DNA from: a virus
Taxonomy: Duplodnaviria > Caudoviricetes
Direction: 5' to 3' (one strand)
Virus record (IMG/VR): IMGVR_UViG_3300027286_000002
Length of the DNA stretch: 64,000 bases
Part shown: piece by piece, positions 1 to 64,000 of the stretch
How the letters are laid out: each line of letters opens with the position of its first letter
Position numbering within the stretch: the first letter of the stretch is position 1
Position numbers and translations under genes: made by a program
Notes under the pieces: generated by a model
Seen by the model: the letters and a program-made list of their open reading frames with translations, nothing else
Databases searched by the model: none
Told to the model about the DNA's origin: nothing

Positions 1-1237
1 TGTCATTAAATGCTGTTGCACCTGTTGAGGTTTCACCTGCTTCAACAAGAACAGAAGTACCCCAAACAATCTTATCATCTTTAAGAACCCATGAAACACC
101 TTCGATAAAATTAGAAGATGCACCACCTGATCCATCAGCAACAAGAGAAACAGATTCAACACTAACAACACCTGTGCTTGGAATGTAATCAAATTGATCT
201 CTAAAGCTATTAAAGTAATAAGTTACTGTTAAAGTAGCATCAGTAGCTGGAGCATCTTTCAAAGTAATGCTACCATTAGTACCATCTACACTTGCAGGTG
301 AAATTGTACTGCCATTAAGTTTAACTACAACATCAGTAATATCAGTAGTAGTAATACCACCATTAGTACCATCGACAATAGGATAATGACTTGTAAAGAA
401 AGTCTTGTTTCTTGAAGTAGCTTGATTAACGACAAGACCAAGTTTAGCATTAGCAGATCCACTACCAATAACAATAGAGCCATTAGCATTTAATTGTAAG
501 TTTTCTTGATTAAAGTTATCTGTGTATGTAGATGCCTCTAAAGAACCATAAGATCCTGAATTAATAATAGCAACTACTCTATTAAGATCATCTTCTCTAT
601 TGCCTGTTGAAACTGTTGGCAAAGAAATAGAATATTGAACACCATCTACTAAGAAAACAAAAACATTACTTAAAGCATCAAAATCAAAGCTACCATTTGA
701 GCCAATGATTTCAGCTTGAGTAGTAGTGATTTGAGATGAAATATCTTCATTCTCAATTAAAGTATCTGTTCTCTTAAAAAAATAAGAAACTAAAACAGTA
801 TCTGTGATAGCTGGTGTAGATGCAAGTTCAACAATACCTTTAGCACCATCTACACTTAAAACAACAGTAACTTGACCATTGACATAAGCAGTGACACTAG
901 AACTATCAGTAGCGACTACACCACCACCCGTACCATCAACCATAGGAAATTTTTGAACTTGCACTTTAGTTGCAGTTCCATTGAAATTACCTAAAATTGG
1001 TGTACCATCAGGATTAAATCCTAATACTGCACGACCACTCATATTTTCATTTACAATTCGTTGATCTACAGATGAAGAAGATCCACGAATCATTTGAACT
1101 CCAACAGATTGAATAGTTTCTTTACCTGCACCTAGCAATAAAGGTATTTGACCTGTGAAATTGCTAGATGGTAAAGGTGAATCAAAAACTGTTTGAGTAT
1201 ATACACCGGGCGGTGCATAGCCACCTTGAATAGCCAT
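1..1237 (-). CDS. Tail sheath protein, N-terminal part (runs off the window start; absent from the ORF track)
   Basis: Manual translation from ATG at 1237 (GGAG SD upstream): MAIQGGYAPPGVYTQTVFDSPLPSSNFTGQIPLLLGAG. The Y-x-P-P-G-V-Y start is typical of contractile sheath proteins; frame appears open to base 1. Confidence 0.75.
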   Translation of the reverse strand, partial: MAIQGGYAPPGVYTQTVFDSPLPSSNFTGQIPLLLGAGKETIQSVGVQMIRGSSSSVDQRIVNENMSGRAVLGFNPDGTPILGNFNGTATKVQVQKFPMVDGTGGGVVATDSSSVTAYVNGQVTVVLSVDGAKGIVELASTPAITDTVLVSYFFKRTDTLIENEDISSQITTTQAEIIGSNGSFDFDALSNVFVFLVDGVQYSISLPTVSTGNREDDLNRVVAIINSGSYGSLEASTYTDNFNQENLQLNANGSIVIGSGSANAKLGLVVNQATSRNKTFFTSHYPIVDGTNGGITTTDITDVVVKLNGSTISPASVDGTNGSITLKDAPATDATLTVTYYFNSFRDQFDYIPSTGVVSVESVSLVADGSGGASSNFIEGVSWVLKDDKIVWGTSVLVEAGETSTGATAFND

Positions 1238-1249
1238 AATCTTTTGCTC

Positions 1250-1675
1250 CTATTTTTGTTGGAAATTACATCCAATTTCTTTTCTGACTTGGTTTTTTAT
1301 ATCTCTTTGAGTTTCATGATAATGCTTATCCATTACATATTCATTGTCATATCCAACAACAATATCTAATGGATTGCCTTTTGTTTCTTCAAGTAGCTTT
1401 ACTTTGTCTTTATATCTCATCTTTGCAATTTCCCATTTTCTAATAGAATCTTGCATCAATACTCTTTCAAAGTTCGTATCCAAACTCTCAACACCTGTTG
1501 ATTGTGGTTTTACTTCTTCTACTTGAATTGCATTATATCCAATACTCTTTGTACCTTGTAATGCAGAAAAGGCTTCTTTTCCACAGGATGTACAAGATTG
1601 AGAATTGACATCAGTAGCTACTCTTTTACTAAAAGATAAACCACATGATCTACATTGGAATTTTAAGATAGGCAT
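1250..1675 (-). CDS. FmdB-like zinc-ribbon protein
   Basis: N-terminus MPILKFQCRSCG...CTSCG matches the MP-x-Y/F-x-CxxCG...CxxCG zinc-ribbon pattern. Confidence 0.6.
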   Translation of the reverse strand: MPILKFQCRSCGLSFSKRVATDVNSQSCTSCGKEAFSALQGTKSIGYNAIQVEEVKPQSTGVESLDTNFERVLMQDSIRKWEIAKMRYKDKVKLLEETKGNPLDIVVGYDNEYVMDKHYHETQRDIKNQVRKEIGCNFQQK

Positions 1676-1720
1676 TAAGATTACTCCTCTTTGTCTAATA
1701 ACATTGATTTAATAAATAAA

Positions 1721-2830
1721 TTATTTAAGATCTTGGATTTTATATTTCACCAAACCTGTGTAGCCTACTTGATTTTCTGCATCAGGCAATTCCTTTTCTA
1801 AACTTAATGATTTCCCATAAGACATTAATGGTTCTATCAATGGAATGTGCATAAACCAATCCACCTGCAAGGTTGTAGATACACTCGCTGTGTAAAAATA
1901 ATCATCACCATTTTCATCATACACCTCTTCTGATTCACCACCTAAACTCACTTCATTCATATTGATGCCTCTTGTAGCCAGCTGATCTTTTAATACTGCC
2001 CACATCCACACTGTTGTTCTATCAGCCAAATCTGCTTGCGAATGGACATCTCTTGCTATAATTTCTATTTCTACAGAAACATCCCATCTGCCACCATACT
2101 CTTTATAAATATCATCAGGTTCATCTAAAACAACAATCGCTTGCTGATCACCACCTCTTAACCTGCGACCAAAATAAATTAAAACCCCGGGGATAATCTT
2201 ATGATAGACTTGATCAGGTCTTACATATTTTGGCTCAATCACACCTACCTGCAATTCTGTATATGTGATCTCTATATTTAAACCATTTAATAATTCATTA
2301 GCTAATTCTATCACATCACCATTTAAAGTATAGTCTACACCTTCTACATATCGCATATATGATGGTTTCTCAATAATCCTTAAACTATTTTCCACAGGTG
2401 TACCTAACAATTGGATTTCTGTTGGACTAATAAACACAGGTTCTGTTTCTTTTACTCTTTTATATTTAGTGATGTCTATACGATAAGTTTCATATTGATC
2501 TTCTATTTGAGTAATATCTAAAATATAAATACCTTCATCTGCACGGAATTTTGGATTTTCTTTGACCCACTCAATAGATCCATATTGTAGCTTTTTTGTT
2601 TTAGCTAGATAAACATATCCTCTTACTGTTGTTAAGTAATTATCTGCACTCATCACTACATTATTTGCTCCACCTGTCTTAATCACCATGCCAAATTGTG
2701 GTCTTTGGTCAAAGCTATATTTACCTTGTATATTATTTGCCAATTCAGGATATCTAGGATGATCTGACCAATATTTTCTTAGTTCTTCTATCATGAGATT
2801 GCGAACTTCTAATGTTAAGTAATGAAACAT
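1721..2830 (-). CDS. Putative tail terminator/tail completion protein
   Basis: 369-aa ORF just upstream of the sheath operon, with a beta-rich C-terminal segment (YFYTASVSTTLQVDWFMHIP). Assigned by position and general similarity only. Confidence 0.45.
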   Translation of the reverse strand: MFHYLTLEVRNLMIEELRKYWSDHPRYPELANNIQGKYSFDQRPQFGMVIKTGGANNVVMSADNYLTTVRGYVYLAKTKKLQYGSIEWVKENPKFRADEGIYILDITQIEDQYETYRIDITKYKRVKETEPVFISPTEIQLLGTPVENSLRIIEKPSYMRYVEGVDYTLNGDVIELANELLNGLNIEITYTELQVGVIEPKYVRPDQVYHKIIPGVLIYFGRRLRGGDQQAIVVLDEPDDIYKEYGGRWDVSVEIEIIARDVHSQADLADRTTVWMWAVLKDQLATRGINMNEVSLGGESEEVYDENGDDYFYTASVSTTLQVDWFMHIPLIEPLMSYGKSLSLEKELPDAENQVGYTGLVKYKIQDLK

Positions 2831-2867
2831 TTCTTATTTGCTCCTTTTAAAGATACTTTTAATAACT

Positions 2868-3452
2868 TCATCTATTATCTTGTCTACCATTTTTATTATT
2901 ACTCCTTGTAGTCATTGCTTTAAATCTAGCTTGTTTTCTTTTAGCTTGTAGCATTATCTTTTTACGATCAAGCATTTCTTGACCTGTCATTTTCTCATAA
3001 GCTAGAATAGCAGTAGCTTGCATGACTGCACGATCTATTGCTTTTTCTATCCAAGAGTATTTTACAATCGCTGGATGAATCCATGACTTATCTGTTACTA
3101 ATGGTAGTGTTCTAAATTCTATTTCACCTTGTTTATTTTTTACAGGTATTGCTTGTCTTGGTCTATTTCTATCTGTCTTTAACCATGTCATTGGATATGC
3201 AGGCTTATTTTTTAAATGGTATTTGATATGTTGCCATGTAGAATATAAAACTATATCACCATTCTCTTTTATTGTTGTACCGAATGAGTAAATAAATTCT
3301 TGTGTTTTAGGTACTGCATCAAATATTTGACCTGCTCTTTTTGCCTCTTCCCTTACTTCATTTAAGATCATTTCTGCAATAAATTTTATTTCTTTTTTAG
3401 TCTTGTCTTTTAAAGGCTGTCTAAAGACAAATTGCTTTTTTAATCTATCCAT
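2868..3452 (-). CDS. Putative neck/tail-completion protein (HK97 gp10-like)
   Basis: Basic 194-aa protein ending WIHPAIVKYSWIEKAIDRA in the neck gene cluster. Confidence 0.35.
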   Translation of the reverse strand: MDRLKKQFVFRQPLKDKTKKEIKFIAEMILNEVREEAKRAGQIFDAVPKTQEFIYSFGTTIKENGDIVLYSTWQHIKYHLKNKPAYPMTWLKTDRNRPRQAIPVKNKQGEIEFRTLPLVTDKSWIHPAIVKYSWIEKAIDRAVMQATAILAYEKMTGQEMLDRKKIMLQAKRKQARFKAMTTRSNNKNGRQDNR

Positions 3453-3458
3453 TTTCTC

Positions 3459-3494
3459 AATCCTTTTATATAAGCAATCCGATATAAAAGGATT
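3459..3494 (-). promoter_or_regulatory. Perfect 13-bp inverted repeat sequestering the SD of 2868..3452
   Basis: AATCCTTTTATAT-N10-ATATAAAAGGATT; on the minus strand the 3' arm carries AAAGGA just before the ATG. Confidence 0.7.
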
Positions 3495-3500
3495 ATGACC

Positions 3501-3653
3501 TTATGGTTCAAAAGACTCTGCATCCCAATATGCTTCATCTTCTGTACCATAACCTTCAAGTTCAATTTCATAGATGATGTGTCCATCTTCTGAAAAGGTT
3601 ACGATTGCTGTCCAAGTGGTTTCATTTTGGTAGGTTTGAATATGCTTTTCCAT
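3501..3653 (-). CDS. Small acidic hypothetical protein (50 aa; start revised from ORF track)
   Basis: ATG at 3653 with AAAGGA SD and C/A-rich leader; MEKHIQTYQNETTW... Confidence 0.55.
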   Translation of the reverse strand: MEKHIQTYQNETTWTAIVTFSEDGHIIYEIELEGYGTEDEAYWDAESFEP

Positions 3654-3684
3654 ATTAAAAAATCCTTTTTGTTGTTGTTGTATA

Positions 3685-3719
3685 TATGTAAACCAAAACC
3701 ATATAAATTTATTGCATAT
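3685..3719 (-). promoter_or_regulatory. Degenerate copy of the conserved promoter-like motif
   Basis: Minus strand reads ATATGCAATA-N12-TTTGGTT-TACATA followed by a caacaacaac leader like other copies. Confidence 0.45.
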
Positions 3720-3774
3720 TGATAATCTTTTTATATGTTTTTTTATTTTGATTATAAACAAAAGGATAAACATT

Positions 3775-4593
3775 ATGTTTAATTATAAACTATCATTCAT
3801 TCGTTCTCGTCTTGCTAATTTAAAGAAAGCAAATACGATTAGACCATTTTTTATTGATAACTCTTTTGGTAGATCCTATAGAGATGATTCAAGAAGTCTT
3901 TTGCCATCTGTACCTTTAGGTACAACATGGGGTAATCTTTTTTGGACTTTGGAAGATCTACTTGAAGCTAAGAATATTCGTAATGTTGAAGTAGTGGAAT
4001 TTGATCCAACTCAGACAGGTGATTTAAGAAAATTTTCTATCTCAGCTGAATTAGGTTTATATGTTTCACCTACAGAAGAGGGTAGAAGATTAAGAGGTTT
4101 TGAGCGAGTAACATATAACTGTCCACCAAGTAAATGTGTTTGGATTGATGGCAAACCTAAAATTACTGCACACTTAAAAAATTTCTTTTTAAAATACTTT
4201 AAAGAGCTTGTTTTTATGCCTAGAAAAAATTCCTCTCAAATACCTACTTGCACCATTACTAATTATAGAGATGCTACTTTTGAAGTAGTTGAAGATCCTA
4301 ATTTTCATATGGTTGGTGTTGCCATGAAAATTACAATGGACATTGTGGCTGATTTTTCAGGAATTAGAGAATCTTTCACACCTGCATCAGATGATGAAAA
4401 ACAGTTAAATGTTAGAGAATTACAATTGTTAAGCGATAAAGAGTTTGATGCTGTGTTGGAAGATTTTAAAAGAAATCCACCTAAAAATATTTCTAAGAAA
4501 ACTAGAAATTTCTTTATGCTTGTAAGAGAATACAAAAATAGATATCCAAATATTAGAGATGTTGAGTTCTTGGTTAGACCATACCTTTCCTAA
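3775..4593 (+). CDS. Hypothetical protein with basic RLANLKKA leader (possible head-internal protein)
   Basis: Start revised to ATG 3775 with AAAGGA SD: MFNYKLSFIRSRLANLKKANT... Confidence 0.6.
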   Translation: MFNYKLSFIRSRLANLKKANTIRPFFIDNSFGRSYRDDSRSLLPSVPLGTTWGNLFWTLEDLLEAKNIRNVEVVEFDPTQTGDLRKFSISAELGLYVSPTEEGRRLRGFERVTYNCPPSKCVWIDGKPKITAHLKNFFLKYFKELVFMPRKNSSQIPTCTITNYRDATFEVVEDPNFHMVGVAMKITMDIVADFSGIRESFTPASDDEKQLNVRELQLLSDKEFDAVLEDFKRNPPKNISKKTRNFFMLVREYKNRYPNIRDVEFLVRPYLS

Positions 4594-4600
4594 ACTAAAT

Positions 4601-4921
4601 TTACATTTCTCTTCTGATCCATCTTAAGATGCTTTCCATTTCACTCATCAATAAATCTTCATTTTCTTCATCACTGCGAATATCCCATTTTTCAACTTGT
4701 TGTGTTGTTGTTTCAATATAATCATCTGCATCATCATCCCAATCTTCAACTGTGTTTGTGATTTCCACATAGACAGTTTCTTCATGTCTGTTATATTCTA
4801 CAGAACAGTGACTTTGACTACCATCAACATCAAATGATGTTGAGTTATGTTCTGATAGAGAATACATCATGCCAAGTTGCCATGATAACCATTCCATTGC
4901 TTTAATAAGTTCGCTACTCAT
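4601..4921 (-). CDS. Small acidic hypothetical protein
   Basis: ATG at 4921 with AAGGA SD (the ORF track uses an upstream TTG); downstream of a promoter motif copy. Confidence 0.6.
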   Translation of the reverse strand: MSSELIKAMEWLSWQLGMMYSLSEHNSTSFDVDGSQSHCSVEYNRHEETVYVEITNTVEDWDDDADDYIETTTQQVEKWDIRSDEENEDLLMSEMESILRWIRREM

Positions 4922-4971
4922 TTGCTTTTTCCTTTTTTTAAAGTGTTTTGTAATCAATCATTTCTTACATA

Positions 4972-5008
4972 TATATAACACTTGTCTATTAGCTTTCATT
5001 GCAAGTTC
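4972..5008 (-). promoter_or_regulatory. Conserved promoter-like motif copy
   Basis: GAACTTGCAATG-N13-AAGTGT-TATATA on the minus strand. Confidence 0.7.
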
Positions 5009-5071
5009 AATAAGCTATTTATAAAAATGTTTTAATAGAAAAACATTCTTAAACACAAAGGATTATATATC

Positions 5072-5566
5072 ATGTTAAGAAGAAATAAACTTGCATCTCT
5101 TAAAGTTCGCTTGGCTAGTTTAAATACCAAAAAAGCATATTGGGGTGATGATGATGATGATGATGTTGGTGCTTTTTTTATTATGCCACATCTTGAAATG
5201 ATCCATAAACACCTTGAACATTTTGTAGAAAGATATGCTCATGATCGATATCGTTATCATAGAGCATATCCTTCAGGTACATTTGATGTTATTGTATATG
5301 ATGAACACACAGGTGAACACAACAAAGAATTAGTAACAGTAAAATTCCATCTTTCCCAAAAAGAAGAAGATGAAATTTTAATTCAGTACTCTGCTTATAT
5401 TGATGATGGTCAATTCAATTTTGACGATAGTTTAGAAGCTGATGATGTTGTTAGAGAATCAGAAGGTCCCATCCAAATTGCTATTCATGAAAGTATAGAA
5501 CATTTTGTAGAATATACACTTGATCATTGGCTACATCAATTTCATTTGACTGTGCATGAAGATTAA
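5072..5566 (+). CDS. Hypothetical acidic protein with KLASLKVRLASLNTKKA leader
   Basis: 164-aa ORF with AAAGGA SD; basic leader followed by a poly-Asp stretch and an acidic body. Confidence 0.65.
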   Translation: MLRRNKLASLKVRLASLNTKKAYWGDDDDDDVGAFFIMPHLEMIHKHLEHFVERYAHDRYRYHRAYPSGTFDVIVYDEHTGEHNKELVTVKFHLSQKEEDEILIQYSAYIDDGQFNFDDSLEADDVVRESEGPIQIAIHESIEHFVEYTLDHWLHQFHLTVHED

Positions 5567-5568
5567 TC

Positions 5569-6936
5569 TCATCCTCCATGATTGTGATTTTCCCATACTG
5601 CTGTCCTGCCTCTTAATTCATGATTTGCAGATACACTATCTTTCTCACTCATCATTGGTATCGCTGAATCAGGCTGTGTTGAATATGGTGCATCATTTCT
5701 AGCTGAATATGTATCTCTAATTGTTTGATATGTGTATTTTGTCTTATGCCATAACACAGGCACACCATCCATAGGTACTGAATATCTAATATCTGCTGGC
5801 TCAAAATATCCCAAATTAAAATGCTGTTGTAATACATTTCCTCTTGCATTTGGTCTTCTTACCGGTCCTATTGAATACCTGTCATTATTTTGCTTAACTA
5901 TAAAATCCCTTTGAGATACAATAGGTGAGGGTCCAATATACACTTCATATGAATGCTCTTTTTTCCTACCTTGAGTTGCTTGACTTATTCTTCTTTCTGC
6001 ATCATCAGGTGCAACAATAATATCATAGGGTCCATCATATCCACCTATTAATCCTGTGCCAAAGCACCTAATACATCTTGAATCAGGTTGCTTTCCATAT
6101 TCTAATGTAAACCTATTAAATGCTCCACACTCGCATGGCTGTCCTACTACTTTCTTTAAGAATAATCTTACTCGTTCACCACCTTGCTCTAATGCCCATT
6201 GATTTCTTCTCACACCTTCCCTCCACATCCAATCTACTTTCTCAATCTCAATATCACTAAATGGCTGTGTATAATCTAATGGACTTTCATGCAATGCACT
6301 TGTTAATGGATCTTCTGCCACTGTTGTTACTCTATAATATGTCTTTTTATCTATAATAGAACTAATTATGCCTTCAGGTAAATAAGATAAATAAGAACAA
6401 GTAACAACACTTGTATTCGGATCAAAGGCAAGCTGGATGTCATTCATTAAAGTAATAACATTTGTGGTTGCACCTTGTCTTAATACAATATCACCTGTTT
6501 GACCAAAGACACTAGCAGGATATGCTACTTGTCCATCTATTTTAACAACCACATCTCTATATGAAGTAGAAGGCTCAATCGCACTGCCTATTCTAGCTAT
6601 TGGTCTAGCTGTTCTAAAACGATATGAACCATCTGCATTACTGCCTTTGCTTATCCAATTTGTAATCACTTCATCATAGATCATTTCTGTGATATTTGTA
6701 TCTCTATAAAAGGTAGCAGATATAGGCTGTTGATTTATTCTTTGGTAAGGTCCCCGATCTGATGTATTTGATCTATATATATTAACACCACGAATGATCC
6801 AGCCTTCATTTTCATGAATGAAAGAAGGACTATCCCATCTTAAATCTATTGCACCTTTAAGAAAAGGTGAATTAGCTGATGTGTTTCTAGGTGGCATAGG
6901 ATAAGGTGATCTTGAATATTCCCAACCTGCTGGCAT
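5569..6936 (-). CDS. Putative head-closure/neck protein with N-terminal FN3-like and Zn-binding segments
   Basis: IDLRWD...GVNIYRS...PYQRIN resembles FN3; CECG...CIRCFGTGLIGGY resembles a neck-protein Zn motif. Confidence 0.5.
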   Translation of the reverse strand: MPAGWEYSRSPYPMPPRNTSANSPFLKGAIDLRWDSPSFIHENEGWIIRGVNIYRSNTSDRGPYQRINQQPISATFYRDTNITEMIYDEVITNWISKGSNADGSYRFRTARPIARIGSAIEPSTSYRDVVVKIDGQVAYPASVFGQTGDIVLRQGATTNVITLMNDIQLAFDPNTSVVTCSYLSYLPEGIISSIIDKKTYYRVTTVAEDPLTSALHESPLDYTQPFSDIEIEKVDWMWREGVRRNQWALEQGGERVRLFLKKVVGQPCECGAFNRFTLEYGKQPDSRCIRCFGTGLIGGYDGPYDIIVAPDDAERRISQATQGRKKEHSYEVYIGPSPIVSQRDFIVKQNNDRYSIGPVRRPNARGNVLQQHFNLGYFEPADIRYSVPMDGVPVLWHKTKYTYQTIRDTYSARNDAPYSTQPDSAIPMMSEKDSVSANHELRGRTAVWENHNHGG

Positions 6937-6943
6937 GATATGT

Positions 6944-6972
6944 ATCCTTTATTTAGAGCATATATAAAGGAT
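6944..6972 (-). promoter_or_regulatory. Perfect 9-bp inverted repeat sequestering the SD of 5569..6936
   Basis: ATCCTTTAT-N11-ATAAAGGAT; the 3' arm on the minus strand contains AAAGGA, and the arm ends 7 nt before the ATG. Confidence 0.65.
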
Positions 6973-6987
6973 TTAGATATAAATATT

Positions 6988-7413
6988 TTATTCGTTAGCC
7001 ATCTCAAATAAGATTTGATCTGCAAGACCATCTTCTAAGGTTTTTTGTTTTAAGACAAGCTGTCTATATAAGACATCAAAGATGTAGTGTTTATTGTAAG
7101 AGATGTCTTGTTTTCCTAATAAGTTTTTTCTTAATTCAGATAGAAAAATAAAACACCATGATTGAAATGTACTAGGTGTATCAAGATTTGACTGCATCAA
7201 ATCTGTTATTGTATAAAAGTTAAGTTCTATTGTGATCTGTGGTGGATGAAAGACACGATTTAAAAGGTATTCAAATAAATGAATTTCAGTTTGATCTAAA
7301 AACTTGCCTGCTAGAACACGATTTAATAAATGCTCAACTTTATTTTTAGTCCATATAGAAGTACTGCATATCAAAATAGATTTTGCATTATTGATAAAGG
7401 ACTGTATATCCAT
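6988..7413 (-). CDS. Hypothetical protein, paralog of 7415..7852
   Basis: Shares FxNNAKxxxxxxTxxWTK and a Gk-x-L helical repeat with its neighbour. Confidence 0.65.
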   Translation of the reverse strand: MDIQSFINNAKSILICSTSIWTKNKVEHLLNRVLAGKFLDQTEIHLFEYLLNRVFHPPQITIELNFYTITDLMQSNLDTPSTFQSWCFIFLSELRKNLLGKQDISYNKHYIFDVLYRQLVLKQKTLEDGLADQILFEMANE

Positions 7414-7414
7414 A

Positions 7415-7852
7415 TTAATTTATATCATCCAAAGAAACCCAAGATTCAAAATCAATACCTTCAACATCTTCATCCTGTTCTACTTTTTTAGGTTTAATTT
7501 TCAAAACTAATCTGTCATATTTGCTTTGAAAACAATCTTTTTGTTTTTCTGTTAATGCTTTGCCTGCTTTCATTTGTTTTTCTAAACTTTCTAAGAAACC
7601 TAATAACCATTCGGATTTGGTCTTTTTTCTTAAAGTTTCAAGTTTAGTAACAAATTCAGGATCAATCTCTACAGGTGCAGGTGGATTTAAGACTGCATCT
7701 AATTTTGCATTAAAAATAGTCATTTGTTTTTCAGATAATGTTCTACCTGAGTTCACTTGCTCAATAAGAGAACTTACGAAACCTTTAGTCCATTCATCTG
7801 TGGTGATCATGATTAATGCTTTTGCATTGTTTAAAAAGGCTTGGTCTGCCAT
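7415..7852 (-). CDS. Hypothetical protein with an internally duplicated W..F..SL..Q...G+.LS/TEKQ module
   Basis: EWTKGFVSSLIEQVNSGRTLSEKQ and EWLLGFLESLEKQMKAGKALTEKQ; GGAG SD. Confidence 0.75.
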   Translation of the reverse strand: MADQAFLNNAKALIMITTDEWTKGFVSSLIEQVNSGRTLSEKQMTIFNAKLDAVLNPPAPVEIDPEFVTKLETLRKKTKSEWLLGFLESLEKQMKAGKALTEKQKDCFQSKYDRLVLKIKPKKVEQDEDVEGIDFESWVSLDDIN

Positions 7853-7883
7853 TTTTTTACTCCTATGGTTGGTTTGTTGATAC

Positions 7884-7920
7884 TACCTAAACACTTGCTC
7901 TAAAGGTTTATTGCAAGTTC
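7884..7920 (-). promoter_or_regulatory. Conserved promoter-like motif copy
   Basis: GAACTTGCAATA-N12-AAGTGTT-TAGGTA on the minus strand. Confidence 0.75.
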
Positions 7921-7928
7921 ACTTATAT

Positions 7929-8069
7929 TTATTGGTGCTTTAAAAGTTTTGTCTTTAAAGCAGTCAAGGTTTTTATGCTGAGTTTGTTTTTAACTAGAAC
8001 CAATTCAACTTCCATTCGGATTTGAGAATTTTTACAAGTATATAACAAACGATATACTTCGTTTAACAT
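7929..8069 (-). CDS. 46-aa hypothetical protein (absent from the ORF track)
   Basis: MLNEVYRLLYTCKNSQIRMEVELVLVKNKLSIKTLTALKTKLLKHQ; its ATG overlaps the stop of 8069..8359 (TAATG) and it fills the intergenic gap. Confidence 0.55.
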   Translation of the reverse strand: MLNEVYRLLYTCKNSQIRMEVELVLVKNKLSIKTLTALKTKLLKHQ

Positions 8070-8359
8070 TACCATCCCTTCTTGCTCAACAAAAATTTGA
8101 GTTTTGGTTTTACTGAATCAGGATCAGTCTGGTCAATGTAGAAAGTCCTAGACTTTGTAAAGTCACCATTTATTTGAATGACTTGCACAAGGATATAGGT
8201 TTTACCTTTTTGGATTTGTTTCATCCCATGTATGTGGATTTTGGTATTAACATCCAAGTGAATGTCAATACTGCCATTCTGCAAAATATCAGATTTGATA
8301 TCTGCATAGACAGAAGAAAGAGTAGAGATGATGGATTGATTTAAAATTTGAGTTAACAT
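8069..8359 (-). CDS. Hypothetical protein
   Basis: 96-aa ORF with AAGGAG SD. Confidence 0.65.
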   Translation of the reverse strand: MLTQILNQSIISTLSSVYADIKSDILQNGSIDIHLDVNTKIHIHGMKQIQKGKTYILVQVIQINGDFTKSRTFYIDQTDPDSVKPKLKFLLSKKGW

Positions 8360-8370
8360 AGTAATACTCC

Positions 8371-8664
8371 TTATTTGATGTTTTTTGGTAAAAGTTTGGT
8401 GATGACTTTTTGACTATCTTCTGATTTGCAGGACTCAAATCTATCTTCGATTTGAATGCCATCTTTATCATAGATAGATAAAGTAAAGGTGCAGATTGCT
8501 TTATTTACAGGTGTTCTGTAAATAAGATTTACTCTTGTTTGGTCTTTGTGTTTACCTGTGTACTCACAAGTAAAGATATAACCATCGAAACTACACACGG
8601 ATGTGATTTCGAGGTTGCTGTATTTAGTAGAGATGATTTGGTTTAGTGTAGAAAAGTGGATCAT
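8371..8664 (-). CDS. Hypothetical protein
   Basis: 97-aa ORF with AAAGGA SD, directly downstream of a promoter motif copy. Confidence 0.65.
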   Translation of the reverse strand: MIHFSTLNQIISTKYSNLEITSVCSFDGYIFTCEYTGKHKDQTRVNLIYRTPVNKAICTFTLSIYDKDGIQIEDRFESCKSEDSQKVITKLLPKNIK

Positions 8665-8693
8665 TTTTTTTATCCTTTGGTTTGTTGTTGTAA

Positions 8694-8730
8694 TAGATAA
8701 ACACTTAAGATTAAAACTTATTGCAAGTTC
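8694..8730 (-). promoter_or_regulatory. Conserved promoter-like motif copy
   Basis: GAACTTGCAATA-N12-AAGTGTT-TATCTA on the minus strand. Confidence 0.75.
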
Positions 8731-8796
8731 ATTAAATTTTTTATTTTAAATATAAATGTTCTTTGTAGCTAAACTTATTATGTGAAAGGCATACAG

Positions 8797-9825
8797 ATGA
8801 GTAAAGACATTCATGTTTCACACCAATGTCCACATTACATTAGGTTTGAATCCTATACTTTAGATAATATCACTGATGTTGTCACTAGATCACCTATCAA
8901 TGGTTCTAGTCTTTTTACCATCACTAAAAATAATATTACCATAAACCAAGAAGGTCTTTACTCACCTGCTGAAATTATCTTCCCTGCTAATGCTCCATAT
9001 AAAATCCTAAATCCTAACTACACTTTTGTTTATCAAAATGTATCTTATCCTGTGAAATTTGATACAGGTCTTTTATCTGCATCTCAAATCCAAAACACTC
9101 TTATTAAATACCTGCCTATGAATAAAGTAGAAGTCAATCTTGTAAACCAATCTATTCAGATAAAAGATAAATCCACAGGTCTATCTTCAAGACTAGAAAT
9201 ACAAGGTGATTTAAATAAGTTTGGATTTACTTATGAGAAATTTAAAGCACAAGGTAAACAAGTGCATACAGGCTGGAAACTTTTTAAAAGAGATGATGGC
9301 TTAGGCTATTTCATTCGCTTTAATGAAAATGTAAAAGGTAATTATCTTATTTCATACACTACAGAAAAGAATTATTGTAATCGATGTGCAAGCACAGGCA
9401 TTGAAAATGATTTAAGATTTAATGAGTATGGTGAAATTAAACAAGTGGAAAAACACGATCTACTTTATCAGCAGGTTGCCAAAGTTTGCCTTACTAAAAT
9501 TAATACTAATCCTCAACACTCTTGGTATGGTACTAATGCTTTTGATTTTGTAGGTGCTAAACAAGGCAACCTAGCTAAACTTAGCATTCAAGAATCTGTA
9601 AGACAAGCACTCAATCAGCATATCAATATTCAAAATCAAGTTGGTAAAATACAAAAGCTATCTTTAGAAGAACAAATTGCATCTGTTCGGAAAATTGATG
9701 TGCAACAAGTTCCTAATACTAATAATGCCTACCTTGTTGATATTGGTCTTGTTAGCAGAGCAAATACACCTGTTAATCTTAACATTGTGTTTGCAGTCCC
9801 CGGCTCTATTGACTTAACAAATTGA
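8797..9825 (+). CDS. Baseplate wedge protein with C-terminal gp25/GPW-like domain
   Basis: C-terminal NDLRFNEYGEI...LLYQQVAKVCLT...HSWYGT...IQESVRQAL resembles gp25 and precedes baseplate J. Start revised to ATG 8797 (GAAAGG SD). Confidence 0.65.
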   Translation: MSKDIHVSHQCPHYIRFESYTLDNITDVVTRSPINGSSLFTITKNNITINQEGLYSPAEIIFPANAPYKILNPNYTFVYQNVSYPVKFDTGLLSASQIQNTLIKYLPMNKVEVNLVNQSIQIKDKSTGLSSRLEIQGDLNKFGFTYEKFKAQGKQVHTGWKLFKRDDGLGYFIRFNENVKGNYLISYTTEKNYCNRCASTGIENDLRFNEYGEIKQVEKHDLLYQQVAKVCLTKINTNPQHSWYGTNAFDFVGAKQGNLAKLSIQESVRQALNQHINIQNQVGKIQKLSLEEQIASVRKIDVQQVPNTNNAYLVDIGLVSRANTPVNLNIVFAVPGSIDLTN

Positions 9826-9838
9826 AAGATAAAATAAA

Positions 9839-12800
9839 ATGATACAAATTATTTCACCTAGTGGTTCTTTACTAGATAGTCCTGCTAACTATTCCACTAC
9901 TCAAAAAGCTATCTTTATTAAAGGTATTACTGATGATCCAAGCAATCTTAGTATCACTATTGAAAACCAAACCTATACAGGCATGGATATTTTCTTTGAT
10001 GGTAATTACTTTACCTTTCCTAATCCTGCTCTTAGTCCTGATGGTCTTATTCTCTATAATGGTAATAACAATCTTATTCTTAATCTTTCTACTACTGAAA
10101 CCTTTTATCTTAATGTTATCCAACCTATCGTCAATCTCTACCAACCACCTGCTCAACCACAAGGCATCTATATTGAAAGACTTGCACAAGATGTTCTTAT
10201 TAAATTCCAACATACAGACAGTGAAGTCAAATATTATAACTTGTATGCTAGTGTTTCTTCAGGTGGTGGCATCAATGGTTATCAAAAAATTAACTTTGAA
10301 CCTTTAGATCCTATTAGCTATGGCATAGGTAAAGAAGTTTTAACTACCATTGCAGATGAAACCTTTAATGCAAATACTCAAACTGCTGATCCTTTATATG
10401 CTAAATTAAATTTCATCCAAACTGATGGTTCTACTAATTTAGCCAGCGATGTCATTTTTAATAGTGAAGTCAGTGAAGCTATTAAACGATTGAGATTGAC
10501 TGCTACTTTATCTGCTATTGATATCCAAACTGAAATCGTCTTTAAACATAATAGACAAGCTACTCAAAATTCTACACCACCTACTATTCAATTTGGTGCT
10601 TTCGCTTCTCTTTCTAATGAAAATGTTCTTTACTATGTTGCCACTGCTGTTAAAGTTGTTAATGGTACTGAAATTGAAAGTGCATATTCTTTAGAAGTAG
10701 TAGGCAAGCCTGTCAATATTAATCAATCTAATGTTTCTTTACCTGTAGTCAATCGTCAAACCTTAACTACAGAAATGATTACTACCATCCATAAATTACA
10801 ACCTGATGCTTTAGTGAACCCGGGCTCTGTTACTAGAGATGTCATTATTGATCCTTTTGTTAATGAAATGGAAAGAACTAGATTCTTATTAGACTTTACC
10901 TACCGTGCTATGTCTTTTACTACTTTACTCACTATTGATGATCCTAGAAACACAGGTAAAAGTATTGCAGTCAGTAATTCAAATTATAAAACTGCTCTTG
11001 GACAAGCTCTTTTCTTTAGTGAACAAAATAGAGTACAAGCAGTTATTGATTCAGCCTTTGATAAACTTGCATATAACTTTGGCATTAAAAGAAGATTAGG
11101 TAGTCGTGCAATTGGTGAAGTAGTTTTCTTTGTTAAGACTGCTCCTACTAGAACTATCAATATTCCTTCATACACTACGATTTATGCAGGCAGTATTCCT
11201 TTTCAAACTACACAATTCGCTAGAATTTCAATAGATACATTATCTTCTTTTTATGATCCTGTTAAAGATAGATATGCAGTTTATGTACCTGTGCAAGCAT
11301 TAAATATAGGTATTGCAGGCAATGTCACTAGCAACCAAATCAGAAACTCTTCTATTAATGGTCTTTCTGTGAATAATGAAAATCCTACCTTTGGTGGATC
11401 AGAAGTAGAATCAAATTTAGATTTAAGTTCAAGAGCAATTAATACTCTTGCTAGTGTAGATACAGGTACTAAATCAGGTATTGAAAGAATAGCTAGTGCA
11501 ACTGCTGGTGTTACTGAAGTTTTTGTCGCAGGTGCTGAATCACCTTATCAATTTAGAGGTGATGGCAAAGTTGATGTGTGGATTCGTGGTGTGTCTTTAG
11601 CTACTGCTACTGATTTATATGCTCCAAATTTCCAAACACATAAAGATAGTCTTTTCATTCCTATTGCTGAAGGCATCTATCAATTTAAATTAGGTGATCT
11701 CAATTTGTCTTTATATAAAATGATAGATAACCAAACATTAGGATATGGTTTAAAAAATGCCACAACAGGTGAATGGTTTGATCTCACTAACCATACTATA
11801 ACAAATGACAATATTGTTATTTTAGATACTAGCTTAACACAGCCTGATTACAATATCACAGATGTTATCATAGGTGATTGGCAAGAAAATATTAGTGAAA
11901 TCATTTATCTCACTAGACAGCCTGTTGAAAGCATCTCTACTTTAATAGATGAAAATAATGTAGAATATGCACAAGGTACTGATTATCTTTTTAAGAAAAC
12001 ACAAGATCCTTTACTTGAAGGATATTCCACCAAAGCTAAAGATAATATCTTAATCAATAATGGTGCTATCACTTCTGATTTCTATTCCACAAGCGAAGTG
12101 TTTAGCTTTATTGGTTTTTATCCATATCAATTGACTAAAAAAGGTGTAGATGCTTTAAGCATCCAGCTTAGACTTGATTCGAGTGGTGATGGTGAAACAG
12201 GCTATACTTTCTATAATTCATCTTATGTTGCTAATCCTGATTTCATTATTGAAACTACAGATGAAGGATATACTACTTTAACTAGAACATCTAATTCTGA
12301 CATCCCTGAAAATGTCACAGTCAAAGTCAATTATAGCTATCTCTTAAATCTTGAAGTCACTTATTCATATAATCAAGTACTGCAAAATGTTCAATCTCAA
12401 ATTAATAACTCAAAACATTTGACTGCTGATATACTTGTTAAACAGTGCATTCCCTGTCCTATAGATGTAAAAGCAAATATTGTTATCCGAAAAGGCTATC
12501 AAGTTAGCCAAATCGATCTTGCTATTAGAAACAATGTACAAAATTATATTTCTTATCTTAATCTAGGTGCTAACCTAAGAGTGAGTGATATTGTAAGAGT
12601 GCTGGATAATGCAGATGGTGTTGCTTTTATTGACTTGCCTTTAACACAGCTTTCTTTTTCAGTAAATACTCTTGTCATTAGAGAAGAAATCATACCTAAT
12701 AACTCATACACTCAAATTGTATCTTTAACTACAGGTGTTGCAGTCGCATGGCTTATTGATGTAAACCTAGCACAACCTGCATCTACAGATGGTGGTGAAA

Positions 12801-13108
12801 TAGGTCGTGTTTATGGCAATGGTTTAGAATTTAATCTAGTTTCCCAATCACTGATCACTACTTTGGGGAATAAACCAAATAGTGTTTGCATTATAGGCAA
12901 TACTGATCTTGTAATAGGTGGCAATCCTATTACAAACAGTAAAAATAAAATCCTTGTTGCTTTGCCTATTGGTAAATCACCAAGTGATTACACCTTTCAT
13001 GTAAATTACCAAACAGCAGATGGCTCAGGCTTTGTTAATAACTTATCCTTAAATCCATTCTCTTATTTCACTGTTGGCAACTTAAACTTCACTTACAGAG
13101 CAGAGTAA
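9839..13108 (+). CDS. Baseplate J/gp6-like wedge protein
   Basis: Motifs PGSVTRDVIID, LAYNFGIKRRLGSRAIGEVVF, NPTFGGSEVESNLDLSSR and GKVDVWI. Confidence 0.8.
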   Translation: MIQIISPSGSLLDSPANYSTTQKAIFIKGITDDPSNLSITIENQTYTGMDIFFDGNYFTFPNPALSPDGLILYNGNNNLILNLSTTETFYLNVIQPIVNLYQPPAQPQGIYIERLAQDVLIKFQHTDSEVKYYNLYASVSSGGGINGYQKINFEPLDPISYGIGKEVLTTIADETFNANTQTADPLYAKLNFIQTDGSTNLASDVIFNSEVSEAIKRLRLTATLSAIDIQTEIVFKHNRQATQNSTPPTIQFGAFASLSNENVLYYVATAVKVVNGTEIESAYSLEVVGKPVNINQSNVSLPVVNRQTLTTEMITTIHKLQPDALVNPGSVTRDVIIDPFVNEMERTRFLLDFTYRAMSFTTLLTIDDPRNTGKSIAVSNSNYKTALGQALFFSEQNRVQAVIDSAFDKLAYNFGIKRRLGSRAIGEVVFFVKTAPTRTINIPSYTTIYAGSIPFQTTQFARISIDTLSSFYDPVKDRYAVYVPVQALNIGIAGNVTSNQIRNSSINGLSVNNENPTFGGSEVESNLDLSSRAINTLASVDTGTKSGIERIASATAGVTEVFVAGAESPYQFRGDGKVDVWIRGVSLATATDLYAPNFQTHKDSLFIPIAEGIYQFKLGDLNLSLYKMIDNQTLGYGLKNATTGEWFDLTNHTITNDNIVILDTSLTQPDYNITDVIIGDWQENISEIIYLTRQPVESISTLIDENNVEYAQGTDYLFKKTQDPLLEGYSTKAKDNILINNGAITSDFYSTSEVFSFIGFYPYQLTKKGVDALSIQLRLDSSGDGETGYTFYNSSYVANPDFIIETTDEGYTTLTRTSNSDIPENVTVKVNYSYLLNLEVTYSYNQVLQNVQSQINNSKHLTADILVKQCIPCPIDVKANIVIRKGYQVSQIDLAIRNNVQNYISYLNLGANLRVSDIVRVLDNADGVAFIDLPLTQLSFSVNTLVIREEIIPNNSYTQIVSLTTGVAVAWLIDVNLAQPASTDGGEIGRVYGNGLEFNLVSQSLITTLGNKPNSVCIIGNTDLVIGGNPITNSKNKILVALPIGKSPSDYTFHVNYQTADGSGFVNNLSLNPFSYFTVGNLNFTYRAE

Positions 13109-13112
13109 AAAC

Positions 13113-15479
13113 ATGAGTGATAAAATTCCTTTTTATCCTGATTTCCCAATTGCCAATACAGATCCGATTGGCAGTAAAAGTGAAGAAAAAAAAGCATTAC
13201 AGGATTCACTTGTAGTCGCTTATGCTAATGCTCTTTCAGGTTCTTTAGCATCTAACTACCTTTCCGAATATGGTAGCAATAATAGAATTTTATATGAAGG
13301 TCTAGGTAAAACTCTTTCTAGTCTTTTATTAGATTGCTTAGACCTTGTAAATGAAGTGGACTACTCTCAAATTAGACCTGAGTTTTTTAATGATAGACTT
13401 TATGGACTACTTTTTCCTAAATCTGTAGATAGACCTTCTTTTAATAATGAAACAGAATTGAGATATACGATTTTAAATCTTATCCAAGCATTATTACAAG
13501 GTAGCACAGGTAAAGCTATTTTATATCTTCTTAATAAAGTTCAAGCGAATAGTCTTGTTGAGATTTCAGAAATAGGTGATTTTTTAATTGACTGTCTTAT
13601 CTCATCTTATGCTTTGACAACAGAAGTGAATGGACATAAACATTATGTATATGCACCTATTTTAGGTTTAGGTAAAACATCTGCACCTATAGGATATAAA
13701 TGGGGTGATGATCTACACCAACATGATGTTTTAGATGGCATCGTTCAAACTGCTAGTGGACATACACATGAAGTCTTATATGGTTTTCAACAGGATGTGA
13801 TTACACTACAGGATAATTTATATAAGCTACTCTTAAAAACTAAACCTGCTCATGTCAATATAGGTAATAGACCAAGTACTTTATTTAAAGAAGTTATTAA
13901 TAAACCTACCTTTGATTTTTCTTTGACTGCTGGTTTAATGTTTCAAGAGGATTTAAGAAAGACAGATCAAGGCATTTATTTATCTAGTGTTTATGGATAT
14001 ACTCTTACAAACTCTAAATTCCTAAGAGTGTATGATAGTGGTTTTAGGATAAATGATCGTATCCGTGTAAATAATCAAGAGAGAAAGATTGTTGCCATTA
14101 ATACTGTTTTGGCAGATGATGCACCTAGTGTTTCTTATTCTGTACCAAGACTTAACTTAACAGGCACAGGTTCTATTGTAAACCATTGCTTAATTGCATC
14201 TATGTTAGTTATGCAAGAAGGTGAATTAGTCTTAATAGGTGCATCTGCTTATTTCATCTTAAAAGTAAATCCTTATACATATAAATTATCTGCACAGGTT
14301 TTCACTTTGGATAGACCTTTGACTGCTACCACAGCTAACTTATATCTATTAGAAAATCTACAATCTTCTTTTAAGACAAGACCATTGAGATATAAAACAT
14401 ATAGTCAAACTTTCCCTGTCTTAACAAGTCAATTTACTTTACCTTTTTCTACACCATATACAATTTATGGTATGCCTATCCTACCAAGTGATTTTACTAG
14501 CAGTGTAGAAATTACAGAATACAATCCATTTACTCGTGTTATTTCTTTAAGTACATCCACTACTGAAATTGAAATCACTTATCCTTATGATGAAACAGAT
14601 CAAGTATGTTTCACTGCTTTAAATGATACTAGCTTTGTGCTTAATTCATATAGACCTAGAAACCAAAGACCAACAACAAATCTTTTGCCTGCGAATAGAA
14701 TTGAAAAAAGAAATGCACAGGTCTTATTTCACCATAAGAATACATATCCATTAGTAAAAGAATGGGTAAGATCATTTTATGCACATAGTAATACAGATAC
14801 TCTTAATAACTCATCTTTGCTTTTAAATTCTAAAAATAAATTAAACAGACACAATGTTATTAATGCTGTGCATAGAGTATTAGCACCTGCTAGTGCAAGT
14901 GTATCTGTCTTAGATGGTAAAGTGATTTTACCTTTTCATGTGAAACGAATGATATCTGTTAAGCAAGGATTGACAAATATCACTGCATATAAAGTAAATG
15001 GCAATGCAATTACTTTTAATGGCATAGCAGATGGCATAGTGATAGATGTTGTATGCTTAACAAATCGTTCAGTTAGTCAAAGTGGTGATTGGTTTAGACC
15101 TGATGATTTAAATGAAGGCATGATACCATTTAAGAATATTGTTAAGCAGGTTGCTTTTAATGTGGATGAATTTATGGCAAATCCATTAGGCAATGCAAAT
15201 CCACCTGAAAAGCCTAGACAAACTAAAATTAAAGATACAGTAACAGACAATAGTGGTTTAGCTAGTGAGTTTAGTTTTTTTAAAGATGAGTGGATAGGCT
15301 TAGAGCAAACCTTTGTTTTTGAGGATGTTTGTCCTGTGTTTAAGAGCAGTGGTGTAAATAATGCACCTTTCTTATTAAATAATGGCATCTTAAATCTTGA
15401 GCAATATGTATTAAATAATAACACTCAAGTTATATATGATGGTACTGCAAGTGTTGAAATAATACTCATATCGCTTTAA
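13113..15479 (+). CDS. Baseplate wedge/tail protein I-like, with His-rich insert
   Basis: Follows baseplate J; LLKTKPAHV matches the KPAH motif of gpI-like proteins; carries HxH triplet motifs. Confidence 0.55.
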   Translation: MSDKIPFYPDFPIANTDPIGSKSEEKKALQDSLVVAYANALSGSLASNYLSEYGSNNRILYEGLGKTLSSLLLDCLDLVNEVDYSQIRPEFFNDRLYGLLFPKSVDRPSFNNETELRYTILNLIQALLQGSTGKAILYLLNKVQANSLVEISEIGDFLIDCLISSYALTTEVNGHKHYVYAPILGLGKTSAPIGYKWGDDLHQHDVLDGIVQTASGHTHEVLYGFQQDVITLQDNLYKLLLKTKPAHVNIGNRPSTLFKEVINKPTFDFSLTAGLMFQEDLRKTDQGIYLSSVYGYTLTNSKFLRVYDSGFRINDRIRVNNQERKIVAINTVLADDAPSVSYSVPRLNLTGTGSIVNHCLIASMLVMQEGELVLIGASAYFILKVNPYTYKLSAQVFTLDRPLTATTANLYLLENLQSSFKTRPLRYKTYSQTFPVLTSQFTLPFSTPYTIYGMPILPSDFTSSVEITEYNPFTRVISLSTSTTEIEITYPYDETDQVCFTALNDTSFVLNSYRPRNQRPTTNLLPANRIEKRNAQVLFHHKNTYPLVKEWVRSFYAHSNTDTLNNSSLLLNSKNKLNRHNVINAVHRVLAPASASVSVLDGKVILPFHVKRMISVKQGLTNITAYKVNGNAITFNGIADGIVIDVVCLTNRSVSQSGDWFRPDDLNEGMIPFKNIVKQVAFNVDEFMANPLGNANPPEKPRQTKIKDTVTDNSGLASEFSFFKDEWIGLEQTFVFEDVCPVFKSSGVNNAPFLLNNGILNLEQYVLNNNTQVIYDGTASVEIILISL

Positions 15480-15496
15480 AGGATAGATAAGAAAAA

Positions 15497-16120
15497 ATGA
15501 TTAGTGAAAATATTAAAAGACCACAAAGTTCAGTAGCTTTTGGATTTGGATTTAATGAAACTACATACCGTGTAAAAGGTGAAGTGTTTATTAAGCTGGA
15601 TGATCAAGAGATTAAAGTAAATAATGTTTACACTTTAGATGGTAGCTTGCTTGCATCTATTCTCTTTTCAGGATTATATCCAACACGATCACCTATTACA
15701 ATGTTAGCAGTAGGTACAGGTGCAACAGGTACAAGTTTAGTACCTAGTGTTGCAGATCAAAGACAAAGAAGATTAAATACTGAAATTGCTCGTAAAGAAT
15801 TTGCATCTGTCTTATTTAGAAATCCTACAACATTTGCAGTCAGTACAATTCCTACGAATGTTGTAGATTTCACAACTGTTTATAATGAGGGTGAAGCAGT
15901 AGGTGCTTTAAATGAAATGGGATTGGTTAGTCCTTATGATGCAAGTCCTTTATCTAATTATCCTTTATTAGATGGTAATGGTGATCCTGTTAGTTTTCCT
16001 GATTATGATACTACTTTAGATGTTACGAATTATGACATTCTGATTAACTATTTGACTTTCCCTGTGATCAATAAGCCATCTAATTCTGTTTTAGCAATTA
16101 CTTGGCGATTGACTTTTTAA
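15497..16120 (+). CDS. Tail-collar/fibre attachment-like protein
   Basis: ITMLAVGTG...LNTEIARK...GALNEMGL resembles tail-collar fibre N-terminal domains. Confidence 0.55.
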   Translation: MISENIKRPQSSVAFGFGFNETTYRVKGEVFIKLDDQEIKVNNVYTLDGSLLASILFSGLYPTRSPITMLAVGTGATGTSLVPSVADQRQRRLNTEIARKEFASVLFRNPTTFAVSTIPTNVVDFTTVYNEGEAVGALNEMGLVSPYDASPLSNYPLLDGNGDPVSFPDYDTTLDVTNYDILINYLTFPVINKPSNSVLAITWRLTF

Positions 16121-16136
16121 AAGGTAGATAAGTAAA

Positions 16137-19031
16137 ATGGCAAAATATATTACTACTACATCCAGAAACCTTGATCCTAGTTTAACAAATTATGAGAGTG
16201 TTGTCTTTCAAACAGGCAAACCTTTACTTGATAGCGAATTAAACTTAGTTCAAGATATTAGTCTAGTCAATTCCAAACCTAGTGGCATCATTTCAAATAA
16301 AAAAGACATCTTTTCTGATTATGTTTTTAACACTACTCCAAATACCTTAACTTTAAGTGCTTTTGATGTCCGTGTTAAAAATAAAGTCATTAGAATTGCT
16401 TATGCAAATGATAACACAGGCTCAAATAAAATCTCTTTATCTAGTCCACCAGCTACTCAAAAATCTACAACCTTTGTCTTTTTAGAAATTTGGAAAGCAT
16501 TAGTTAGTCCTGCTACTTTACCTAATGCTAGATTAAGAATAGGTGATAATGTTGCCAATGGTGATACGATTACCATTGATACAGATACAATTACTTGTGG
16601 TGTGGATTTTGTCTTAGGTGCTGATAAATATGTCACTGCTTTAAATATTGCTACTGCTTTAAGTAGCTTATCTAATGTAGTCAGTTCAGATAGCAAAGGT
16701 ACAGATTTTATTTTCTTAACTTTAGATACTACTGTTTCCATTAGTACAACATCACTTGCTATTACTGTAACACCTGCCACAGGTGAATCAAGTGGTTTAA
16801 ATATTCCTGCGAATAATAAGATATACATTTATGGCAATGTGCAATCTTTAACAGGTGCTTGGTTAGATGATGATATTTATGATACTACTTTAAATGCAGA
16901 GTCCACTAAGAGAATACAATATCAATATCGTTTCCGAACAGTAGATAACTTTGCAGTAGATACATATCAAGATGGTTTTTCAGATACTACTAATGTTAAA
17001 GCACAAGGTACTAATGGATCACCTACTTCTTATTCTTTTAGTGCAAGCTCAACAGATAATGGCTTATGGATTGCAGGCTCAGGTAATGAAGCATCTGCTA
17101 CTGATTTAGGTACTGTAGATGGATATGTATATGCTTTACCTATTTGTTTTGTCAATCGTAGAAATAGTGGTGGTTTTAATCCTGTTAATCCTAATGGTGC
17201 TTTATTATCTACACATACAGGTGCAACAGAAAATTGGCTAGATCTTGATCCTATTATTATTCCTGCTGGATTAAGCGACAGACCTGATGGTTTATTTGCT
17301 GATTTAATATCTGATGTGGATATCACAGACATGAGAAAGAAAGTGATTGATATTTTAGACAGTGAAAAGCTATTAACAGAGCAAACACATTATCTTTTTG
17401 ACAATAACATTAAGACAGTTCAAAGAGATGGTAGAAATAGATTTTATATAGGCAATCAAATTACAGATGGTGATCGCAGTACAGAACCTTTGGTTTGTGA
17501 TGCGATTGAATATTATGGTGTTACTCAACCAAATACCTATGGCAATTTAATCGGATATGCAGATGGTTTAAGACGAAGATTTTCAGGCTATCCAAATGTA
17601 GAGAAAGTAATCGCAACAATAACAATTTCAGATGATGATCCGACAGCTTTTGCTTATGTAGATAAAGTAGTAGGTACTTTTAATTGGTATGAAAATGATG
17701 AGATCATTTTAGACTTTGGCAACTATTATAATGCAGGCTTTTTTAATCCTGTTACTGATTCATTCCCAACAAGTACAAAAATCATTGATGTCTTAAGAGC
17801 ATGGCATGATGATGGACACACAACTACAGCAGTTAGTCAAAATATTCAATTTAAGAAAATAGAATTTATCTCTGCAACAAAGGTTTCTTTAATCTTAGAT
17901 AAAAATGACTTCACTGTAAATGGTGGTCTATCTGCTACAAGTAATTACCAAATGACAGGCAATACTACAGATGGTGATGTAGGCAGTCCTAGAAATATCT
18001 TTATTGAACTTGCTTTATGTTATCCTGAAGGTAATGGTTTAAGTGCAACACCTATTTTATTAAATCCTGATTCAAGTGTTTATCCACAAGGTAGTGTTAT
18101 TAACGAATCTAGTCTTTTCTTTTCAGAATTTGAAGATGGTGTTTTAGCATCTTTTAATGATACGAATAGAGAAATTGCTTTAGAGTATGTTAAGAAAATA
18201 CAGACAATAGAACTTGTAAGTAAGTCTGCCACAGAAATCTTAACTCCTTTTAAATTCTATGGTGATGGCATTACTTATTTTGTGCAATATGAAGATCAAG
18301 AAGTAGGTGCTGGATATTCAGATGTACTTAATACATCTGATTACAATAAATCCGATGCGAGTGTTTTGGTAAATGCTTTAACAAATGCAGGTCAAACTTT
18401 AGTTAGCTTAAAATATTATCCTTTACTAGCAAACAAAGCTAGAACGATGGTCTATTATAGATACCTAGCATCTCAAACTACAATCCCATCAGGATTAACG
18501 ATTGATGTTGAGCCTATTTATATTTCTAAATCTATGTATGCTATTCAAACAAGCAAAGGCAGTTTAAGTGTATCTTATCCTTATCCGAGTGCAAGTGACA
18601 TGGTAGGTATCCATAGTGATTTTGACTTAGACGAATGGGATTTAAGAGCAAATGCACAGATCTCTATTAGTGATTTTAATATTGATGCTGGTATGTTAAG
18701 TCTTAATAACTTTATGCCTATTGATATTAACACGGATTTGACTTTTACAAGCAAGACAACAGACTCACAAGGCAATACAATTTATGAAGGTGGTTCAGGA
18801 TATTTACCTGTCACTTATTCATCACCTTTCTCTAGTGAAGTAAGTCATAAAAATGTATTACCTTTATTATGTAAAGCGAAATCAAACACTTTATATTTCA
18901 GAAAAGGTGAAGTGCTTTTGGTTTTGATTAGTAGATATGCAGAATTGGATAGTGAGAATAAAATTACATTAGGTAGTAATTACACGATTGCAAGTATCTA
19001 CAACACTAAAAACAGATTGATGATGGAGTAA
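16137..19031 (+). CDS. Large baseplate/tail fibre-associated structural protein (paralog of 22684..27828)
   Basis: N-terminal VVFQTGKPLLDSELN and internal FVFLEIW, KRIQYQYRFR and RPDGLFAD motifs are shared with 22684..27828. Confidence 0.6.
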   Translation: MAKYITTTSRNLDPSLTNYESVVFQTGKPLLDSELNLVQDISLVNSKPSGIISNKKDIFSDYVFNTTPNTLTLSAFDVRVKNKVIRIAYANDNTGSNKISLSSPPATQKSTTFVFLEIWKALVSPATLPNARLRIGDNVANGDTITIDTDTITCGVDFVLGADKYVTALNIATALSSLSNVVSSDSKGTDFIFLTLDTTVSISTTSLAITVTPATGESSGLNIPANNKIYIYGNVQSLTGAWLDDDIYDTTLNAESTKRIQYQYRFRTVDNFAVDTYQDGFSDTTNVKAQGTNGSPTSYSFSASSTDNGLWIAGSGNEASATDLGTVDGYVYALPICFVNRRNSGGFNPVNPNGALLSTHTGATENWLDLDPIIIPAGLSDRPDGLFADLISDVDITDMRKKVIDILDSEKLLTEQTHYLFDNNIKTVQRDGRNRFYIGNQITDGDRSTEPLVCDAIEYYGVTQPNTYGNLIGYADGLRRRFSGYPNVEKVIATITISDDDPTAFAYVDKVVGTFNWYENDEIILDFGNYYNAGFFNPVTDSFPTSTKIIDVLRAWHDDGHTTTAVSQNIQFKKIEFISATKVSLILDKNDFTVNGGLSATSNYQMTGNTTDGDVGSPRNIFIELALCYPEGNGLSATPILLNPDSSVYPQGSVINESSLFFSEFEDGVLASFNDTNREIALEYVKKIQTIELVSKSATEILTPFKFYGDGITYFVQYEDQEVGAGYSDVLNTSDYNKSDASVLVNALTNAGQTLVSLKYYPLLANKARTMVYYRYLASQTTIPSGLTIDVEPIYISKSMYAIQTSKGSLSVSYPYPSASDMVGIHSDFDLDEWDLRANAQISISDFNIDAGMLSLNNFMPIDINTDLTFTSKTTDSQGNTIYEGGSGYLPVTYSSPFSSEVSHKNVLPLLCKAKSNTLYFRKGEVLLVLISRYAELDSENKITLGSNYTIASIYNTKNRLMME

Positions 19032-19037
19032 AGAAAA

Positions 19038-22019
19038 ATGCCTACAAGTTCATTTACAGGTGGCAATGCAGGTAGTGGTACAAATAAGAATGTAAATAAT
19101 GTGATTTATGTTCAAGATAAAGGCAATACTACATTTGATGGGTATATAACAATAGATGGAAATTTGACTGTTAATGGTACAACTACAACAATAGATAGTG
19201 TTACTTTGACAATAGAAGATCCTGTGATTACATTAGCTAAAAATGCTAATCTTAATCCTACTGCTAGTACAGATGCAGGCTTGTTTTTACAAAGAGGAAG
19301 TACAGAAAATCCTGCTGTTTTTATTTGGAATGAAACTTTAAATCAATTTGAACTTGCAACAGTAGCAGGTGCAACGAGTGCAACAACAAATTTCACAAGT
19401 CTTACAAAAACATATTCTACTTTAAAAGCAGGTATTTTTAGTGGATCATCTGCTACCTTTACAGGTGTAGTTACTTCAAATGGTCTATCTTTAACAACAG
19501 ATGGTCAAGTTTCAATTAAAAAACCAACAGACACTTCTACTACACCTGCTATTTTATTAAATGCAGATAGAACAGGTAATGGACAACAAGCAGATATTAT
19601 TGCTCTTGAAGTAGAGAGAGGTGCATTAACAAATGCTAAAATTAAATGGGATGAAACAAATGATTGGTGGGATTTTAATTCCAATGTTTATTTTTCTGAA
19701 AATTTGACAATAGGCAGTGATGATACAAAAGATTTAACAATTCTTTCTGAAACCACTATCTCAAATAATCTCATTCCTGTCTATATTTATGTTAAGTATA
19801 ATGCTACATCCTTTACAGACAATGAGTATTTTTATATCTTTAGTACAGACGATAATGGTCTTACAAGAGAAGTCATTCCGATAAAAGTTAATTTTAGTTC
19901 GCCAAAACTAAAATTAAATCAAAGTGCTGGATATAATCGTTATATTGCATATTCAGCATCAACATATAATAACACCACACCACCTACTATCAATGGTATT
20001 GTCTATATTAATCCAAATAAAACTTATTATTTTCATATGGTGAGTGATGCAATAGACTTGTCTAATTTAGATTTTCAAATTTATGCAAGTAATTCTATTT
20101 TAGGATATGCTCCAACATATTGGAAAGTATTTGACGGATATGATGTAAATACTACAACTGCTATCGTAACATATACATTTGTCAGAGGTTCTACTTGGAA
20201 AGAAAGTGATGTTGTTTACAAAGCAGGGATTTTAGGTGGATTTGGATTTATAGATGTTTCTGATATAAGTAGTCCTACTTCTGTGAGTGATATTCAAGCT
20301 AAGACTTCTTTAAAAATCCAAAAAGGTAAAAATGCAATTTTATTAAATAGTGATTACACAGGCAATCCTAATGTAGATGGTTCAAATGTCATTGCTCTCG
20401 AAGTAGAGAGAGGGATAGGCACTAATAGTTATATTGAATGGAATGAAGAAAATCAAAGATGGGATATAGAACCAAGTTCTTTTTCTACATCTTTCGCAAC
20501 AGATACTTTAGATGCTACTACTACTACAATAAATATGTTAGATGCTAATAACATTACAACAGAACAAATTGAGATTGAAAACAATCATTTCCCTGTTTAT
20601 ATTTATGTTAAGTATAATTCTTTATCTTTAGGTGATAGTGAGTATTTTTATATTTTTAGTACAGATGACAATGGTATTACAAGAGATGTTGTTCGTTTAT
20701 CTAATTTAGATCATCTTTCCGAAAACACAGGTGCTGGTTATTATCGTTATATTGCAAGTGCAGGTTCAACATATAATAACACAACACCTACACCTACTGT
20801 AAATGCTATTGCTTATTTAGATCCAAATAAAACTTATTATTTTAATATGGACAGTACTGATATTGAATCTTTAGTGCCTGATTTTTATGCTTATGTAAGT
20901 ACAACAGAATTAGGATCAGGAGAATTACCTTCTTATGCACTTGTATTGAGTGGTTTTAGTTCAAGCACTACTACTTCGGCAAATATTGTTTATACTCTAA
21001 TTACCAATGCTCAATGGAATGGCAATAATATAGTTCGTAGAGTAGATAATGGTACAGTAGAAATTAGTACAATGAATGGTGCAACCACAGTAGATGATAT
21101 TGATACCATACCTCTTAGAATACACTCTAAAAAAGAAAATCAATCTACTACTGCTATCTTATTAAATAGTGATGAAACAGGATCACCTACAAAAAGTGTA
21201 CAAATTGAAGTAGAGAGGGGTACAAGTACTAACAGCTATATTAAATGGGATGAAACAAATGACAGATGGGAAATATTCAATGATCTTAAAGTTTTAGATT
21301 CATCTTCAAATACTACTTTACTAACAGATACTTCTTTTATTTATACCTATAAGCCTTTAAGTTTAAATAATAGTCTATTCTATAAAGTACAAAGAATATC
21401 CTCTACACCAACTAATATCACCTCAGATGTGTCTTTTGTAGTTATAGAAAATGGTGCTTTAGGTAGTGCTGTTTTCCAAATGAATCTTCCTAATTTAAAT
21501 GATGATACAATAGGTGGAAGAGTTATTAATATTGCAGTCAAAAATGCAAACTATGCAGAGATTTACACAGGTGGTACAGGACAAAATATTAGACATGGTG
21601 GTACTATATACTCACCATCAGATGCTTTTATTTTAAGTGGATATAGTTCTGTTCAATTAATATCTCATATTGTAGGTGGTGTTAAAGATTGGTATGTCAC
21701 AGCTATATCTAATTCAGATATGATAGATTATATCACTGCTAGTGGTGCTATTACTATTTTTAATGGCAAGACCTATCACTGCAATCCTGCAGGTACTATT
21801 GCTTTAACTTTAGGTGTTGCACCTAATGGTACACAACTTACATTTAGATCTAGATCTAATCAAACCACTACAATCACTACTGCAAATAGTGGTATTGAAG
21901 GTACACATAATACAATCACCTTCAATTCAGATGCAAAAGGTTTAAGTATATATTATTATGGTACTAGCTGGTGGGTTTCTAGTATGTATGGCAATGTCGG
22001 CATAACCACAGTCCCTTAA
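19038..22019 (+). CDS. Tail fibre protein with internal ~270-aa repeats
   Basis: DGNLTVNGTTTTIDSVTLTIEDPVITL fibre motif; three ILLN...EVERG...IxWxE.N.RW units. Confidence 0.7.
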   Translation: MPTSSFTGGNAGSGTNKNVNNVIYVQDKGNTTFDGYITIDGNLTVNGTTTTIDSVTLTIEDPVITLAKNANLNPTASTDAGLFLQRGSTENPAVFIWNETLNQFELATVAGATSATTNFTSLTKTYSTLKAGIFSGSSATFTGVVTSNGLSLTTDGQVSIKKPTDTSTTPAILLNADRTGNGQQADIIALEVERGALTNAKIKWDETNDWWDFNSNVYFSENLTIGSDDTKDLTILSETTISNNLIPVYIYVKYNATSFTDNEYFYIFSTDDNGLTREVIPIKVNFSSPKLKLNQSAGYNRYIAYSASTYNNTTPPTINGIVYINPNKTYYFHMVSDAIDLSNLDFQIYASNSILGYAPTYWKVFDGYDVNTTTAIVTYTFVRGSTWKESDVVYKAGILGGFGFIDVSDISSPTSVSDIQAKTSLKIQKGKNAILLNSDYTGNPNVDGSNVIALEVERGIGTNSYIEWNEENQRWDIEPSSFSTSFATDTLDATTTTINMLDANNITTEQIEIENNHFPVYIYVKYNSLSLGDSEYFYIFSTDDNGITRDVVRLSNLDHLSENTGAGYYRYIASAGSTYNNTTPTPTVNAIAYLDPNKTYYFNMDSTDIESLVPDFYAYVSTTELGSGELPSYALVLSGFSSSTTTSANIVYTLITNAQWNGNNIVRRVDNGTVEISTMNGATTVDDIDTIPLRIHSKKENQSTTAILLNSDETGSPTKSVQIEVERGTSTNSYIKWDETNDRWEIFNDLKVLDSSSNTTLLTDTSFIYTYKPLSLNNSLFYKVQRISSTPTNITSDVSFVVIENGALGSAVFQMNLPNLNDDTIGGRVINIAVKNANYAEIYTGGTGQNIRHGGTIYSPSDAFILSGYSSVQLISHIVGGVKDWYVTAISNSDMIDYITASGAITIFNGKTYHCNPAGTIALTLGVAPNGTQLTFRSRSNQTTTITTANSGIEGTHNTITFNSDAKGLSIYYYGTSWWVSSMYGNVGITTVP
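19550..21290 (+). repeat. Intragenic tandem duplication in the tail fibre gene (period about 790-820 nt)
   Basis: cctgt(c/t)tatatttatgttaagtataat at 19776 and 20592; gaagtagagag at about 19608, 20400 and 21207. Bounds approximate. Confidence 0.75.
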
Positions 22020-22035
22020 AAAATGAAAGTATAAA

Positions 22036-22671
22036 ATGATAATCGTAAACAGAAAAGATGATAAAATCATCCAAAGGTCTAGTGAAATCACAATCACAGA
22101 TATGAATGGCAAATACCTTTTAGATGAACCTGAAACCACTAAAGTTTCTTTAGCTAATTCTATTCCTACCATCCAATCCGATATTCAAGATAGCTTCCTT
22201 GCTCTTTATCCAGATTACACAGATATAACCTTTAAATCTTTACCTGTGCAATCCGATTTTGATGCTAGTGCTTTATATACTACTTATCCATCAAGATGTC
22301 AGTTAGGTAGTGATTATAATACCTGTGCTATTTTACCTAAAAATGAAAACACTAATGCTTATGGTGTGCTTATCACAGATACAATCACTACTACAAGTAA
22401 AGATAAATTCCTTGTCTATTGGAAGGTTGCTATTGTTAGCTATGGTCAAGAGCAATCAGTAAATGTAAATGTACCAAGCACAATGACATATGAAATTTTA
22501 GAACCTAGTGATATTCAAGTGTATATTTCTAATGATGACGGTGTATCTTATACAGAGGCGAATTATTTGACACCTGTGAGTTTTCCGAGTGCATCCACTA
22601 CTCTAAGACTAGCATTTATCAATAATTCATTAAATAAAATACACTTATTAGGATATGCAATACTTTACTAG
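22036..22671 (+). CDS. Putative virion structural protein
   Basis: 211-aa ORF in the fibre operon; VYISNDDGVSY is a beta-rich motif common in virion proteins. Confidence 0.5.
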   Translation: MIIVNRKDDKIIQRSSEITITDMNGKYLLDEPETTKVSLANSIPTIQSDIQDSFLALYPDYTDITFKSLPVQSDFDASALYTTYPSRCQLGSDYNTCAILPKNENTNAYGVLITDTITTTSKDKFLVYWKVAIVSYGQEQSVNVNVPSTMTYEILEPSDIQVYISNDDGVSYTEANYLTPVSFPSASTTLRLAFINNSLNKIHLLGYAILY

Positions 22672-22683
22672 GAGATAATTAAC

Positions 22684-25600
22684 ATGGCTGATAATTTTGG
22701 AACAGAAGTCAGTAGAGTTCTCAATAATCAAAACACTAAATTTACACATCTCATTTGGCAATCAGGTAAACCACCTTTGGATTCTGAATTAAACTTTGTT
22801 GGACAGCTTGCCAATGATTCTTTAATTGATGCAATTAAACAAACTACACCTAGTGGTTTTCTTGCTGATCCTATTAGTGCGATTGATTTTGAATGTAATC
22901 CTTTAGATAGCAATCAGTTCAGATTAAATTCTATTGATGCTATTGTTAATGGTATGCCTATTCGTATTCGTGGCTGTAATACGAATAGTGAAACCTCTAA
23001 CATCATTAAATTATCTGCACCACCTGCCACAGGCAATCGTGTAGATTTTGTTTTCTTAGAAGTTTGGCGATCTTTAGTTAGTCCAAATCCTTCTACTGAT
23101 TATAAACCTAGTGCTATTACTTTCTATAAATATGGCAACACTCAATTTGGTGGTACTAATATTACAGATGATCTTATTGATAATGACATAGGATTTGAAA
23201 CCACTAAACGAGTTCAAATTCAATATCGTTTAAGAGTAGAAACTAATATTGATATTGACACTTATCCACAAGGCTTAGGTGATCCATCTGTTTTTGGTCA
23301 AGGTAATTCTATTAATCCTGTGACAAGTGCAGTATATACTAATATGGCAAGCGAAGGTGATCCATCCTGCTGGAAAGCATCATCTGTTGATTTTGAATCA
23401 ACAGATAATTATTCCTATGCTATTCCTATTTGTGCTGTCTTTAGACGATCTACTTCTTCTTATATTGCTGTTCTTAATGGTTCATCACCTACACATAATG
23501 GTGCATCTGTAAGATCATCATCTACACCTAAAACCTTAACACAAGCTATTTTATCTGCAAGTTTGACTTCATCTGCTACTACTTTAAATTTAGGCAGTTC
23601 TATTGTAGGCAGTGGTTTAGATGAAGGTAATTCTGTAGGTGATTATCTAGTTTTAAACACAGGCATTAATAAAGAGATTGTTTTGATCTCTAGTGTGAAT
23701 GTAGGCACAGGTGCTATTGTTATTGTTCGTGGTCAATTAGGTACTCAAGCTAAATCTCATCTAGCATCTACACAAGTGAGTTTATATAATGCAAGACCTG
23801 ATGGTTTATATGCAGATCAAATTCATGAACAAGATATTTTAGATTTGATGAATAGCATTTCTTTAACAGGATTTGATTATTCACAGCTATTGCAAAATGC
23901 AGTAAATGACTTGATCACAAATAATTTAAGAACAACTTGGAAATCAAGTGCTACAGGCAGTGATAGTAAAGGTATTACTTTGGCTCAAGTGGATGTTATT
24001 GGTAATCCTAATACAACAAGACCATATACTGAAATTTTAGATGCTCCAAATGGTATTAGAACAGTATGGTCAGATAGTGCAGTGGTTGAGAAAAATGTAA
24101 ATATCATTATTGATCCAGCTACAGCTTTAAATGATGATGGTACTACTGTTGGATATTTTGATAGTGGCTTAACAGACAATTGGACGATTAGTGCAGATTT
24201 AAAACCAACAGGTTTTATGCCTAGTGTAGATATTGGTGGTGGTACATATCAACAAGCATGGTCAAGTGGTGCTGTCATTTTCTTAAACTTAGGTGGTCTT
24301 GATGGTCAAAGTGGTGCAAGAAAAGGTTTTAAGAATAATCAAAAAGCAGTTCGTTTCTTAACTGAATCAGAGGAAGATTTAAAGCTATATCTTATTAATG
24401 ATAATGGATATACCGATCCATTCACCAAAAAAACTCTTTTGCCTGTACTATCAACTTTTGCAGGTTATCCATCTAAAGTAGAAATCTTTGGTGGTCTTGT
24501 ACACTCATCTTTAAAAGTTACAGGTATTTCAACAGTCTTAGCTGATCTTCAAATTAAAAGAATTTCTAATAGTGCAGATGTCAATCTTGAATATTATTAT
24601 GAAATTGATTTAGGTGTAAATCTTGCAAGTTTACTTGATGGTACTACTAAAGTTTTAGGTAATGAATCAGTAGCTGATCTTCTTACAAACTATGGTAAAG
24701 ATAATACAGGCTTTAGTTCTGAATTATTTGCTATTGTTTATGGATCACCTAAAACACAAAACAACCAATCCTTTCAAATTATAGGCATGGGAAAAGATGG
24801 TTTAACTTCTAGTGAAACTGATGCTAGTGGTTTAAATACAAATTCTACCATTCGCTTACTTCGTTTAAATGGTGCTTTCTCTAATTGGACAGAAGATACA
24901 GATGGCAATACTTTAACAGTAGAAATCAGAACTAGAAGAACTTATGCTTTTGATGGTACTACTGCTACTGATCCTTCTTTATGTATCGTCTTGCCTTATC
25001 ATACTGTTTATGAAAATAATGCAGTATCTCAAATTTATGCTACTGAAGGCACATACTCTACATCTAAACTTTTAATTAATGCTACTTTACAATATGCACC
25101 CGGTCACAGTGGTCTTGCTCGTTCACCTGATCAAATCCATAATGTGTCTTTAAGAAATAAAAGCACAGCTTATCTTAGAAATGCTATTAGTGATCTTGAT
25201 GCTACTCAAACTATTTTTGAAACAGACCTTGTTAAATATGATGCCAATACTCATATTCAATTATGGAATGCTTTAGCATCTAAAAATGCTGATCCTAGTC
25301 CTACAGGTAATCTTAATACTTTTGGTGGCAGTGTTATTGGTGGTGCAGATATTGATCGTAATAATGAAATCTTTGCTGATCCAAATTCTAAAACTTTAAT
25401 TCTTAAACCTTTTAAGCAACATAATCTATTATTGCAATCCTTCCGTGCAAGTACATCTACTGATTTGCTTTTAAGTCAATATTATCAAGATGGTGTCACT
25501 GATAAAGATGGTGCAGGCATCTTCACAGGTGCTGGATTGCCTCAAGATTATTTTGAATTTCCACCTATGCACCTACCTAAATTTGGTAGACAGGATATTC

Positions 25601-27828
25601 CTTTCCATACAAACACAGGTTTAGGTGATCCTTTCTTAAATGGTTTACATCATCTCTTTATTGACACTAATACAAATACAGATGATGTCTATAATATCAT
25701 TGGTGGTGATAGTAATGAGGGTTCAGCTGGTGTTGAGCCTATGCTTTTCTACACTGCTATTGATTATGGTACAAGTGATGATATTACTACAGGTCATCCA
25801 TCTTTAGGTGCTAGAAAAGTTTCTCTTGAAATCCCAAGTACAGACTTTGGCAATATCTTAAATGGTATTGAACTGCCACCTTATCATGGTCTTGCTCGTG
25901 TTTATGGTGTATATGAAAAAACAGATTACCTTGCTAAAGTAGGTTCATCTGTAGCTGGTGGACATGAATCAGATCGTGTTACTCCTATTGCAAATCCACC
26001 TATTAATTTATTAAGAACAGATGCTACTAAATACACTATGTTTATTAGACAAGATGGTGCAAGTGATGTAGCAGACACAACAGGCAGTCATACTTATATC
26101 TTAACAGAACATTCTCTTGATATTCGTAAAATTCCTACTTATGTAGCAGGCGATGAATTTGCAGATTTTGATTATGTAGTAGAATGCTGTGTCTTTGGCT
26201 TTGCAAATGGATTTATTAATAAGAATAGCTTTATTCTCATTCGTAAATATGATGGTGCTGGTGTTGAGAATGTAAATCTCACTACCTTACCAACAGAATT
26301 ACAAAATGTGGATGTTGTTATCCCTTCACCTTTTGGATCAGCAGATGAACTTTATGTAGAGTATTCAAGAACAGCATATCAAGGTGATATTTACCATACA
26401 AGAGGAGGATCAGTTGCAAATTATAATGATGAAGTTATTAGACAAGGACAACTTAATCCAAATGATCACTATTATGGTGGACTTACAAGAAAACAATTTA
26501 ATACAGATGGTTCATCAGCTATTACAATCACTAATCCAAGAGGATTTGCAGTGCTTGCATCTATGGATTTTTATTTGACATTAGGTACAGGTAATATCGG
26601 TGGTACTCTTTATGAGAACACAGTAACAGATATTGGATATGAATCTACACATACACCACCAACTGCCTTAAATCAAGAATTGATCCATATCAAAGCAAAA
26701 GCCTTTAATGGAAAAGAAATTGGATTAACAAATGCTACTGCTACTTTAGTTTATGTAAAAAATAAAATTGTAGATGGTGTCTTACAAGTAAACCATTGCT
26801 ATATTACAATCACATTGCCTAATGGTACAATTAAATCAGATGACTTTGCGATCACTAATGTTTTCACAGATGAGAGTTTAGCATCTACCATTATTGACAC
26901 AGTAGGCATTTTATCTGACTACATTATTAGTGGATCATATACAATAGATCTTTATGTAAATAGAATTGTGTTTACATATATGGAAAAAGGTGTGATTGGG
27001 AATCAAGCTCAAATCTCTATTTATTTTACCTTCCCTGTAAATCAAAATAAGTTCACATATAAATTAGGTGTAGATACTTTATATGCCACAACAAAAGTGT
27101 ATATGACAGGTGGCACAGGTATTCAAAATAATGCAGGCAATGGATCACTTGACTCATCTTTAATAGGCTTAACATCTCGATTGCCATTAGGTTTACTTGT
27201 AAATGATTATGATTTCTTATGTGAAGATATTCTTAATGATGGATCAAGCTATTTACAATCTACTTTAGGTAGTGTTAAGACTGCTAATATCTCTTTACCT
27301 ATTGGTAGCAATGGTCTTGCTTATTCTAAAGTGAATGGTGTTGCTGGTGATGCTCTTATTATGAGTGAAGCAGTAAATGATACATATATTGCTTTTACTG
27401 ATCTTAGTCCATCAGGTACTAAAACCTATAGAACACATCGTGGTGCTGTTTTATTTGGAGCATCAGGTAAAGTTAAAGGTGGTGCTGTTTCTTATGTTGT
27501 CACTAGCTTTCCTACAAGTGTACAACCTGTCCTTAAAGGTGGTGTTTTAGCTTGTAAAGCTATGCTCGTTCAAAACTTTGATGAAACTGCATTTACTACA
27601 GATGATGAAGTATCTTATGGTAGTGAATTACAATTAGTTATCATTACACAGGCAATTTACAGATCAGATGTGAATCAGGCAATTACTTTACAAGGTAGTA
27701 TTTCACCAAGTGGATATGGTGAAGGATATGCAAGTGCAGATAGATTTAATATTAAAGGTAGACCTGTGATTAAGAATAAAATTCAGAAACCTGATTTAAC
27801 AATTAGTCCTGCACCATTTACAAGGTAA
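22684..27828 (+). CDS. Very large baseplate/tail fibre-associated structural protein (1714 aa)
   Basis: LIWQSGKPPLDSELN, FVFLEVW, KRVQIQYRLRV and RPDGLYAD; paralog of 16137..19031; GGAG SD. Confidence 0.6.
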   Translation: MADNFGTEVSRVLNNQNTKFTHLIWQSGKPPLDSELNFVGQLANDSLIDAIKQTTPSGFLADPISAIDFECNPLDSNQFRLNSIDAIVNGMPIRIRGCNTNSETSNIIKLSAPPATGNRVDFVFLEVWRSLVSPNPSTDYKPSAITFYKYGNTQFGGTNITDDLIDNDIGFETTKRVQIQYRLRVETNIDIDTYPQGLGDPSVFGQGNSINPVTSAVYTNMASEGDPSCWKASSVDFESTDNYSYAIPICAVFRRSTSSYIAVLNGSSPTHNGASVRSSSTPKTLTQAILSASLTSSATTLNLGSSIVGSGLDEGNSVGDYLVLNTGINKEIVLISSVNVGTGAIVIVRGQLGTQAKSHLASTQVSLYNARPDGLYADQIHEQDILDLMNSISLTGFDYSQLLQNAVNDLITNNLRTTWKSSATGSDSKGITLAQVDVIGNPNTTRPYTEILDAPNGIRTVWSDSAVVEKNVNIIIDPATALNDDGTTVGYFDSGLTDNWTISADLKPTGFMPSVDIGGGTYQQAWSSGAVIFLNLGGLDGQSGARKGFKNNQKAVRFLTESEEDLKLYLINDNGYTDPFTKKTLLPVLSTFAGYPSKVEIFGGLVHSSLKVTGISTVLADLQIKRISNSADVNLEYYYEIDLGVNLASLLDGTTKVLGNESVADLLTNYGKDNTGFSSELFAIVYGSPKTQNNQSFQIIGMGKDGLTSSETDASGLNTNSTIRLLRLNGAFSNWTEDTDGNTLTVEIRTRRTYAFDGTTATDPSLCIVLPYHTVYENNAVSQIYATEGTYSTSKLLINATLQYAPGHSGLARSPDQIHNVSLRNKSTAYLRNAISDLDATQTIFETDLVKYDANTHIQLWNALASKNADPSPTGNLNTFGGSVIGGADIDRNNEIFADPNSKTLILKPFKQHNLLLQSFRASTSTDLLLSQYYQDGVTDKDGAGIFTGAGLPQDYFEFPPMHLPKFGRQDIPFHTNTGLGDPFLNGLHHLFIDTNTNTDDVYNIIGGDSNEGSAGVEPMLFYTAIDYGTSDDITTGHPSLGARKVSLEIPSTDFGNILNGIELPPYHGLARVYGVYEKTDYLAKVGSSVAGGHESDRVTPIANPPINLLRTDATKYTMFIRQDGASDVADTTGSHTYILTEHSLDIRKIPTYVAGDEFADFDYVVECCVFGFANGFINKNSFILIRKYDGAGVENVNLTTLPTELQNVDVVIPSPFGSADELYVEYSRTAYQGDIYHTRGGSVANYNDEVIRQGQLNPNDHYYGGLTRKQFNTDGSSAITITNPRGFAVLASMDFYLTLGTGNIGGTLYENTVTDIGYESTHTPPTALNQELIHIKAKAFNGKEIGLTNATATLVYVKNKIVDGVLQVNHCYITITLPNGTIKSDDFAITNVFTDESLASTIIDTVGILSDYIISGSYTIDLYVNRIVFTYMEKGVIGNQAQISIYFTFPVNQNKFTYKLGVDTLYATTKVYMTGGTGIQNNAGNGSLDSSLIGLTSRLPLGLLVNDYDFLCEDILNDGSSYLQSTLGSVKTANISLPIGSNGLAYSKVNGVAGDALIMSEAVNDTYIAFTDLSPSGTKTYRTHRGAVLFGASGKVKGGAVSYVVTSFPTSVQPVLKGGVLACKAMLVQNFDETAFTTDDEVSYGSELQLVIITQAIYRSDVNQAITLQGSISPSGYGEGYASADRFNIKGRPVIKNKIQKPDLTISPAPFTR

Positions 27829-27840
27829 CAAAGTAAATGA

Positions 27841-28269
27841 TCATTGTGGTTTGTCATTATATTGACCAACAGTAATATCATCTCTTTCAAATTGTTTTTG
27901 TAAATCTGAAATAAATTTCATTGCATCAATATCACCTAATTCAATTAAAGGAATCAATCTCTTTGTGGAATCAGGAATTGCATCATCAAAAAGAACTGCA
28001 TCTTCAAGTGATGCACCTGCAATGAAAACTGCAAAGATTGCATTGTATGGAATATGACATTCAAAAGGTACACCACCAAAGGATAAAGTTGCCACGACTT
28101 TATCATCTCTAAACTGCATAGGATATGAAAAGTGATTTGAAAGATTTAATCGTACATTATCTTTACTCATTAAATCTTTTGGTAATTTAACACCTTCATA
28201 GGTAGGATTAATTGCAACAGTGGTTTTTGCTATTGCTAAGTGATCTAAAAGGATTTGCTTTCTATCCAT
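27841..28269 (-). CDS. sspB: SspB-like (stringent starvation protein B / ClpXP adaptor) protein
   Basis: VRLNLS...VATLSFGGVPFECHIPYNAIFAVF matches the SspB core (A-x-FGG-x-P...IP..AI.A). Confidence 0.7.
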   Translation of the reverse strand: MDRKQILLDHLAIAKTTVAINPTYEGVKLPKDLMSKDNVRLNLSNHFSYPMQFRDDKVVATLSFGGVPFECHIPYNAIFAVFIAGASLEDAVLFDDAIPDSTKRLIPLIELGDIDAMKFISDLQKQFERDDITVGQYNDKPQ

Positions 28270-28325
28270 TTGTATTTTCCTTCGTTATTGAAGTTTGAGT
28301 TCTCAAAGAACTTATTGTCTACATA

Positions 28326-28362
28326 TACCTAAACACTAAAGATAAATTTTTATTGCAAGTTC
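28326..28362 (-). promoter_or_regulatory. Conserved promoter-like motif copy upstream of the sspB-like gene
   Basis: GAACTTGCAATA-N12-TAGTGTT-TAGGTA on the minus strand, overlapping the ligase stop codon. Confidence 0.75.
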
Positions 28363-30193
28363 ATTTACACATATTTAAAAATTCTTGTTCTGTGATAACC
28401 TTAATGCCAAGTGCATTTGCTTTATCTAGTTTACTGCCAGCTTTTTCACCTGCTACAAGATAACTTAAATTCTTGCTTACTGATGATGCTACATTGCCAC
28501 CTAACTCTAATACCTTTGCTTCTGCATCATTTCTCTTTAAGGTAGTCAATGTACCTGTGAAAAGAAATGATTTGTTTTTAAAGATACCTGTCTTTTCACT
28601 GCCATTGTCAATTTGGATATATTGCAAAAGATCAGTAATAACATTTACATTTGCTTTAAGACCATTAACAATATCCTGTGCTGTGATACTGCCAAAACCA
28701 TCTAGTTTTTCAATATCAGATGTCTTTAATGCTAAAACTGCATCTAAGGTTTTAAATTGACTTGTTAAAACATCACTTGCTTTTTTACCTAAACTGTGAA
28801 TGCCAAGAGATATTAAAAACTTATCTAAAGATAATCTAGTGCTTTTGGTAATGCTAGATAACCAATTATCTGCTCTAGTTTCACCAACACTTTCAATCTT
28901 TAATAAATCTTCTCTTTTAAGTCTATATAGATCAGCAAAGTTATTGACAAGACCTTCTTCTATTAACTTTTCAATCCATACATTGCCTATGCCTTCAATA
29001 CCTACTTTTTCCATAAAGTAACTTACCTTTGTAGATAAACTACAATTCGCTGTGCAATATAGAAAATCTTCTTTTTGTTCTGTTGCTGATGAACAGAATG
29101 GACAACATACAGGAATTTCAATAGATGTATCACCTGCATTAATGACTTTTTCAAGGTGTGGAATAACACCACCTCTTCTTATTGCCAAAACATCTGCATT
29201 AAGAGTTAAACCTTTTGTCTTAATCATACCTGCATGATGCAAAGTAATCCTGCCTACCATTGCACCACTTAATTTCACAGGTTGGACGATTGCTACAGGT
29301 GTTAAGATACCTGATCTGCTAATTTGCCATTCAACATTTAAAAGTTTAGTTGTACCAAACTCACCTTGAAATTTATATGCTATTGCTCCTTTAGGGTGAT
29401 GTGATGTATATCCTGCATTTTCATATGCTTGATTATCATTTACACGATAAACAACACCATCTAGTTCATAGTCCAAACTATCTTTAATGTTTAGGATATG
29501 ATCATAACCTGCTTGTAGATGATCAATACCATTAAAGACAGTATAAAATGGGATTTCAAAACCTAATGCTTTAAGTGCATCTATTTTATCAGAAAATAGA
29601 TTAAACTCACTGCCTATGAAATCGTATGCAAGAAACTTGATGCCTTGTACATTGCCATCTTTTCTCTTAATAATACCTGCTACTGCATTTCTAGGATTTG
29701 CAAAGATATCCTTTTGAGTATTAAATACAGAAATAGGCATATATAATTCACCACGAATTTCTACAGGTGTTGTTATGCTAATTTGCTTTGGTACGATGTT
29801 GATAATGTTTTGTGTAATATCTTCACCTATATTGCCATCACCTCTTGTTGCACCTTGTACCAAAATGCCATTTTCATATTTGATACTGCAAGCCATACCA
29901 TCAATTTTAGGTGTGCATACATAAGATGAAAAAGACCTAGACCATTTCTTTAAGTCATCTTCATTATAACACTTGTCTAATGACAACATAGGTTTAGAAT
30001 GTTGTACTTCCATACCAATTTCTGCGAATGTGCCTAAACTGCTTAAGACAGGTGATGTAGGTGCAACTGCTCTTAATTGCTCTACAAGTGCATCATACTC
30101 TACATCAGAGATTTCAGGTGCATTCAAATCCCAATAAAGAGAATTGTGTTTCTTAACTAGATTTTCAAGTTCTGTGATAGATAACATTTTCAT
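28361..30193 (-). CDS. ligA: NAD-dependent DNA ligase
   Basis: ISDVEYD, PMLSL, motif I PKIDG, ATRGDG, RGE, RNAVAG, ELDGVV, AIAYKF, Zn finger CPFC...C, HhH repeats and a C-terminal BRCT domain (FLFTGTL...AGSKLDKA). Confidence 0.95.
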   Translation of the reverse strand: MKMLSITELENLVKKHNSLYWDLNAPEISDVEYDALVEQLRAVAPTSPVLSSLGTFAEIGMEVQHSKPMLSLDKCYNEDDLKKWSRSFSSYVCTPKIDGMACSIKYENGILVQGATRGDGNIGEDITQNIINIVPKQISITTPVEIRGELYMPISVFNTQKDIFANPRNAVAGIIKRKDGNVQGIKFLAYDFIGSEFNLFSDKIDALKALGFEIPFYTVFNGIDHLQAGYDHILNIKDSLDYELDGVVYRVNDNQAYENAGYTSHHPKGAIAYKFQGEFGTTKLLNVEWQISRSGILTPVAIVQPVKLSGAMVGRITLHHAGMIKTKGLTLNADVLAIRRGGVIPHLEKVINAGDTSIEIPVCCPFCSSATEQKEDFLYCTANCSLSTKVSYFMEKVGIEGIGNVWIEKLIEEGLVNNFADLYRLKREDLLKIESVGETRADNWLSSITKSTRLSLDKFLISLGIHSLGKKASDVLTSQFKTLDAVLALKTSDIEKLDGFGSITAQDIVNGLKANVNVITDLLQYIQIDNGSEKTGIFKNKSFLFTGTLTTLKRNDAEAKVLELGGNVASSVSKNLSYLVAGEKAGSKLDKANALGIKVITEQEFLNMCK

Positions 30194-30208
30194 TCGTCCT
30201 TTCGTTTT

Positions 30209-30607
30209 TTAACAATCTACTTGATTGACACTCATTTTTGTTAGTCTTTTTATTTGTAATCCATCAGGTACTTTATCGCTAGGATTGTTTCTACATTCCC
30301 ATGATAAGTAAGATAGGATGAAATCTATATCACTTGTCACAAATTTACCATCTGTGAAAAGAGGATAATTATTATCATTTTCTGTGAAGGATAATAAATT
30401 TTTGTGATTGACTACTAGACCTGTGACATATTTACCATCTTCTGTTGTCCTAATGGTGATACTTTCAAATCCCATTGCTACAAAATCATGAAGAATTACT
30501 TCATTCTTTTTGATTGAGAAGTTTAAACCTTTCATGGTCAATCTTTCTTTGATGTATGTCTTTTCCTTGAGAACAGTAATACCTTTTGATCTTCTTGCCA
30601 TTTTCAT
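30209..30607 (-). CDS. Hypothetical protein
   Basis: 132-aa ORF with AAAGGA SD, downstream of a promoter motif copy. Confidence 0.6.
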   Translation of the reverse strand: MKMARRSKGITVLKEKTYIKERLTMKGLNFSIKKNEVILHDFVAMGFESITIRTTEDGKYVTGLVVNHKNLLSFTENDNNYPLFTDGKFVTSDIDFILSYLSWECRNNPSDKVPDGLQIKRLTKMSVNQVDC

Positions 30608-30645
30608 TTTCCTTTTTTTGAAAAGTGGTTTTGTCTTATTGATAC

Positions 30646-30682
30646 TACTTAAACACTTAAGATTAAGATTTATTGCAAGTCA
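30646..30682 (-). promoter_or_regulatory. Conserved promoter-like motif copy
   Basis: TGACTTGCAATA-N12-AAGTGTT-TAAGTA on the minus strand. Confidence 0.7.
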
Positions 30683-30724
30683 GATAAAAAAGATTATAAG
30701 AAAAAAAAGAAAGCAGGTGTTTAA

Positions 30725-31069
30725 TTGATTAAACTTTACTTACCTTTTACACAAGATTTGATAAAAGTGCCTTATTCCGAACAGGATATGTATTTGATCC
30801 AAGCTAAAGGATCAGGTTCTATTAAAATAGGTGTAGCTAAAGATTGTGATGCTCGTATAAAGCAATTACAGACAGGCAATGCTGTAGAATTAAGATTGAT
30901 TCATGTCTTTAAAGGATATGGCAATGTAGAAAGACCACTGCATAAAGAATTGAAAAAGTTTAGAGAAAAAGGTGAATGGTTTTCCTATAAATGTGTTGGC
31001 TCACTGCCTGTTGAGATATATGAACAGATACCTTATGGTGCATTAGATTCATGGTGGCTTTCTATATAA
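30725..31069 (+). CDS. T5orf172/GIY-YIG-like nuclease domain protein
   Basis: YLIQ...IKIG...RIKQLQTGN...E..LH.......KGEWF; TTG start uncertain. Confidence 0.8.
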   Translation: MIKLYLPFTQDLIKVPYSEQDMYLIQAKGSGSIKIGVAKDCDARIKQLQTGNAVELRLIHVFKGYGNVERPLHKELKKFREKGEWFSYKCVGSLPVEIYEQIPYGALDSWWLSI

Positions 31070-31156
31070 GAGCCAAGCAAACCTACTAGATATATAAATA
31101 ATGCCTCTTTACTTAAAAAGAATAAAGCTAAACAAATTAAAAGATGCTTAATCATT

Positions 31157-31993
31157 TTACAAAGCTGTCCATTTCTCTTCATTATTAGGTGCATTATCTA
31201 CTAATGTAGGAAAAGCACTTTCTACTGTTGTTATTCGTGGATTATTAAAATCCCTGCTTAGATTTGTATCTAAATTAGGATAAACAATATTGTCTATGTT
31301 ATTTACAATGAAACTTAAATGATGTGTATCTGAATATGATTCACTATCAAATAAAAGACTTGGTGTGACACCACCTACTGCACCTAATAAGATTTCATCT
31401 CTTTCTTTGACCAGCTGTTCTCTTAAATCGCATAGCTTAATAATTCTTGCCTCAAGATCATTTCTCAATTCTTTAATTTCCTGTGGCAACCATCTTTTAG
31501 CTGATTCGACTGCATCACTAATCTCTTTGCCAAAGTCATACATATTTAAATTCTTGCCAAACTTTCTAGGTGGAAATTTCCATAATGGCAACCAACCACC
31601 TGTACTTAATGTACCTGTTTGTGGATTTTTATCTGGCTGTGGTGCAATGATACCCGTGTAAGGCTGTGTTTCAATAATTTGTTCATCACTGTAAAAATAT
31701 GAATCTGGTTTTAAGAACATAGAAATATCAAAAGGATTTCCACCTTGCACAACATAAGCAATAATGAGTTTATGCAGGCTTGATCCTTTATTGACTTCAA
31801 ATCCTATTCTTCTTTCTGTCATTTTACTTGTAGAACCATCTTTTAAAAAAGATACACGGATATATCCTATTTGTGAAAGTTCATTGTTAATAACTTTCAA
31901 TCGTGCTTCGACATTTCTTCTTTGGTTTAAAGCAAAGTTTCTGAACTCATACCAACTACCTTCTCTAAAATAAACAGACCAAGCAAAAGACAT
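31157..31993 (-). CDS. Hypothetical protein, possibly virion-associated
   Basis: 278-aa ORF with a coiled-coil segment, closely coupled to 31999..34479. Confidence 0.6.
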   Translation of the reverse strand: MSFAWSVYFREGSWYEFRNFALNQRRNVEARLKVINNELSQIGYIRVSFLKDGSTSKMTERRIGFEVNKGSSLHKLIIAYVVQGGNPFDISMFLKPDSYFYSDEQIIETQPYTGIIAPQPDKNPQTGTLSTGGWLPLWKFPPRKFGKNLNMYDFGKEISDAVESAKRWLPQEIKELRNDLEARIIKLCDLREQLVKERDEILLGAVGGVTPSLLFDSESYSDTHHLSFIVNNIDNIVYPNLDTNLSRDFNNPRITTVESAFPTLVDNAPNNEEKWTAL

Positions 31994-31998
31994 TTTTA

Positions 31999-34479
31999 TT
32001 ATCCTCCAAAGATAGCAGAGAAAAGATCAATAACAATTTGTGGTGGACCGGGGATGACAACACATTGACCAATACCTAAAGAAGGAGCATTAGGTTTTTT
32101 AGTAGCAGATAAGAAATCAGCAAGTAAACCATCTGTACCTTGTGAAACAACAAAAAGCATACCGACAGTTGCACCTAGATCTAAAGCGAAATTTAAGATA
32201 GCATCTATAAATGCTTTTAGTTTAGCAATGATTCTTTGAATTTCTTGTATTCTCTTTTGCAAGACTTCAATAAAATCTTTAATCGCTTTAATAAGACCTT
32301 CTAAACCTAAAGTTAAGGTTTCTACAAAAGCAATAATTTCATTTAAATAAGCTGTGAAATCAGGAAAGCCATCAATAAAGAATTTCACATTAAACCAAGC
32401 ACCTGTTTCATTTAATACCTTCTGTGGTAAAGAAGTAAGCATCCGTCTAGCATTATCTACAATATCTTGATCTACCAAATCATACATAAGAGAAAGTTTA
32501 GCAGTAGTCTTTACTTGTTCTTTTTCTGAAACACCTAATTTCTTTTCTGTGTATGCAGTAGGAAACAAAGGTTCGATTCTTCTTTCAAGACCTGTAGTTA
32601 AGTAGATGATGTTATTAAATGCAGATCCTTCAACACGAGGTTTATTTGCCTTTAGAACTTCATCAAAAGAAGTATCGCCAAAGCTACCATAATTATTAGC
32701 ATTCCCATGCACACCATACATATTATCTTCTATTAAGAAATCATAAAAACTTTTCTTTTGAATTTGATCGCCTACTTTAACATCTATTCTTTTTTCAGAA
32801 AGAAATTCAATTGGCTCTTGCAATGCTATCAGTTGTGCTTCTGTTGGAAAAGGTAATTTATTTACTATGTTCTGAATGACAGCTAAAACATCTGATCTAA
32901 AGCTATTCGCATCTTGATCAAATTTCACAAAGCTGGTGGCATTTGCCTGTCTATTGGCATATGCCATAAGATTGAATTTCACTTGTGATGGCAAATTGAA
33001 AAAATGAAACTTACTTGTACCATATAAATATGATTTGGCAAACTCAGCACTTTTTACACCAGCCTCTTGACCATTCAAATAATTCTTTTCATTTAAATAA
33101 TCACCTAAAATGAAAATAGCTAATGCCTCTCTTAAAGCATTGATATAATCTACACGATCATATTTAGGTAGCTTGGTTGAGATAGCATTAGAATTAGTAG
33201 AAACCAAACCTGTAACAATCCCATTAGAAACAATAGAGTTCCATAAGTATAAAGGAAGATTTTCTACAAGATCACTATCACTAAAACCTAAATCTGAACT
33301 TAAAGATAAAACTTCTACATATAAATCTTCTGCTTCACTTTCAGTTTGTTTATCAATAACAGTGATGCCATTTGTTGTATTGCCATCTACTTCATATGGT
33401 TTACTTGAATATGTGATTTTTTTAGGCAAATCTTTATATGGTATGGTTAAGCTATATGAATTACCTGTTAAGAAAGCACCTACTGCGAAAGGATTGTAGT
33501 AAAAAGATTTATTTGTCTTTTCTACCAAGTCTTGTGGCAGGATCACTTTATCATTAAAAAAATACTGATAACTAAAGGGATAACCTTTTTTAATAATGTC
33601 ATCAATAAAGTTTTCAAAATAAGGTATTACACGACTATCTTGAATGAGTGTTGGACTACTTAATAATGTAAATGACTTTCCATTTACAGTAACAGGCTTA
33701 TATAAACTTGCACCTATTTCTTGTGCAAGTTCAATATTAGTAGTTGTCTGTGCAGATTTAGTTCTTCTTAATAAACCTACTTTCACAGGCATAGTACTTA
33801 TATTTACTAAGAAAGCATCAGGTGGTACTACAAAAGATGGAAAAAAACTGTCTTGACTATTAGAAGGTGGTGTTAATTCCCAAGAGATTTTTAAACCTTC
33901 AGGTGTTTTAAGTTTTGAATTAGAGAAAGGAACTCCGAACTTTGAAACAAGTGTTGCTTTAACATTGGATGCGACTGGCAAACCACTATCTTCTAAAATT
34001 CCTGTAAATAGCTTTTTCAAATCATTAAATATTTTGATGAGTCTTAAAATCCCTTCTATATTAGAACCTGCGAATTGAAAAATACCAAGCACAACACTAT
34101 CTTTACTGATAACAGGTCTTGTTGTATCAGCTGGATTAGTAAACTTGTTTACCATCCTTTGCTCAAATGCTTGATATCCACCAGCATACACTTTATAGCC
34201 TTCATCAAAAACTCTTGGCAACATATCCAAATCGGTAGTTAAATAAAGACCTAAGTTTTGAAGATCTGAAATGATATTTTTAATAAGTGCAATAAGCTCT
34301 TTCAAAAGCAATAACAAAGGATTACTGAAATCTATTAGAAAGGCTTTCACAAATTCTAACACATTATTAAGAAAGGTAAGAAAGATATTAAGAGTAGCAA
34401 AGATGTTATCTACAATTGGTCTAACTTCTTTAAAGATGTCAGGTATTTTAGGTGTTTTAATAATTGACCATTCTGCCAT
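31999..34479 (-). CDS. Large hypothetical protein with amphipathic/hydrophobic helical termini
   Basis: 826-aa ORF; Leu/Ile/Phe-rich helices at both ends. Confidence 0.65.
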   Translation of the reverse strand: MAEWSIIKTPKIPDIFKEVRPIVDNIFATLNIFLTFLNNVLEFVKAFLIDFSNPLLLLLKELIALIKNIISDLQNLGLYLTTDLDMLPRVFDEGYKVYAGGYQAFEQRMVNKFTNPADTTRPVISKDSVVLGIFQFAGSNIEGILRLIKIFNDLKKLFTGILEDSGLPVASNVKATLVSKFGVPFSNSKLKTPEGLKISWELTPPSNSQDSFFPSFVVPPDAFLVNISTMPVKVGLLRRTKSAQTTTNIELAQEIGASLYKPVTVNGKSFTLLSSPTLIQDSRVIPYFENFIDDIIKKGYPFSYQYFFNDKVILPQDLVEKTNKSFYYNPFAVGAFLTGNSYSLTIPYKDLPKKITYSSKPYEVDGNTTNGITVIDKQTESEAEDLYVEVLSLSSDLGFSDSDLVENLPLYLWNSIVSNGIVTGLVSTNSNAISTKLPKYDRVDYINALREALAIFILGDYLNEKNYLNGQEAGVKSAEFAKSYLYGTSKFHFFNLPSQVKFNLMAYANRQANATSFVKFDQDANSFRSDVLAVIQNIVNKLPFPTEAQLIALQEPIEFLSEKRIDVKVGDQIQKKSFYDFLIEDNMYGVHGNANNYGSFGDTSFDEVLKANKPRVEGSAFNNIIYLTTGLERRIEPLFPTAYTEKKLGVSEKEQVKTTAKLSLMYDLVDQDIVDNARRMLTSLPQKVLNETGAWFNVKFFIDGFPDFTAYLNEIIAFVETLTLGLEGLIKAIKDFIEVLQKRIQEIQRIIAKLKAFIDAILNFALDLGATVGMLFVVSQGTDGLLADFLSATKKPNAPSLGIGQCVVIPGPPQIVIDLFSAIFGG

Positions 34480-34665
34480 TTATTTTTTCTCTCTTTGATT
34501 TCTTTTTTGTGCTTCTAATCTTTCTAATTCCATTTGTGCTTTACTTAATTCCATTAAGTCTTTATCCAGCATAGATTGAAACATCTGCTTTAAACTTTCT
34601 AACTGATCTGTAAAGGATTTAACTTTTTCTTGATCTGGATTGATCTTGCTTTTCCATTCTGTCAT
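34480..34665 (-). CDS. Small coiled-coil protein
   Basis: ATG at 34665 with AAGGTG SD; its stop codon directly abuts the start codon of 31999..34479. Confidence 0.55.
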   Translation of the reverse strand: MTEWKSKINPDQEKVKSFTDQLESLKQMFQSMLDKDLMELSKAQMELERLEAQKRNQREKK

Positions 34666-34754
34666 TTTTAATCTCACCTTTTTTCACATAAAGAACATTT
34701 AATAAAACAAATATAGTATAAGATACATATCTCTTTTAAATAAAGGAAAAGAAA

Positions 34755-35117
34755 ATGGCTTTAAAAACTCGTAAAGCAATACAAGTTCAAAATGCAATCC
34801 TACAAGACCTGCATCAAATCTTCTTAGAACTCGAAGAACCTGTAAGACCTTTCGTTTCTAATAATGAAACAAAAGAAGATCGTGATGGACAAACTTATAT
34901 TGTAGTGAAAAAAGACGACTTTGAAGATTACTTGGTGCTATGGATTAAAGAATATCAACATGACATTATTAATGTTAAGCATCCTATTGTGTCTGTTGGT
35001 TTTCCACTTGAAAACTTTGAAGTGAATGAAATTTCTCATATTCATAATGCAGATGACTATTACTTTTGGAAACAGGATGTCTTAAGAGAAAGGATTAAAA
35101 AAATTTTAGAAATTTAA
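34755..35117 (+). CDS. Hypothetical protein
   Basis: 120-aa ORF with AAAGGA SD. Confidence 0.6.
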   Translation: MALKTRKAIQVQNAILQDLHQIFLELEEPVRPFVSNNETKEDRDGQTYIVVKKDDFEDYLVLWIKEYQHDIINVKHPIVSVGFPLENFEVNEISHIHNADDYYFWKQDVLRERIKKILEI

Positions 35118-35119
35118 AT

Positions 35120-35155
35120 GAACTTGCAATAATATCTTATGCAAAGTGTTATATA
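35120..35155 (+). promoter_or_regulatory. Conserved promoter-like motif copy
   Basis: GAACTTGCAATA-N12-AAGTGT-TATATA on the plus strand. Confidence 0.75.
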
Positions 35156-35184
35156 AGTACAAACCTAAACAAAAAGGAGTTCTT

Positions 35185-35454
35185 ATGAACACTATCTTAA
35201 ATCAAATCAAATCTGTTGATCTAATCTCTTCTATTGATGTACTTGACTGTTCCGATACTGAACTAGAAAGTCTTCTTTACTGTGATAAAGGTAGTTTTTA
35301 CCTTTACAGTTATATATCTGATAATAACAAAATCGAAATCTCTTTAGATGTAGATGACAGTGAAAATGATGATATGTATCAAGTGTATCATAAGTCTTAT
35401 GATACATCTGATGATATTGCACAAGACCTTAAAACTTTTTTCTCTAACCTATAA
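35185..35454 (+). CDS. Small acidic hypothetical protein (start revised)
   Basis: ATG at 35185 with AAGGAG SD: MNTILNQIKSVD... Confidence 0.65.
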   Translation: MNTILNQIKSVDLISSIDVLDCSDTELESLLYCDKGSFYLYSYISDNNKIEISLDVDDSENDDMYQVYHKSYDTSDDIAQDLKTFFSNL

Positions 35455-35465
35455 GGACAAAAAAA

Positions 35466-36011
35466 ATGATCAAGTCAATCGATATTCTCTTTACTCTCTT
35501 ATCTATGTTAAACACCGAAACACCTGTCTTAGATACAGATGAAATCTGTAAACTAAACCAACTCTCAAATGTTATCTATTCCTATAGTGTAGAGAACACA
35601 TACTTTACTCAAGAGCAATCTGTGCAACATTTAATTGCACTTGCATGGAATGAAACTAGATTTTCTTTTGATACAGATCATATCACACCAAACTACTATG
35701 GTGAGGCTTGTGGTGTGTTTCAACAGACAGATAAATTAAGCATGAATAAATTTGATTGTGTTGATCTTTTACATCCTACTAGAGCAACCAAAGAGGCATT
35801 AGATCAATTGAAATACATAAAAGAAAGATGGGATGGCAAACTAGATAAAACCATCTGTCATTACTTTAGTGGCAATAGATGTGATGATAAAGCATCTGAA
35901 ACCTATGCAAGTAATCATAAAAATGCAAGACTTAAAGCAGTAGAGTTTTTAAAGAAATCTAAAAATATTGATCATTCTGAAATTAAGAAAGTAATAGAAA
36001 CCTGTCTTTAA
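35466..36011 (+). CDS. Lysozyme-like / lytic transglycosylase-like protein
   Basis: LIALAWNETRF (candidate catalytic Glu), GVFQ motif and HY-x-SG; hydrophobic N-terminus. Confidence 0.5.
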   Translation: MIKSIDILFTLLSMLNTETPVLDTDEICKLNQLSNVIYSYSVENTYFTQEQSVQHLIALAWNETRFSFDTDHITPNYYGEACGVFQQTDKLSMNKFDCVDLLHPTRATKEALDQLKYIKERWDGKLDKTICHYFSGNRCDDKASETYASNHKNARLKAVEFLKKSKNIDHSEIKKVIETCL

Positions 36012-36049
36012 TATAATGAATTTGAATTTTTATAAAGGAGTACTTAAAA

Positions 36050-36217
36050 ATGAATTGCACGATCTGTGGCAAAAAATACCACGACCTGCCTAATGCTATC
36101 AAATGGACTGAAAGAGATGGTGGTGCTTGTGAACCTTGTGTACATAGACTTAGAAAAACCTTTGGCAAATACCATGAACATTTCATTACACATGAAAATA
36201 AGAAAGCTAAAAAATGA
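36050..36217 (+). CDS. 55-aa CxxC...CxxC zinc-finger protein (absent from the ORF track)
   Basis: MNCTICGKKYHDLPNAIKWTERDGGACEPCVHRLRKTFGKYHEHFITHENKKAKK; AAGGAG SD; ATGA overlap with the Toprim gene. Confidence 0.65.
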   Translation: MNCTICGKKYHDLPNAIKWTERDGGACEPCVHRLRKTFGKYHEHFITHENKKAKK

Positions 36218-36891
36218 ATTGGCTAGATGATTTTATCTCAATCCTGCCTTTAAGCACAGAGCATCAAAACTACTTAAATAAAAGAGGTGTGGATCAAAAC
36301 ACTAATGTTAATTTTAAAACCTTTGATATGGTAAACTTTAACATTCCGTGTGATCGATTTAAAGCAACCTTTGGCAAAGCAGGTGAAAAATTAAAAGACT
36401 GTTTAATCATCCCTGCTACCTGTCCAAAAGGTGAAACCTATGGATTTGAAGCAAGGTCTTGGGATGCAAATGGTAATAAAAAAGTTTTTAAATATATGCT
36501 AGATCGCAGTCAATGGATACCTTCTTTACTTAATGGACATGAAGTAGCTGAATCATTATGGTCTAATGGTGATGTTTATTTTGTTGAAGGTGTCTTTGAT
36601 ATGGTTGCTCTTAAAAAGGTTATCTCATATCCCAATGCAGTAGGCTGTACTATGAGAGCAGGTGTAGATGAATTAACAATCTCTTTAATCCAAAGGTTTG
36701 CTAATAAGATCAGTACTATTTATATGGCATACGATAATGACAACACAGGTAGATTGAAATCTAGTGATGCTATTTATAAATTCAAAAAGTTAGGTATTCG
36801 TGCTGTGGAATGTAAATATCGTGGCAAAGATCCAAATGAATTATGGACGATACAAGGAGATGCAGGTCTAAAAAGATACTTCCTATTTTAA
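36214..36891 (+). CDS. DNA primase catalytic (Toprim) subunit lacking a Zn-binding domain
   Basis: YLNKRG, FEAR, YFVEGVFDMVAL, AYDNDNTG and KDPNELW are DnaG-type Toprim motifs. Confidence 0.85.
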   Translation: MNWLDDFISILPLSTEHQNYLNKRGVDQNTNVNFKTFDMVNFNIPCDRFKATFGKAGEKLKDCLIIPATCPKGETYGFEARSWDANGNKKVFKYMLDRSQWIPSLLNGHEVAESLWSNGDVYFVEGVFDMVALKKVISYPNAVGCTMRAGVDELTISLIQRFANKISTIYMAYDNDNTGRLKSSDAIYKFKKLGIRAVECKYRGKDPNELWTIQGDAGLKRYFLF

Positions 36892-36946
36892 TAATTCTTT
36901 TATCTTATTATATTTAGATATGAACACAATATGAAAGGTAATCAAA

Positions 36947-37345
36947 ATGAAGTATCTTATTTCATCTTTAAAGAATCGTTTAAATAAAATAGCAGGTGTT
37001 GAAAAGATTGCAGGTGGTCTTTTTAGTGAGATTTTTTTTAAGACTGTAGAAAAGCAATTGAAGTCTAATCCTGTGATTAAAAAATCAGAATATAAAGTAG
37101 CTGTGGATGATGATGCAGAAAGTATTGTTATTTATAAAGATGATCAAGAACTTGCATTAGTTTTTAGATTGATGTTAGAAAGTCCTAAAATTAATGGTTA
37201 TGCCATCTCTTGGGAAATCGCAGGATTTTCAAAGGTTTGGGATGGTAAAGAAAGCAATCTTACATCTGATGAAATTGAACAAGAACTCGTAGGTTATATT
37301 GTAAAGATGTTTAAACTCTCTTGGCAAAAAGGCTACCTTCAATAA
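36947..37345 (+). CDS. Hypothetical protein with SSLKNRLNKIAGVEKIA leader
   Basis: 132-aa ORF with GAAAGG SD. Confidence 0.6.
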   Translation: MKYLISSLKNRLNKIAGVEKIAGGLFSEIFFKTVEKQLKSNPVIKKSEYKVAVDDDAESIVIYKDDQELALVFRLMLESPKINGYAISWEIAGFSKVWDGKESNLTSDEIEQELVGYIVKMFKLSWQKGYLQ

Positions 37346-37351
37346 AATTTT

Positions 37352-37388
37352 GATATTCCCTTCTATTATAAAATAAAAAGGGAATATC
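37352..37388 (+). promoter_or_regulatory. Perfect 11-bp inverted repeat sequestering the SD of 37391..38263
   Basis: GATATTCCCTT-N15-AAGGGAATATC, ending 2 nt before the ATG. Confidence 0.7.
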
Positions 37389-37390
37389 AG

Positions 37391-38263
37391 ATGAGTAGAC
37401 AAGTTTTAATAAATAATGTAGTCAAAAGACATATCATTCGTTTAGCATCTATTGATGCTATTCGTGAAAGTAAAAAATATAAAACAGCTAGTGCTGGATA
37501 TGTTCGTTCTGAAATCACACCTGAAGTTTTAGAAGTTTTAGGCAATCATCTTTTCTATAAGACTGCTTTTATTAAAGACATTACTTCTTTATATGAAAAC
37601 ACTAAAAATTCTTTAATCCATATCTATGAAGAAATACAAAAGAAACCAAACAAATGGGAAGAAATTAAAAAAACCTTAAATCTCGATCCTAAAAATATTG
37701 GTTCTATGCTAATGGACTTGCCTAATTTTAAATCCAATTTTGGCAAGTGGTTAGAAAGTGTTATTAAAGATATACCTTTCTTAAACATCATGTATAAAGT
37801 GTCTAAATTAGAATATACACAAGCGAAACAATGGTTAGAGAACTTATATGCTAAACTACCTGCTAAAATCCAACAAGGTATAGATAAACTTAAAAATATG
37901 GCTACATCTGTTAAGGATTGGTTAGGAAAGATTTGGGATTTATTAAAAGAAAAAATTAAAAAGACAGATAACAAAGCAGTAAACATAGCTGTGTTTTTAG
38001 TCTATTTAGGTATTTCAAGAAAAATAGATGATGATACCTTTGCAAAGAAAAATCTAGTATCAGGACTAACAGGCAAATTAGATAGTGATCAGATACTAGA
38101 TGATTTACCTATGGATAAGTTAAGTGATTTCATATCTGCTCTTTTAGAGGATTTCATAGATATTGAAGATATTGTGAAATATAAGACTTTACCTTTTCAG
38201 ATTTATTTCCTTTATCAAGAAGGATATTTAGATGAAGAACTAAGAATATTGAAAGGACATTAG
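37391..38263 (+). CDS. Helical hypothetical protein, tandem paralog 1
   Basis: N-terminus IRLASIDAIRESKKYKTASAGYVRSEI aligns with paralogs 2 and 3. Confidence 0.7.
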   Translation: MSRQVLINNVVKRHIIRLASIDAIRESKKYKTASAGYVRSEITPEVLEVLGNHLFYKTAFIKDITSLYENTKNSLIHIYEEIQKKPNKWEEIKKTLNLDPKNIGSMLMDLPNFKSNFGKWLESVIKDIPFLNIMYKVSKLEYTQAKQWLENLYAKLPAKIQQGIDKLKNMATSVKDWLGKIWDLLKEKIKKTDNKAVNIAVFLVYLGISRKIDDDTFAKKNLVSGLTGKLDSDQILDDLPMDKLSDFISALLEDFIDIEDIVKYKTLPFQIYFLYQEGYLDEELRILKGH

Positions 38264-38265
38264 GA

Positions 38266-39141
38266 ATGAAAAGAGAAATTTTAATAAAACTTGCCTGTCA
38301 AATAGCAGTACATAAAAGCATTAAATATAAAACTGCATCACATTTAAGACAAGAACTTAATGCGACTACTTTAATACCTTTTGGCAATCAAATTGTTAAG
38401 TATGGTTCTATTAAAGGTCTTGTTGGTAAAATTAAACAAATCTATGAAGGTTTTCAAAAGATGCCAAACCTTTGGGAAAAGTTTAAAGAAAAATTAGGTA
38501 TCACTGCGACTAATGTTGTTTCTCTATATAAGCAACTTAATGAAAAGTTATCTGAATATCTTGAAGAAGGTAAAAAATGGATTGATGGACATAAACAGAA
38601 ACTAGCAAAAGAAAACAAGCTAATTTATTTTATGTTCTTATATGCAGAGAATGCACCTACAATAACAGGTTCTATAAAAACACTACTTGAAAAGATCAAT
38701 CCTGATAATTCATCTAAGCTGTCTAAAAAACTTAAACAATTATCAGATGGATTTGGAAACCTAAAAGACACAATAGATGAGTTCTTTAAAAAACATCCTG
38801 TTCTACATACAATCAGTATTCCTGCTAAAGCATATTTATTTTGGATCATTTGGGTCAATGTAGCTGAAGTCAGTTGGAAAATCACAGATATTATTAAAGG
38901 TTTTCTAGGTCAAATCTCATGGGGTGATCTTTTAGAATCACTACCTGAAAGTGGTTTAGGTTTTCTTATCCAAATCTTTATGCCTTTCATCCCAAGTGGC
39001 ATGGTTGCATCTTCTTTAAAGATAGGTTGGAATGCACTGATCATCCCTGCTATGGGTATACAATTTTATTATCTGTATCAACAACACTTAATAGATGAAC
39101 ATGGTAAACTGATTGAAAGTGAAGTAGAGAAACTAACATGA
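38266..39141 (+). CDS. Helical protein with hydrophobic C-terminal segments, tandem paralog 2
   Basis: IKLAC...KYKTAS; C-terminal YLFWIIWVNV, LGFLIQIFMPF and WNALIIPAMGIQFYYL. Confidence 0.75.
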   Translation: MKREILIKLACQIAVHKSIKYKTASHLRQELNATTLIPFGNQIVKYGSIKGLVGKIKQIYEGFQKMPNLWEKFKEKLGITATNVVSLYKQLNEKLSEYLEEGKKWIDGHKQKLAKENKLIYFMFLYAENAPTITGSIKTLLEKINPDNSSKLSKKLKQLSDGFGNLKDTIDEFFKKHPVLHTISIPAKAYLFWIIWVNVAEVSWKITDIIKGFLGQISWGDLLESLPESGLGFLIQIFMPFIPSGMVASSLKIGWNALIIPAMGIQFYYLYQQHLIDEHGKLIESEVEKLT

Positions 39142-40010
39142 AATATATAAAACTTGCCTGCATACAAGCAATAAAAGAAAGTAAAAAGATAAGGACAGCT
39201 AGTGCATATCAAGTTAGAAAAGAACTTAATGCGACTACCTTAATACCTTTTGCTAACCAAATTGTTAAACATGGTTCTCTTTTTGGACTAACAAGTAAAC
39301 TCAAAGATATTTATGAAAAGTACCAAGAGCAACCACAGATGTGGAATCTTTTTAAAAAGACTTTAGGTATTAATGCTATAGATAATGTTTCTCTATATCA
39401 CCAGCTTAATGATAAATTAGCAGGATATCTTGAACAAGGTAAAGAATGGGTCAATAAGCATAAACAACAGCTATCGGAAAAAAATAAGTATTTGTACTTT
39501 ATGTTCTTATATGCAGATAAAGCACCAACAGTAACAAGTTCAATAAACTATTTACTTGAAAGAGTAGATAGTGAAGAAAAGCAAATTATCATGCAGGCAT
39601 TTAAAAAATACAATGGTGGTTTTAATACCTTTGCAGAAATTATTGAAGATTTTTTTGATCATCATCCTGTTTTTGATGTCATGTCTATGCCTGCTAAAGC
39701 ATATGTATTTTGGTTAGTTTGGACAAATGTAACAGAAATAAGTTGGAAGGTTACAGATATCACTAAAGGATTTTTAGGTTTAATGTCATGGGGTGATCTT
39801 ATTCGTACTTTACCTGAAACAGGTTTAGGTTTACTTATTCAAGTATTTTGTCCTTTTATCCCAAGTGGAATGATTGCATCCTCTTTGAAGATAGGATGGA
39901 ATGCTTTAATAATACCTGCTATGGGTGCTCAATTTTATTATCTGTATCGCAGGCATTTAATAGATGAAAAAGGTAATCTAATTGAAAGTGAAGTTTTAAA
40001 ATTAGAATAG
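39138..40010 (+). CDS. Helical protein with hydrophobic C-terminal segments, tandem paralog 3
   Basis: Collinear with paralog 2 (ELNATTLIPF, MFLYA, IPSGMxASSLKIGWNALIIPAMG); ATGA overlap. Confidence 0.75.
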   Translation: MKYIKLACIQAIKESKKIRTASAYQVRKELNATTLIPFANQIVKHGSLFGLTSKLKDIYEKYQEQPQMWNLFKKTLGINAIDNVSLYHQLNDKLAGYLEQGKEWVNKHKQQLSEKNKYLYFMFLYADKAPTVTSSINYLLERVDSEEKQIIMQAFKKYNGGFNTFAEIIEDFFDHHPVFDVMSMPAKAYVFWLVWTNVTEISWKVTDITKGFLGLMSWGDLIRTLPETGLGLLIQVFCPFIPSGMIASSLKIGWNALIIPAMGAQFYYLYRRHLIDEKGNLIESEVLKLE

Positions 40011-40090
40011 CATTTTTTAAGTAAATCAAATCCTTAATAATATAAGTAAATGGACAACAAAACTCTTCTTTTGTCAAAAGGAAAAAACAA

Positions 40091-41140
40091 ATGGAAGTCC
40101 ATTTTCATGTTAAACAAAACAGACAACATTTAAGATCATTGATCAGTTTGTCTAAAAAAAATAAAACATCTCGTGCAGTAAAATTTGAATGTTTTAATAA
40201 CACCATTAAAGCAACTGCTACAAATAATGATTTCATCTTGTCATGTATTTTAGACGGATCTATCTATGATGATGGTATTGTCTTTTTACCTACTGATGTT
40301 TTAGATAAAGCTATGAGATCATCTACTATCATTTTAAAAGATGATCGCATCTCTTATGGTGAAGAACCTGATGGTCTTTTCTCTCAAGGTGATATTGAAA
40401 CTGTTGAGTTTACTCAATTAGAATTTACTAGCAAAGAAGATGATTTTGAAACCTTTACAGGTAAAAAGATCAATCAAGCACAAGCGATTGAACTCGGATA
40501 TGCTCTTAAAAATGCTGTTCGTTTCTTATCCAAAGAAGAAGGAAAGAATAAAATCACAGGTGTTTATTATGATCCAACCAATCGTAATATCGTATCTACT
40601 GATGGTACTAAACTCTTTACTCAAAAGCTAACATTTGAATTTGTCAATCAAAAGGCTTTGATCCCTGCTGATGCTATTCCTATTCTTGCTGATAACCTTA
40701 TTAATGCTCATGCTAGTGTTAAGGATTGTCATTTGAATATCCAAAATGCGACTACAAGATATTCAATTTTGCTGGTGAATGAAAGTTTTCCAAACTACTT
40801 AAATGTCATGCCTAAAGATGCTGATCTTGAAAAGATCAATATCTCTGCTCGTGGCAAACAAGCATTATATGAAAGCGAAAAAGTGATTGATACACCTATT
40901 ATGAAAATAGATGTAGATGAAAGATCCACATTGAGATTGACCAATACAGAAAGTCAATATGTATGGCAAGAGAATGAATTTCAAGGTAAAGAACGATCTG
41001 TTAATTTCAATATTAACAACCTCACTCAAGTTCTAGCTTTAACTGAAAACATTTACTGCAATCCTAGAAACTTTTCATCTGCACCATTCTTATTTACAAA
41101 AGATAATGTTAAAATCTTATTGATGCCTACAAAAGTTTAA
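40091..41140 (+). CDS. dnaN: DNA polymerase III beta-clamp-like processivity factor
   Basis: 349 aa; VSTDGTKL (compare VATDGHRL), FPNYLNVMP (compare FPDY..V.P), VNFN...LTQVL and terminal LLMPT. Confidence 0.8.
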   Translation: MEVHFHVKQNRQHLRSLISLSKKNKTSRAVKFECFNNTIKATATNNDFILSCILDGSIYDDGIVFLPTDVLDKAMRSSTIILKDDRISYGEEPDGLFSQGDIETVEFTQLEFTSKEDDFETFTGKKINQAQAIELGYALKNAVRFLSKEEGKNKITGVYYDPTNRNIVSTDGTKLFTQKLTFEFVNQKALIPADAIPILADNLINAHASVKDCHLNIQNATTRYSILLVNESFPNYLNVMPKDADLEKINISARGKQALYESEKVIDTPIMKIDVDERSTLRLTNTESQYVWQENEFQGKERSVNFNINNLTQVLALTENIYCNPRNFSSAPFLFTKDNVKILLMPTKV

Positions 41141-41147
41141 AAAGTGA

Positions 41148-41156
41148 TGGTATAAT
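41148..41156 (+). promoter_or_regulatory. Sigma70-type extended -10 element
   Basis: TGGTATAAT upstream of 41220; no clear -35 element. Confidence 0.4.
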
Positions 41157-41219
41157 ATAAAAAGATAGGCAATGTTGCTTATTAAAACACACACACACTT
41201 TTTTATAGGAATAATGATC

Positions 41220-41441
41220 ATGTCTGACAAAGTAAATGGTTATCAAATTCGTACAGATCTTTTACATTTAGCAACTCGTATTGTAGAAGAACAATCTCAA
41301 ACACAGCTTAAATTATTTGAAGCAAAATTACATATGGCAAAGTCTTTAGAAGATTTAGCCAAGCTAAATGCACCTGCCAATACAATTGAAGAAATTTTAT
41401 CTGTTGCTGATAAATTAAATCAATTCGTGCAAACTAAGTAG
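41220..41441 (+). CDS. Small helical phage protein (start revised)
   Basis: MSDKVNGYQIRTDLLHLA...EEILSVADKLNQFV resembles a common small myovirus hypothetical family (recognised from memory, not searched). Confidence 0.55.
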   Translation: MSDKVNGYQIRTDLLHLATRIVEEQSQTQLKLFEAKLHMAKSLEDLAKLNAPANTIEEILSVADKLNQFVQTK

Positions 41442-41706
41442 CATCATCAGGCAAACTTGTAGGATTAAGGATAGACTTATAATCTACTAAAATCCCATCA
41501 TACATAGGAATCCTGCGACCATCTTCTTGAAATCTTAAAGCAAATGCTTTGTGAATCTTAAAAATATCATCACTTGAATATCCATCTTCTGTAAGCATAT
41601 TGATAAAAACTTGAGTGCCTGCATATTTAGCTTGCACAATTAAATCTTCATCTGAAATTTGTGATACATACAAAATCCATTCTTTTAGTGTCTTTGGATC
41701 TTCCAT
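41434..41706 (-). CDS. Hypothetical protein
   Basis: 90-aa ORF immediately downstream of the 1948-aa gene. Confidence 0.6.
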   Translation of the reverse strand: MEDPKTLKEWILYVSQISDEDLIVQAKYAGTQVFINMLTEDGYSSDDIFKIHKAFALRFQEDGRRIPMYDGILVDYKSILNPTSLPDDAT

Positions 41707-41708
41707 TT

Positions 41709-44700
41709 TTATTTATTGCCTTTCTTGCTTAGATCAAAAGGATTTAAAACAGGTTTCAAATCACCTCTCAATACTGCAATTTCTTTTTGTGTATTTTCTA
41801 AAGTTTTTTCATTTTCTAGTTCTTTAGTAATAGTAGTAAAAAGAGCATCGTCTTGTACTGCTAACATTCCCATTAAACTTTCAGATGATACTTCTTGATC
41901 TTCATCTGCATACTTTTTAGATGCTAATTTCATAGATGAAAGTTCAGGATTATTTTCTTTAAACATTTTTAAACTATCTAGAATAGCTACTCTTTCATTC
42001 ATATTAGCTTTGACAAGAACTTCTTTTAAGTCTTTCATATAAGTTTTTACAAGAGTAGATTTTTCTGATTTTGTTAACTGTGTTAAGATTTGATCTCTAA
42101 AGAACAAAAACCAACATTCAGTACTTTTAGTATCAAATGGATCTGTAGGTGCTGATAAATATTCTTCTAAAGTTTCAAAGCCTGCCTCTTTAACTTTTGC
42201 ATCTACATATTTAGTTAAATGCTTATATGACTTAGAATTGTCATCTAAAGATAAAGTAAGTTTTGTAGTACTACCAAAGAATTTCCATAGTTCTTCACCT
42301 GCTTTAACAACATTACCTTCAGAATCTGTAAAAGTGATTGCATAAAGATCTAAAAGACTATAAGTTTGTTGCTTGTAAACATCTGTCATTTCGGAAACAA
42401 GATAATAACATTTAGCTAGTTTTAAAAGCCACCAACCTGCACCATCTCTAAGGAAAGTAACAATTTGATGTTTTTGTTGAGAATTAAGTCCTTTAGTATC
42501 AGGATTTTTTAGTTTTGAAATTAAATCCAAAACACTTTCTTTATCTACTTTTACATCTACTGCTTTTGTTTTTAAACTTGCATTGTGTTCTTCGACTTTT
42601 TCAATATAGTTTTTCAATTCTTCCTGAAAAACCAATTGTGATTGTGCATCATTTCCTGCTGGTAGTGGTGAAACTAGATTAGTTGGATTTAAGAATTTTA
42701 ATACCAAATCAAAATTCTGTTGTAAAGGAGGATACTGTAGTGTAAGTATTAGCACAGTAGCATCATATCCAAACTTGGGCCAGATATAATAACCAATCAT
42801 AGGATTATGTCCTTGACCTTTTTTACCAAGTCCTGTTTCAGGATCAAAGCTATTAAAAGAACCACCACCATCTGTTACAAGTTCTTTTTTACCTGCCTTT
42901 TTACAAGCTACTAATTGAGAAAACAATGCTTTGTTTCCAATACTCTTTGGGGCACAAGTTGTTGTAAAAAACTCACAATTTTTTACTGAATCAGAATTGA
43001 CTGCTCTAATTTGTGATGCAATCCAATCGCCTTTTAACCTAATATGCTTTACATCAGGTACAGAAACACTACTTGTAATTTCAGCAGGTGTTACATTCAA
43101 AACACCTGATATACCTGAAACATCTAACTTTTCTTTCAATTCAGGTGTCAATACAGTAGTGCCTAATTGTTGTAGTATAGTTTTAATTGATGGATGATTA
43201 AAACGATTTGGATCTAAAACTGTATGCTTAACAGGATCTTCCTTCTTATTCTTAAAGTATTCATCAATTTCATTTGATGCTTCTCTTGTAGGCAAAATCG
43301 CTCTTGTAAATTCTTCTAAGTTTGGTGTTGTCATTTTATCACTTACAACACCATGTTCAATCGCACTGTAGTTTTCAGATAACTTGATAGCACCACTTTT
43401 TTTAATAATGTCATTAAAGAACTTCTGATCTGTTTCATGTACTAGACCTCTCAATTCATCTATTGACACTGTTGGTTTGCCTTTTTCATCATTAGGTGCT
43501 ACTGCATCTACCATCACTTCAAGAACTTCATTCTCCTGTCCTTGTCTAAATGCTCTTGCTGTTCTTTGCTTAATTTCTTCACTATCCCAACCATCTCTAT
43601 CTAAATGCACAACAGCTTTAAATTTTTGTAAATTAAATCCTCTTGCATAAGATGAATTACATACCATTGTAACTACTTGATCATTTTCTGCAATAAAGTT
43701 CTTAACAATCTTAATTGCCCATGTCATATCTACAGGCATATTTTTTACAGAAGGTTTAGCTACTGCACCTGTCTTTGACATTCTTTCTCTTTCAATCGCT
43801 TCAATTTGTTCTTCTGTTAAACGATTGATCTTAAAATTCTCTACATTGGTTTTTTTAGTAGCACGACCTTTCTTTAAAGGAACACCTGCCTGATAAAACA
43901 CAATCATATTAGATAAACAAAGAGCATGAATTTTTGTACGATGTCTCATAGAAATAGAAATGACTGTTTGTTTTGCTACATCATTATCTTCTGTGAAATA
44001 AATTGTTCGTTTAGATTCCTGTAAGAATTTAGTAGCTAAAGCTGTTGCTTGTTCTACCTTTGGATTTACAAAAGTATAAGTTTTTGGCTCAATGCCTTTC
44101 ATCTTATTATATTTTGCCATTGCTTTATGTGGATTTAAACTAAACAAGTGTAATAAAGCAATCTTATCCTTTAAATTACCAACTGCAATATCTTTTTCTT
44201 TTTGCAAGGTTACTGAAATATCTTCAGCATTTTGTGTCAATAAAGCAGAATACCTGTCTTTCATTTCTTTAAGCTGGTTTTTAATGCCACTTGCTACTTC
44301 TACATATGCCTTACCTACTTCAGGTGGCATATTTACAGCTGTGTTTAATTTCACTAAAGGTTTAAGTTGTTTTTTACCTACTGCCTCGTAATCCACATCC
44401 ATCTTATCTGCAAAGTAAGCATTTTGCTTTAACCAAATATTAAATTGATGTCTTGCTTCAGGTTTAATACCTACAAACTTGCCACCAATATTGATTGCAT
44501 ATTTATCTGCAAATGCTTTTTCTTTTGCAGGTTCAATAGGATTACCTGTAGATAAAGATACAAATCTAAATAAATCCATAGGTGATGTTTCTAATGCAGA
44601 TGCAGTTAGTAAAATCTTTCTTTTATGTTTTACTCCACTAATCGCTTGTGCTTTCTTTCCTGTTAAGGCTTCATTCACTTCATCAAAAATCATGCAGTAA

Positions 44701-47555
44701 TATTCATTTTCAAAATCAAACTTGCTTTCGTACATCTTAACAAATTCGGTATATCCAATTTCTTTTGCACGACTATCAATCTTTTTTTCTACATTCCCAG
44801 CTAATCCATCTGCTACATCTTCTGTTAAAAACTTTCTCACTTCACTTAAAAAGTTTCCTCTTAAAGCATCAGGACCCACAATTAAAAACTTTGCATCCTT
44901 TTCTTTTTTTGATCCCAATTGCATTGCAGTCACACCTACTAAGGTTTTACCTACACCTGTGTCTAATGCCATCACACCTTTTAAATCATTTGCATCTAAC
45001 CAAGCTAATGCCTCAACTTGCTTATTGTTAAATACAATGTTATCTTTAAATCCACCTATTGATACAGGTTTATATTTTTCTAAATTCTGTGCATTTAATG
45101 CTTTGTCTTTCTGTAAGACAATACCATAATACTTTTCTAATTCTTCATGTGCTTTTCTAGTCATCAAACAAGATCCTAAAGAATCTTTGATTGACTCATA
45201 ATCATCACCATCAAAATAATAAGTTACTCTTGTACCACTAATATTTTCAATTTCTTCAACTGATGCTCTTGTCTTCTTTAAATTCTTTAAAGCACCTCTT
45301 TCACCTTTAAAAGCATCACCTTTTGGTAATGCAATTACAAACCTGCCTTTAAACCATGTGATATATGGTTCTTCCAAAACATTATAATTGATCTTAATAT
45401 CACCACTCTCTACTTTAATACCTTCATAGATATTAATAATTTTACCATTTGCTCCAACAGAATAACATTTATTTTCGCTTGTTAATCTTCCTGTTGCATT
45501 TGCTAAATCTTCCACAGAGAAACCTTTCATTGGTCCCCTTGTGATAATATCTTTAGTAACACCTTTAATAGTAGTAGTCTTTACTTTGACCCAATGTGCA
45601 AATCTTAAAGGATTTGATGCCTTTGGTGTTGTATCATCAGATAATTCTACTTCTCTTTCTTCGCCCGGAAGTGCATCTACTACTGAATCAGGTAAATGAT
45701 CTATCACAATAGGTGGAATATTCATATCCAAATCTTCTGTTAATGGAATAGGATTTCCAATCTCATCAAATTTAAGTGTACCATCTTTTTTGGTTTCATA
45801 TTTAGGTACAGGCTCACCATTTTTAAAAATTACATTTCCTAATTCATCTTTTTCATAAATCACTCTTCTCTTGATATGCTTAAAGATTAATTGCTTTTGT
45901 TGTACTTCTTCACCATTTTGGTTTGTTACTGTAATCGTTCTGATTTCAGGAAAAGCATCTCTTAAAACCTTTGACTTAATTTGGACATCAAATTTCTTTT
46001 GTTGATAAACTTCATATGCAGATAAACCATTTTCGGATTCAATCACACCTAGCTTTTCACTATAAATGGTATGTGCTTTATCTAAAAAGTTCTTTTGTTC
46101 TTCTTTGATAGCTACCTTTAAAGTTTTACCTTTGACAATAGAATTTGGTTTTTCAAGTTCTTTAAGCTGTCCATATAATTGCTTTACTGCTCGCTTATTG
46201 ATTTGCATATCTGAATCAATAATTTCTTTTTCCATATTATATTCATCTAAAACATATTTAAATGAAGGCACATCCACTAAAGACACTAATTTTTCAAACA
46301 TCTCTTTATATGGATCTTGATCAATATCCCAACCTTGACTCAGAAAATAGTTTTGGCAAATTTGAGATAGCTTAAGATTACTATCAATCTTAAATTGCTT
46401 AAATTTTGTGATCAATGGTTTTAAAGATAGACCAATTGGTACAATATTGTTTTTTGCTATCATATATTCCATAAGATTAGCAAAGGTCAAATCCATATCT
46501 GTTTGAGATAAAATCTTTTTAATTACATCTTCTGTTGTACCTACGACTGATGTACTTAATAATTTGGCACTTAACTTCTTTTTAGCTAATTGATCCATTT
46601 TTACTAAGTAATCTTCTTCTTTGACTTCCGACATCGTATCAATGTCTAAATCAACAGGCAAATTCATTGTCTGTAAAAAGTCTAGTTTTCTTTTTTTAAT
46701 AACACCTGCAATCGTAGGCATATTTTTTGGATCATTTAAATATAAATCAAGACGATCACCATCTTCTAATTTAACTTCTGTAAATGCTCCGATTCCTGAT
46801 AACTTAGTCTTTAATTGAGCTTTTTCATACTCAACATATTTCTTCTTAATCGTATTTGCATTTTCTGCAATCACAACAGCAGGTATTGCTCCTGATACTT
46901 CTTTAAACACATCGTATTTTACACCTGTGCTTGTTACTTTTTGTGTGATCTCATATTGCAAACCTTTTGCTTTGCAAATTAAAGCAATCCATCCTGATAA
47001 TGACTTCAAACTTTCTTTGAAAAATGCTTGCTTACCTAAACGATTTGCCACATCAAAAGCACCTGCCATTAAAACAACTTTAGCTTTCTTAAAGACTTCT
47101 TCTTGTGAATTACTTGTTGGATTTCCTTGTCTCACAATGAACTCTAAATATCCTTCCCATACCTTTTGTAAATTCGTTTCAATGAAAGCATCTACTTTTT
47201 GAATATTTACTTTCAAGTCAATCCAAAGGTTTTTCAATTCCTCATCTTGTTCTTTTTCTCTGAAAAATCCCAAATAATACAGATATGCTTTTTCCATATC
47301 TTCATCTAAAGACCACTTAACTAAAGACTTATCTTTCGCTACCTGTGATACTCGATCATTAATATAATCGATTAAGTAATCTTCAAACTCTACCAATTGC
47401 TGGTAGTGATTAAAAACATAATTGCCATTTCCTTCGATCTTGCCTCTAGTAGTATCTCTACTAGACAATTGTGGAACTTTAAAAGCTAATAGAAAATTAG
47501 ATTTAAATGGATTGGCACTGCGATTTGGATTGTTTATCAATTTCACAACAGGCAT
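41709..47555 (-). CDS. Giant SNF2-family helicase fused to a GNAT-like domain (1948 aa)
   Basis: SF2 motifs ALDTGVGKT, IFDEVN, LLTAS, YARGFNLQ and QRTARAFRQGQ; downstream ELVT...IGYYIWPKFGYD resembles GNAT motif B. Confidence 0.75.
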   Translation of the reverse strand: MPVVKLINNPNRSANPFKSNFLLAFKVPQLSSRDTTRGKIEGNGNYVFNHYQQLVEFEDYLIDYINDRVSQVAKDKSLVKWSLDEDMEKAYLYYLGFFREKEQDEELKNLWIDLKVNIQKVDAFIETNLQKVWEGYLEFIVRQGNPTSNSQEEVFKKAKVVLMAGAFDVANRLGKQAFFKESLKSLSGWIALICKAKGLQYEITQKVTSTGVKYDVFKEVSGAIPAVVIAENANTIKKKYVEYEKAQLKTKLSGIGAFTEVKLEDGDRLDLYLNDPKNMPTIAGVIKKRKLDFLQTMNLPVDLDIDTMSEVKEEDYLVKMDQLAKKKLSAKLLSTSVVGTTEDVIKKILSQTDMDLTFANLMEYMIAKNNIVPIGLSLKPLITKFKQFKIDSNLKLSQICQNYFLSQGWDIDQDPYKEMFEKLVSLVDVPSFKYVLDEYNMEKEIIDSDMQINKRAVKQLYGQLKELEKPNSIVKGKTLKVAIKEEQKNFLDKAHTIYSEKLGVIESENGLSAYEVYQQKKFDVQIKSKVLRDAFPEIRTITVTNQNGEEVQQKQLIFKHIKRRVIYEKDELGNVIFKNGEPVPKYETKKDGTLKFDEIGNPIPLTEDLDMNIPPIVIDHLPDSVVDALPGEEREVELSDDTTPKASNPLRFAHWVKVKTTTIKGVTKDIITRGPMKGFSVEDLANATGRLTSENKCYSVGANGKIINIYEGIKVESGDIKINYNVLEEPYITWFKGRFVIALPKGDAFKGERGALKNLKKTRASVEEIENISGTRVTYYFDGDDYESIKDSLGSCLMTRKAHEELEKYYGIVLQKDKALNAQNLEKYKPVSIGGFKDNIVFNNKQVEALAWLDANDLKGVMALDTGVGKTLVGVTAMQLGSKKEKDAKFLIVGPDALRGNFLSEVRKFLTEDVADGLAGNVEKKIDSRAKEIGYTEFVKMYESKFDFENEYYCMIFDEVNEALTGKKAQAISGVKHKRKILLTASALETSPMDLFRFVSLSTGNPIEPAKEKAFADKYAINIGGKFVGIKPEARHQFNIWLKQNAYFADKMDVDYEAVGKKQLKPLVKLNTAVNMPPEVGKAYVEVASGIKNQLKEMKDRYSALLTQNAEDISVTLQKEKDIAVGNLKDKIALLHLFSLNPHKAMAKYNKMKGIEPKTYTFVNPKVEQATALATKFLQESKRTIYFTEDNDVAKQTVISISMRHRTKIHALCLSNMIVFYQAGVPLKKGRATKKTNVENFKINRLTEEQIEAIERERMSKTGAVAKPSVKNMPVDMTWAIKIVKNFIAENDQVVTMVCNSSYARGFNLQKFKAVVHLDRDGWDSEEIKQRTARAFRQGQENEVLEVMVDAVAPNDEKGKPTVSIDELRGLVHETDQKFFNDIIKKSGAIKLSENYSAIEHGVVSDKMTTPNLEEFTRAILPTREASNEIDEYFKNKKEDPVKHTVLDPNRFNHPSIKTILQQLGTTVLTPELKEKLDVSGISGVLNVTPAEITSSVSVPDVKHIRLKGDWIASQIRAVNSDSVKNCEFFTTTCAPKSIGNKALFSQLVACKKAGKKELVTDGGGSFNSFDPETGLGKKGQGHNPMIGYYIWPKFGYDATVLILTLQYPPLQQNFDLVLKFLNPTNLVSPLPAGNDAQSQLVFQEELKNYIEKVEEHNASLKTKAVDVKVDKESVLDLISKLKNPDTKGLNSQQKHQIVTFLRDGAGWWLLKLAKCYYLVSEMTDVYKQQTYSLLDLYAITFTDSEGNVVKAGEELWKFFGSTTKLTLSLDDNSKSYKHLTKYVDAKVKEAGFETLEEYLSAPTDPFDTKSTECWFLFFRDQILTQLTKSEKSTLVKTYMKDLKEVLVKANMNERVAILDSLKMFKENNPELSSMKLASKKYADEDQEVSSESLMGMLAVQDDALFTTITKELENEKTLENTQKEIAVLRGDLKPVLNPFDLSKKGNK

Positions 47556-47624
47556 TTTGCTTATCCTTTGTTTTAAGTGAAAATATGCTCTTTTATAATT
47601 ATGCTTGTAAATATAGATTTAATA

Positions 47625-48005
47625 TTAAATTTTCTCAATCTCATTCGTAATAGATAACTTGTCTGTACGATCCATCATAAACCATTCCACACTCACAGGT
47701 TCAAATTGTGCAAACTTTGCAAACACTGTTTCTTTGTCAAATTCCTTGCATGAATATACATCCAATTGAATTAAGCCGGGCACTGCTTCATCCCACACAT
47801 GAATCGCAATATGTGATGTTTCAATAATAGTCACTGCTGTTAAACCTCTATTGCCTGCCTTGTCAAGATACACAGCATGGGGTCCACTTAAAATCTTCAT
47901 GTCAATCGCTTGGATCAAATCCTTTAACCATGATTCAATCACATCTGTTGCCATAGGTGGCTTATTTACATAAGCACGGATTACAATATGTTGGTGTTGT
48001 AGCAT
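47625..48005 (-). CDS. speD: Pyruvoyl-dependent S-adenosylmethionine decarboxylase-like proenzyme
   Basis: GLTAVTIIETSHIAIHVWDE...LDVYSC matches the class 1b SpeD/SpeH autocleavage signature (x-SH-I-x-I-H-x-W). Confidence 0.85.
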   Translation of the reverse strand: MLQHQHIVIRAYVNKPPMATDVIESWLKDLIQAIDMKILSGPHAVYLDKAGNRGLTAVTIIETSHIAIHVWDEAVPGLIQLDVYSCKEFDKETVFAKFAQFEPVSVEWFMMDRTDKLSITNEIEKI

Positions 48006-48076
48006 TTTACTACGACCTTTCTTTTTCTATTAAAAAAAATGAGTTTTTGCTTTATACAAATTTCTTTTAATCATTA

Positions 48077-48511
48077 TTAAAATTCTAACATCCGAACCAC
48101 TATATATCCCATTCGCCATGCTTGTATTAAATTCCTCTTTACCATACTCACATCACCATCTACACTAAAACACTCAGGACAATCCTTATTCCTAAAATCA
48201 CATTTTACTGTATATGATGGACATCCTTTCTTATCTGCACATACACTATTCTTTATCGGTATTAACTTTAAACATCCTTTCGGATCTCTTAATCCCTGCG
48301 ACTGCATTAATGTTTTCGCATCACCTCTTAATGCTCTGTCTATCACTTCCTCTGATATGACAGGCAATAATCTTTCCCATTCACTATCTTTTAATTCTAT
48401 ATACTCACCCCAATTGTCTACATTCTCTTTTGGTATTATTCTAGCTACCTTTGGATTACCATATCTCTCATCTGTTATCACACAAAAGATCATTCCATTT
48501 TCTCTATACAT
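48077..48511 (-). CDS. Cys-rich hypothetical protein
   Basis: C-x5-C-x6-C-x6-CxxC cluster (CADKKGCPSYTVKCDFRNKDCPEC). Confidence 0.6.
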   Translation of the reverse strand: MYRENGMIFCVITDERYGNPKVARIIPKENVDNWGEYIELKDSEWERLLPVISEEVIDRALRGDAKTLMQSQGLRDPKGCLKLIPIKNSVCADKKGCPSYTVKCDFRNKDCPECFSVDGDVSMVKRNLIQAWRMGYIVVRMLEF

Positions 48512-48513
48512 TT

Positions 48514-48882
48514 TTAATTATATCCTTTTTTCTTATCTTCTATTGCCTTTACTGACTGCTCTACCATGTCTTGATCAAATATATCATGATCTGTGATCTG
48601 CTCTAATACCTTTTTACTTGCACATAAAATATAAGATAAGATTTTGGTTTGACCTTCTTCATTATTCACTATTAACTTATGATGTGGCAAAACATGAAAT
48701 ATATTTAAAAGCTGTCCTATCTTAATCCATACATTTAATAATTCCTGTTCACCTTCAAAATCATTTTGTCCAAAGTAATATGTCTGTGCTAACTGTGATA
48801 TTAAAAACTCAAATCCTTCTTGATTAAATACATCACTCGGTAGTAGTTCTTTATCTTCTTCATTGTTGTCTGTCATTTTCAA
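48514..48882 (-). CDS. Hypothetical protein
   Basis: 122-aa ORF in the replication operon. Confidence 0.6.
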   Translation of the reverse strand: MKMTDNNEEDKELLPSDVFNQEGFEFLISQLAQTYYFGQNDFEGEQELLNVWIKIGQLLNIFHVLPHHKLIVNNEEGQTKILSYILCASKKVLEQITDHDIFDQDMVEQSVKAIEDKKKGYN

Positions 48883-49384
48883 GTTTCCTGTATATCTTTA
48901 TCCATAGTTCAGGTTCTGTCTTTTTGGCAAACAATAAAAAATCTACTGCTTCCCATAACTTTAAACATTCCTTTAAAGATAATACTTTTTCTTTTGTAAT
49001 CCTTGACAACTTATTTATTGTTTTCGCCTGCCAATCAATTTCACTATCTTCTATATCCACATCTTTAAACACATCAGGTTTCTCATATTCCTGCCATTCG
49101 CTTAAACCATATTTCTTTTCTATCATCCTGCAAGCTACATTAAATTCCACACCTTCTTTTTCCATTACTGTTGATACTACATCTCTTACCTTGCCACAAG
49201 CAAAGCAATACCATGTCTTTGTATTATGGTAATATCTTGCACTAGGTTTTGTATCTACACCACTACCATGTAAATCACATGAAAATTGTTGATCAGATCC
49301 ATTCGTTCTTACATTATATCCATAAGCACCTAACACTTGATCTAAAGGTACTTGGTTTTTAATACGATCTGATCTTTTACTCAT
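48860..49384 (-). CDS. Stand-alone CHC2 zinc-finger (primase Zn-binding domain) protein
   Basis: IKNQVPLDQVL...SCDLH...KPSARYY...WYCFACG...DVV..VMEKEGVEF..A is the DnaG CHC2 pattern. Confidence 0.85.
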   Translation of the reverse strand: MSKRSDRIKNQVPLDQVLGAYGYNVRTNGSDQQFSCDLHGSGVDTKPSARYYHNTKTWYCFACGKVRDVVSTVMEKEGVEFNVACRMIEKKYGLSEWQEYEKPDVFKDVDIEDSEIDWQAKTINKLSRITKEKVLSLKECLKLWEAVDFLLFAKKTEPELWIKIYRKLENDRQQ

Positions 49385-49388
49385 TTTT

Positions 49389-50897
49389 CTATATCACATC
49401 TGTTAATGGATCTGCTTTTGCATTACCTGTTAATGGCAATAATGACAAATTATCACTGTTTGTGATTTTACCTGCAGGAAACAAAATGTTTGCATTAAAT
49501 GTAGGAAAGCCTGCTTGATCTCTACTCTTTAAACATTGATACTTAATTTGTTTCTGTTCTCTCACATCATTACCAAACCAATTTGCTATCACTATATCTG
49601 CTGATCGTTCTGCTTCATTTGCATAAGACAAGTGTGTTAATTGATACTCACCATTCTTTTTAAGAGCATCATTATAGCCATCACGACTAATCTGAAATAA
49701 ACATAACACAGGAATACCTTGACCACGATTAAAATTCATTGCCATTCTCTTTAAATCTCTAATGACTTCATTTAATCTTTCTGTGGTTGATCCATATTTA
49801 GTTCTACTTGCTAGTAACAAAGCATGGTCTACTACGATCAAATCTATCTTTTCTTTTTGACTTAATAACTCTGCTTTTGCTCTTAAATCTTCTACTGTGA
49901 AATCAAAGCTATCAGGATTATCTCCTTCTATATGAATTGCTCCATATTCACCATTTTCTCTACATTTCTTTAAATCAGGTACTACATAATTAAAAAAGAA
50001 ATCTTTCTCTTCTGCTGTTAGCTTGCCACCACGAACTTTAGATGGATCAATCCCTTCATATAATTCTACATTAGGTTTCTGTAATCCTAATGCTAAACGA
50101 ATATTCTTAAATTTAGAATGACAAGAATGAATACAATAAATTGATCTTCTTACTTGTGGATAGTGCATTTCTAATGAGAAATATAAAGTATTGGTCTTAT
50201 CCCAAGTAGCTTGTGAATATGCCCAATTTAATGCTGTCTTTGATTTAGCATGACCTGTAAAGCCAGCTAAAATATATAACTCTTTTTTTCTAAATCCACC
50301 TATCGCATCATCTATAATCTTAATACCTGTTGTAGGAATGACTTCTCTACCTGCCTCTTCTGCTTTTTGATATTCTTCTGCAAGGTCTTCTACATCTGTT
50401 AATACTTCACCACCTAGCTTTGATCCAAATGTAGGTGTCATCACTTCTACTAACTTATTAGATAAGAAACGACCTGCATCTCTTGCTCCTTTAAGAATAG
50501 TTTTATGGTTGCCTTTTTCTTTGACTTCTAAACCACTTTTAATAATTGTCTTAACATCTGTAATGGTATTTGACAATTTAATGATACGAGCCTCTTCTAC
50601 AAGGTTTTCAATTTCACTTAGGAAATTACCTTTATAGATAGGTGTAATAGATGCTAATGCACGAACACGATCTGAACATTCAAATTCATTTTGTGTTTCA
50701 AAGTGTTGTGTAATAGTAGCATGATCAGGTAAATGTCCGTGATTTGACATAAAACCTTTTACATAAGACCAAATCGCATTATCTTCTTTTGTTTCAAAGT
50801 TAAAAATGCTTTCTCTTAATGCCATGTAATTCATCTGCATTTGATTAATATCATCACCTAATCTTTGATCAGGCAATATACTTCTTAAAATCTTCAT
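49389..50897 (-). CDS. dnaB: DnaB-like replicative helicase
   Basis: Walker A variant ILAGFTGHAKS, YFSLEM, Walker B IVVDH, CLFQISR and EAERSADIVI. Confidence 0.85.
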   Translation of the reverse strand: MKILRSILPDQRLGDDINQMQMNYMALRESIFNFETKEDNAIWSYVKGFMSNHGHLPDHATITQHFETQNEFECSDRVRALASITPIYKGNFLSEIENLVEEARIIKLSNTITDVKTIIKSGLEVKEKGNHKTILKGARDAGRFLSNKLVEVMTPTFGSKLGGEVLTDVEDLAEEYQKAEEAGREVIPTTGIKIIDDAIGGFRKKELYILAGFTGHAKSKTALNWAYSQATWDKTNTLYFSLEMHYPQVRRSIYCIHSCHSKFKNIRLALGLQKPNVELYEGIDPSKVRGGKLTAEEKDFFFNYVVPDLKKCRENGEYGAIHIEGDNPDSFDFTVEDLRAKAELLSQKEKIDLIVVDHALLLASRTKYGSTTERLNEVIRDLKRMAMNFNRGQGIPVLCLFQISRDGYNDALKKNGEYQLTHLSYANEAERSADIVIANWFGNDVREQKQIKYQCLKSRDQAGFPTFNANILFPAGKITNSDNLSLLPLTGNAKADPLTDVI

Positions 50898-50910
50898 GTT
50901 TTCTTATCTC

Positions 50911-51591
50911 TTAAATTTTAAGTGTTGGTACTTTTTTGTTTTCAACTTCTTGTTGCTCTACAAGTCTTATATTATTCCATCCTAATAATACATCTTCTAC
51001 ACCTCTTGACCATGCAATATGTCCTTCACATAATGGTCTGTTTGGATCAACTACAATCCAAGTAGGTTTATTAAGATGTTGTCTTAATTCTATTGTTTCT
51101 ATTAAGACTTCAGGCATAGCTGAATTTCTTGCCATCTTAACACCTAATCTCACTATTAAAAGACTTGGTGCTTCAGCCATATCTTCTAAACCACGAACTG
51201 TAATTTCTCTAGTGAAATCAGGATCAATAATATCACTTTGTGCTAATGAGATATTAGAAAGCCATGCACTCATTAAATTTGCATCAGATACAACTTTAAT
51301 AAAAAAGCTAGGATTCTTTTCTAAAAAGATTGCTCCTTTCAGATGAGAACATAATTCTGTTTTCTCTGCATGAACAATAATGTTTTCTTTTAGTTTACCT
51401 TTTAAAGGTGTAGCTTTTTTCGCTGGAAATTGACTTAAACCTGTCCAAGCTCTTTCACATTGATTTTTCAAATGTTCTTTTAATACACATGAACATTGAG
51501 CCATGATAGGTTCATTTCTATAATATTGACCACTAGGTACTAAACCTATGCCACCACATTTTTCACAAACTTTAGCCATTGTCTTTTGCAT
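50911..51591 (-). CDS. Putative helicase loader (DnaC/DnaI-like, Zn finger plus degenerate AAA domain)
   Basis: CEKCGGIG...QCSC Zn finger; LLIVRLG...LIETIELR...KPTWI resembles DnaC; adjacent to the helicase; no intact Walker A. An alternative ATG lies at 51579. Confidence 0.5.
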   Translation of the reverse strand: MQKTMAKVCEKCGGIGLVPSGQYYRNEPIMAQCSCVLKEHLKNQCERAWTGLSQFPAKKATPLKGKLKENIIVHAEKTELCSHLKGAIFLEKNPSFFIKVVSDANLMSAWLSNISLAQSDIIDPDFTREITVRGLEDMAEAPSLLIVRLGVKMARNSAMPEVLIETIELRQHLNKPTWIVVDPNRPLCEGHIAWSRGVEDVLLGWNNIRLVEQQEVENKKVPTLKI

Positions 51592-53170
51592 CCTCTAGTA
51601 AGCCATTGAAAATATCTTTGAGTTCTGTATCAGATACTCCTTCTATCTTATCTGATTCTTCATCGTTTTTCAGTCTTTTACCTAAAACATTTTCAATTAA
51701 ATCCATTTTACTTGCTAAGGCTTTCATTACACGATCATCAATAGTCTTTGGACAAACTAAATGATAACAAAATACACGATCATGAATACTACCGATACGA
51801 ATCATTCTACCAATGATTTGAAGATAATCACCTGCACTCCATGGGGAGTCATAAAAGATAACTGCTTTAGCTAACTGTAAATTAATACCTTCTGCCGCCG
51901 CCATTGTAATCAAGACGACCTTTACATCAGAATTTTCATCTTGAAATGCCTCTTGTGATTTCTTTCTCTCATCATCCTTTTCACCACCTGTAATTCTTAC
52001 ACTCTTAATTTTCTTTGCTGTTAGTTCTCTTTCCAAAACATCTATCATCTTCCTAAACCTTGAAAAGATAATTACCTTTTCTCCATCTAGTTCATCTTCT
52101 AGTAACTCAAATAAAGCATCCATTTTGCCACTATCACCTGTCGCATCTACAAGTTCTAAATGGTTTACAATCTGTTGACAATACATAACTGCTGTGAGTT
52201 TTGTTACTTCCTTTTGTTTGATCTCACCTGATTCAGCATCATATTTTTCTAATAGACCACTTAATGCTTCTTTATATTTTGATCTTTGTTGATCAGATAA
52301 TTCACATTCAATTCTCTTAGTAGTCAATGGTGGCAATTCACTCGCTACTTCATGTTTTGGTCTACCTACAAAGAAAGGATCAATCTTTTCTTTAAATGCT
52401 TCAATATCAGATTTCCTATGACCTACTACAAACTTAATTCTCTTTCTACCTATTTGCTTATCTACACATACACAGTAATTAGACATGAATACATTCTTGC
52501 TAGGCATAAGTCCGGGGACAGTTACTTTATAGATTGCCCATGCTTCCATAAGTCTATTTTTAATAATAGTAGCTGATAAAGACCATACCTTTTCTGCACT
52601 ACCAGATAAATGAGAACAAACTTGATGGATTTGAGAAGTATCGTTTTTAAAAGCAGTTGCCTCGTCAAAGACCATAACATTACCTGTGATAGGTTGAATA
52701 ATATCAAAATCAATCACACCTGTTCTATAACCTAAAATAAGAACTTTAGTAGTAGTACAGGCAAAGTAAGCATCATAAACCTTTTGTCTTTTCTTTTTAT
52801 CTCCACTGACAACAAAACAAGAGATACTACCATTGGTAAATTTCTCAAATTCACTTGCCCATTGGTTTAGAGCAGATTTAGTAGTCATAATGACAGCAGG
52901 CATATCAGGTCTTTTTTCCCATACATAGCATAGAGATGCTATGGTTTGAATCGTTTTACCTAACCCCGTGTCATCGCCAAGTACAAATCGTGGCATTGCA
53001 AGTAAATGCAGAATGCCTTGTAATTGATAGTTTCTTAATGTTAAAGGTTTGCCATTTGCCAAATGAGTTCTCAAGAATGAGTTTGCAGGCATTTTGATTT
53101 CTTGTTTAACACGAACTTCTCTTAATTTTTCAATAGTAGCAAGTAGCTTTGGATCTTTTAAATAATTCAT
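51572..53170 (-). CDS. SNF2-family helicase
   Basis: LRNYQ, LGDDTGLGKT, VFDEA, LSAT, AAAEGINLQ and QIIGRMIRIG; start revised to ATG 53170. Confidence 0.9.
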   Translation of the reverse strand: MNYLKDPKLLATIEKLREVRVKQEIKMPANSFLRTHLANGKPLTLRNYQLQGILHLLAMPRFVLGDDTGLGKTIQTIASLCYVWEKRPDMPAVIMTTKSALNQWASEFEKFTNGSISCFVVSGDKKKRQKVYDAYFACTTTKVLILGYRTGVIDFDIIQPITGNVMVFDEATAFKNDTSQIHQVCSHLSGSAEKVWSLSATIIKNRLMEAWAIYKVTVPGLMPSKNVFMSNYCVCVDKQIGRKRIKFVVGHRKSDIEAFKEKIDPFFVGRPKHEVASELPPLTTKRIECELSDQQRSKYKEALSGLLEKYDAESGEIKQKEVTKLTAVMYCQQIVNHLELVDATGDSGKMDALFELLEDELDGEKVIIFSRFRKMIDVLERELTAKKIKSVRITGGEKDDERKKSQEAFQDENSDVKVVLITMAAAEGINLQLAKAVIFYDSPWSAGDYLQIIGRMIRIGSIHDRVFCYHLVCPKTIDDRVMKALASKMDLIENVLGKRLKNDEESDKIEGVSDTELKDIFNGLLEDAKDNG

Positions 53171-53242
53171 TTTTAAGTAGTCATCTTTCAAAGTGATAAT
53201 GAATGATCTACTTATAAGATATTTATCTATGCTTTACATCTA

Positions 53243-53689
53243 TTAAAGCACTTGTTTTTTTACAACACCTGTCATTGGTTTCCAAGTCAAAATAATATTA
53301 AACAGGATAGCATATTCAGTAGCTAGTGGTCTATTAGAATGTAAAAGTTTAAATGTTTGTTCTTGAATATAATCTGACTTGATATTAATTTGTTTTTGTT
53401 TTTCTTTAAGCCATGTTTTTTGAATCCATTTAATAATTTTACGAACAGCTGTGATTGCTCTTAAATAGATATCACCTGTATAGACAGGTTTTCTCTTAAT
53501 AGTACCATATTTAAGTTTAGCTATTCTAGTTAGCATAATATATGCTTGTGTTTGCTCGGATTTACCAACCTTTCTTTTAATAAAGAAGTACCAAGCAACA
53601 TTTGCTGAATCGGCATCACGACCAAAAAACTCTAAAATAAACTTAAACAGTTCATCTGTTTCAACATCTGTAAATTTAAAAATATCCAT
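53243..53689 (-). CDS. Hypothetical basic protein
   Basis: 148-aa ORF coupled to 53691..54155. Confidence 0.55.
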   Translation of the reverse strand: MDIFKFTDVETDELFKFILEFFGRDADSANVAWYFFIKRKVGKSEQTQAYIMLTRIAKLKYGTIKRKPVYTGDIYLRAITAVRKIIKWIQKTWLKEKQKQINIKSDYIQEQTFKLLHSNRPLATEYAILFNIILTWKPMTGVVKKQVL

Positions 53690-53690
53690 T

Positions 53691-54155
53691 TTAACCTACC
53701 ATCCTTAGTCCAAGTTTGTTAATAAGTCTAATGTATAAATTCTTTACTTCGATTGCGACTTCTTTGCTTTTTGGATGATCTGCTTGATCTAAAGCACCTT
53801 CCCAATCACCTGCTAATAAAAGTTGAATGACTACATCACCATTCATTGGTTCATGAATCATGATCTTATTTCTTCTTTTTTCATTTAGAATTGTAGCAAT
53901 AATTCTATCTCTTGCTTGTTTTACTCTTGCACTATGCTTTTGAATATTGCCTATCAATATTCTACAGGTTTCATTTGATGCCATCTTAATAGCTGTATCA
54001 TAATCATTTGCCATTAAGACATCTACAATCTTTGGATCATCAAACTTTTCAATCGTAGCATATATATCTAATAAGGTTGCTATATTGTCTTCAGCATTTC
54101 TTGTAGGTAAAGAATGTGTTGAATATCCACCATAGGCTTTTTCTGATCTGTTCAT
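53691..54155 (-). CDS. Hypothetical protein
   Basis: 154-aa ORF with AAGGAG SD. Confidence 0.6.
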   Translation of the reverse strand: MNRSEKAYGGYSTHSLPTRNAEDNIATLLDIYATIEKFDDPKIVDVLMANDYDTAIKMASNETCRILIGNIQKHSARVKQARDRIIATILNEKRRNKIMIHEPMNGDVVIQLLLAGDWEGALDQADHPKSKEVAIEVKNLYIRLINKLGLRMVG

Positions 54156-54251
54156 TTTAAAACTCCTTTATGCAAAAGTAGTTTTCAATAAATATTTTAT
54201 TATTTTCTTAAGTATTAAATACTCTAATTTCAGAAAAAAGGATAGATCACC

Positions 54252-55025
54252 ATGTCTAAGAATCCAGATCAAAATCCACAAAATGTGGGTGGCTTTGATA
54301 TGCAAGGTACTAGCGAACTTTACAAATTTAATACATCACCAAATACTCGTGTTGCTCTTTCTCAAAAGGTAAGAATCCTAGCACCTACTTATGGTAAAAC
54401 AGGACAAACTGCTTTAAAGAAATATCAGTTAGGTGTTGTAGAAACTTTTTCTTATGAAGGTAATAGTAGATCTACAGAAGCTAGAAGAGGTATTGGTTTT
54501 GGTGATCAGATTGCAGAACTTGTACCCGGGCTCACTGATCCACCAACCATTTCTTTCACTCGTGCTTTATTTTATTTATCTAATGCTTTCCAAACGATTG
54601 GTTTTGCAGGTGGTGTAGACGGACCCGTAAGAAGTGTTAAGCATACTCGCTGGCCCTTTGATGTTGAAGAACAACTTGTGTTTAGTGATATTGCAGATAA
54701 TGAATCAGATGGTACAGATGGCAATACATATACTCAAGGTATTGTTAATGTAGATTACTCTGCTCAAAATGTTACTGAACCTGATGTCTCAGCATTTAGA
54801 TATTCTAAAAAAGTACACAAAGCTATTTTAACTTATTTTGAAACCTGTTGGTTGCACTCTATTGATCACTCTGTTGATATTAGTTCTGCACATATTATGG
54901 AAAATGTTGCTTGTGGTGTTACAGATGTACACGATGGTCTTTCTACTTATGGTGAGTTCTTATCTACAGGTAATAATCCTTATCTTGGTCAAGTTGCATC
55001 TAAACGATTCCCTGCATCTCGTTGA
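54252..55025 (+). CDS. Tail tube protein
   Basis: First gene of the tube-chaperone-tape measure block; LGVVETF...RRGIGFGDQIAELVPG...TISFTR...WPFD...YFETCW is tube-like. Confidence 0.7.
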   Translation: MSKNPDQNPQNVGGFDMQGTSELYKFNTSPNTRVALSQKVRILAPTYGKTGQTALKKYQLGVVETFSYEGNSRSTEARRGIGFGDQIAELVPGLTDPPTISFTRALFYLSNAFQTIGFAGGVDGPVRSVKHTRWPFDVEEQLVFSDIADNESDGTDGNTYTQGIVNVDYSAQNVTEPDVSAFRYSKKVHKAILTYFETCWLHSIDHSVDISSAHIMENVACGVTDVHDGLSTYGEFLSTGNNPYLGQVASKRFPASR

Positions 55026-55075
55026 TAATTTTATTGTATGATATAGATGACGATCTATAAAGGGAGAATATAAAT

Positions 55076-55681
55076 ATGTTTTTAAATGAAATCGCATCTG
55101 CATTTGATGATCTTATTAAAATTGGTAATCTCGAAAGACAAGTTACTATTGGCAATATTTCTTTAGTGCTTAAAACACTCACACCAGCTGATGAAATTGA
55201 AATCCAAAAAGTCATTAGTGCTTTTAGAAATGATGATACACTCGCAGTTGAGTTTATTGATGTGTTTAGAAAAGAAACTCTTTCAAGAGCAATCATTGAA
55301 GTGAATGGTAAAAATCTAAGAAATCTCACAGTCATTGAAACTGAAGAAAATTTAGATAATGGTGTTTCCATTAAGATCACCAAACAAGAAGCTATTATGA
55401 AAATGCTTGATAAATTACCTAAAGGTATTCTTGCACACCTGTTTAATGAAATGACTGCTTTAACAGAGCAATCTGAAAAACAAGTGGAAAGTTTATTGCA
55501 GGTTAAAGAAAAAGATAATCTTGTTGAGGCAGATTTATTAGAAAATAGAGCAAATACTTTAAGACAACAAGAAATTCAGAAAAAGAATGAAGAAAAGACC
55601 AAGCAAAGTTTGGCAACTTTAAATAATATTAAGCAACCAAATTTTAGTGATGCTTTAAAGGAAATCGGATCTGTTGAATAA
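55076..55681 (+). CDS. Tail assembly chaperone
   Basis: Lies between tube and tape measure; LVLKTLTPADEIEI...LSRAIIEVNG resembles T4 gp26-type chaperone/hub-assembly proteins. Confidence 0.55.
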   Translation: MFLNEIASAFDDLIKIGNLERQVTIGNISLVLKTLTPADEIEIQKVISAFRNDDTLAVEFIDVFRKETLSRAIIEVNGKNLRNLTVIETEENLDNGVSIKITKQEAIMKMLDKLPKGILAHLFNEMTALTEQSEKQVESLLQVKEKDNLVEADLLENRANTLRQQEIQKKNEEKTKQSLATLNNIKQPNFSDALKEIGSVE

Positions 55682-55683
55682 AA

Positions 55684-56742
55684 ATGATAGATCATTATCA
55701 AGATTTAAGACAAGTCATTGAATATGGCTTTCTTTCTTTTAAAATACTTATCAATCACAGATATATTACTTTCAGATCACCATCTCTTAAAGATTTTGAA
55801 TTGATGGAATCTTATTCTTTAAGATCTGTAAGAGATATTATTCTTATCGCAAGGTGTATCTATTCTATTGGTTATGTCAAAATCAATCAAGACAGAGATT
55901 TCTATCAAATGATAGAATTTTGTAAAACCATTCCTATGTCATGTTTTAATAAGATTGTGCTTTATATATATGCAATCACTAATCGTTTAAGAAATGCAGG
56001 TATTTTACTTGAAGGATTTTGCTATGAAACTGAATCAAGACAGCTTTGGAAAACTTGGATGTCTAAAAATAGATTTCAAAAAGAAGTATCTGATGGTGCT
56101 TTTGATACTTTGCAACTCGCTTGGATTATATGGAATGAAAGTGAAGATTTAAAAGCTATAGAAGATTCACATTGGCAAAGGTCATTATTTGTAGCTAGTG
56201 CTATGGCATCAGGTGTAGATAAAATTAAAGCCAAATGGAAAAATCAAGAAGAATTGGAAAACAAGAGAAGAGAAGAAGTAAAGAAATATGCTCGCATGGG
56301 AAAACCTATGCCTAAAGATGCTAAAGGAGCTGTCCTAGATCAAAATGAAAAATTGATTGAAGAAATGAGAAGGTGGTTAGCTGGTGAAGAAGATGAACAT
56401 GATAAAGTGATTAGAGAACATAAAGAATTTATGAAAGAGCAAATCACTAAAGCTAAAACCTATGCAGAAGAACAAAGACAAATTGCTATTGAGAAAAAGG
56501 AAGAAATACAAGCTATACCATTGGTTGGTTATTCCTTAGATGATATAAAACAAAAGACAGGTGGAATAACACAATCAACAACAATAGGTGTGCATTTAAG
56601 TAAAGACAATGAAAAAGTATTAAATAAAATTATGGCAGATGCTCTTGTACCTGAGCCTTTAAATCCTGAACAAGATTCAATTTTCAATCAATCAAAAACA
56701 TCATTAATGGATAAAATTACACAAAGGCAACCAAAGATATAG
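55684..56742 (+). CDS. Second tail assembly chaperone-like protein
   Basis: Assigned by position immediately before the tape measure gene. Confidence 0.45.
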   Translation: MIDHYQDLRQVIEYGFLSFKILINHRYITFRSPSLKDFELMESYSLRSVRDIILIARCIYSIGYVKINQDRDFYQMIEFCKTIPMSCFNKIVLYIYAITNRLRNAGILLEGFCYETESRQLWKTWMSKNRFQKEVSDGAFDTLQLAWIIWNESEDLKAIEDSHWQRSLFVASAMASGVDKIKAKWKNQEELENKRREEVKKYARMGKPMPKDAKGAVLDQNEKLIEEMRRWLAGEEDEHDKVIREHKEFMKEQITKAKTYAEEQRQIAIEKKEEIQAIPLVGYSLDDIKQKTGGITQSTTIGVHLSKDNEKVLNKIMADALVPEPLNPEQDSIFNQSKTSLMDKITQRQPKI

Positions 56743-56751
56743 GTAAAGAAC

Positions 56752-59700
56752 ATGGCAATTCCAAAGATGCAAATGACAATGGATCAGCTGAAAGATCTAA
56801 CCAAAAAAATTTCTGATACCGATAAAAGTCTTTTAGGTGTGATGAATACTATTGTGCATCAAGCAGAACTTGTGAAAAAAGCATCTGCTAATTTTAATGA
56901 TACTCTTGCTAAAGTGAATAGTAGAACTTTAGGTGATTATGAAGCTCAAAAGAAAAAACTAAAAGAAATCAATAAAATCAATAAGGATTTCCAAAAATCC
57001 GAAATGGAAATTTTAAATAATATCAAAAACCTTCAAGCAGTAGGATCTAAAGAATCAAGAAAACAAATCATTGAACAAAGACTTGAATTAAAGAATTTAC
57101 AAAAAGAACATGAAAAAATGTTTAATACTCAAAGGAGAGCATATGAAGAAATTGCCAAACAGAATTTAAAGATCATTAAAGACTTTGAAGATGGTATTGA
57201 AGAAATTAATCAAAATTTAGATAGTGCTTTTAAAGATGGAAATCTTTTCAAACAAATTTCTTCAATAGGTAGCGAATTACAAGAAGTTATAGAAACTGCT
57301 ATGGATGGTGGTATTGCAGGAATGGAAAAAATCCTATCATCTTCTTTAGGTGGCATCACTAAAGTCTTTCAAATAAGAGCATTAAAACTAGCTGAACAAG
57401 GTAAAAAAGATTTAGCTAGAATTACTGAATTAAAAAAAAGAGGTGCTAAATCAGGTGGTTCATCCGATGATGATAAAGAACTTACTACATTAGAATCAAG
57501 TAGAGTTAGTTCTGAAAAAGATGCTACAGGTATGTTAGCTATGAGTAAAGGTATGCAGATGCTTTCTGTAGGTGTAATGGGTGTTGTCACTGCCTTTAAA
57601 ATGATGATTGATGCTGAATCTAAAGTTAAAGAATTTAATAAAGATATGTTGAACGATGCAGGTGGTTCTTTATCTTTTCTTAAACATAGTCAAGAAGGTT
57701 TAGCTAGTAGTTTAAATACCTATCGTGAAGGTTTTGCTAAAATGGCAAACACTGTAGGTATGAAAGCTGATGAGATCAAATCTCAATTTATTGCTCTACA
57801 AGACACTACTTTCTTCAATAAAGAAACACTTAAAGATTTTGATGGTTTTGAAAGAGCATTTAAAACACTATCTACTTATTCTAAAGGTCTTGGTCTTTCT
57901 ATTTCTGAAACAACAGAAATTGCTGAATCTTTTGTTGATAGTATGGCTATCGATACATCTACACAAGATGGTATGGAAACTTTATCTTCTGCTTTTCAAA
58001 GTATTGGTTTCTTTGCAAGCAAATCTAATATCTCTACCAAAGCATTTACCAACCAGCTTAAAGAGGCTAATGCTAAATCTACTAGCTTTAATAAGTCTAT
58101 TGTTCAAACTGCATCTGTTATGTTTAAAGTTAATAAAGCATTAGGTGCAAATCGAGCAAAAGACTTCTTTGAAGGATTTGAGGATCAAAAAGAAAAAGAA
58201 TATGCAGATCTTATTAAAAACCTTGCAATGGCTGGAGGTCCCGCAAGCGAAACGATGCAAAAAATTATGCGACAAAATGCTATTACAAGTGCAGGTGGTC
58301 TTCAAAAAGCAATTAGCAGTGATGAAGAAAAAAAAGCATTTGAAAAAGCATCTAAAGAATCAGGTTTAAATCTCGATCTCACTAAAAGTAATGAAGAAAT
58401 TATGACACAATTACAAGGTGTTGATCTAACAAGCGATGCTTTTGTTAAATTCATAAGTACTTTAGAAGATTCAGGTATTGGTAATGCCTCTGCTTTAATT
58501 GAAAAAGTACAAGCAGGTGTTAGATCTGCTCAAGGTGTTGGTAAAGATAAAGGATTTGAAGAACAATCATTAGCTTTAAGAGAACTTTCTATGGGTGGTC
58601 AATATGCAATGAAATTTGCTGAAGCAAAAGCTATTATTGAAACAGGTGCAGGTAAAGGTAAAACAATTAGTCAATTAGATGAAAAAGTTTTAGAAACAGT
58701 TAAAACTGCTCTCAAAGGTCAAGGCAAAACTGAAAAAGAAATCAATACTTTAATTTCTTTAGATCAAAGAGCAAGAGGTGATTTTAGCAAAGCACAAGAA
58801 ATCCAAGCTAAATATGCAAGTGCTAGTGCTGAGGACAAACAAAAAATGGATGAAGATTTAGCTAAAATGGGTTTAATGATGAATGCTCAAGGTGAACTTG
58901 TTACTAAAAATACACAGCAACTCGTTAAATCTACTGAAGATATGTATGTCGCAACAGGTGAAATTTTTAGTGAGGAACAAAAAGCAAGAGAACCTAAAGT
59001 TAAATCTGAACAGGATCTTATGAAAGATCAAATAGATGCTACTTGGGGTATGGGTGATCGTCTTGAAGCTACCTTCGGTGTTTATCTTGAACAGCTTAAT
59101 ACTTATGTTGCTAAAATCTTATCTTATATTTCATCTTGGTTTGGCACTCAAACAAATCAAGAAATGAAAACTCAACAAAGACTACAAGAAGAAAAAATTG
59201 ACCAACAAAAGCGATACGATAAACAAATTAAAGAAGAAACAGATAAAATCGCTCAACTTAAAAAGACAGGTGGCAGTGCAGATGAAGTTGCGAAAAGTGA
59301 AAAAAGAATTGCTGAACTTTCTAAACTTAAAGAATCTAGTCAAAGCGAACTAGAACTTCTACAAAAAGGTGCTACTTTATTAGGAAATAAAAAACAACAA
59401 GAACTCCAACTTGCTACTACTAAAAGAGATGTTGCTAGTAAAGCATTTGGTGCTGGCACAGCAGGTGCTAAATTAGGTGCTTTAAAAGAAAGTTTAGGCA
59501 AATCTACAGATCAAGAAGTTTTAGATTTATTAGATGAAATGAGAGATATTTATGAAAACAAAGATGATGAAGATGCTACTGAAGAAGAATTAAAAAAACT
59601 TGCTGACTTTGAAGAAAAAGTTAAAGCATCAGGTCTACAATTACAACTCGATTCTACTTTAGGTACTGAATATGCTAAAATCTTTGATGATCAAGGTAGA

Positions 59701-60522
59701 GCTTTATTTGAATCTATTGAAGGTTATATGAGTGATACAAATAAAGTGAACACGGATGTTTTACATAAAGAACTTCTTAGTTCACAAAATAATCAAAAAG
59801 AAATTTCAGGTTTCTTTGAAGAAATTGGTGCTAAAACTCAAGAGGATGCTCTAAAAATATTAGAGTCTTATCGTAGTGATATTTTAGAGCAAGAAAATGA
59901 TCCTTACTTTAATAAACTTACTAAAGAACAGGAAGAACAAAAAAAGAAAATTGAAGATGCTATGAAAAAGCATGGCATCCAAACTAATTTTGAATCCGAT
60001 TATCTAACTTCAAATTTATCCTTATCTAAAGGCGATGAAAAGTTTCTTCGAACAAGTCATGGTGAAGGTCAATATGTATCAGACACAATGAAAGATGTTT
60101 TTAATCCAGCTTTATTTGCTAAAGCACAAACAGAAGAAAATAAAAAAAATAGAAAAGAAACTGTCGATACTACTGCTGAAGGTATTCAACAAGGTTTAGA
60201 AAAACACGAACTTAGTAAAACTCAATTTGATGCAAGTGGCAATCCTATACCTGCTCTACCTATGCAGGATTTTATTTGGCGAGAAAAAGGTGGTCTACAA
60301 TCATTCTCACCTCAAGATAATGTCATTGGTTTTAAAGATCAAGGTAAAATGGGTTCTGCTATCAATTCTATGATGGCAGGCAATACTACTAATAATAACA
60401 ATAATGCTCGTGCTATGTTTAATATCAATATCAATGGTGGTAATAAAGATGAAGTTCTTAAAACTATTACTGATGCTCTTAAAAGAGCAGGTGTTGTTAC
60501 TGAACGAACTTCTTATGCTTAA
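56752..60522 (+). CDS. Tape measure protein
   Basis: 1256 aa, helical K/E/A/S-rich, short hydrophobic segment (LSVGVMGVVTAF) and a typical C-terminus (NNNNARAMFNININGG). Confidence 0.8.
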   Translation: MAIPKMQMTMDQLKDLTKKISDTDKSLLGVMNTIVHQAELVKKASANFNDTLAKVNSRTLGDYEAQKKKLKEINKINKDFQKSEMEILNNIKNLQAVGSKESRKQIIEQRLELKNLQKEHEKMFNTQRRAYEEIAKQNLKIIKDFEDGIEEINQNLDSAFKDGNLFKQISSIGSELQEVIETAMDGGIAGMEKILSSSLGGITKVFQIRALKLAEQGKKDLARITELKKRGAKSGGSSDDDKELTTLESSRVSSEKDATGMLAMSKGMQMLSVGVMGVVTAFKMMIDAESKVKEFNKDMLNDAGGSLSFLKHSQEGLASSLNTYREGFAKMANTVGMKADEIKSQFIALQDTTFFNKETLKDFDGFERAFKTLSTYSKGLGLSISETTEIAESFVDSMAIDTSTQDGMETLSSAFQSIGFFASKSNISTKAFTNQLKEANAKSTSFNKSIVQTASVMFKVNKALGANRAKDFFEGFEDQKEKEYADLIKNLAMAGGPASETMQKIMRQNAITSAGGLQKAISSDEEKKAFEKASKESGLNLDLTKSNEEIMTQLQGVDLTSDAFVKFISTLEDSGIGNASALIEKVQAGVRSAQGVGKDKGFEEQSLALRELSMGGQYAMKFAEAKAIIETGAGKGKTISQLDEKVLETVKTALKGQGKTEKEINTLISLDQRARGDFSKAQEIQAKYASASAEDKQKMDEDLAKMGLMMNAQGELVTKNTQQLVKSTEDMYVATGEIFSEEQKAREPKVKSEQDLMKDQIDATWGMGDRLEATFGVYLEQLNTYVAKILSYISSWFGTQTNQEMKTQQRLQEEKIDQQKRYDKQIKEETDKIAQLKKTGGSADEVAKSEKRIAELSKLKESSQSELELLQKGATLLGNKKQQELQLATTKRDVASKAFGAGTAGAKLGALKESLGKSTDQEVLDLLDEMRDIYENKDDEDATEEELKKLADFEEKVKASGLQLQLDSTLGTEYAKIFDDQGRALFESIEGYMSDTNKVNTDVLHKELLSSQNNQKEISGFFEEIGAKTQEDALKILESYRSDILEQENDPYFNKLTKEQEEQKKKIEDAMKKHGIQTNFESDYLTSNLSLSKGDEKFLRTSHGEGQYVSDTMKDVFNPALFAKAQTEENKKNRKETVDTTAEGIQQGLEKHELSKTQFDASGNPIPALPMQDFIWREKGGLQSFSPQDNVIGFKDQGKMGSAINSMMAGNTTNNNNNARAMFNININGGNKDEVLKTITDALKRAGVVTERTSYA

Positions 60523-60544
60523 TAGAAAGAAAGGATATGTTTAA

Positions 60545-61141
60545 ATGCCTAGCTTAAATGATCTTAATAATGGATCAGGTGTTAGACCTGTCATTTTTGA
60601 TATTGTTGCTCCTGATGGATACACTTCTCTCTTAAATGATGGTCAATCTGATCTTAGACTTGTTCTTCAAGTCAATCCATCCAATCTTAAATTCTCTTAC
60701 ACTAAAAAAATCACTCGTACTCAAACCTTTGGTGGATTTATTGAAACTCATTGGGGCGATGAACCTATCACCACTAATATCGAAACTGCTACAGGTGGTT
60801 TTATCCGTGTAGGTACAGGTACATCTGCTATCACAGGTGCTGTTCCTAGTGTAGGTGGTTCTAATTTAGATACAGGTACTCGAATGGATACTCTTGCCTA
60901 TGATAAATATTTAGATTTCCTTGCTCTATTCCATAACAATGGTGCTTTATATGATGCCTTTGGCAATATTGTTGTGCATGGTAGAATTAAAATGTCTTTT
61001 AATGGTGGTACATGGTTTGGTTGGTTTCAAACCTTTACTGTTACTGATAGTATTGAAACTCCATATAGCTTTGCTTTAAGTGCAGGCTTTCAAATCGAAA
61101 GAGAAGTACATGAAATCCGAACTCAAATGGGAGGTTTTTAA
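60545..61141 (+). CDS. Tail tube initiator/baseplate hub-like protein
   Basis: LQVNPSNLKFSYTKKITRTQTFGGFIETHWG; paralogous to the next gene; follows the tape measure gene. Confidence 0.55.
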   Translation: MPSLNDLNNGSGVRPVIFDIVAPDGYTSLLNDGQSDLRLVLQVNPSNLKFSYTKKITRTQTFGGFIETHWGDEPITTNIETATGGFIRVGTGTSAITGAVPSVGGSNLDTGTRMDTLAYDKYLDFLALFHNNGALYDAFGNIVVHGRIKMSFNGGTWFGWFQTFTVTDSIETPYSFALSAGFQIEREVHEIRTQMGGF

Positions 61142-61144
61142 AAT

Positions 61145-62212
61145 ATGAAACCTACTCTTGATATTAGTCAATTTTCCCAATTGGCAACAGGTGAACTCTT
61201 TCAAATGTATAGCAATGAAGTATCTAATGGTGGTTATCCTGTAGATACTGCTGATCCTGTTGCTCGTTCTTATTCACCTTTTGTTATGTATATCGAACCA
61301 CCTGCTATTATCTTTCCTAAAACAATAAGAAAACAAAGTGAAATCTCTTCTACTAAAATCCCACCTTTTGCATCACCTTTAAGAAATAGAGCATATCTAG
61401 CTACTAATGTTAATAGTCTTAATGGTGCATCTATTTCTTCTAATGCTAAAAATCCTATTTACTCTTTTAATAGTCAAGTTACTGAAAATAATACTTCTCA
61501 AGCTGGTCTTTCAGATCGTTTAATGGCTTTAGATATTGTAGATCAATTTAAACAATTAAGAGATTTGCCACCACTCGTCTTTCTTTCTAATCCACAATCA
61601 CTAGGCTTAACCTTTACTAAAGTCCAACAATATTCCGAACGAACTAGATTTGGTTATGTTTTTCAAGCATGGGGTGAAGATTTACCTGATCTCGATATTC
61701 AATGCAAATCAGGTGCTTTTATTGCCTATGGTGATCCAAGTAAAACTGCCACAGGTTTGCAATTCGCATCTATGAGAGATAGTGCCAGCTTTAGACAAAT
61801 ACTTGCTATCCTTGCCATGTATCGTAATGGTGCTACCATCCGTGATCGTGTTGGTAGATCTGAAATGATACATGAAGTTGGTCGCTTTGTTATTGAATAT
61901 GATGGTACTAGATATAAAGGCAGTCTTGAATCCTTTGACTATGGTTATGATGAAGCACAAATGCTTGGTGGTATGGATTTTAACTTTAAAATGAAAGTTC
62001 ATGAAATGACTTATTTTGAGCCTACTAAAGCACAAAATACTGCCACACCTAAAACAAATCTTGATGCTGATAAAATAGAACTTACTCAAAACGATATTAT
62101 TGAGGATAACCAAACTACTAAACCTGTTGGATCAGGTGTTTTACTTCCTACAGAGCAAAGCCAACAAACTCAAGTCAATGCTTTGTTTACTTCATCCCAA
62201 CAAGGACAATAA
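61145..62212 (+). CDS. Tail tube initiator/baseplate hub-like protein
   Basis: FLSNPQSLGLTFTKVQQYSERTRFGYVFQAWG parallels 60545..61141. Confidence 0.55.
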   Translation: MKPTLDISQFSQLATGELFQMYSNEVSNGGYPVDTADPVARSYSPFVMYIEPPAIIFPKTIRKQSEISSTKIPPFASPLRNRAYLATNVNSLNGASISSNAKNPIYSFNSQVTENNTSQAGLSDRLMALDIVDQFKQLRDLPPLVFLSNPQSLGLTFTKVQQYSERTRFGYVFQAWGEDLPDLDIQCKSGAFIAYGDPSKTATGLQFASMRDSASFRQILAILAMYRNGATIRDRVGRSEMIHEVGRFVIEYDGTRYKGSLESFDYGYDEAQMLGGMDFNFKMKVHEMTYFEPTKAQNTATPKTNLDADKIELTQNDIIEDNQTTKPVGSGVLLPTEQSQQTQVNALFTSSQQGQ

Positions 62213-62213
62213 C

Positions 62214-64000
62214 ATGAGTACTACTACTAAAGGCACTAGCTTTGTTAATACTTCAAGAATTGAAAATAGACCTTATGCAGGATCATGGAAACCTAATTTT
62301 AGAAAAGTACATACATGGTCACCCGATGCTCTTGTCTATATTAATGGTGATACTGCTTTAATAGGCTGTCAAGAATGTAAAAATAAAATAGATTTCCAAC
62401 CTTTTATTACATCTGTTAATGTTGAAGCAGGTAATACATCTTCATCATCATCATCTTCTATTAATTTTTCTATACCTAAACATCATGGTGATAGCATCTT
62501 TAAAGATGGTACTTTTATTTTATGTGTAGGCTTAGAGATCAATGTCTATTATCGTGGTTTTTTTAATGTCCAGAATTTAGTTGAATCAGAAATCATTGAT
62601 TATGGTGATGAAGAATATGATTTAGCTGATCTACAAATGAAACCTTATTATCCTGTCTTTCATGGTGTTGTTACAAGTGTAAATTACACATATAGTGGTG
62701 GCTTTTATTCAGGCAGTTTATCGTGTAATGGTTTATTACATTTTTGGCAATATCAACATATCATCACACAATCAGCATCACTTGAATCTGTACCTAATGC
62801 TCAAATGCAACCTACAGGTCATGTGTTCACAGGCTGGACACCACATCAAATTATTAAATATCTATTTAAAGATCGTGGTGGGGCTCAAAAAAATGATTTA
62901 GGTTATGTAATCAATGGTGTTAGTAATTTATCTTCTCAAGGTGGTGATGAACTTTGGCAACAAGCATTACAATATTGGGAAACTAGATTTTCTCAAGGTC
63001 TTTATAATTTAAGAATGTATGGTGCATCAGGCAATCTTCTTACTAATGGTGCAGATGCTTATATAGATCAGCTTATTGTTAATAGTGGTTCTTTAAGTCC
63101 TAGATCTCAAAATGGTTTACCTACAATGAACTCTCAACAAAGAGTAGATAACACTCTTGATCCTAGAGTTCTTAGACAATATGATTTAATTGAAGTACCT
63201 TTGACAGGTACAGACACAGAACAAATACAACCTTTTACTTTAGATGTTGGCAGTGTTGGTCAATTTGATTCTTATCAATCTACTTATGAAACTAAATTAG
63301 GTATTGCAGATACTGTCGTTGAAAAAACAAATTGGGAATTTTTTCAAGATGTAGATGGTGATCTTGTTTTTAAACCACCTATGTTTAATCTTAATGTTAA
63401 AGGTAATCGTGTCTATACTATTAAACCTGAAGATATTGTAGATTTAGGTTTTACTCAAAAAGAACCTAATGCTACCTATGTTGTCTGTAAAGGTAGTATG
63501 TTTGGCAATATGACAGGTCTTGTAGATAACCAACAAATTGCACCTCAAGCACAATATGTAGATTATCGTTTAGTTGCTAAATTTGGATGGCGAGAAAATC
63601 AATTTGATGCCACTCATATTAAAGATCCTAAATCTGCTTTCTATATGGCATCTGCTAAACTTGATCTTCTTAATAAAGATGTTGAAGGCTGTACACTCAC
63701 TATTCCTTTAAGACCTGAATTAAAAGCAGGTTATCCTATCTATATTGAACATATAGATTGCTTTTATTATGTAGAAGCTGTTAGTCATTCTTTTTCTTTT
63801 GGTGGTGATTGCACTACTTCTTTAACTCTTGTTTGCAGAAGAAAGAAATTTATCCTGCCCGGCAGTTCTAACACTTCTTATGCACAAGACAGTAGTAAAG
63901 CTGTCGATCTAGCTAATATCTCTCAGCCTAATAAATATCTCAATTCTTTAGACACGGAAGGCAATGTTCGTGTCTGTGGTTTTCCTAATGTAGTTATGGC
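62214..64000 (+). CDS. Baseplate hub (gp27/late control D-like) protein, runs off the window end (absent from the ORF track)
   Basis: Manual translation from ATG 62214 (MSTTTKGTSF...) appears open to the end; contains EFFQDVDGDLVFKPP and LTIPLRPELKAGYPIYI...YYVEAVSHSF...TTSLTL. Confidence 0.7.
   Translation, partial: MSTTTKGTSFVNTSRIENRPYAGSWKPNFRKVHTWSPDALVYINGDTALIGCQECKNKIDFQPFITSVNVEAGNTSSSSSSSINFSIPKHHGDSIFKDGTFILCVGLEINVYYRGFFNVQNLVESEIIDYGDEEYDLADLQMKPYYPVFHGVVTSVNYTYSGGFYSGSLSCNGLLHFWQYQHIITQSASLESVPNAQMQPTGHVFTGWTPHQIIKYLFKDRGGAQKNDLGYVINGVSNLSSQGGDELWQQALQYWETRFSQGLYNLRMYGASGNLLTNGADAYIDQLIVNSGSLSPRSQNGLPTMNSQQRVDNTLDPRVLRQYDLIEVPLTGTDTEQIQPFTLDVGSVGQFDSYQSTYETKLGIADTVVEKTNWEFFQDVDGDLVFKPPMFNLNVKGNRVYTIKPEDIVDLGFTQKEPNATYVVCKGSMFGNMTGLVDNQQIAPQAQYVDYRLVAKFGWRENQFDATHIKDPKSAFYMASAKLDLLNKDVEGCTLTIPLRPELKAGYPIYIEHIDCFYYVEAVSHSFSFGGDCTTSLTLVCRRKKFILPGSSNTSYAQDSSKAVDLANISQPNKYLNSLDTEGNVRVCGFPNVVM

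What the first reader, a model, noticed from the sequence alone, without database searches (positions are those of the whole stretch)
1..64000. RCGY tetramers (ACGT, ACGC, GCGT, GCGC) appear absent while other CpG contexts are common
Going through the CG dinucleotides line by line (several hundred), every one was YCGY, RCGR or YCGR; I found no RCGY. Arg after an A-ending codon is written CGA or AGA (aaacga, agacga), whereas CGT occurs freely after T or C. Inference: avoidance of a degenerate RCGY restriction-modification specificity, or of several enzymes such as ACGT plus GCGC cutters.
Basis: seen in the sequence. Interest (0 to 1): 0.7.

Follow-up and report, generated by a model that had tools for sequence, protein, structure and literature searches.

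The report
Restriction-site purge in freshwater giant phage
A giant freshwater phage has removed every ACGT, GCGC, ACGC and GCGT from its DNA by choosing synonymous codons, almost certainly to escape host restriction enzymes; the strategy is well known, but this case is unusually complete and hints at an undescribed RCGY-cutting enzyme.

Summary
The window has 448 CpGs and no RCGY. The whole 195.7-kb record, a 63%-complete IMG/VR phage fragment, has one RCGY, against 579±19 expected when synonymous codons are shuffled. The absence holds in all three codon phases. RCGA/TCGY are at expectation, so this is not general CpG loss.

It is not an artefact: near-identical sequence occurs in 20 or more river and lake metagenome runs from 2019 to 2025.

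It is one item in a wide purge that also covers CGCG, GGCC, GCWGC, CCWGG, ACTGG, RCATGY, ATGCAT and GAATTC.

Relatives show that RCGY is composite:
- ACGT loss and GCGC loss come and go independently across the clade. Many relatives have neither tetramer yet normal ACGC/GCGT.
- ACGC/GCGT depletion arose once, in the low-GC subclade, and is complete only here.
- The 316-kb sister phage has ACGT 0 but keeps 87 other RCGY. It tolerates CCWGG and ACTGG, avoids CCGG, and carries five C5-methyltransferases, two at positions where this phage has none.

Substitutions at the sister's RCGY sites are mostly not CG>TG/CA, which argues against deamination.

Best reading: selection against host restriction sites, with an ACGT-specific pressure plus a probable RCGY-degenerate one. 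The host and its enzymes remain unidentified. This is a known kind of phenomenon; interest is moderate.

The parts
1..64000 (.). RCGY-free stretch of a phage genome. It has 448 CpGs, all in YCGY, RCGR or YCGR contexts, and belongs to a 195.7-kb record with a single RCGY.
   Evidence: Exact counts; codon-shuffle null; context-dependent codon choice.
30194..31156 (.). Junction between the NAD-ligase gene and a 278-aa gene. At this position the sister phage G001 carries a SWIM-finger gene and a 384-aa C5-cytosine methyltransferase. This phage instead has a 132-aa ORF and a 114-aa T5orf172/MUG113 (GIY-YIG-like) gene, and no methyltransferase.
   Evidence: Synteny and best-hit table; PF00145 absent from G000 but hit five times in G001; ORFs and Pfam.
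51572..53191 (-). SNF2-type helicase gene, used as the marker to collect relatives and to build the tree on which the avoidance states were mapped.
   Evidence: PHROG hit; 31 IMG/VR relatives; tree.

Best explanation
The window is part of an uncultured freshwater giant myovirus-like phage. Its genome has been purged of RCGY by natural selection against double-strand cleavage by host Type II restriction enzymes. Any mutation that creates ACGT, GCGC, ACGC or GCGT is removed. Existing sites were replaced through synonymous codon choice: NNT instead of NNC before GY, CGA or AGA instead of CGY after R, and ACA/ACT or GCA/GCT instead of ACG or GCG before Y.

The purge is composite. ACGT avoidance is old and recurrent in the clade (MaeII/HpyCH4IV-type specificity). 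GCGC avoidance also recurs independently (HhaI type). Loss of ACGC/GCGT arose once, in the low-GC subclade. There GCGC and ACGC/GCGT are depleted by similar factors, which is most simply explained by a degenerate palindromic RCGY specificity in that subclade's hosts. The purge is complete only in this phage.

Shown: the depletion, its codon mechanics, its lineage pattern and its reproducibility. Inferred: that restriction enzymes are the selective agent, and that one of them reads RCGY.
For: 1. Magnitude and specificity. One RCGY is observed against 579±19 expected under the codon shuffle. The next most depleted CpG tetramer class is GCGG/CCGC at 0.13, and RCGA/TCGY are at about 1.0.

2. All three codon phases are affected: 0 of 2,010 xRC|GY junctions, 0 of 838 CGY after A, and no ACG or GCG before Y.

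3. The same genome nearly lacks many classic restriction sites:
- CGCG 0, GGCC 6, GCWGC 1, CCWGG 1, RCATGY 0
- ATGCAT 0, GAATTC 1, ACTAGT 1, AAGCTT 3, ACTGG 3
- GATC is not avoided (890).

4. The sister phage G001 is 78% identical in nucleotides and syntenic, but has a different repertoire. ACGT is 0, GCGC 24 and ACGC/GCGT 63. CCWGG and ACTGG are at expectation, and CCGG is 5 against 88 expected. Avoidance therefore tracks lineage rather than protein content.

5. At 38 aligned G001 RCGY sites, this genome conserves none. Twenty-five changes are synonymous. Only 6 are CG>TG/CA, and 9 keep the CpG but change a flanking base.

6. Across 27 relatives, the minimum number of state changes on the helicase tree is ACGT ≥4, GCGC ≥6, CGCG ≥4 and ACGC/GCGT 1.

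7. The cousins G002-G004 have ACGT 0. GCGC is at 0.03-0.10 and ACGC/GCGT at 0.04-0.05 of composition expectation, while ACGG/CCGT is at 0.34-0.54.

8. Methyltransferase repertoires differ. G001 has five orphan C5-methyltransferases, two at syntenic positions where G000 has none. G000 has PF01555 N6/N4 methyltransferases and a 1,004-aa Type IIG/ISP-like enzyme that G001 lacks.

9. The sequence is present in 20 or more independent freshwater runs.

10. An RCGY read-out exists in nature. GlaI cuts R(5mC)GY (PMC7604892). A giant virus has an RCGY 5mC motif next to a putative endonuclease (bioRxiv 10.1101/2025.11.19.688996).
Against: - The host is unknown, so no cognate restriction enzyme or methyltransferase was found.
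- The REBASE-derived table in Biopython (618 distinct sites) lists no enzyme with RCGY specificity for unmethylated DNA.
- C5-methyltransferase content does not track avoidance across the wider clade. Near-complete relatives without any C5-methyltransferase include both avoiders and non-avoiders.
- The record is only 63% complete, so the missing third could differ.
- A 2-4-fold background CpG suppression at codon boundaries also exists and accounts for a small part of the deficit.
Confidence: 0.78

Rival explanations
1. There is no RCGY enzyme. The pattern is the sum of separate non-degenerate specificities: an ACGT cutter, a GCGC cutter, and one or more enzymes whose sites contain ACGC/GCGT.
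For: ACGT and GCGC avoidance are demonstrably independent traits in relatives. The sister phage has ACGT = 0 but keeps GCGC and ACGC/GCGT. The phage evidently faces many enzymes.
Against: Removing every ACGC/GCGT, whatever its flanks, needs a 4-bp asymmetric specificity, and none is in the table. The alternative is at least four different 5-bp enzymes. Residual ACGC sites in G001 show no excluded flank. GCGC and ACGC/GCGT are depleted by similar factors in all four low-GC relatives.
Confidence: 0.3
2. Mutational decay. RCGY is methylated to 5mC by a phage or host methyltransferase and is lost by deamination to RTGY/RCAY, without selection against cleavage.
For: CpG is globally low (o/e 0.28). 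TG/CA tetramers are about 15% above the shuffle expectation.
Against: - Only 6 of 38 replacements at orthologous sites are CG>TG/CA. Nine keep the CpG and change a flank.
- The TG/CA excess is the same for RTGY/RCAY (1.14) as for contexts whose CpG parents are not depleted (1.15-1.16).
- No C5-methyltransferase is present in the 196-kb fragment.
- Decay gives an equilibrium, not 1 site in 579.
Confidence: 0.03
3. Self-avoidance of the phage's own nucleases. The phage encodes site-specific endonucleases that it uses to degrade host or competitor DNA, and it lacks their sites instead of methylating them.
For: The genome carries a 1,004-aa Type IIG/ISP-like methylase-specificity fusion, a LAGLIDADG gene and a T5orf172 gene, all absent from the sister. 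Repertoire differences between sisters would also fit phage-borne enzymes.
Against: None of these enzyme families is known to read 4-bp palindromes; this rests on established knowledge of the families and was not tested here. About twenty different specificities would be required. No Type IIP-like endonuclease was recognised among the proteins scanned.
Confidence: 0.06
4. A methyl-directed (GlaI-like) host nuclease that cuts R(5mC)GY selects against RCGY, because phage DNA is C5-methylated by phage methyltransferases.
For: GlaI has exactly this tetramer read-out. The sister phage carries five C5-methyltransferases.
Against: This phage fragment has no C5-methyltransferase, yet its purge is the most complete. 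The sister with five methyltransferases keeps more RCGY.
Confidence: 0.04
5. Artefact, or generic codon-pair/CpG bias with no link to defence.
For: NNC|G junctions are 2-4-fold depleted in all contexts.
Against: Independent assemblies from 20 or more runs agree. RCGR junctions persist at 5-12% C while RCGY junctions are 0 of 2,088. The sister phage differs in which tetramers are missing.
Confidence: 0.02

Closest known systems
Restriction-site avoidance in phage genomes (textbook cases recalled from memory: Staphylococcus phage K without GATC, Bacillus phages SPO1 and phi29 without GGCC; general treatments in PMC4176335, PMC8594841, PMC8410138, found)
   Same: Complete or near-complete loss of short palindromic recognition sites through synonymous substitutions. 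The set of avoided sites differs between lineages.
   Different: The lost set forms a degenerate tetramer, RCGY, for which no enzyme cutting unmethylated DNA is listed. About twenty motifs are purged at once in a genome of at least 196 kb. The host is unknown.
Type II enzymes MaeII/HpyCH4IV/TaiI (ACGT), HhaI/HinP1I (GCGC), AcyI/BsaHI (GRCGYC), HaeII (RGCGCY), HgaI (GACGC)
   Same: Their sites are all subsets of, or contain, RCGY. All have zero occurrences here.
   Different: None of them, alone or together, removes every ACGC/GCGT.
GlaI, methyl-directed endonuclease cutting R(5mC)GY (PMC7604892)
   Same: Reads exactly the RCGY tetramer.
   Different: It needs 5-methylcytosine on both strands. 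This phage fragment encodes no C5-methyltransferase.
RCGY 5mC motif with an adjacent putative endonuclease in giant virus ChlorV-1 (bioRxiv 10.1101/2025.11.19.688996)
   Same: A candidate R-M system with RCGY specificity, showing that such a specificity can exist.
   Different: It is a marine virus of a eukaryotic alga, the enzyme is virus-encoded, and it has not been shown to restrict phages.
Methylation-driven CpG depletion (vertebrate type) and generic CpG suppression in low-GC bacteria
   Same: Low CpG o/e (0.28).
   Different: Here the depletion is tetramer-specific (o/e 0.002 against 1.0 for RCGA/TCGY) and is not dominated by CG>TG/CA changes.

Membership tests
Phage restriction-site avoidance | Site count far below expectation after correcting for composition, oligonucleotide content and coding constraints | tested here: met
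   1 observed against 213 (Markov-2) and against 579±19 (codon shuffle).
Phage restriction-site avoidance | The avoided words are plausible R-M recognition sequences (short, palindromic or degenerate-palindromic) | tested here: met
   ACGT and GCGC are known sites. RCGY is a degenerate palindrome. Many other classic sites are co-purged.
Phage restriction-site avoidance | Removal is achieved by synonymous or context-dependent codon choice rather than protein change | tested here: met
   Of 38 orthologous-site changes, 25 are synonymous.
Phage restriction-site avoidance | The host encodes restriction enzymes of the avoided specificities | not testable with these tools
   The host is unknown. The one genome-contig scan found only a 2.4-kb contig in an Altiarchaeales MAG, which is uninformative.
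Single degenerate RCGY R-M specificity | ACGT, GCGC and ACGC/GCGT rise and fall together among relatives | tested here: inconclusive
   Within the low-GC subclade, GCGC and ACGC/GCGT are co-depleted by similar factors, but ACGT is always 0. Outside the subclade the three behave independently.
5mC deamination-driven site decay | Replacements dominated by CG>TG/CA, with a context-specific surplus of the products | tested here: not met
   6 of 38 replacements are of this type. RTGY/RCAY o/e is 1.14, the same as control contexts.
5mC deamination-driven site decay | A cognate C5-methyltransferase acts on the genome | tested here: not met
   PF00145 has no hit in the 195.7-kb record. The record is 63% complete, so absence from the whole genome is not proven.

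The most novel reading that the evidence does not exclude
The total loss of ACGC/GCGT together with ACGT and GCGC is the negative imprint of an undescribed Type II restriction enzyme. This enzyme would cut unmethylated RCGY and would be fixed in the uncultured freshwater host of this phage. More broadly, the roughly twenty-motif 'avoidance fingerprint', and its differences between sister phages, could be used to assign hosts by matching to the R-M or methylome repertoires of MAGs.
Probability: 0.4. Interest if true: 0.55.

Novelty: new member of a known kind. Interest (0 to 1): 0.42.

Why it matters
Restriction-site avoidance is textbook biology, so the phenomenon itself is not new. Three things make this case useful.

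1. It is an unusually clean and extreme example: a degenerate 4-mer with roughly 580 to 1,250 expected copies reduced to one, in a genome of at least 196 kb.
2. The sister and cousin genomes give a layered, datable series of gains and switches. Examples are ACGT shared, ACGC/GCGT subclade-specific, CCWGG<->CCGG and ACTGG<->ACAGG swapped between sisters, and C5 versus N6/N4 methyltransferase sets swapped. This shows how quickly a giant phage re-tunes its genome to a new restriction landscape.
3. It predicts a restriction specificity, RCGY on unmethylated DNA, that is not in the enzyme catalogue. It also gives a motif fingerprint with which to search for the host.

Tried and rejected
- **Megablast against GenBank phages:** no match. 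Only a distant 485-kb uncultured huge phage turned up by protein search, and that phage does not avoid RCGY.
- **Specificity of the sister's C5-methyltransferases:** PDB sequence search matched only the catalytic half of M.HaeIII and M.HhaI, or nothing. No specificity could be assigned.
- **'Protect or avoid' trade-off across the wider clade:** not supported. Near-complete relatives without a C5-methyltransferase include both avoiders and non-avoiders.
- **Host search in genome contigs:** only a 2.4-kb contig in an Altiarchaeales MAG, uninformative.
- **Population test on Logan contigs:** 0 of 40 listed SNPs create RCGY against about 1.1 expected. The power is too low to count either way.
- **tRNA genes as extra test objects:** none in the window and only two in the record.
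- **QueC-like hit, a possible 7-deazaguanine pathway:** only a 30-bit match to the PP-loop end of the model. Not taken as evidence of DNA hypermodification.
- **The scan's earlier host guess (myxobacteria):** not tested and not used.
Full report
**What the sequence is.** The window is the minus strand of positions 84,765-148,764 of a single 195,689-bp IMG/VR virus record. The record is linear and CheckV rates it 63% complete. It encodes a baseplate wedge protein, a DnaB-like helicase, an SNF2 helicase and an NAD-dependent ligase. GC content is 32%. No close GenBank phage exists. The nearest is a 485-kb uncultured huge phage at 35-55% amino-acid identity. IMG/VR holds 31 related contigs of up to 376 kb. 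Near-identical DNA occurs in at least 20 riverine, lake and freshwater metagenome runs from 2019, 2024 and 2025. Their contigs reproduce the window over pieces of up to 14.6 kb with 0 to a few differences. The sequence is therefore real and is not a product of one assembly or platform.

**Checking the observation.**
- The window has 448 CpGs: 346 RCGR/YCGY, 102 YCGR and 0 RCGY, against about 66 expected under a Markov-2 model.
- The whole record has one RCGY, against about 213 (Markov-2) or about 1,250 (base composition).
- I shuffled synonymous codons among positions, keeping every protein sequence and the overall codon usage. This gives 579±19 RCGY in coding sequence, split as ACGT 236, GCGC 84 and ACGC/GCGT 260. 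One is observed.
- Under the same null, ACGA/TCGT and GCGA/TCGC have o/e 1.05 and 1.02. The next most depleted classes are GCGG/CCGC 0.13, TCGA 0.28, ACGG/CCGT 0.31, CCGG 0.48 and CCGA/TCGG 0.54. The effect is specific to the tetramer and is not general CpG suppression.
- All three codon phases contribute. Arg after an A-ending codon is never CGY (0 of 838), but after a T-ending codon it is CGY 353 times in 1,003. ACG and GCG occur before A or G and never before C or T. Codons of the form xRY followed by a GY-starting codon end in C in 0 of 2,010 cases, against about 20-30% elsewhere and 5-12% before GA.
- The single remaining site is GGG-CGT (Gly-Arg) in a 1,683-aa ORF. The sister phage has GGT-CGT there, so it looks like a young synonymous T>G change.

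**The wider purge.** RCGY is one entry in a long list of recognition sites that are absent or nearly absent from the record.
- CGCG 0, GGCC 6, GCWGC 1, CCWGG 1, RCATGY 0 and ATGCAT 0.
- GAATTC 1, ACTAGT 1, AAGCTT 3, ACTGG 3, GTCTC 13, GGYRCC 2, GWGCWC 5 and TTCGAA 1.
- GATC is not avoided (890).
- Part of the CGCG deficit follows automatically from RCGY avoidance, because CGCG can then exist only as YCGCGR.

**What the relatives show.** I fetched the whole 316-kb sister phage G001. It is 100% complete by CheckV, syntenic, and 78% identical in nucleotides over 138 kb of aligned codons. I also fetched three cousin contigs, G002-G004.
- G001 has ACGT 0 (350 expected), GCGC 23 (o/e 0.20) and ACGC/GCGT 62 (o/e 0.16).
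- G001 has CCWGG and ACTGG at expectation, whereas this phage has 1 and 3.
- Conversely, G001 avoids CCGG (5 against 88 expected), which this phage tolerates.
- At orthologous positions the sisters differ by ACTGG<->ACAGG (109 of 220 sites) and CCWGG<->CCSGG.
- The cousins have ACGT 0. GCGC is at 0.03-0.10 and ACGC/GCGT at 0.04-0.05 of composition expectation, while ACGG/CCGT is at 0.34-0.54.
- Among the more distant relatives (39-50% GC), many have ACGT 0 and GCGC 0 with ACGC/GCGT at expectation, for example 110 observed against 113 expected, or 131 against 134. Others lack only ACGT or only GCGC, and some avoid none.
- On a helicase tree, the minimum number of state changes is at least 4 for ACGT, at least 6 for GCGC, at least 4 for CGCG, and 1 for ACGC/GCGT. 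That single change is on the branch leading to the five-member low-GC subclade, which has 100% support.

RCGY in this phage is therefore a composite. There is an old, recurrent ACGT avoidance, and there is a subclade-specific pressure that hits GCGC and ACGC/GCGT about equally. That second pressure has gone to completion only in this lineage.

**Selection or mutation.** At 38 RCGY sites of G001 that align to this genome, none is conserved. Twenty-five differences are synonymous. Only 6 are CG>TG/CA transitions, and 9 keep the CpG but change a flank, as in GCGT>GCGA, ACGC>ACGA and GCGT>TCGT. RTGY/RCAY are 14% above the shuffle expectation. The TG/CA contexts whose CpG parents are not depleted show the same excess. 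No C5-methyltransferase is present in the fragment. A methylation-deamination origin is therefore unlikely. Selection on the identity of the tetramer is the straightforward reading.

**Methyltransferases.** G001 carries five PF00145 C5-methyltransferases. None has a recognisable endonuclease partner, and two of them sit between the ribonucleotide-reductase genes. Two lie at syntenic positions where this phage has none. One of those positions is window 30,194-31,156, which instead holds a 132-aa ORF and a T5orf172/MUG113 gene. In turn, this phage has a PF01555 N6/N4 methyltransferase next to the other junction, a second PF01555-like gene, and a 1,004-aa Type IIG/ISP-like enzyme. None of these has a counterpart in G001. 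The sisters thus differ both in what they methylate and in what they avoid, as expected if they face different restriction landscapes. Across the wider clade, however, C5-methyltransferase content does not predict avoidance, and I could not assign specificities.

**Comparison with known systems.** Phage restriction-site avoidance is established (PMC4176335, PMC8594841 and PMC8410138). Complete loss of a 4-mer is also known, for example GATC in Staphylococcus phage K, which I recall from memory. ACGT (MaeII, HpyCH4IV) and GCGC (HhaI, HinP1I) are standard specificities, and GRCGYC, RGCGCY and GACGC contain RCGY. The REBASE-derived table in Biopython lists no enzyme that cuts unmethylated RCGY. 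An RCGY read-out does exist. GlaI cuts R(5mC)GY (PMC7604892). A marine giant virus has an RCGY 5mC motif with an adjacent putative endonuclease (bioRxiv 10.1101/2025.11.19.688996).

**Verdict.**
- The interpretation as restriction avoidance is well supported on internal and comparative evidence. It remains inferential, because the host and its enzymes are unknown.
- The best model combines an ACGT-specific pressure with a probable degenerate RCGY pressure. I put the existence of a true RCGY enzyme at about 0.4-0.5. The main alternative is several separate enzymes.
- This is a new and extreme member of a known kind of phenomenon, of moderate interest.
- Other first-stage notes of this scan recorded CCWGG and GCWGC/GCNGC avoidance in this same genome. 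My counts agree with them.

Noticed in passing
whole record G000 versus sister G001 (L038-L053); window-wide: The sister phages show a reciprocal switch. This phage has CCWGG 1 and CCGG 31, coding Pro-Gly as CCS-GGN. The sister has CCWGG 91 and CCGG 5. At 26 of 45 aligned sister CCWGG sites, this phage has CCSGG.
   Followed up: partly
whole record G000 versus G001: ACTGG/CCAGT (BsrI-type site) occurs 3 times here and 414 times in the sister. At 109 of 220 aligned sites, this phage has ACAGG/CCTGT, a synonymous T>A change. More than 200 sites have therefore been purged since the two lineages split.
   Followed up: partly
orthologous codon alignment G000/G001 (138 kb): TCGA and YCGR sites are conserved between the sisters at only 5%. 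RCGR/YCGY are conserved at 30% and GATC or CATG at 50%. This suggests rapid turnover or weak, fluctuating selection on TCGA, which is 3-4-fold under-represented but not eliminated.
   Followed up: no
window 30725-31069 (+): A 114-aa T5orf172/MUG113 (GIY-YIG-like) gene sits in the slot where the sister phage carries a C5-methyltransferase plus a SWIM-finger gene.
   Followed up: partly
window 37391-40010 (+): Three tandem paralogous genes of about 290 aa, with no Pfam match and no counterpart in the sister phage. A Toprim-domain gene at 36214-36891 precedes them.
   Followed up: no
G000:166739-169753 (outside the window; L075): A 1,004-aa protein with N6_Mtase, Eco57I, MmeI_Mtase and Type ISP C-terminal specificity domains. 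It is a phage-borne Type IIG/ISP-like enzyme and is absent from the sister phage.
   Followed up: partly
G000:76162-77109 (L076) and G001:231361-232488 (L036): A methyltransferase swap hot spot. This phage has an N6/N4 methyltransferase on one side of a conserved 132-aa gene. The sister has a C5-methyltransferase on the other side.
   Followed up: partly
G000:34049-35982 (L073, L074): A lineage-specific gene pair: an Asp/Arg beta-hydroxylase-like cupin and a protein with a weak QueC/PP-loop match. It may be a nucleotide- or DNA-modifying function. The evidence is too weak to call.
   Followed up: no
relatives L006-L032: GGCC is strongly depleted in almost every member of the clade (1-15 per ~21 kb at 39-50% GC, against 20-69 expected). 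This is the oldest shared avoidance.
   Followed up: partly
L070 (WJJK01000285.1): A 2.4-kb contig encoding a 50%-identical helicase is binned in a 'Candidatus Altiarchaeales' MAG. It is probably a mis-binned phage fragment.
   Followed up: no

Follow-up and report, generated by a model that had tools for sequence, protein, structure and literature searches.

The stretch of DNA analyzed here (the window, 64,000 nucleotides) belongs to a contig of 195,689 bp (G000) with a GC content of 32 %, which represents an uncultured jumbo phage and is approximately 63 % complete. Genes were defined by a greedy ORF call and not by curated annotation. An earlier note on this DNA had listed eleven Pro-Gly sites in the window, and all of them were confirmed as in-frame pairs in long ORFs, nine spelled CCC-GGN and two CCG-GGN (Table 1). 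Its claim that the window lacks CCAGG and CCTGG also holds, as no CCWGG was counted against 14 overlapping CCSGG matches at the 11 loci.

Table 1 Pro-Gly pairs and related short words in the window, with the codons found in the sister phage (G001), the outgroups (G002 to G004) and a distant relative (G005)
Feature	Position	Strand	Context	Relatives	Label
CCAGG and CCTGG	1..64000	both strands	whole window; CCAGG = 0, CCTGG = 0		
Pro-Gly CCC-GGT	1205..1210	-	1682-aa protein off window start	G001 CCA-GGT, G005 CCC-GGA	g152
Pro-Gly CCC-GGG	2186..2191	-	369-aa ORF 1721-2830	G001 CCT-GGT, G004 CCA-GGT	g150
CCGG	5862..5865	.	lone window CCGG beyond Pro-Gly CCSGG; 12 CCGG in window, 11 inside CCSGG		
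Pro-Gly CCC-GGC	9799..9804	+	347-aa baseplate-wedge-like ORF 8782-9825	G001 CCT-GGT, G003 CCA-GGT	g140
Pro-Gly CCG-GGC	10820..10825	+	1089-aa Baseplate_J protein 9839-13108	G001 CCT-GGT, G003 CCA-GGC	g139
Pro-Gly CCC-GGT	25099..25104	+	1714-aa ORF 22684-27828	G001 CCT-GGA	g133
Pro-Gly CCC-GGT	32047..32052	-	826-aa ORF 31999-34479	G001 CCT-GGA	g127
Pro-Gly CCG-GGC	45663..45668	-	1948-aa helicase-like ORF 41709-47555	G001 CCT-GGT	g113
Pro-Gly CCC-GGC	47775..47780	-	126-aa AdoMet-decarboxylase-like ORF 47625-48005	G001 CCT-GGT	g112
Pro-Gly CCC-GGA	52511..52516	-	SNF2 helicase 51572-53191	G001 CCT-GGT, G002/G003/G004 CCA-GGT	g106
Pro-Gly CCC-GGG	54525..54530	+	257-aa ORF 54252-55025	G001 to G004 CCW-GGN, G005 CCC-GGA	g103
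Pro-Gly CCC-GGC	63858..63863	+	1523-aa ORF off window end	G001 to G004 CCW-GGT	g97

Throughout the contig Pro is normally encoded by CCT (1380 codons) or CCA (749), as had been claimed, and CCC (73) and CCG (42) together account for only 5 % of Pro codons. When Pro codons were tabulated by the residue that follows, CCC and CCG dominated only before Gly, where all 29 codons were of these two types (CCA 0, CCT 0, CCC 17, CCG 12), and they were scarce before all residues other than Gly. The probability of observing 29 of 29 at the 5.1 % background is approximately 4 × 10−38.

CCWGG counts were compared with three null models, namely Bernoulli (base composition), maximal-order Markov and a synonymous-codon shuffle (for the window, 200 shuffles of its 54 complete genes), and the word was under-represented against all of them. 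The window count of 0 compares with 28.6, 19.6 and 15.4 ± 2.8 (minimum 9) expected sites, respectively, and the contig count of 1 with 87, 59.5 and 48.1 ± 4.7 (minimum 38). The sole CCWGG of the contig is located at G000:77475, outside the window, and thus absence is true of the window and not of the whole contig. These counts cover 195.7 kb, and the unseen approximately 37 % of the genome may hold further CCWGG. As CCSGG was found 37 times against 41 expected (Bernoulli), the depletion is specific to W. It affects the DNA in all reading frames and between genes rather than one codon pair: the three frames contained 0, 1 and 0 CCWGG (25.1, 10.7 and 12.7 expected) and intergenic DNA 0 (2.5 expected), while CCSGG in the Pro-Gly frame rose to 29 against 3.9 expected.

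Relatives of the phage were gathered via protein searches; when the 5.8-kb helicase gene was compared with a phage collection by megablast, there was no match and no near-identical record. The sister phage G001 has a complete genome that is collinear with the contig (81 % nucleotide and 70 % amino acid identity), and G002, G003 and G004 branch outside this pair with 99 to 100 % support. None of these four is depleted in CCWGG. The sister holds about 91-92 sites (92 within coding sequence, 106 expected), and its Pro-Gly pairs are spelled CCW-GGN in 26 of the 27 orthologous cases and in 84 of 85 overall, with codon usage near-identical to that of the contig. In the outgroups, all 18 orthologous Pro-Gly pairs use CCW. 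Because the sister and the outgroups use CCW and the outgroups branch outside, the CCS state is derived in the G000 lineage. When the 42 CCWGG positions of the sister that could be aligned to the contig were inspected, 26 were CCSGG in the contig and one was CTWGG. The sister and outgroups provide a natural experiment, in which 26 conserved Pro-Gly pairs each exchanged a frequent codon for a rare one as separate events. This outcome is also seen in the distant relative G005, which contains no CCWGG (56 expected) and uses CCS at all 15 of its Pro-Gly pairs, among them all 5 orthologous ones, and which reached this state independently of G000, as a second and convergent origin.

The rare codons are not a free escape. 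CCC or CCG at Pro-Gly creates CCSGG and therefore CCGG, a word that is avoided, together with CCSGG, by the sister and most other members of the phage family (in the sister, 5 CCGG observed against 183 expected and 2 CCSGG against 57). The contig itself has 31 CCGG, of which 29 are inside CCSGG; only two lie elsewhere, against approximately 90 expected (Bernoulli), and CCGG is thus otherwise avoided. Pro-Gly is a double bind that leaves CCSGG in G000 and CCWGG in its sister, and the pattern reflects a ranking of two pressures and not a simple swap of sites.

In many cases the Pro-Gly pair was not respelled but disappeared from the protein. The observed to expected ratio of the dipeptide is 0.23 in G000, 0.25 in G005, 0.47 in the sister, 0.61 to 0.70 in G002 to G004 and approximately 0.9 in two unrelated phage contigs. 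Twenty-two pairs are present in the sister and absent from G000, while one shows the reverse (binomial p = 6 × 10−6), and the surviving pairs are conserved in 26 of 27 cases compared with 65 % for control dipeptides (p = 3 × 10−4). Across 20 relatives CCWGG depletion and Pro-Gly depletion were correlated (Spearman 0.81), but these rows are phylogenetically related and the correlation is partly circular because Pro-Gly codons supply most CCWGG sites, and it was not relied on. Two other dipeptides were also rare in G000, Ala-Ala at 0.06 and Gly-Pro at 0.27 of expectation. Ala-Ala can be spelled only with GCWGC, or with a GCSGC that contains CCGC/CGGC, and Gly-Pro only with GGCC or GGWCC. As every synonymous spelling of the three dipeptides carries a targeted site, we lean, with some reserve, towards the reading that restriction pressure edited the proteins of this phage as well as its codons, that Pro-Gly, Ala-Ala and Gly-Pro were purged until only conserved, indispensable copies were left while the sisters resolved the bind in opposite ways, and that the set of avoided sites could be a legible and rapidly evolving record of the restriction repertoire of the uncultured host. 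The cost would then be paid in protein sequence, with dispensable Pro-Gly pairs gone. A literature search on dipeptide-level effects of site avoidance, or on codon effects of CCWGG in phages, returned nothing specific, which is not proof of absence.

CCWGG is one among about 20 or more short, mostly palindromic restriction-type sites eliminated from G000 and is no special case. The others include ACGT (0 observed, 578 expected), GCGC, CGCG, GCWGC, GGCC, ACTGG and the 6-bp palindromes GAATTC, AAGCTT, ATGCAT and GGTACC; RCGY is absent as well, and GATC is over-represented (890 against 578 expected). The CCWGG avoidance proposed in the earlier note is therefore real but needs widening, since these sites and CCGG are avoided too. 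Even close relatives do not avoid the same set of sites: GATATC occurs 30 times in G000 and not at all in the sister, and ACTGG 3 times in G000 and about 400 times in the sister. Such differences are what one would expect of avoidance driven by shifts in the restriction-modification repertoires of hosts. CCAG/CTGG lies inside every CCWGG, and the true recognition motif could be wider than, or differ from, CCWGG.

We consider it probable that the CCWGG sites were removed by selection from restriction in the host population, with a CCWGG-cutting enzyme as the candidate agent, and that indispensable Pro-Gly pairs were kept as CCS while dispensable ones were lost. The agent would be a host CCWGG-specific restriction endonuclease. 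Phage DNA would be exposed to the restriction enzymes of the host population, one of which would read the 5-bp CCWGG and cut phage DNA that lacks modification. The fewer sites a genome had, the more often it would escape, and selection would strip the sites one by one. Where sites straddle codons (NCC-WGG, NNC-CWG-GNN), ordinary synonymous changes would be enough. Pro-Gly (CCN-GGN) is always CCNGG, and its sole synonymous escape would be the rare CCC or CCG. Conserved and apparently indispensable pairs would thus be kept as CCS-GGN, and dispensable pairs would be lost or never gained.

It is unlikely that the avoided motif is instead an asymmetric CCAG/CTGG word (e.g. CCAGD or CCAGK, the target of a Type IIS, IIG or III enzyme) with loss of CCWGG as a by-product. 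CCAG is present on one strand of every CCWGG, the observed and expected counts in G000 are 1 and 48 for CCAGG, 3 and 219 for CCAGT and 36 and 200 for CCAGA but 153 and 185 for CCAGC, and the two lineages without CCWGG, G000 and G005, are also without ACTGG/CCAGT. However, G004 avoids CCAGT (19 against 86) and not CCWGG (44 against 40), several relatives have no CCAGT and retain CCWGG, and G005 lacks both words and yet keeps CCAGA (67 against 115). CCWGG, CCAGT and CCAGA vary independently, and therefore at least two specificities are needed.

Similarly improbable, in our assessment, is that methylation itself was the danger. Orphan methylases of the Dcm type are widespread, as are modification-dependent nucleases. 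If a Dcm-type methylase of one host marked CCWGG in progeny DNA and the next host had a nuclease (Type IV or MspJI-like) that cuts modified DNA, loss of the sites would avoid the marking. This predicts the same frame-independent, W-specific depletion, and sequence alone cannot separate it from direct cleavage. The co-avoided GAATTC, AAGCTT, ATGCAT and GGTACC, however, resemble classical Type II targets.

A CCWGG-cutting nuclease could also be made by the phage, or by a resident element travelling with it, against host or competitor DNA, and the phage would be spared by the absence of the site. We regard this as very doubtful, and such a strategy is not known among unmodified phages. The closest genome match of the phage DNA ligase, a weak host lead, is a Bradymonadia MAG (45 % identity), and in 165 kb of DNA from this MAG (63 % GC) none of the sites avoided in G000 is avoided, which speaks against the favoured reading. 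A GC-rich host of this kind would be riddled with targets, as 725 CCWGG were counted in the 165 kb. Among the genes specific to the G000 lineage are a LAGLIDADG endonuclease and an MmeI/Type ISP-like protein, which would suit such a role, but enzymes of these kinds read long or asymmetric sites and not CCWGG. No match to the EcoRII-C and MvaI/BcnI families (PF09019, PF15515) was found in the contig, a weak counterargument, since the families were not matched in the control genomes either. As a further route to the host, the gene for a 1711-aa surface protein was compared; it had no genome relatives and no NCBIfam family, and gave weak Atlas leads only.

Mutational decay, in which deamination of 5-methylcytosine to T would wear away the CCWGG sites with no selection involved, deserves next to no credence. 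In its favour, CpG shows strong depletion (odds 0.28) and TG/CA an excess (1.22). Nevertheless, the deamination products are at or below expectation (226 CTWGG against 273; 132 CCWAG against 133), the aligned replacements described above are mostly W-to-S at the centre and CTWGG only once in 42, no C5-methylase (PF00145) match was found in the approximately 63 % complete contig, and decay would not yield rare codons precisely at conserved Pro-Gly pairs. The observations thus contradict deamination. Since all three frames are emptied, the expected products are not enriched and the outgroups show that the W-to-S changes are derived, the earlier attribution to selection on the DNA site, and not to deamination, stands. 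Poor translation of CCW-GGN as a codon pair, which would make DNA sites irrelevant, is contradicted in the same way and has practically no chance of being correct: the most visible signal does fall in one codon pair, but the other two frames are emptied too, and the sister uses this pair almost throughout with near-identical codon usage.

As to a possible self-protection of CCWGG, the contig has two N6/N4-type methylase genes besides the missing C5-methylase match. An SPPY-motif beta-class methylase of G000 is absent from the sister, and it was considered as a possible protection of CCSGG/CCGG that would permit the W-to-S changes. This is unsupported, as the closest of its two viral relatives (L067, 52 % identity) is encoded in a contig with 0 CCSGG against 23 expected, and it is also opposed by the avoidance of CCGG outside Pro-Gly in G000.

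The phage is a case of restriction-site avoidance that is very clean yet essentially ordinary. Loss of Type II sites is a well-established way for phages to evade restriction (PMC12707154, as described in its section 63; PMC4687349), and the basic finding is textbook, although unusually extreme and well resolved. Its value lies in this resolution and degree: the CCWGG and CCGG pressures meet at a single dipeptide, with an order of priority that differs between close relatives. Should the broader interpretation be correct, lists of avoided sites from metagenomic phages could help to infer restriction-modification repertoires and to assign hosts, and they could flag candidate new enzyme specificities, e.g. 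for RCGY.

Among known systems, the Staphylococcus phage K type is a large virulent phage that has lost its GATC (Sau3AI) sites. G000 is likewise a large phage with a restriction-type site essentially absent. Unlike phage K, it over-represents GATC, and its absent sites are cytosine-rich or CpG-containing and many more in number. MvaI is related to BcnI but recognizes a different central base, and CCGG and CCSGG are the targets of HpaII/MspI-type and BcnI/NciI-type enzymes, respectively. The sister avoids these two targets, and the two phages differ only in the central base tolerated at Pro-Gly; a simple CCGG/CCSGG swap is not seen, as G000 still avoids CCGG except at Pro-Gly. CCWGG is the recognition site of EcoRII/Dcm, MvaI, BstNI and PspGI. 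The word avoided in G000 is exactly this one, W-specific and with CCSGG tolerated, and the link to EcoRII/Dcm systems is by site sequence only; unlike those systems, the contig gave no profile match to such an enzyme, a weak negative given the blank controls. EcoRII needs two sites for cutting (Kruger et al. 1988, as cited in PMC12707154). One may speculate that the single residual CCWGG would be harmless to such a two-site enzyme.

In the case of restriction-site (palindrome) avoidance in virulent phages (Rusinov et al. 2018, PMC6286503, as cited in PMC12707154; Rusinov et al. 2015, PMC4687349), the likeness is that short Type II-type sites are strongly under-represented relative to composition and are avoided mainly through the choice of synonymous codons. 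Unlike in those phages, the roughly 200 kb of G000 contain about 20 or more sites whose counts are zero or close to it, the changes could be polarised site by site via the sister genome, and the avoidance reaches the amino acids, with Pro-Gly, Gly-Pro and Ala-Ala depleted.

When CCWGG was counted in the window, no match was observed against 28.6 expected from composition, 19.6 from a Markov model and 15.4 +/- 2.8 when synonymous codons in the 54 complete genes were shuffled (200 shuffles, lowest count 9), in agreement with the earlier note, which had seen no CCAGG/CCTGG. CCSGG gave 14 overlapping matches at 11 loci. All 11 reported Pro-Gly sites (nine CCC and two CCG) were found to be in-frame Pro-Gly pairs in long ORFs. 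The whole contig (G000) contains a single CCWGG, with 87 (Bernoulli), 59.5 (Markov) and 48.1 +/- 4.7 (shuffle) expected. Its Pro codons are normally CCT (1380) or CCA (749), as had been claimed, with 73 CCC and 42 CCG, and its 29 Pro-Gly pairs consist of 17 CCC and 12 CCG with no CCA or CCT. CCC/CCG was common before no residue other than Gly. Both the absence of CCWGG and the respelling of Pro-Gly in the window are confirmed.

The window corresponds to positions 84,765 to 148,764 of G000, read on the reverse strand. G000 is one virus record of 195,689 bp that is linear (IMG/VR class), approximately 63% complete (CheckV estimate) and has a GC content of 32%. Its gene set was drawn up by a greedy longest-ORF rule (204 genes, 94% coding). 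Phage functions coded in the window include DnaB-like and SNF2 helicases, an NAD-dependent ligase, Baseplate_J and a baseplate-wedge-like protein (see table for other features). The closest phage-collection record is a 485-kb uncultured phage (SNF2, 55% amino-acid identity). Approximately 30 relatives of G000 were found in IMG/VR, including a complete sister genome of 316,221 bp (G001), which is collinear with G000 and shares 81% identity across the aligned 71% of it. In the SNF2 tree, these two were sisters (99/98 support) with G002 to G004 as the outgroup (100/100). The distant relative G005 belongs to a separate branch with 43% GC.

Features of G000 and the window with their coordinates
Feature	Position	Strand	Match or remark
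S-adenosylmethionine decarboxylase domain gene, 126 aa	window 47625-48005	-	PF02675, E = 7e-13
Three tandem paralogous genes, each ~290 aa	window 37391-40010	+	no Pfam/PHROG match; no G001 counterpart
NAD-dependent DNA ligase	window 28361-30193 (also L069)	-	best genome match Bradymonadia MAG, 45% identity
1.6-kb segment: 128-aa ORF and adjoining 315-aa beta-class methylase	G000:76151-77738 (L001:1364-2951)		not in G001 (158 bp there)
1004-aa protein: N6_Mtase, Eco57I/MmeI-type methylase domains, Type ISP C-terminal specificity domain	G000:166739-169753 (L100)		not in G001
QueC-like gene	G000:35182-35982 (L089)		G000-specific; weak partial match, E = 3e-7, ~60 residues
Nucleoside 2-deoxyribosyltransferase-like gene	G000:40318-40827 (L091)		G000-specific; strong match, E = 5e-32
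LAGLIDADG homing endonuclease, C-terminal helix-turn-helix domain	G000:17470-18420 (L086)		not in G001

When the Pro-Gly pairs of G000 were aligned to G001, 27 of 29 could be placed; 26 of these were Pro-Gly in G001, all spelled CCW-GGN, and the orthologous pairs in the outgroup were also CCW (18/18). Therefore, the W-to-S changes are derived in G000, at no fewer than 26 separate sites. All 15 Pro-Gly pairs of G005, including five of five orthologous ones, were CCS, and this relative represents a second, independent origin of the spelling. Coding-sequence counts of CCWGG (observed/shuffle-expected) were 1/47.8 in G000 and 0/56 in G005, 92/106 in G001 and 44/40 in G004.

Deamination of 5-methylcytosine would leave C-to-T changes at the inner cytosine, and only one was found (CTTGG) when the 42 CCWGG sites of G001 in DNA aligned to G000 were compared. 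CCSGG replaced 26 of them and the remainder were mixed changes, several of which turned Pro-Gly into Pro-Ala, Ala-Gly or similar. Nor were deamination products in excess (CTTGG/CCAAG 226 vs 273 expected; CTAGG/CCTAG 132 vs 133 expected), and no C5-methylase gene was found in the approximately 63% complete contig. The earlier argument that deamination alone cannot explain the W-to-S changes was thus borne out. A codon-pair effect was ruled out, as other reading frames and intergenic DNA are depleted too: CCWGG counts per frame were 0, 1 and 0 (25.1, 10.7 and 12.7 expected), and the 11.3 kb of intergenic DNA had 0 (2.5 expected). Codons ending in CC were absent ahead of Trp (TGG) or Arg (AGG) except in one case, and where CAG/CTG was followed by a G-initial codon, the preceding codon never ended in C. 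CCSGG in the Pro-Gly frame reached 29 vs 3.9 expected. The target of the depletion is the DNA site and not one codon pair. With all frames depleted, the W-to-S changes derived and deamination rejected, these sequence comparisons support the selection against CCWGG proposed in the earlier note.

The CCS-GGN spelling creates CCGG. Of 31 CCGG in G000, 29 lie inside Pro-Gly CCSGG and two elsewhere, where approximately 90 were expected from composition; therefore, G000 still avoids CCGG wherever possible. G001 avoids both CCGG (5/183 observed/expected) and CCSGG (2/57) and spells Pro-Gly with CCW, as does most of the phage family. Thus, the sisters rank the same two pressures in reverse order. The Gly codon after Pro in G000 was GGC/GGG in 16 of 29 pairs vs 18% overall, a shift away from GGT that is likely due to CGGT/ACCG being one more avoided word.

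The dipeptide itself is also depleted. Pro-Gly observed/expected was 0.23 in G000, 0.25 in G005, 0.47 in G001, 0.61 to 0.70 in G002 to G004 and ~0.9 in two unrelated phage contigs. Among aligned Pro-Gly of G001, 22 of 48 were not Pro-Gly in G000, vs 1 of 27 in the reverse direction (p = 6e-6). At the eight of these positions with an aligned outgroup, three were losses in G000 and five look like G001 gains never made by G000. Surviving G000 pairs were conserved at 96% vs 65% for control dipeptides (p = 3e-4). Gly-Pro stood at 0.27 of expectation in G000, and Ala-Ala at 0.06 in G000 and 0.11 in G001, which both avoid GCWGC, vs 0.54 to 0.83 in non-avoiders; these depletions fit the same logic. 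Ala-Ala (e.g. window 51893-51904) numbered 13 in G000 vs 202 expected, with 12 of the 13 spelled GCS-GCN in line with the avoidance of GCWGC, and 31/290 (observed/expected) in G001. Across 20 relatives, CCWGG and Pro-Gly depletion correlated (rho 0.81), a partly circular comparison of phylogenetically non-independent rows that carries little weight.

CCWGG is one among many avoided sites of G000, where 57 minimal avoided words passed the filter.

Avoided words in G000
Word	Observed	Expected
ACGT	0	578 Bernoulli, 218 shuffle
GCGC	0	76
CGCG	0	25
ACGC/GCGT	1	234
GCWGC	1	87 Bernoulli, 188 Markov
GGCC	6	82
ACTGG/CCAGT (BsrI-type word)	3	219
ATGCAT	0	68
RCATGY	0	
GAATTC	1	
ACTAGT	1	
AAGCTT	3	
GGATCC	0	
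GGTACC	0	

RCGY (ACGT, GCGC, ACGC/GCGT) was all but missing from G000, window included, with one site vs ~528 expected from synonymous shuffles; to our knowledge, no restriction enzyme has this specificity. The CpG odds of G000 were 0.28, and non-RCGY contexts persist (e.g. TCGA 120, CCGA 148). GATC (890 vs 578), TGCA (1141 vs 578) and TGSCA (546 vs 185) were over-represented against base composition and near or slightly under Markov expectation. In the case of Pro-Val, CCT-GTN was used 205 times and CCA-GTN twice, and CCTGT/ACAGG (609 vs 356 expected) was over-represented in step with the loss of ACTGG/CCAGT. CCAG/CTGG is contained in every CCWGG, and G000 also lacks nearly all CCAGT and most CCAGA. 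Since G004 avoids CCAGT and not CCWGG, and G005 lacks CCWGG and CCAGT and keeps CCAGA, the three words vary separately and separate specificities are the simpler reading.

The avoided set turns over fast within the clade and differs between close relatives: observed/expected values in G001 vs G000 were 0/119 vs 30/77 for GATATC, 400/414 vs 3/217 for ACTGG and 75/51 vs 9/31 for CTGCAG. GATATC, TCTAGA (0/72) and GASTC (12/184) were private avoidances of G001, absent from G000. Such turnover is consistent with selection by changing host restriction repertoires, and host restriction is the established explanation for Type II site loss in phages (PMC12707154 section 63; PMC4687349).

The sole CCWGG of G000 (G000:77475) is a Pro(CCC)-Trp(TGG) in the 128-aa ORF of the 1.6-kb segment. 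The adjoining methylase has M.RsrI as its nearest solved structure and SPPY as motif IV, the usual form in N4-cytosine methylases. The segment keeps family-wide avoidances (RCGY 0 vs 9.1 expected), and its probable source is a related phage free of CCWGG selection. For the 1004-aa protein, two candidate identities are a Type IIG/IIL-like enzyme carried by the phage and a BREX PglX-like methylase, and the QueC-like and nucleoside 2-deoxyribosyltransferase-like genes may be linked to the modification of nucleotides or DNA bases. Searches of G000 with PF09019 and PF15515 yielded no CCWGG-type nuclease, but they gave no match in control genomes either. Among 185,579 species genomes, the Bradymonadia MAG (8.6 Mb, 63% GC) was closest for the phage ligase and is a weak lead as host or donor; 165 kb of its DNA showed no avoidance matching G000.

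Restriction-site avoidance by phages is already known, and G000 adds a very clean case. Less familiar are the two-site double bind, solved in opposite ways by sister phages, and the measurable loss of the Pro-Gly dipeptide itself.

Follow-up and report, generated by a model that had tools for sequence, protein, structure and literature searches.

A single gene in the 64,000-nucleotide stretch of phage DNA analyzed here (the window) encodes a 1,948-aa protein, P0001. An SNF2 ATPase, a probable GNAT-like domain and two conserved regions without assignment share this one polypeptide. We read P0001 as a giant, polyvalent-type conflict protein with several domains, a reading with an even chance of being right. 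In smaller phages, relatives of its GNAT-like domain are attached to head proteins of the capsid-carried kind, which makes P0001 probably a host-takeover or anti-defense effector.

The gene spans 41709..47555 on the minus strand as a single unbroken ORF, as the initial annotation had it. Its start codon is an ATG preceded by AAAGGA at a distance of 8 nt, and Met1 is backed by an N-terminus (MPVVKL...) common to all relatives. These relatives are 14 full-length metagenomic homologs. Thirteen homologs match with E = 0 at identities to P0001 as low as 39%, and two homologs of 1,714 aa have 30–31% identity (E ~1e-135). A 5.8-kb open frame in DNA of 31% GC, together with 14 full-length homologs, rules out a chance ORF. 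The gene belongs to an uncultured giant freshwater phage, a jumbo phage that looks virulent. A 316-kb relative carries three giant copies as tandem paralogs. With P0001 as query, tblastn matched none of 50,697 GenBank phage records, so no cultured relative was found. Pfam detected no methyltransferase, MuF or portal domain in P0001, and the PHROGs scan matched no family, the DarB-like one included. There was likewise no match to Phage_Mu_F or to a minor-head PHROG, and no peptidase or LPD domain was detected. A phmmer search of P0001 against the PDB found nothing, and an ESM Atlas feature search returned weak leads only.

In the middle of P0001 lies an SNF2-family SF2 ATPase/translocase core (aa 836–1400; 43356..45050, minus strand), recognized through Pfam, PDB profile matches and motifs I, II, III and VI. 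A long insert separates its two RecA-like lobes. The motif set, already noticed mid-protein in the initial annotation, consists of DTGVGKT (motif I, Walker A; 865–871), FDEVN (motif II, Walker B; 957–961), LLTAS (motif III; 982–986) and QRTARAFRQGQ (the arginine-bearing motif VI; from 1330), and all four motifs are unchanged across 18 family members. Pfam ResIII matches residues 843–985 at 31.2 bits (cut-off 22.5), Helicase_C matches 1282–1339 at 22.4 bits, 1.1 below its cut-off of 23.5, and SNF2-rel_dom is found in 9 of the 14 homologs. Against the PDB, the family profile best matches SsoRad54-like 1z63 (4.6e-15) and then ZorD 8qy7 (1.9e-11), followed by INO80, ISWI and CHD1L at 1e-8 to 1e-7. 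P0001 holds an SNF2-family dsDNA-translocase core with its motifs intact, and motor activity is predicted from them. The window also encodes a conventional SNF2 protein of 539 aa, at 51572..53191 from a TTG start (SNF2-rel_dom, 3.6e-38; Helicase_C, 2.1e-24). The initial annotation had placed this gene at 51572..53170. Only this other SNF2 of the phage touches a DarB-like PHROG (E 9.5e-4).

Neither Pfam nor PHROGs assigns the first ~835 residues, in keeping with the ~850 N-terminal residues initially left unassigned. Residues 1–530 (45966..47555, minus strand) form a mainly helical region in the AF2 model, which a local HMM detects in no proteins other than close family members and their tandem paralogs. 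It begins with the strictly conserved MPVVKLxNNPNRSxNPFKG. The second region, the beta-rich domain N2 (aa 531–835; 45051..45965, minus strand), is defined by a local HMM and model secondary structure and is shared across the wider SNF2 + GNAT-like superfamily. A ~60-aa piece of N2 (~642–700) also immediately precedes the GNAT-like domain in helicase-free proteins of ~800 aa. A model of the 840 N-terminal residues matched generic helical bundles only (Z ≤8.1, mostly designed), with no Foldseek match, and the structure search with N2 gave no informative fold match. N2 was also considered as a second, degenerate GNAT-like copy and rejected (hhalign probability 0.3%).

A conserved helical linker (aa 1401–1474; 43134..43355, minus strand; alignment A2 and model secondary structure) follows the motor. 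At the other end of the GNAT-like domain is a helical C-terminal tail (aa 1827–1948; 41712..42077, minus strand; model and alignments). The tail contains a disordered linker with KLAS at 1876–1879 (pLDDT <50 at 1878–1892) and ends in a conserved motif, LRGDLKPVLNPF. A basic-x-Ala motif occupies the same position in 14 of 14 family members. As a cleavage tag, [KR]-x-A-S was rejected, with one KLAS seen versus 0.99 expected by chance; KLAS is suggestive solely through its conserved position and disordered setting. An NPF-type terminal motif was likewise dropped as a phage-wide tag, occurring at both ends of P0001 and one other C-terminus only. A k-mer search for terminal tags shared between proteins found nothing striking.

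On the evidence of its structural model, the C-terminal region very probably has the GNAT-like fold first proposed for it, split by a helical insert. The first half (aa 1475–1606; 42738..43133, minus strand) is placed by the A5 profile (5e-20), fold matches and hhalign register. The insert (aa 1607–1721; 42393..42737, minus strand) is placed by alignments A2 and A5 and model helices, and the second half (aa 1722–1826; 42078..42392, minus strand) by the A5 profile (6e-13) and structural alignments spanning both halves. The A5 profile was built without the family of P0001 itself, is thus independent, and matches P0001 at 9e-34. The insert measures ~115 aa in P0001; most close relatives have ~300 aa there, and compact family members just a 20–40-aa linker. 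Its helices correspond to residues 210–324 of the C-terminal model.

The GNAT-like structural alignments cover residues 73 to ~390 of this model. Among 48,161 chains searched with VIA, the best three are all GNATs (3tcv, Z 6.2; 1yre, Z 6.0; 2z0z, Z 6.0), with 124–138 residues aligned (138 for 3tcv) at an rmsd of 3.9–4.4. A Z of ~6 is modest, Z <8 being common according to the tool's own note. VIA matches with more than 95 aligned residues are GNATs without exception. In a second structural look about half of the top 50 matches were GNATs (NatD, RimI, GCN5, PaiA and Naa50), over model residues 52–375, and no fold other than GNAT matches the beta core. Rows 4–10 of the ESM Atlas search are GNAT clusters (TM 0.30–0.53, ~0.5 by target in 4 of 7), and Foldseek matched the C-terminal model to 6ao7 (probability 0.75). 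The family profile aligned by hhalign with 22 canonical GNATs at P = 0.0014 (probability 17.7%), with motifs A and B in register. Because the scores are modest and the insert lies inside the model, the fold match is support, not proof. Pfam gives no acetyltransferase match in P0001 or 13 homologs.

The two strings singled out in the initial annotation are both in the first half, ELVTDGGG at 1558–1565 and IGYYIWPKFGYD, the hallmark, at 1587–1598. The first half also carries an invariant Arg (QIRAV) and an invariant Asn (VKNCEF), plus Q1547 and G1555. Strings that mark the second half read GEELWKFFG, LSLDD and NSKSYK..LTKYV in P0001, and invariant residues of the whole domain are R1517, N1526, Y1589, W1592 and W1757. 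Canonical GNATs bind pyrophosphate with a motif A loop, Q/R-x-x-G-x-G/A. The family consensus loop is A-P-x-G-x-G-T, and hhalign aligns it with the canonical loop. Its equivalent in P0001 is APKSIGN. P0001 and close relatives have P-K-S-I-G in the motif A loop, with Ser for the first Gly (S-x-G, not G-x-G). P0001 keeps all conserved residues of the wider family bar this Gly. That the domain is a catalytically active acyltransferase is about as likely as not.

The wider family of GNAT-like domains comprises at least 432 cluster representatives at E ≤ 1e-3. Across 48 diverse members R, G, W, G, W, G and Y are invariant, and N, Q, the second Y of G-Y and the G-x-G loop are kept in at least 90%. 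Family-specific invariants are GYYxWPKxGYD, GxxWWxxNG and FDL. The pattern G-Y-x-x-W-x-K/R-x-G-Y/F, named in the initial annotation as motif B of phage GNAT-like domains, proved to be the hallmark of a real family: two scans returned 99 and 112 stretches, 96 and 106 of them confirmed relatives. None of Pfam, PHROGs and NCBIfam recognized the family in those of its members that were scanned, and among 52 wider relatives one passes Pfam Acetyltransf_1 (21.3 versus 20.7 bits). Ten solo domain proteins had no match in PHROGs or NCBIfam, nor did nine ~800-aa proteins with the N2 piece and the GNAT-like domain in PHROGs. With three compact domain members as queries, tblastn likewise matched none of the 50,697 GenBank phages. 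The compact-domain profile had no significant row against PDB sequences; the non-significant rows were a zearalenone hydrolase (E 0.06, chance) and two GNATs at motif A (E ~1).

In phages and prophages of 30–60 kb, the domain mostly forms the C-terminus of minor head proteins of the MuF/SPP1-gp7 type; in one case the protein is a portal. Ten bearers were tested, five with a MuF/minor-head N-terminus and one with a portal N-terminus. A TerL cluster, confirmed as terminase, lies no more than 8 kb away in 38 of 142 domain loci, mostly 1–4 genes upstream on the same strand. An SPP1-type portal cluster was confirmed at five loci, directly upstream in two, and capsid clusters were confirmed 3′ of domain genes. 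In BFVD, a ‘phage head morphogenesis domain’ protein matches best (E 4.5e-5). For one bearer, the MuF part is matched by 655 GenBank phages, none of which carries the C-terminal domain. The C-terminal end of MuF and portal proteins is the seat of capsid-carried, co-injected effector domains. Finding the domain at this position in head modules supports, by analogy, a polyvalent, DarB-style reading of P0001. The ORF 3′ of genes that end in the domain is shorter than 150 aa in 64% of cases versus 32% in controls (Fisher p = 1e-7), which suggests a domain activity in need of neutralizing. This enrichment and the tandem paralogs are signs of an arms race. On a 196-kb contig, at least six GNAT-like genes lie inside 20 kb. 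Prophages of cultured bacteria of Burkholderiales and Neisseriales type carry the family too, with examples in Cupriavidus, Aquitalea, Massilia and Conchiformibius.

P0001 has a small downstream gene of its own. An acidic 90-aa protein (pI 4.4; 41434..41706, minus strand) is encoded starting 2 nt after the P0001 stop. A homolog of 84–90 aa lies 3′ of the giant gene in five of five contexts, at 52–72% identity, and it stays at this level where the giant protein drops to 30%. The distant P0024 is followed by a 94-aa gene. Beside other GNAT-like genes, no homologs of the 90-aa protein were found outside the jumbo-phage group. Complex prediction for the C-terminal 549 aa of P0001 and the 90-aa protein scored 0.00, which carries no weight either way. 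The acidic protein is probably a partner of P0001.

If P0001 is a conflict protein, the SNF2 motor would carry or anchor it on DNA and the GNAT-like domain would acylate a DNA-associated target. A host protein (a nucleoid, RNA polymerase or defense component) is a likelier target than a nucleobase. P0001 would act at or shortly after DNA entry, either delivered by the capsid, as is probable for its domain relatives, or expressed together with the early replication genes. The acidic 90-aa protein would serve as an inhibitor, an immunity-like factor or a chaperone. Packaging of P0001 in the virion is somewhat less than an even prospect, and a specifically anti-restriction role is decidedly unlikely. 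The fullest version of this mechanism is rather unlikely to hold in every part. It would make P0001 a capsid-delivered, DNA-tracking acyltransferase working in cis on host nucleoid or defense proteins or on DNA, restrained in the producer cell by the 90-aa protein. Its C-terminal domain would then represent a large unannotated family of GNAT-fold effectors borne on MuF and portal proteins of many uncultured phages and prophages and accompanied by immunity-like small genes. Modest fold scores, the low profile–profile probability (17.7%), the altered cofactor loop of P0001 and its loss in the most distant members, the lack of a packaging-linked domain and a replication-block position weigh against reading P0001 as a conflict protein.

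This position is central to a serious but doubtful alternative, in which P0001 is an unpackaged, intracellular remodeler made with the replisome genes and coupled to replication, recombination or transcription. In the manner of RapA or of the SNF2 enzymes that replace UvsW, it would translocate along DNA of the phage or the host, and the GNAT-like domain would acylate a host protein. Rac of phiKMV, for instance, acetylates the RNA polymerase alpha subunit. In four related phages the gene order is SNF2, DnaB, primase Zn-ribbon, AdoMet decarboxylase and then the giant gene, and synteny of P0001 is conserved with DnaB, both primase halves, the second SNF2 and a clamp-loader-like ATPase. The P0001 gene shares its strand with this replication block and lies at the downstream end of the block, which suggests early or middle expression rather than that of a late virion protein. 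A scan for sigma-70-type promoters and terminators around P0001 found fewer sites than in shuffles and is uninformative on timing. The absence of a packaging-related domain from P0001 fits the remodeler, as does the reported use by jumbo phages of their own SNF2 helicases for recombination and transcription and of GNATs for host takeover (PMC7824862). However, a conventional SNF2 is already present in the same block, and elsewhere the GNAT-like family is tied to head proteins. Tandem paralog expansion and fast divergence (30–55% identity between relatives for the giant protein versus 52–72% for its small neighbor) also have the look of a conflict gene.

The conflict-protein reading gives the GNAT-like domain a catalytic role. 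An unlikely alternative makes it a non-catalytic binding or assembly module, contacting the portal or capsid interior or DNA, and P0001 a structural or motor protein. This would fit the S-x-G cofactor loop of P0001, the failure of Pfam GNAT models to detect the protein, and the most distant members, P0014 and P0015, in which the loop glycine is gone and the GYYxWPK motif mostly gone. In some proteins the domain is repeated two to four times in tandem, an arrangement commoner for binding modules. An inactive effector-type domain on MuF is known as well, the PBECR of Mu gp30 (PMC5512222). Yet polar and aromatic residues resembling an active site persist across the wider family, P0001 retains them except for one Gly, and the enrichment of small downstream ORFs points to an activity that needs neutralizing.

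A strict DarB-like protector, its motor on incoming DNA and its nucleobases acylated in the manner of Mom against restriction, is very unlikely: the pairing of a modifying enzyme with SNF2 does parallel DarB (PMC5512222) and base-acylating enzymes of the GNAT superfamily are known (Mom; GNAT + ABC ATPase in jumbo phages; PMC7824862), but no sequence or fold link leads to Mom specifically, the nearest structures are protein or small-molecule N-acetyltransferases (NatD, RimI, PaiA), and the MuF-borne domain of small phages comes without a motor, which means that domain function does not inherently involve DNA tracking.

If the conflict-protein reading is right, an acyl-transfer arm is added to the enzyme set that phages bring into the cell or produce as their DNA enters. 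Known entry enzymes are ADP-ribosyltransferases (T4 Alt), methyltransferase-helicases (P1 DarB) and virion RNA polymerases. It would also mean that annotation pipelines have missed a sizeable effector domain family of at least 432 representative clusters. With prophage copies in cultured hosts, the activity of the domain and of the small downstream genes is directly testable.

Among known systems, polyvalent proteins are compared first. They carry SNF2 and GNAT domains (Iyer, Burroughs, Anand, de Souza, Aravind 2017; PMC5512222). That paper names two GNAT families, either of which the present family may equal, and its available sections mention no SNF2 + GNAT fusion. Polyvalent proteins and P0001 are alike in very large size, in joining a SWI2/SNF2-type ATPase to a protein-modifying-type domain, in a GNAT-like domain that also occurs solo and on MuF or portal proteins, and in paralog expansion with rapid divergence. 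P0001 holds at least two effector-type domains in one large phage polypeptide, as polyvalent proteins do. Packaging or late-gene linkage, or fusion to MuF or portal, is found in other bearers of the GNAT-like domain only, whereas the neighbors of P0001 are replication genes. Unlike polyvalent proteins, P0001 has no detectable MuF, portal, methylase, peptidase or LPD domain.

P1 DarB is a virion-carried protein with an N6-adenine methyltransferase and an SNF2-like helicase that acts against restriction in cis. Like P0001, it is giant and couples a group-transfer enzyme fold to a motor of the SNF2 family. The analogy drawn in the initial annotation gains from the MuF- and portal-borne domains in head modules elsewhere; it loses on P0001 itself, which sits in a replication block and shows no methyltransferase, MuF or portal domain (Pfam) and no DarB-like PHROG match. 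The chemistry of P0001 would be acyl rather than methyl transfer.

MuF polymorphic toxins offer a second parallel. Relatives of the P0001 C-terminal domain extend MuF-type minor head proteins at their C-termini, small downstream ORFs are enriched, and P0001 has its own conserved 90-aa ORF, a candidate immunity gene. A small ORF 3′ of MuF toxin genes is a reported signature (Jamet et al. 2017; PMC5576092), and a text search of that paper found no GNAT or acetyltransferase among the MuF toxin domains. P0001 differs in lacking an N-terminal MuF (SPP1 gp7/Mu gp30) domain and in its host, a virulent-looking jumbo phage versus a temperate 40-kb phage.

With the GNAT superfamily (RimI, NatD/Naa40, PaiA and phiKMV Rac), the C-terminal domain shares the topology of its beta-sheet and helix core, motifs A and B in register, and a family consensus loop equivalent to the pyrophosphate-binding loop. 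It differs in falling below Pfam detection, in its family-specific invariants, in the Ser that replaces the first loop Gly, in a C-terminal extension of the family domain and in the helical insert of P0001. The motor, finally, is closest to prokaryotic SNF2 ATPases. SsoRad54-like 1z63, ZorD of Zorya (8qy7) and RapA are the best profile matches among solved structures and share motifs I, II, III and VI with it. Unlike these ATPases, P0001 has DEVN rather than DEAH or DEGH in motif II, and adds ~835 N-terminal and ~550 C-terminal residues to the core.

The 1,948-aa protein P0001, encoded at window 41709–47555 on the minus strand, is the product of a real gene. The ORF has 1,948 codons and a plausible ribosome-binding site, and the N-terminus is conserved in all relatives, starting at Met1. 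Among 5.8 billion proteins searched there are 14 full-length relatives, which are 1,714–2,194 aa long and all metagenomic, with identities from 99% to 30%. The parent IMG/VR virus record is 195,689 bp (estimated 63% complete), and the window is AT-rich, with a GC content of about 32%. Because contigs of 350 kb and 316 kb carry a near-identical copy of P0001 and a relative, respectively, the source is a jumbo phage.

The initial annotation described P0001 as a giant protein joining an SNF2 helicase to a GNAT-like domain, and this observation is confirmed. Pfam recognizes only the two SF2 ATPase halves in P0001 (ResIII, 843–985; Helicase_C, 1282–1339), and SNF2-rel_dom is matched in 9 of the 14 homologues. 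Motor motifs I (DTGVGKT), II (FDEVN), III (LLTAS) and VI (QRTARAFRQGQ) are invariant in 18 close and distant family members. In profile searches the best solved relatives of the motor region are SNF2 enzymes: SsoRad54-like 1z63 (E 4.6e-15), the Zorya ZorD ATPase 8qy7 (E 1.9e-11), and INO80, ISWI and CHD1L (E 1e-8 to 1e-7). These invariant motifs and profile matches identify the motor as an SNF2-family translocase whose ATP site is intact. No family is assigned to the N-terminal 835 residues, for which fold searches yielded nothing beyond generic helical bundles. Residues 1–530 are helical and confined to the close phage group; residues 531–835 (N2) are beta-rich and also occur in more distant giant proteins.

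Residues 1400–1948 were modelled with AlphaFold2 from a 14-sequence alignment (mean pLDDT 79, pTM 0.70). An exhaustive structural comparison against 48,161 PDB representatives is topped by three GNAT acetyltransferases, 3tcv (Z 6.2 over 138 residues), 1yre (Z 6.0) and 2z0z (Z 6.0), modest scores in a comparison where Z < 8 is common. Every other PDB match of more than about 95 residues is likewise to a GNAT, and the remaining ones cover only a short helical repeat (model 406–484). Re-examination of Foldseek candidates placed about 25 GNATs in the top 50, including NatD, RimI, GCN5, PaiA and Naa50, all covering model residues of about 52–375. In the ESM Atlas, two unannotated bacterial clusters (TM 0.61–0.69 by target) and one unannotated viral cluster are followed by seven GNAT clusters (TM about 0.5 in four). 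The GNAT alignments span across a helical segment at model 209–324; the GNAT-like fold would therefore comprise residues 1475–1606 and 1722–1826, with an insert of about 115 aa between them. The modelled C-terminal region appears GNAT-like and has no competing fold, though scores are modest.

The same domain is found well beyond P0001. A C-terminal profile retrieved 432 proteins at E <= 1e-3, 73 of them at E <= 1e-10, from 1.84 billion representative proteins. In most members the two halves are contiguous, 20–40 residues apart, so that the domain is compact, at about 190 aa. Across 48 diverse members the invariants are an Arg, a Tyr, the Gly, Trp and Gly of G-Y-Y-x-W-P-K-x-G-Y-D, and the Trp and Gly of G-x-x-W-W-x-x-N-G. 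At least 90% of these members also keep an Asn, the second Tyr of G-Y, an A-P-x-G-x-G-T loop, a Gln, a Gly and an F-D-L strand. P0001 retains all invariants, with a P-K-S-I-G loop in which the first Gly is Ser; the domain is further degenerated in P0014 and P0015, the most distant giant relatives. A profile of compact members only, with the P0001 family left out, matches P0001 at 9e-34 and no other ORF of its genome. Aligned by hhalign to 22 canonical GNATs from three bacterial genomes (P = 0.0014, probability 17.7%), this profile places G-x-G on the GNAT pyrophosphate loop and GYYVWPKxGY on motif B. In the members scanned, Pfam, PHROGs and NCBIfam do not recognize the domain, except in one relative barely over the Acetyltransf_1 cut-off. 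Model, structural matches and motif register, modest scores included, indicate that the GNAT-like call was right in kind.

To see where this domain sits in other genomes, we scanned for the hallmark motif, taking 80 loci each from GTDB genomes and IMG/VR, with crude ORF calling and clustering of neighbours. Large terminase is the commonest neighbour cluster (38 of 142 loci), mostly 1–4 genes upstream on the same strand. Five loci have an SPP1-type portal cluster, which in two of them immediately precedes the domain gene; capsid proteins are encoded a few genes downstream. Ten domain-bearing proteins were tested: five have an N-terminal MuF, minor-head or head-morphogenesis region and one a portal region. 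In one IMG/VR phage (L126:6054–8579) a portal (PHROG 146, aa 39–483) is fused directly to the GNAT-like domain (aa 648–839). The MuF part of one bearer matches 655 GenBank phages, none of the matches extending into the GNAT-like part. In BFVD, the P0001 model is structurally closest to a 'phage head morphogenesis domain' protein (E 4.5e-5). Effector domains that are carried in the capsid and co-injected have been described at this position on head proteins (PMC5512222; PMC5576092). Small same-strand ORFs (< 150 aa) follow 64% of domain-ending genes versus 32% of other genes at the same loci (p = 1e-7), a suggestive enrichment given the crude ORF calling.

Other architectures include solo proteins of 130–330 aa, proteins with 2–4 tandem domain copies, distant giants (P0021 to P0042) ordered N2, SNF2, GNAT-like as in P0001, and proteins of about 800 aa with an N2 piece directly before the GNAT-like domain. 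One 196-kb contig (L195:2315–22568) carries at least six domain genes within 20 kb, with at least five tandem paralogues of about 800 aa beside a 1,395-aa N2, partial-helicase and GNAT-like protein; the array adjoins RNR, RecD-like helicase and DNA methylase genes. The 316-kb relative carries three tandem copies of the giant gene itself (L002:3643–22372; 2,090, 2,141 and 1,871 aa), and two lie in tandem at L198:8001–20732 (2,157 and 1,976 aa). These paralogue arrays look like the product of an arms race. Solo or short domain genes, probably in prophages, also occur in cultured bacteria (L018, L024, L036, L043, L047, L053, L069: Conchiformibius kuhniae, Cupriavidus basilensis, Aquitalea palustris, Derxia gummosa, Massilia spp., Roseateles, Diaphorobacter), which offer tractable material for studying the domain.

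P0001 itself has no MuF or portal domain, and its neighbourhood is a replication block, not a head module. Gene order is fixed in four related phages: SNF2 (about 530 aa), a 226-aa gene, DnaB, primase Zn-ribbon, two small genes, AdoMet-decarboxylase-like, giant gene (1–3 copies), small gene, convergent 349-aa gene and Toprim gene. The 126-aa AdoMet-decarboxylase-like gene (47625–48005, minus; Pfam AdoMet_dc 7e-13) immediately precedes the giant gene in all related phages. The 349-aa gene (40091–41140, plus), convergent with the giant-gene operon and conserved in position in relatives, weakly matches two PHROGs, a DNA polymerase processivity factor (1.8e-9) and a RusA-like resolvase (2e-5). Primase appears split, likewise in relatives, into a DnaG-type Zn-ribbon gene (48860–49384, minus) and a Toprim gene on the opposite strand at a distance of 12 kb (36214–36891, plus). 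Three tandem paralogue-sized genes (290, 291 and 290 aa; 37391–40010, plus) have no PHROG match.

An acidic 90-aa gene (41434–41706, minus; 84–90 aa in relatives) starts 2 nt past the giant gene stop. It is 52–72% identical across contexts, more than the giant gene, and 53% where the giant protein is 30%. In tandem-paralogue relatives it follows the middle or first giant copy; a 94-aa gene lies downstream of the gene for the distant relative P0024. Its C-terminus, ILNPxLP, is reminiscent of the NPF motifs of P0001, whose best-conserved short stretches outside the motor are the N-terminal NNPNRSxNPFKG and the C-terminal LRGDLKPVSNPF, both containing NPF. These motifs (aa 1–17 and 1929–1948, the latter with LKPVSNPF; window 47505–47555 and 41712–41770, minus) persist even between tandem paralogues. 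The NPF-type motif is not a genome-wide tag. KLAS lies some 70 residues before the C-terminus in a predicted disordered linker (pLDDT < 50 at 1878–1892), and 14 of 14 relatives have a basic-x-Ala motif there. A removable C-terminal peptide at this linker is a lead only, one K/R-x-A-S motif (here KLAS) per protein being the chance expectation.

The more useful by-product of the analysis is the family of the C-terminal domain, which is large, unannotated, MuF-associated and GNAT-like. The initial annotation had also proposed that P0001 is injected and protects against restriction, like DarB of phage P1. Relatives on head proteins, a polyvalent-like architecture and the paralogue arrays support this idea by analogy; the location of its own gene in the replication block is direct evidence against it on one count. 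Since P0001 has no methyltransferase, it falls outside the DarB family, and by analogy we regard it as a putative polyvalent-type phage effector.

What the first reader, a model, noticed from the sequence alone, without database searches (positions are those of the whole stretch)
51893..51904. Ala-Ala almost erased from the proteome; the one forced AAA uses GCG GCG GCA (GCWGC/GCNGC avoidance)
Any Ala-Ala pair creates GCNGC. Reading the real ORFs, I found no AA dipeptide in the Ala-rich 1256-aa tape measure, the 1948-aa helicase or the 1714-aa tail protein. The only case found is MAAAEG in SNF2 motif V, coded ATG GCG GCG GCA. GCG is otherwise very rare here, and this choice gives GCGGC rather than GCWGC. 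I also saw no gcagc/gctgc in other frames. Inference: selection against a GCWGC or GCNGC restriction site (TseI/Fnu4HI-type specificity) has been strong enough to change amino-acid sequences.
Basis: partly seen in the sequence, partly recalled or inferred. Interest (0 to 1): 0.75.

Follow-up and report, generated by a model that had tools for sequence, protein, structure and literature searches.

The report
Restriction-word purge erases Ala-Ala pairs
A giant freshwater phage has removed the 5-letter DNA word GCWGC (and more than twenty other restriction-enzyme-like words) so thoroughly that the amino-acid pair Ala-Ala survives only at a few essential protein motifs, which suggests that host DNA-cutting defences can reshape protein sequences and not only silent codon choice.

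Summary
The window has 0 GCWGC sites (55-60 expected). The whole 196-kb phage record has 1 (about 156 expected).

- **Ala-Ala counts:** 2 in the window (67 expected) and 13 in the record (201 expected). Twelve of the 13 use the rare GCC or GCG as first codon.
- **The target is GCWGC, not GCNGC:** GCSGC occurs 12 times against 6.5-15 expected.
- **Why Ala-Ala vanishes:** about 92% of potential GCWGC sites are Ala-Ala codon pairs. The only silent escape (GCS GCN) needs CpG and the word CCGC/GCGG, which is itself 4-fold depleted.
- **Other purged words:** GCWGC is one of more than 20 (CCWGG, GGCC, ACGT, GCGC, RCATGY, ATGCAT and others). Pro-Gly, Gly-Pro and Trp-Pro are depleted in the same way.
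- **Relatives:** sister phages of equal GC content that tolerate GCWGC keep Ala-Ala at 0.5-0.8 of expectation, written with GCA/GCT. Across 56 related loci, Ala-Ala observed/expected tracks GCWGC observed/expected (rho 0.83).

The host and the enzyme are unknown, so restriction is inferred, not shown.

The scan has reported this before: on this genome (e1-5320831, e1-5320856) and on three other genomes (e1-5351561, e1-5363286, e1-5326816). It is an extreme, protein-level form of a known strategy.

The parts
51893..51904 (-). ATG GCG GCG GCA = Met-Ala-Ala-Ala of SNF2 motif V. It holds the only Ala-Ala pairs and the only GCSGC words (51894, 51897) in the window.
   Evidence: MAAAEG is invariant in 14 diverse relatives. 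GCWGC-tolerant relatives G002 and G003 spell it GCT GCA GCT. G000 and G001 spell it GCG GCG/GCC GCA.
51572..53191 (-). SNF2-family helicase gene (539 aa).
   Evidence: Pfam SNF2-rel_dom 3.6e-38 and Helicase_C 2.1e-24.
1..64000 (.). The whole window is free of GCWGC, CCWGG, ACGT, GCGC, RCATGY, ATGCAT, AAGCTT and GAATTC.
   Evidence: For example GCWGC 0 against 55-60, ACGT 0 against about 29-42 sites, ATGCAT 0, AAGCTT 0.
56752..60522 (+). It has no Ala-Ala.
   Evidence: 0 observed against 8.8 expected. No Pfam family.
41709..47555 (-). 1948-aa helicase-domain protein with no Ala-Ala.
   Evidence: 0 observed against 7.5 expected. ResIII/Helicase_C.
22684..27828 (+). It has no Ala-Ala.
   Evidence: 0 observed against 7.1 expected.
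42778..42781 (-). One of only two GGCC words in the window. It is forced by Trp-Pro (TGG CCN).
   Evidence: context IWPK. The other is 54652-54655 (+), context RWPF.
52512..52516 (-). Example of a Pro-Gly spelled CCS GGN (CCSGG), which avoids CCWGG. All 9 Pro-Gly pairs in the window use CCC or CCG.
   Evidence: Genome-wide, 29 of 29 PG use CCS, although CCS is 5% of Pro codons.

Best explanation
Selection acts on the DNA word GCWGC. Most likely it comes from host Type II restriction enzymes of TseI/ApeKI specificity, or of BbvI type (GCAGC), cutting unmethylated incoming phage DNA. This selection has removed every copy but one.

In this AT-rich genome, 91% of Ala codons are GCA or GCT. About 92% of all potential GCWGC sites are therefore Ala-Ala codon pairs. 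Of the 14 single-base changes that destroy such a site, 12 change an amino acid. The 2 silent changes give GCS GCN.

The stable outcome is that Ala-Ala is replaced by Ser-Ala, Ala-Ser, Ala-Gly and similar pairs wherever the protein tolerates it. It is kept, spelled GCS GCN, only in constrained motifs.

What is shown:
- the word purge;
- its independence from reading frame;
- the codon switch;
- the net loss of AA relative to orthologs;
- the link across relatives.

What is inferred: that the selecting agent is a restriction enzyme of the unknown host.
For: 1. Size of the purge: GCWGC 1 against 156-159 in 196 kb. Codon-order shuffling gives 217 +/- 15, of which 201 lie in the Ala-Ala frame. Synonymous shuffling gives 26.6 +/- 3.8.
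2. DNA-level selection: the two other reading frames hold 0 sites against about 16 expected under synonymous shuffling.
3. Codon switch: 12 of 13 AA use GCS first, although GCS is 9% of Ala codons. In G001 it is 31 of 31.
4. Specificity: GCSGC 12 against 6.5-14.8. CCGC/GCGG is at 0.26 of a CpG-aware expectation.
5. Same logic for other words: CCWGG 1/141 with PG 29/125, all spelled CCS GGN. GGCC 6/99 with WP 4/24. GP 34/125. In the window every GGWCC is an in-frame Gly-Pro and both GGCC are Trp-Pro.
6. Relatives: G002-G004 have the same 33% GC but GCWGC at 45/31, 32/36 and 48/45. Their AA is 0.54-0.83 of expectation and is spelled GCW GCN. L076 has a GCS share of 0.12, tolerates GCWGC, and has AA 29/27.
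7. Directional loss: against G002-G004, AA is kept 4, lost 28, gained 2 (p = 9e-7). Against G001, PG is kept 26, lost 19, gained 1 (p = 4e-5). All 26 kept PG are CCW in G001 and CCS here.
8. Across 56 distinct related loci, AA O/E against GCWGC O/E gives Spearman 0.83. The simple model (GCS share + GCW share x GCWGC O/E) gives Pearson 0.87 and slope 1.09. PG against CCWGG gives Spearman 0.88.
9. The set of purged words differs between G000 and G001 at 75% aa identity: ACTGG 3/192 against 414/339, GATATC 31/87 against 0/152. This fits changing host enzymes.
10. Remaining AA sit in core proteins: large terminase ATPase, major head protein, UvrD Walker A, SNF2 motif V.
11. The sequence recurs in at least 20 riverine or lake runs, so it is not an assembly artefact.
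Against: - No host is known, and no cognate GCWGC nuclease or methylase has been identified.
- More than 20 purged words is a lot for one host strain. It implies a host population with many enzymes, or a broad host range.
- The strictly phylogeny-controlled test has only 6-7 independent contrasts. AA moves the expected way in about 4.5 of them and never the other way, but the median p is 0.06.
- Tolerant sisters still have AA at only 0.5-0.8 of expectation, so part of the deficit may be older or have another cause.
- G004 tolerates GCWGC yet spells the motif-V AAA as GCG GCG GCA.
- One GCWGC (G000:22346, GCA GCG in WAAIG) is stably kept in contigs of four runs, including a diverged strain.
Confidence: 0.82

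Rival explanations
1. Self-compatibility. The phage or its relatives encode sequence-specific nucleases that degrade host DNA, and the phage genome lacks those words so that it does not cut itself.
For: A word purge alone cannot tell who owns the nuclease. The record is only 63% complete by CheckV, so unseen genes exist.
Against: No restriction-endonuclease family appears among the 55 window ORFs (Pfam and PADLOC). The only nuclease-like hit is a 114-aa T5orf172/MUG113 ORF. More than 20 distinct words would need many nucleases. The word sets differ between G000 and G001 at 75% aa identity. G001 tolerates cytosine-containing words and carries five C5 methyltransferases, which is the pattern expected for defence against foreign enzymes.
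Confidence: 0.07
2. Mutational decay. GCWGC and CCWGG are methylated at cytosine, and 5-methylcytosine deamination (C to T) erodes the words without selection against cutting.
For: CpG is at 0.28 of expectation. C5 methyltransferases exist in the sister genome G001.
Against: The one-step neighbours in excess are not the transition products in particular. GCAGG (3.05), GCACC (2.86) and GCATC (1.97) exceed GCAAC/GTTGC (1.08), and they match Ala-Gly, Ala-Pro and Ala-Ser replacements. The loss is near total (1 of 156), whereas decay leaves a floor. AA at constrained motifs is kept by a switch to rare GCS codons (12/13, and 31/31 in G001), which is a mark of selection. No PF00145 gene lies in the 196 kb held.
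Confidence: 0.03
3. A protein-level or translation-level cause: Ala-Ala is disfavoured in these proteins, or the GCW-GCN codon pair is translated badly.
For: Dipeptide and codon-pair biases exist in all proteomes. Tolerant sisters also have AA below 1 (0.5-0.8).
Against: GCWGC is also absent from the two reading frames that do not encode Ala-Ala (0 against about 16), and on both strands. Orthologs at 50% identity with the same GC content carry AA spelled GCW GCN. The same pattern holds for unrelated dipeptides that force other restriction-like words (PG, GP, WP).
Confidence: 0.02
4. GCWGC is avoided for another DNA-level reason, for example as the target of a non-restriction defence or of a host DNA-binding protein, or as the substrate of a modification-dependent enzyme of BisI type (GCNGC).
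For: The host is unknown. BisI-family enzymes act on methylated GCNGC (PMC4926085, PMC11347163; listed).
Against: GCSGC is not avoided, which does not fit a GCNGC reader. GCWGC falls in one group with many classic Type II palindromes that are purged together (ACGT, GGCC, GCGC, ATGCAT, AAGCTT, GAATTC, RCATGY).
Confidence: 0.05

Closest known systems
Restriction-site (short palindrome) avoidance in virulent dsDNA phages. Sharp 1986, Karlin 1992 and Rocha 2001 as cited in PMC8410138; Rusinov et al. 2018, PMC6286503.
   Same: Short, mostly palindromic words that match Type II specificities are depleted far below composition-aware expectation. The set differs between related phages.
   Different: The purge covers more than 20 words at once and is near total. 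It reaches the limit of the genetic code: four dipeptides (AA, PG, GP, WP) that force such words are stripped from a proteome of about 62,000 aa. Rusinov et al. do not mention amino acids, codons or dipeptides at all. The review PMC8410138 treats avoidance as a matter of synonymous changes.
Escape of phage lambda from EcoRI by synonymous point mutations (Pleska and Guet 2017, as described in PMC8410138).
   Same: Each site removed raises the chance of escape, and all sites removed gives full escape. This is the selective logic assumed here.
   Different: There the changes are silent and engineered. Here most of the removal (about 190 of about 217 potential sites) is non-synonymous and natural.
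TseI/ApeKI (G^CWGC) and BbvI (GCAGC) restriction systems, and GCWGC methylation in freshwater bacteria (M.AbaBS3I, m4C, Lake Biwa Chloroflexi; PMC6329791, PMC3643589).
   Same: The purged word equals their recognition word. GCWGC-modifying systems are documented in freshwater plankton.
   Different: No link between these organisms and this phage was tested. The other two motifs of those Chloroflexi do not fit well: GANTC is only half depleted and TTAA is not depleted here.
Phage self-methylation as the alternative anti-restriction route (multispecific phage methyltransferases).
   Same: The sister genome G001 carries five C5 methyltransferases and tolerates CCWGG, CTGCAG, GGCC and GCGC better than G000 does.
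   Different: For GCWGC both genomes rely on avoidance. The specificities of the G001 enzymes could not be assigned.

Membership tests
Restriction-site avoidance in phage genomes | Short words that match known Type II recognition sequences are depleted against composition-aware nulls. | tested here: met
   GCWGC 1/156, CCWGG 1/141, ACGT 0/89, GGCC 6/99, GCGC 0/27, RCATGY 0/203, ATGCAT 0/143, AAGCTT 3/121, GAATTC 1/57. Shuffle nulls.
Restriction-site avoidance in phage genomes | Depletion acts on DNA: it does not depend on reading frame or strand. | tested here: met
   GCWGC in the two non-Ala-Ala frames: 0 against about 16 under synonymous shuffling. Counts cover both strands.
Restriction-site avoidance in phage genomes | The set of avoided words varies among related phages, as host enzyme sets vary. 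| tested here: met
   G000 against G001 against G002-G004. At least 7 changes of GCWGC-avoider state on the SNF2 tree of 64 loci.
Restriction-site avoidance in phage genomes | The host carries restriction enzymes of the avoided specificities. | not testable with these tools
   Host unknown. The phage is known only from riverine and lake metagenomes.
Restriction-site avoidance in phage genomes | Adding sites lowers plating efficiency on the restricting host. | not testable with these tools
   Uncultured phage.
GCNGC (Fnu4HI-type) target, as opposed to GCWGC (TseI/ApeKI/BbvI-type) | GCSGC is depleted as strongly as GCWGC. | tested here: not met
   GCSGC 12 against 6.5 (order 2) to 14.8 (order 1). 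GCWGC 1 against 156-159. G001: GCSGC 34 against 10.
Methylation-driven deamination decay (CpG-type depletion) | Excess of the C-to-T / G-to-A products of the lost word over other neighbours. | tested here: not met
   Transversion neighbours GCAGG (3.05) and GCACC (2.86) exceed transition neighbours GCAAC/GTTGC (1.08), GTAGC/GCTAC (1.75) and GCAGT/ACTGC (1.56).
Genetic-code-forced dipeptide loss | Dipeptides whose every codon pair contains a purged or costly word are the most depleted, and their survivors use the least costly spelling. | tested here: met
   In one search's ranking of the most depleted pairs, AA 0.06, PG 0.23 and GP 0.27 are the top three, and WP 0.17 has the second-lowest ratio. 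Spellings: AA 12/13 GCS-first, PG 29/29 CCS-first, GP 33/34 GGW-first.

The most novel reading that the evidence does not exclude
In a whole clade of freshwater jumbo phages, the proteome frequency of Ala-Ala and Pro-Gly is set quantitatively by restriction-word avoidance. AA observed/expected is roughly the share of Ala codons ending in C or G, plus the remaining share times GCWGC observed/expected.

If so, phage protein sequences carry a readable imprint of the restriction repertoire of their hosts. Gain or loss of phage cytosine methyltransferases (G001 against G000) would then decide whether a word is methylated or purged. Restriction pressure would be a measurable constraint on protein sequence space, not only on silent sites.
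Probability: 0.5. Interest if true: 0.75.

Novelty: new variant of a known kind. Interest (0 to 1): 0.6.

Why it matters
Restriction avoidance is usually described as a matter of silent codon choice. Here it overrides protein-level preference across about 62,000 residues.

- A common dipeptide drops to 6% of expectation and survives only in essential motifs, written in rare codons.
- This gives a natural measure of how strong and how long-lasting restriction pressure can be.
- It may allow host restriction specificities to be read from uncultured phage proteomes (AA, PG, GP, WP deficits and their codon spellings).
- It is a warning for homology and composition-based methods, which assume that dipeptide frequencies reflect protein constraints only.
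- The G000/G001 pair, which differs in purged words and in methyltransferase content at 75% identity, is a ready-made case for studying the trade-off between methylating and purging.

Tried and rejected
- **Megablast of 20 kb against GenBank phages:** no match. The closest record by protein is an uncultured 485-kb phage at 55% identity.
- **Specificities of the five C5 methyltransferases of G001:** a search of solved structures matched only the catalytic half (M.HaeIII, M.HhaI), or nothing. No specificity can be given.
- **Phylogenetically independent pairs:**
  - 31 loci: 4 pairs, p 0.125 at best.
  - 64 loci: 6-7 pairs, median p 0.06 for GCWGC/AA and 0.5 for CCWGG/PG.
  - The direction never reverses, but the test is under-powered.
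- **Pfam on the ORF that holds the single GCWGC:** no family.
- **Literature searches for dipeptide or amino-acid effects of restriction avoidance:** no such paper in the held library. This does not prove that none exists.
- **GCNGC as the target:** rejected.
- **Deamination decay:** rejected.
- **Host prediction:** not attempted beyond noting the habitat.
- **The genome search with the pattern GCWGC:** Counts were made by script instead.

Full report
**The observation**

The + strand at 51893-51904 reads tgccgccgccat. This is the reverse complement of ATG GCG GCG GCA. It encodes M430-A431-A432-A433 of a 539-aa SNF2 helicase (ORF 51572-53191, minus strand; Pfam SNF2-rel_dom 3.6e-38 and Helicase_C 2.1e-24).

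The window (32% GC) holds no GCAGC or GCTGC on either strand. It holds GCSGC only at this spot. Markov models of order 1 to 3 expect 55-60 GCWGC sites.

In 55 non-overlapping ORFs (19,689 aa, Ala 5.8%), Ala-Ala occurs twice, both inside this AAA, against 66.9 expected. It is the most depleted of all 400 dipeptides.

GCG is 3.5% of Ala codons.

**The whole record**

The window is bases 84765-148764 (minus strand) of a 195,689-bp IMG/VR virus record. CheckV rates it 63% complete.

- GCWGC occurs once against 156-159 expected.
- AA occurs 13 times against 201 expected in 61,603 aa.
- Twelve of the 13 AA use GCC or GCG as first codon, although these make up 9% of Ala codons.
- The thirteenth (GCA GCG, in WAAIG of ORF 21566-22891) is the single GCWGC of the record.

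Two shuffle nulls split the effect.

| Null | What is kept | GCWGC expected | Detail |
|---|---|---|---|
| Codon-order shuffle within genes | each gene's codons | 217 +/- 15 | 201 sites lie in the Ala-Ala frame |
| Synonymous shuffle | the proteins | 26.6 +/- 3.8 | about 16 sites in the two other frames, where none is observed |

The selection therefore acts on DNA, in all frames. About nine tenths of the removal had to be made, and was made, at the level of amino acids.

**Which word is the target**

GCSGC is not depleted once CpG scarcity is allowed for: 12 sites against 6.5 (order 2) to 14.8 (order 1). The target is GCWGC, not GCNGC. A palindromic TseI/ApeKI-type reader and an asymmetric BbvI-type reader (GCAGC) give the same word set and cannot be told apart.

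Why is AA not simply recoded?
- CpG is at 0.28 of expectation.
- CCGC/GCGG lies inside every GCSGC and is at 0.26 of a CpG-aware expectation.
- Of the 14 single-base changes that destroy an Ala-Ala-borne GCWGC, 12 are non-synonymous. This is my own count from the genetic code.
This is an inference.

**Not one word but many**

Also purged are CCWGG 1/141, ACGT 0/89, GGCC 6/99, GCGC 0/27, RCATGY 0/203, ATGCAT 0/143, AAGCTT 3/121, GAATTC 1/57, TTCGAA 1/42, GGTACC 0/30, ACTGG 3/192 and others. GATC and TTAA are not purged.

Dipeptides that force such words are the next most depleted:
- PG 29/125. All 29 are spelled CCS GGN, although CCS is 5% of Pro codons.
- GP 34/125. Of these, 33 are spelled GGW CCN.
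- WP 4/24. TGG CCN always contains GGCC.

In the window, all 11 GGWCC words are in-frame Gly-Pro. Both GGCC words are Trp-Pro. The in-ORF CCSGG words are Pro-Gly. What remains of these words is what the genetic code forces.

**Relatives**

A scan of IMG/VR with the helicase gave 31 loci, and 67 with a profile. Four contigs were fetched whole.

| Genome | Relation to G000 | GCWGC obs/exp | AA obs/exp | Spelling of AA |
|---|---|---|---|---|
| G001 (316 kb, complete) | 75% mean aa identity, collinear with G000 over its 102-304 kb | 1/160 | 31/292 | all 31 GCS-first |
| G002 | about 50% aa identity, same 33% GC | 45/31 | 44/53 | GCA or GCT first |
| G003 | about 50% aa identity, same 33% GC | 32/36 | 30/56 | GCA or GCT first |
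| G004 | about 50% aa identity, same 33% GC | 48/45 | 54/89 | GCA or GCT first |

Sources.

At the invariant MAAAEG motif, G002 and G003 read GCT GCA GCT. G000 and G001 read GCG GCG/GCC GCA.

In reciprocal-best orthologs against G002-G004:
- AA is kept at 4 positions, present only in the relatives at 28, and present only here at 2 (p = 9e-7). This is the strongest asymmetry of all dipeptides. PG comes second (10/22/1).
- The residues found here in place of AA are mostly SA, AS, AG, PA, GA and FA. One Ala is kept and the other is changed by a single base.

**A recent case in the same genome**

G001 tolerates CCWGG (91/152) and G000 does not (1/141).
- Of 45 aligned PG pairs in G001, all spelled CCW GGN, 26 are kept in G000. 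All 26 are respelled CCS GGN.
- The other 19 are replaced, mostly by one-base changes (PA, AG, PV and others).
- Only 1 PG is unique to G000 (p = 4e-5).

G001 also carries five C5 methyltransferase genes. Two lie at loci syntenic with G000 where G000 has none. Their specificities could not be assigned.

Other words are purged in only one of the two genomes: ACTGG and CCAGA in G000, GATATC and CAATTG in G001. This turnover at 75% identity fits changing host enzymes.

**Across the clade**

On 56 distinct loci:
- AA O/E follows GCWGC O/E (Spearman 0.83).
- AA O/E follows the simple expectation, GCS share + GCW share x GCWGC O/E (Pearson 0.87, slope 1.09).
- PG follows CCWGG (Spearman 0.88).

L076 has a GCS share as low as ours (0.12). 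It tolerates GCWGC and has AA 29/27, so a low GCS share alone does not remove AA. L080 has CCWGG 0/42 and PG 0/17.

The avoider state changes at least 7 times on the helicase tree. In 6-7 independent pairs, AA goes the expected way in about 4.5 and never the other way. The sign test reaches only about 0.06. The cross-lineage support is therefore consistent but not formally significant once relatedness is controlled.

**Rivals**

- **Deamination decay** is not supported. The neighbours in excess are GCAGG, GCACC and GCATC (Ala-Gly, Ala-Pro, Ala-Ser), not specifically the transition products.
- **A protein or translation cause** is contradicted by the empty out-of-frame positions.
- **A phage-encoded nuclease** cannot be excluded, because the record is incomplete. 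However, the window holds no restriction-enzyme family, and the number and turnover of the words argue for foreign enzymes.
- **An assembly artefact** is excluded. The stretch recurs at 88-100% of sampled words in 20 riverine, lake and freshwater runs.

The single GCWGC is present in contigs of four runs, including a strain with a change at the adjacent base.

**Where AA survives**

The remaining AA sit in:
- the large terminase ATPase region;
- the major head protein (two);
- the UvrD-type helicase Walker A (AAGAGSGK);
- SNF2 motif V;
- a DUF5824 protein;
- an intein-bearing protein.

Ten of the 13 are shared with G001. The first codon's third base often differs there (C against G) but is always S, except at the one GCA. 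This indicates long-lasting selection at that base.

**Known or new**

Restriction avoidance has been known since the 1980s. It is reviewed as acting through synonymous change (PMC8410138). The largest survey does not mention codons, amino acids or dipeptides (PMC6286503). Five searches of the held library found no report of a dipeptide being stripped from a proteome. GCWGC methylation does occur in freshwater bacteria (PMC6329791).

The scan itself has already reported the same effect: on this genome (e1-5320831, e1-5320856) and on three other genomes (e1-5351561, e1-5363286, e1-5326816). I rate it a new, extreme variant of a known strategy. It is real and well supported at the sequence level. 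The selecting enzyme and the host remain to be found.

Noticed in passing
window 30725-31069 (+); G001:C1:179736-180881: Between the NAD-ligase gene and the next ORF, the sister genome G001 has a C5 cytosine methyltransferase. This window has a 114-aa T5orf172/MUG113 (GIY-YIG-like) ORF there instead.
   Followed up: partly
G000:C1:76288-76992 and G001:C1:231418-232182: At one syntenic locus G000 has an N6_N4 methyltransferase and G001 has a C5 methyltransferase. This looks like a swappable methyltransferase slot. G000:25794-26204 is a second N6_N4 match interrupted by two TAA codons.
   Followed up: partly
whole records G000 and G001: Some words are purged in only one of two genomes that share 75% aa identity. 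ACTGG 3/192 against 414/339. CCAGA 36/308 against 518/560. GATATC 31/87 against 0/152. CAATTG 44/74 against 0/141. CCGG 31/17 against 5/22.
   Followed up: partly
whole record G000: ACGC/GCGT occurs once against about 153 expected (two-strand count). I cannot name a Type II specificity for this non-palindromic 4-mer. CpG overall is at 0.28 of expectation, but ACGA/TCGT and GCGA/TCGC are twice the CpG-aware expectation.
   Followed up: no
L080 (IMGVR_UViG_3300046167_000825, 71247-92809): A distant relative with CCWGG 0/42 and Pro-Gly 0/17. The same effect on another dipeptide, taken to completion.
   Followed up: no
G003:C1:16247-19837: Four tandem N6_N4 methyltransferase genes in a relative that tolerates GCWGC. 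One may protect that word.
   Followed up: no
window 47625-48005 (-): A 126-aa ORF matches S-adenosylmethionine decarboxylase (PF02675, 7e-13). This is a possible SAM-consuming function in a phage under heavy restriction pressure.
   Followed up: no
G000:C1:22346-22350 (L062 1047-1051): The only GCWGC of the record (GCA GCG in IIDGHHRWAAIG). It is kept in contigs of four runs, including a strain with G>C at the next base. G001 spells the same pair GCG GCC.
   Followed up: yes
G000 against G001 orthologs: Leu-Glu shows the strongest dipeptide asymmetry between the two genomes (122 only in G001, 65 only in G000; p = 4e-5). I have no word-level explanation for it.
   Followed up: no
G000:C1:44316-45668: A 450-aa ORF with an intein-splicing-domain match below Pfam's cut-off (2e-07). 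It holds two of the surviving Ala-Ala pairs.
   Followed up: no
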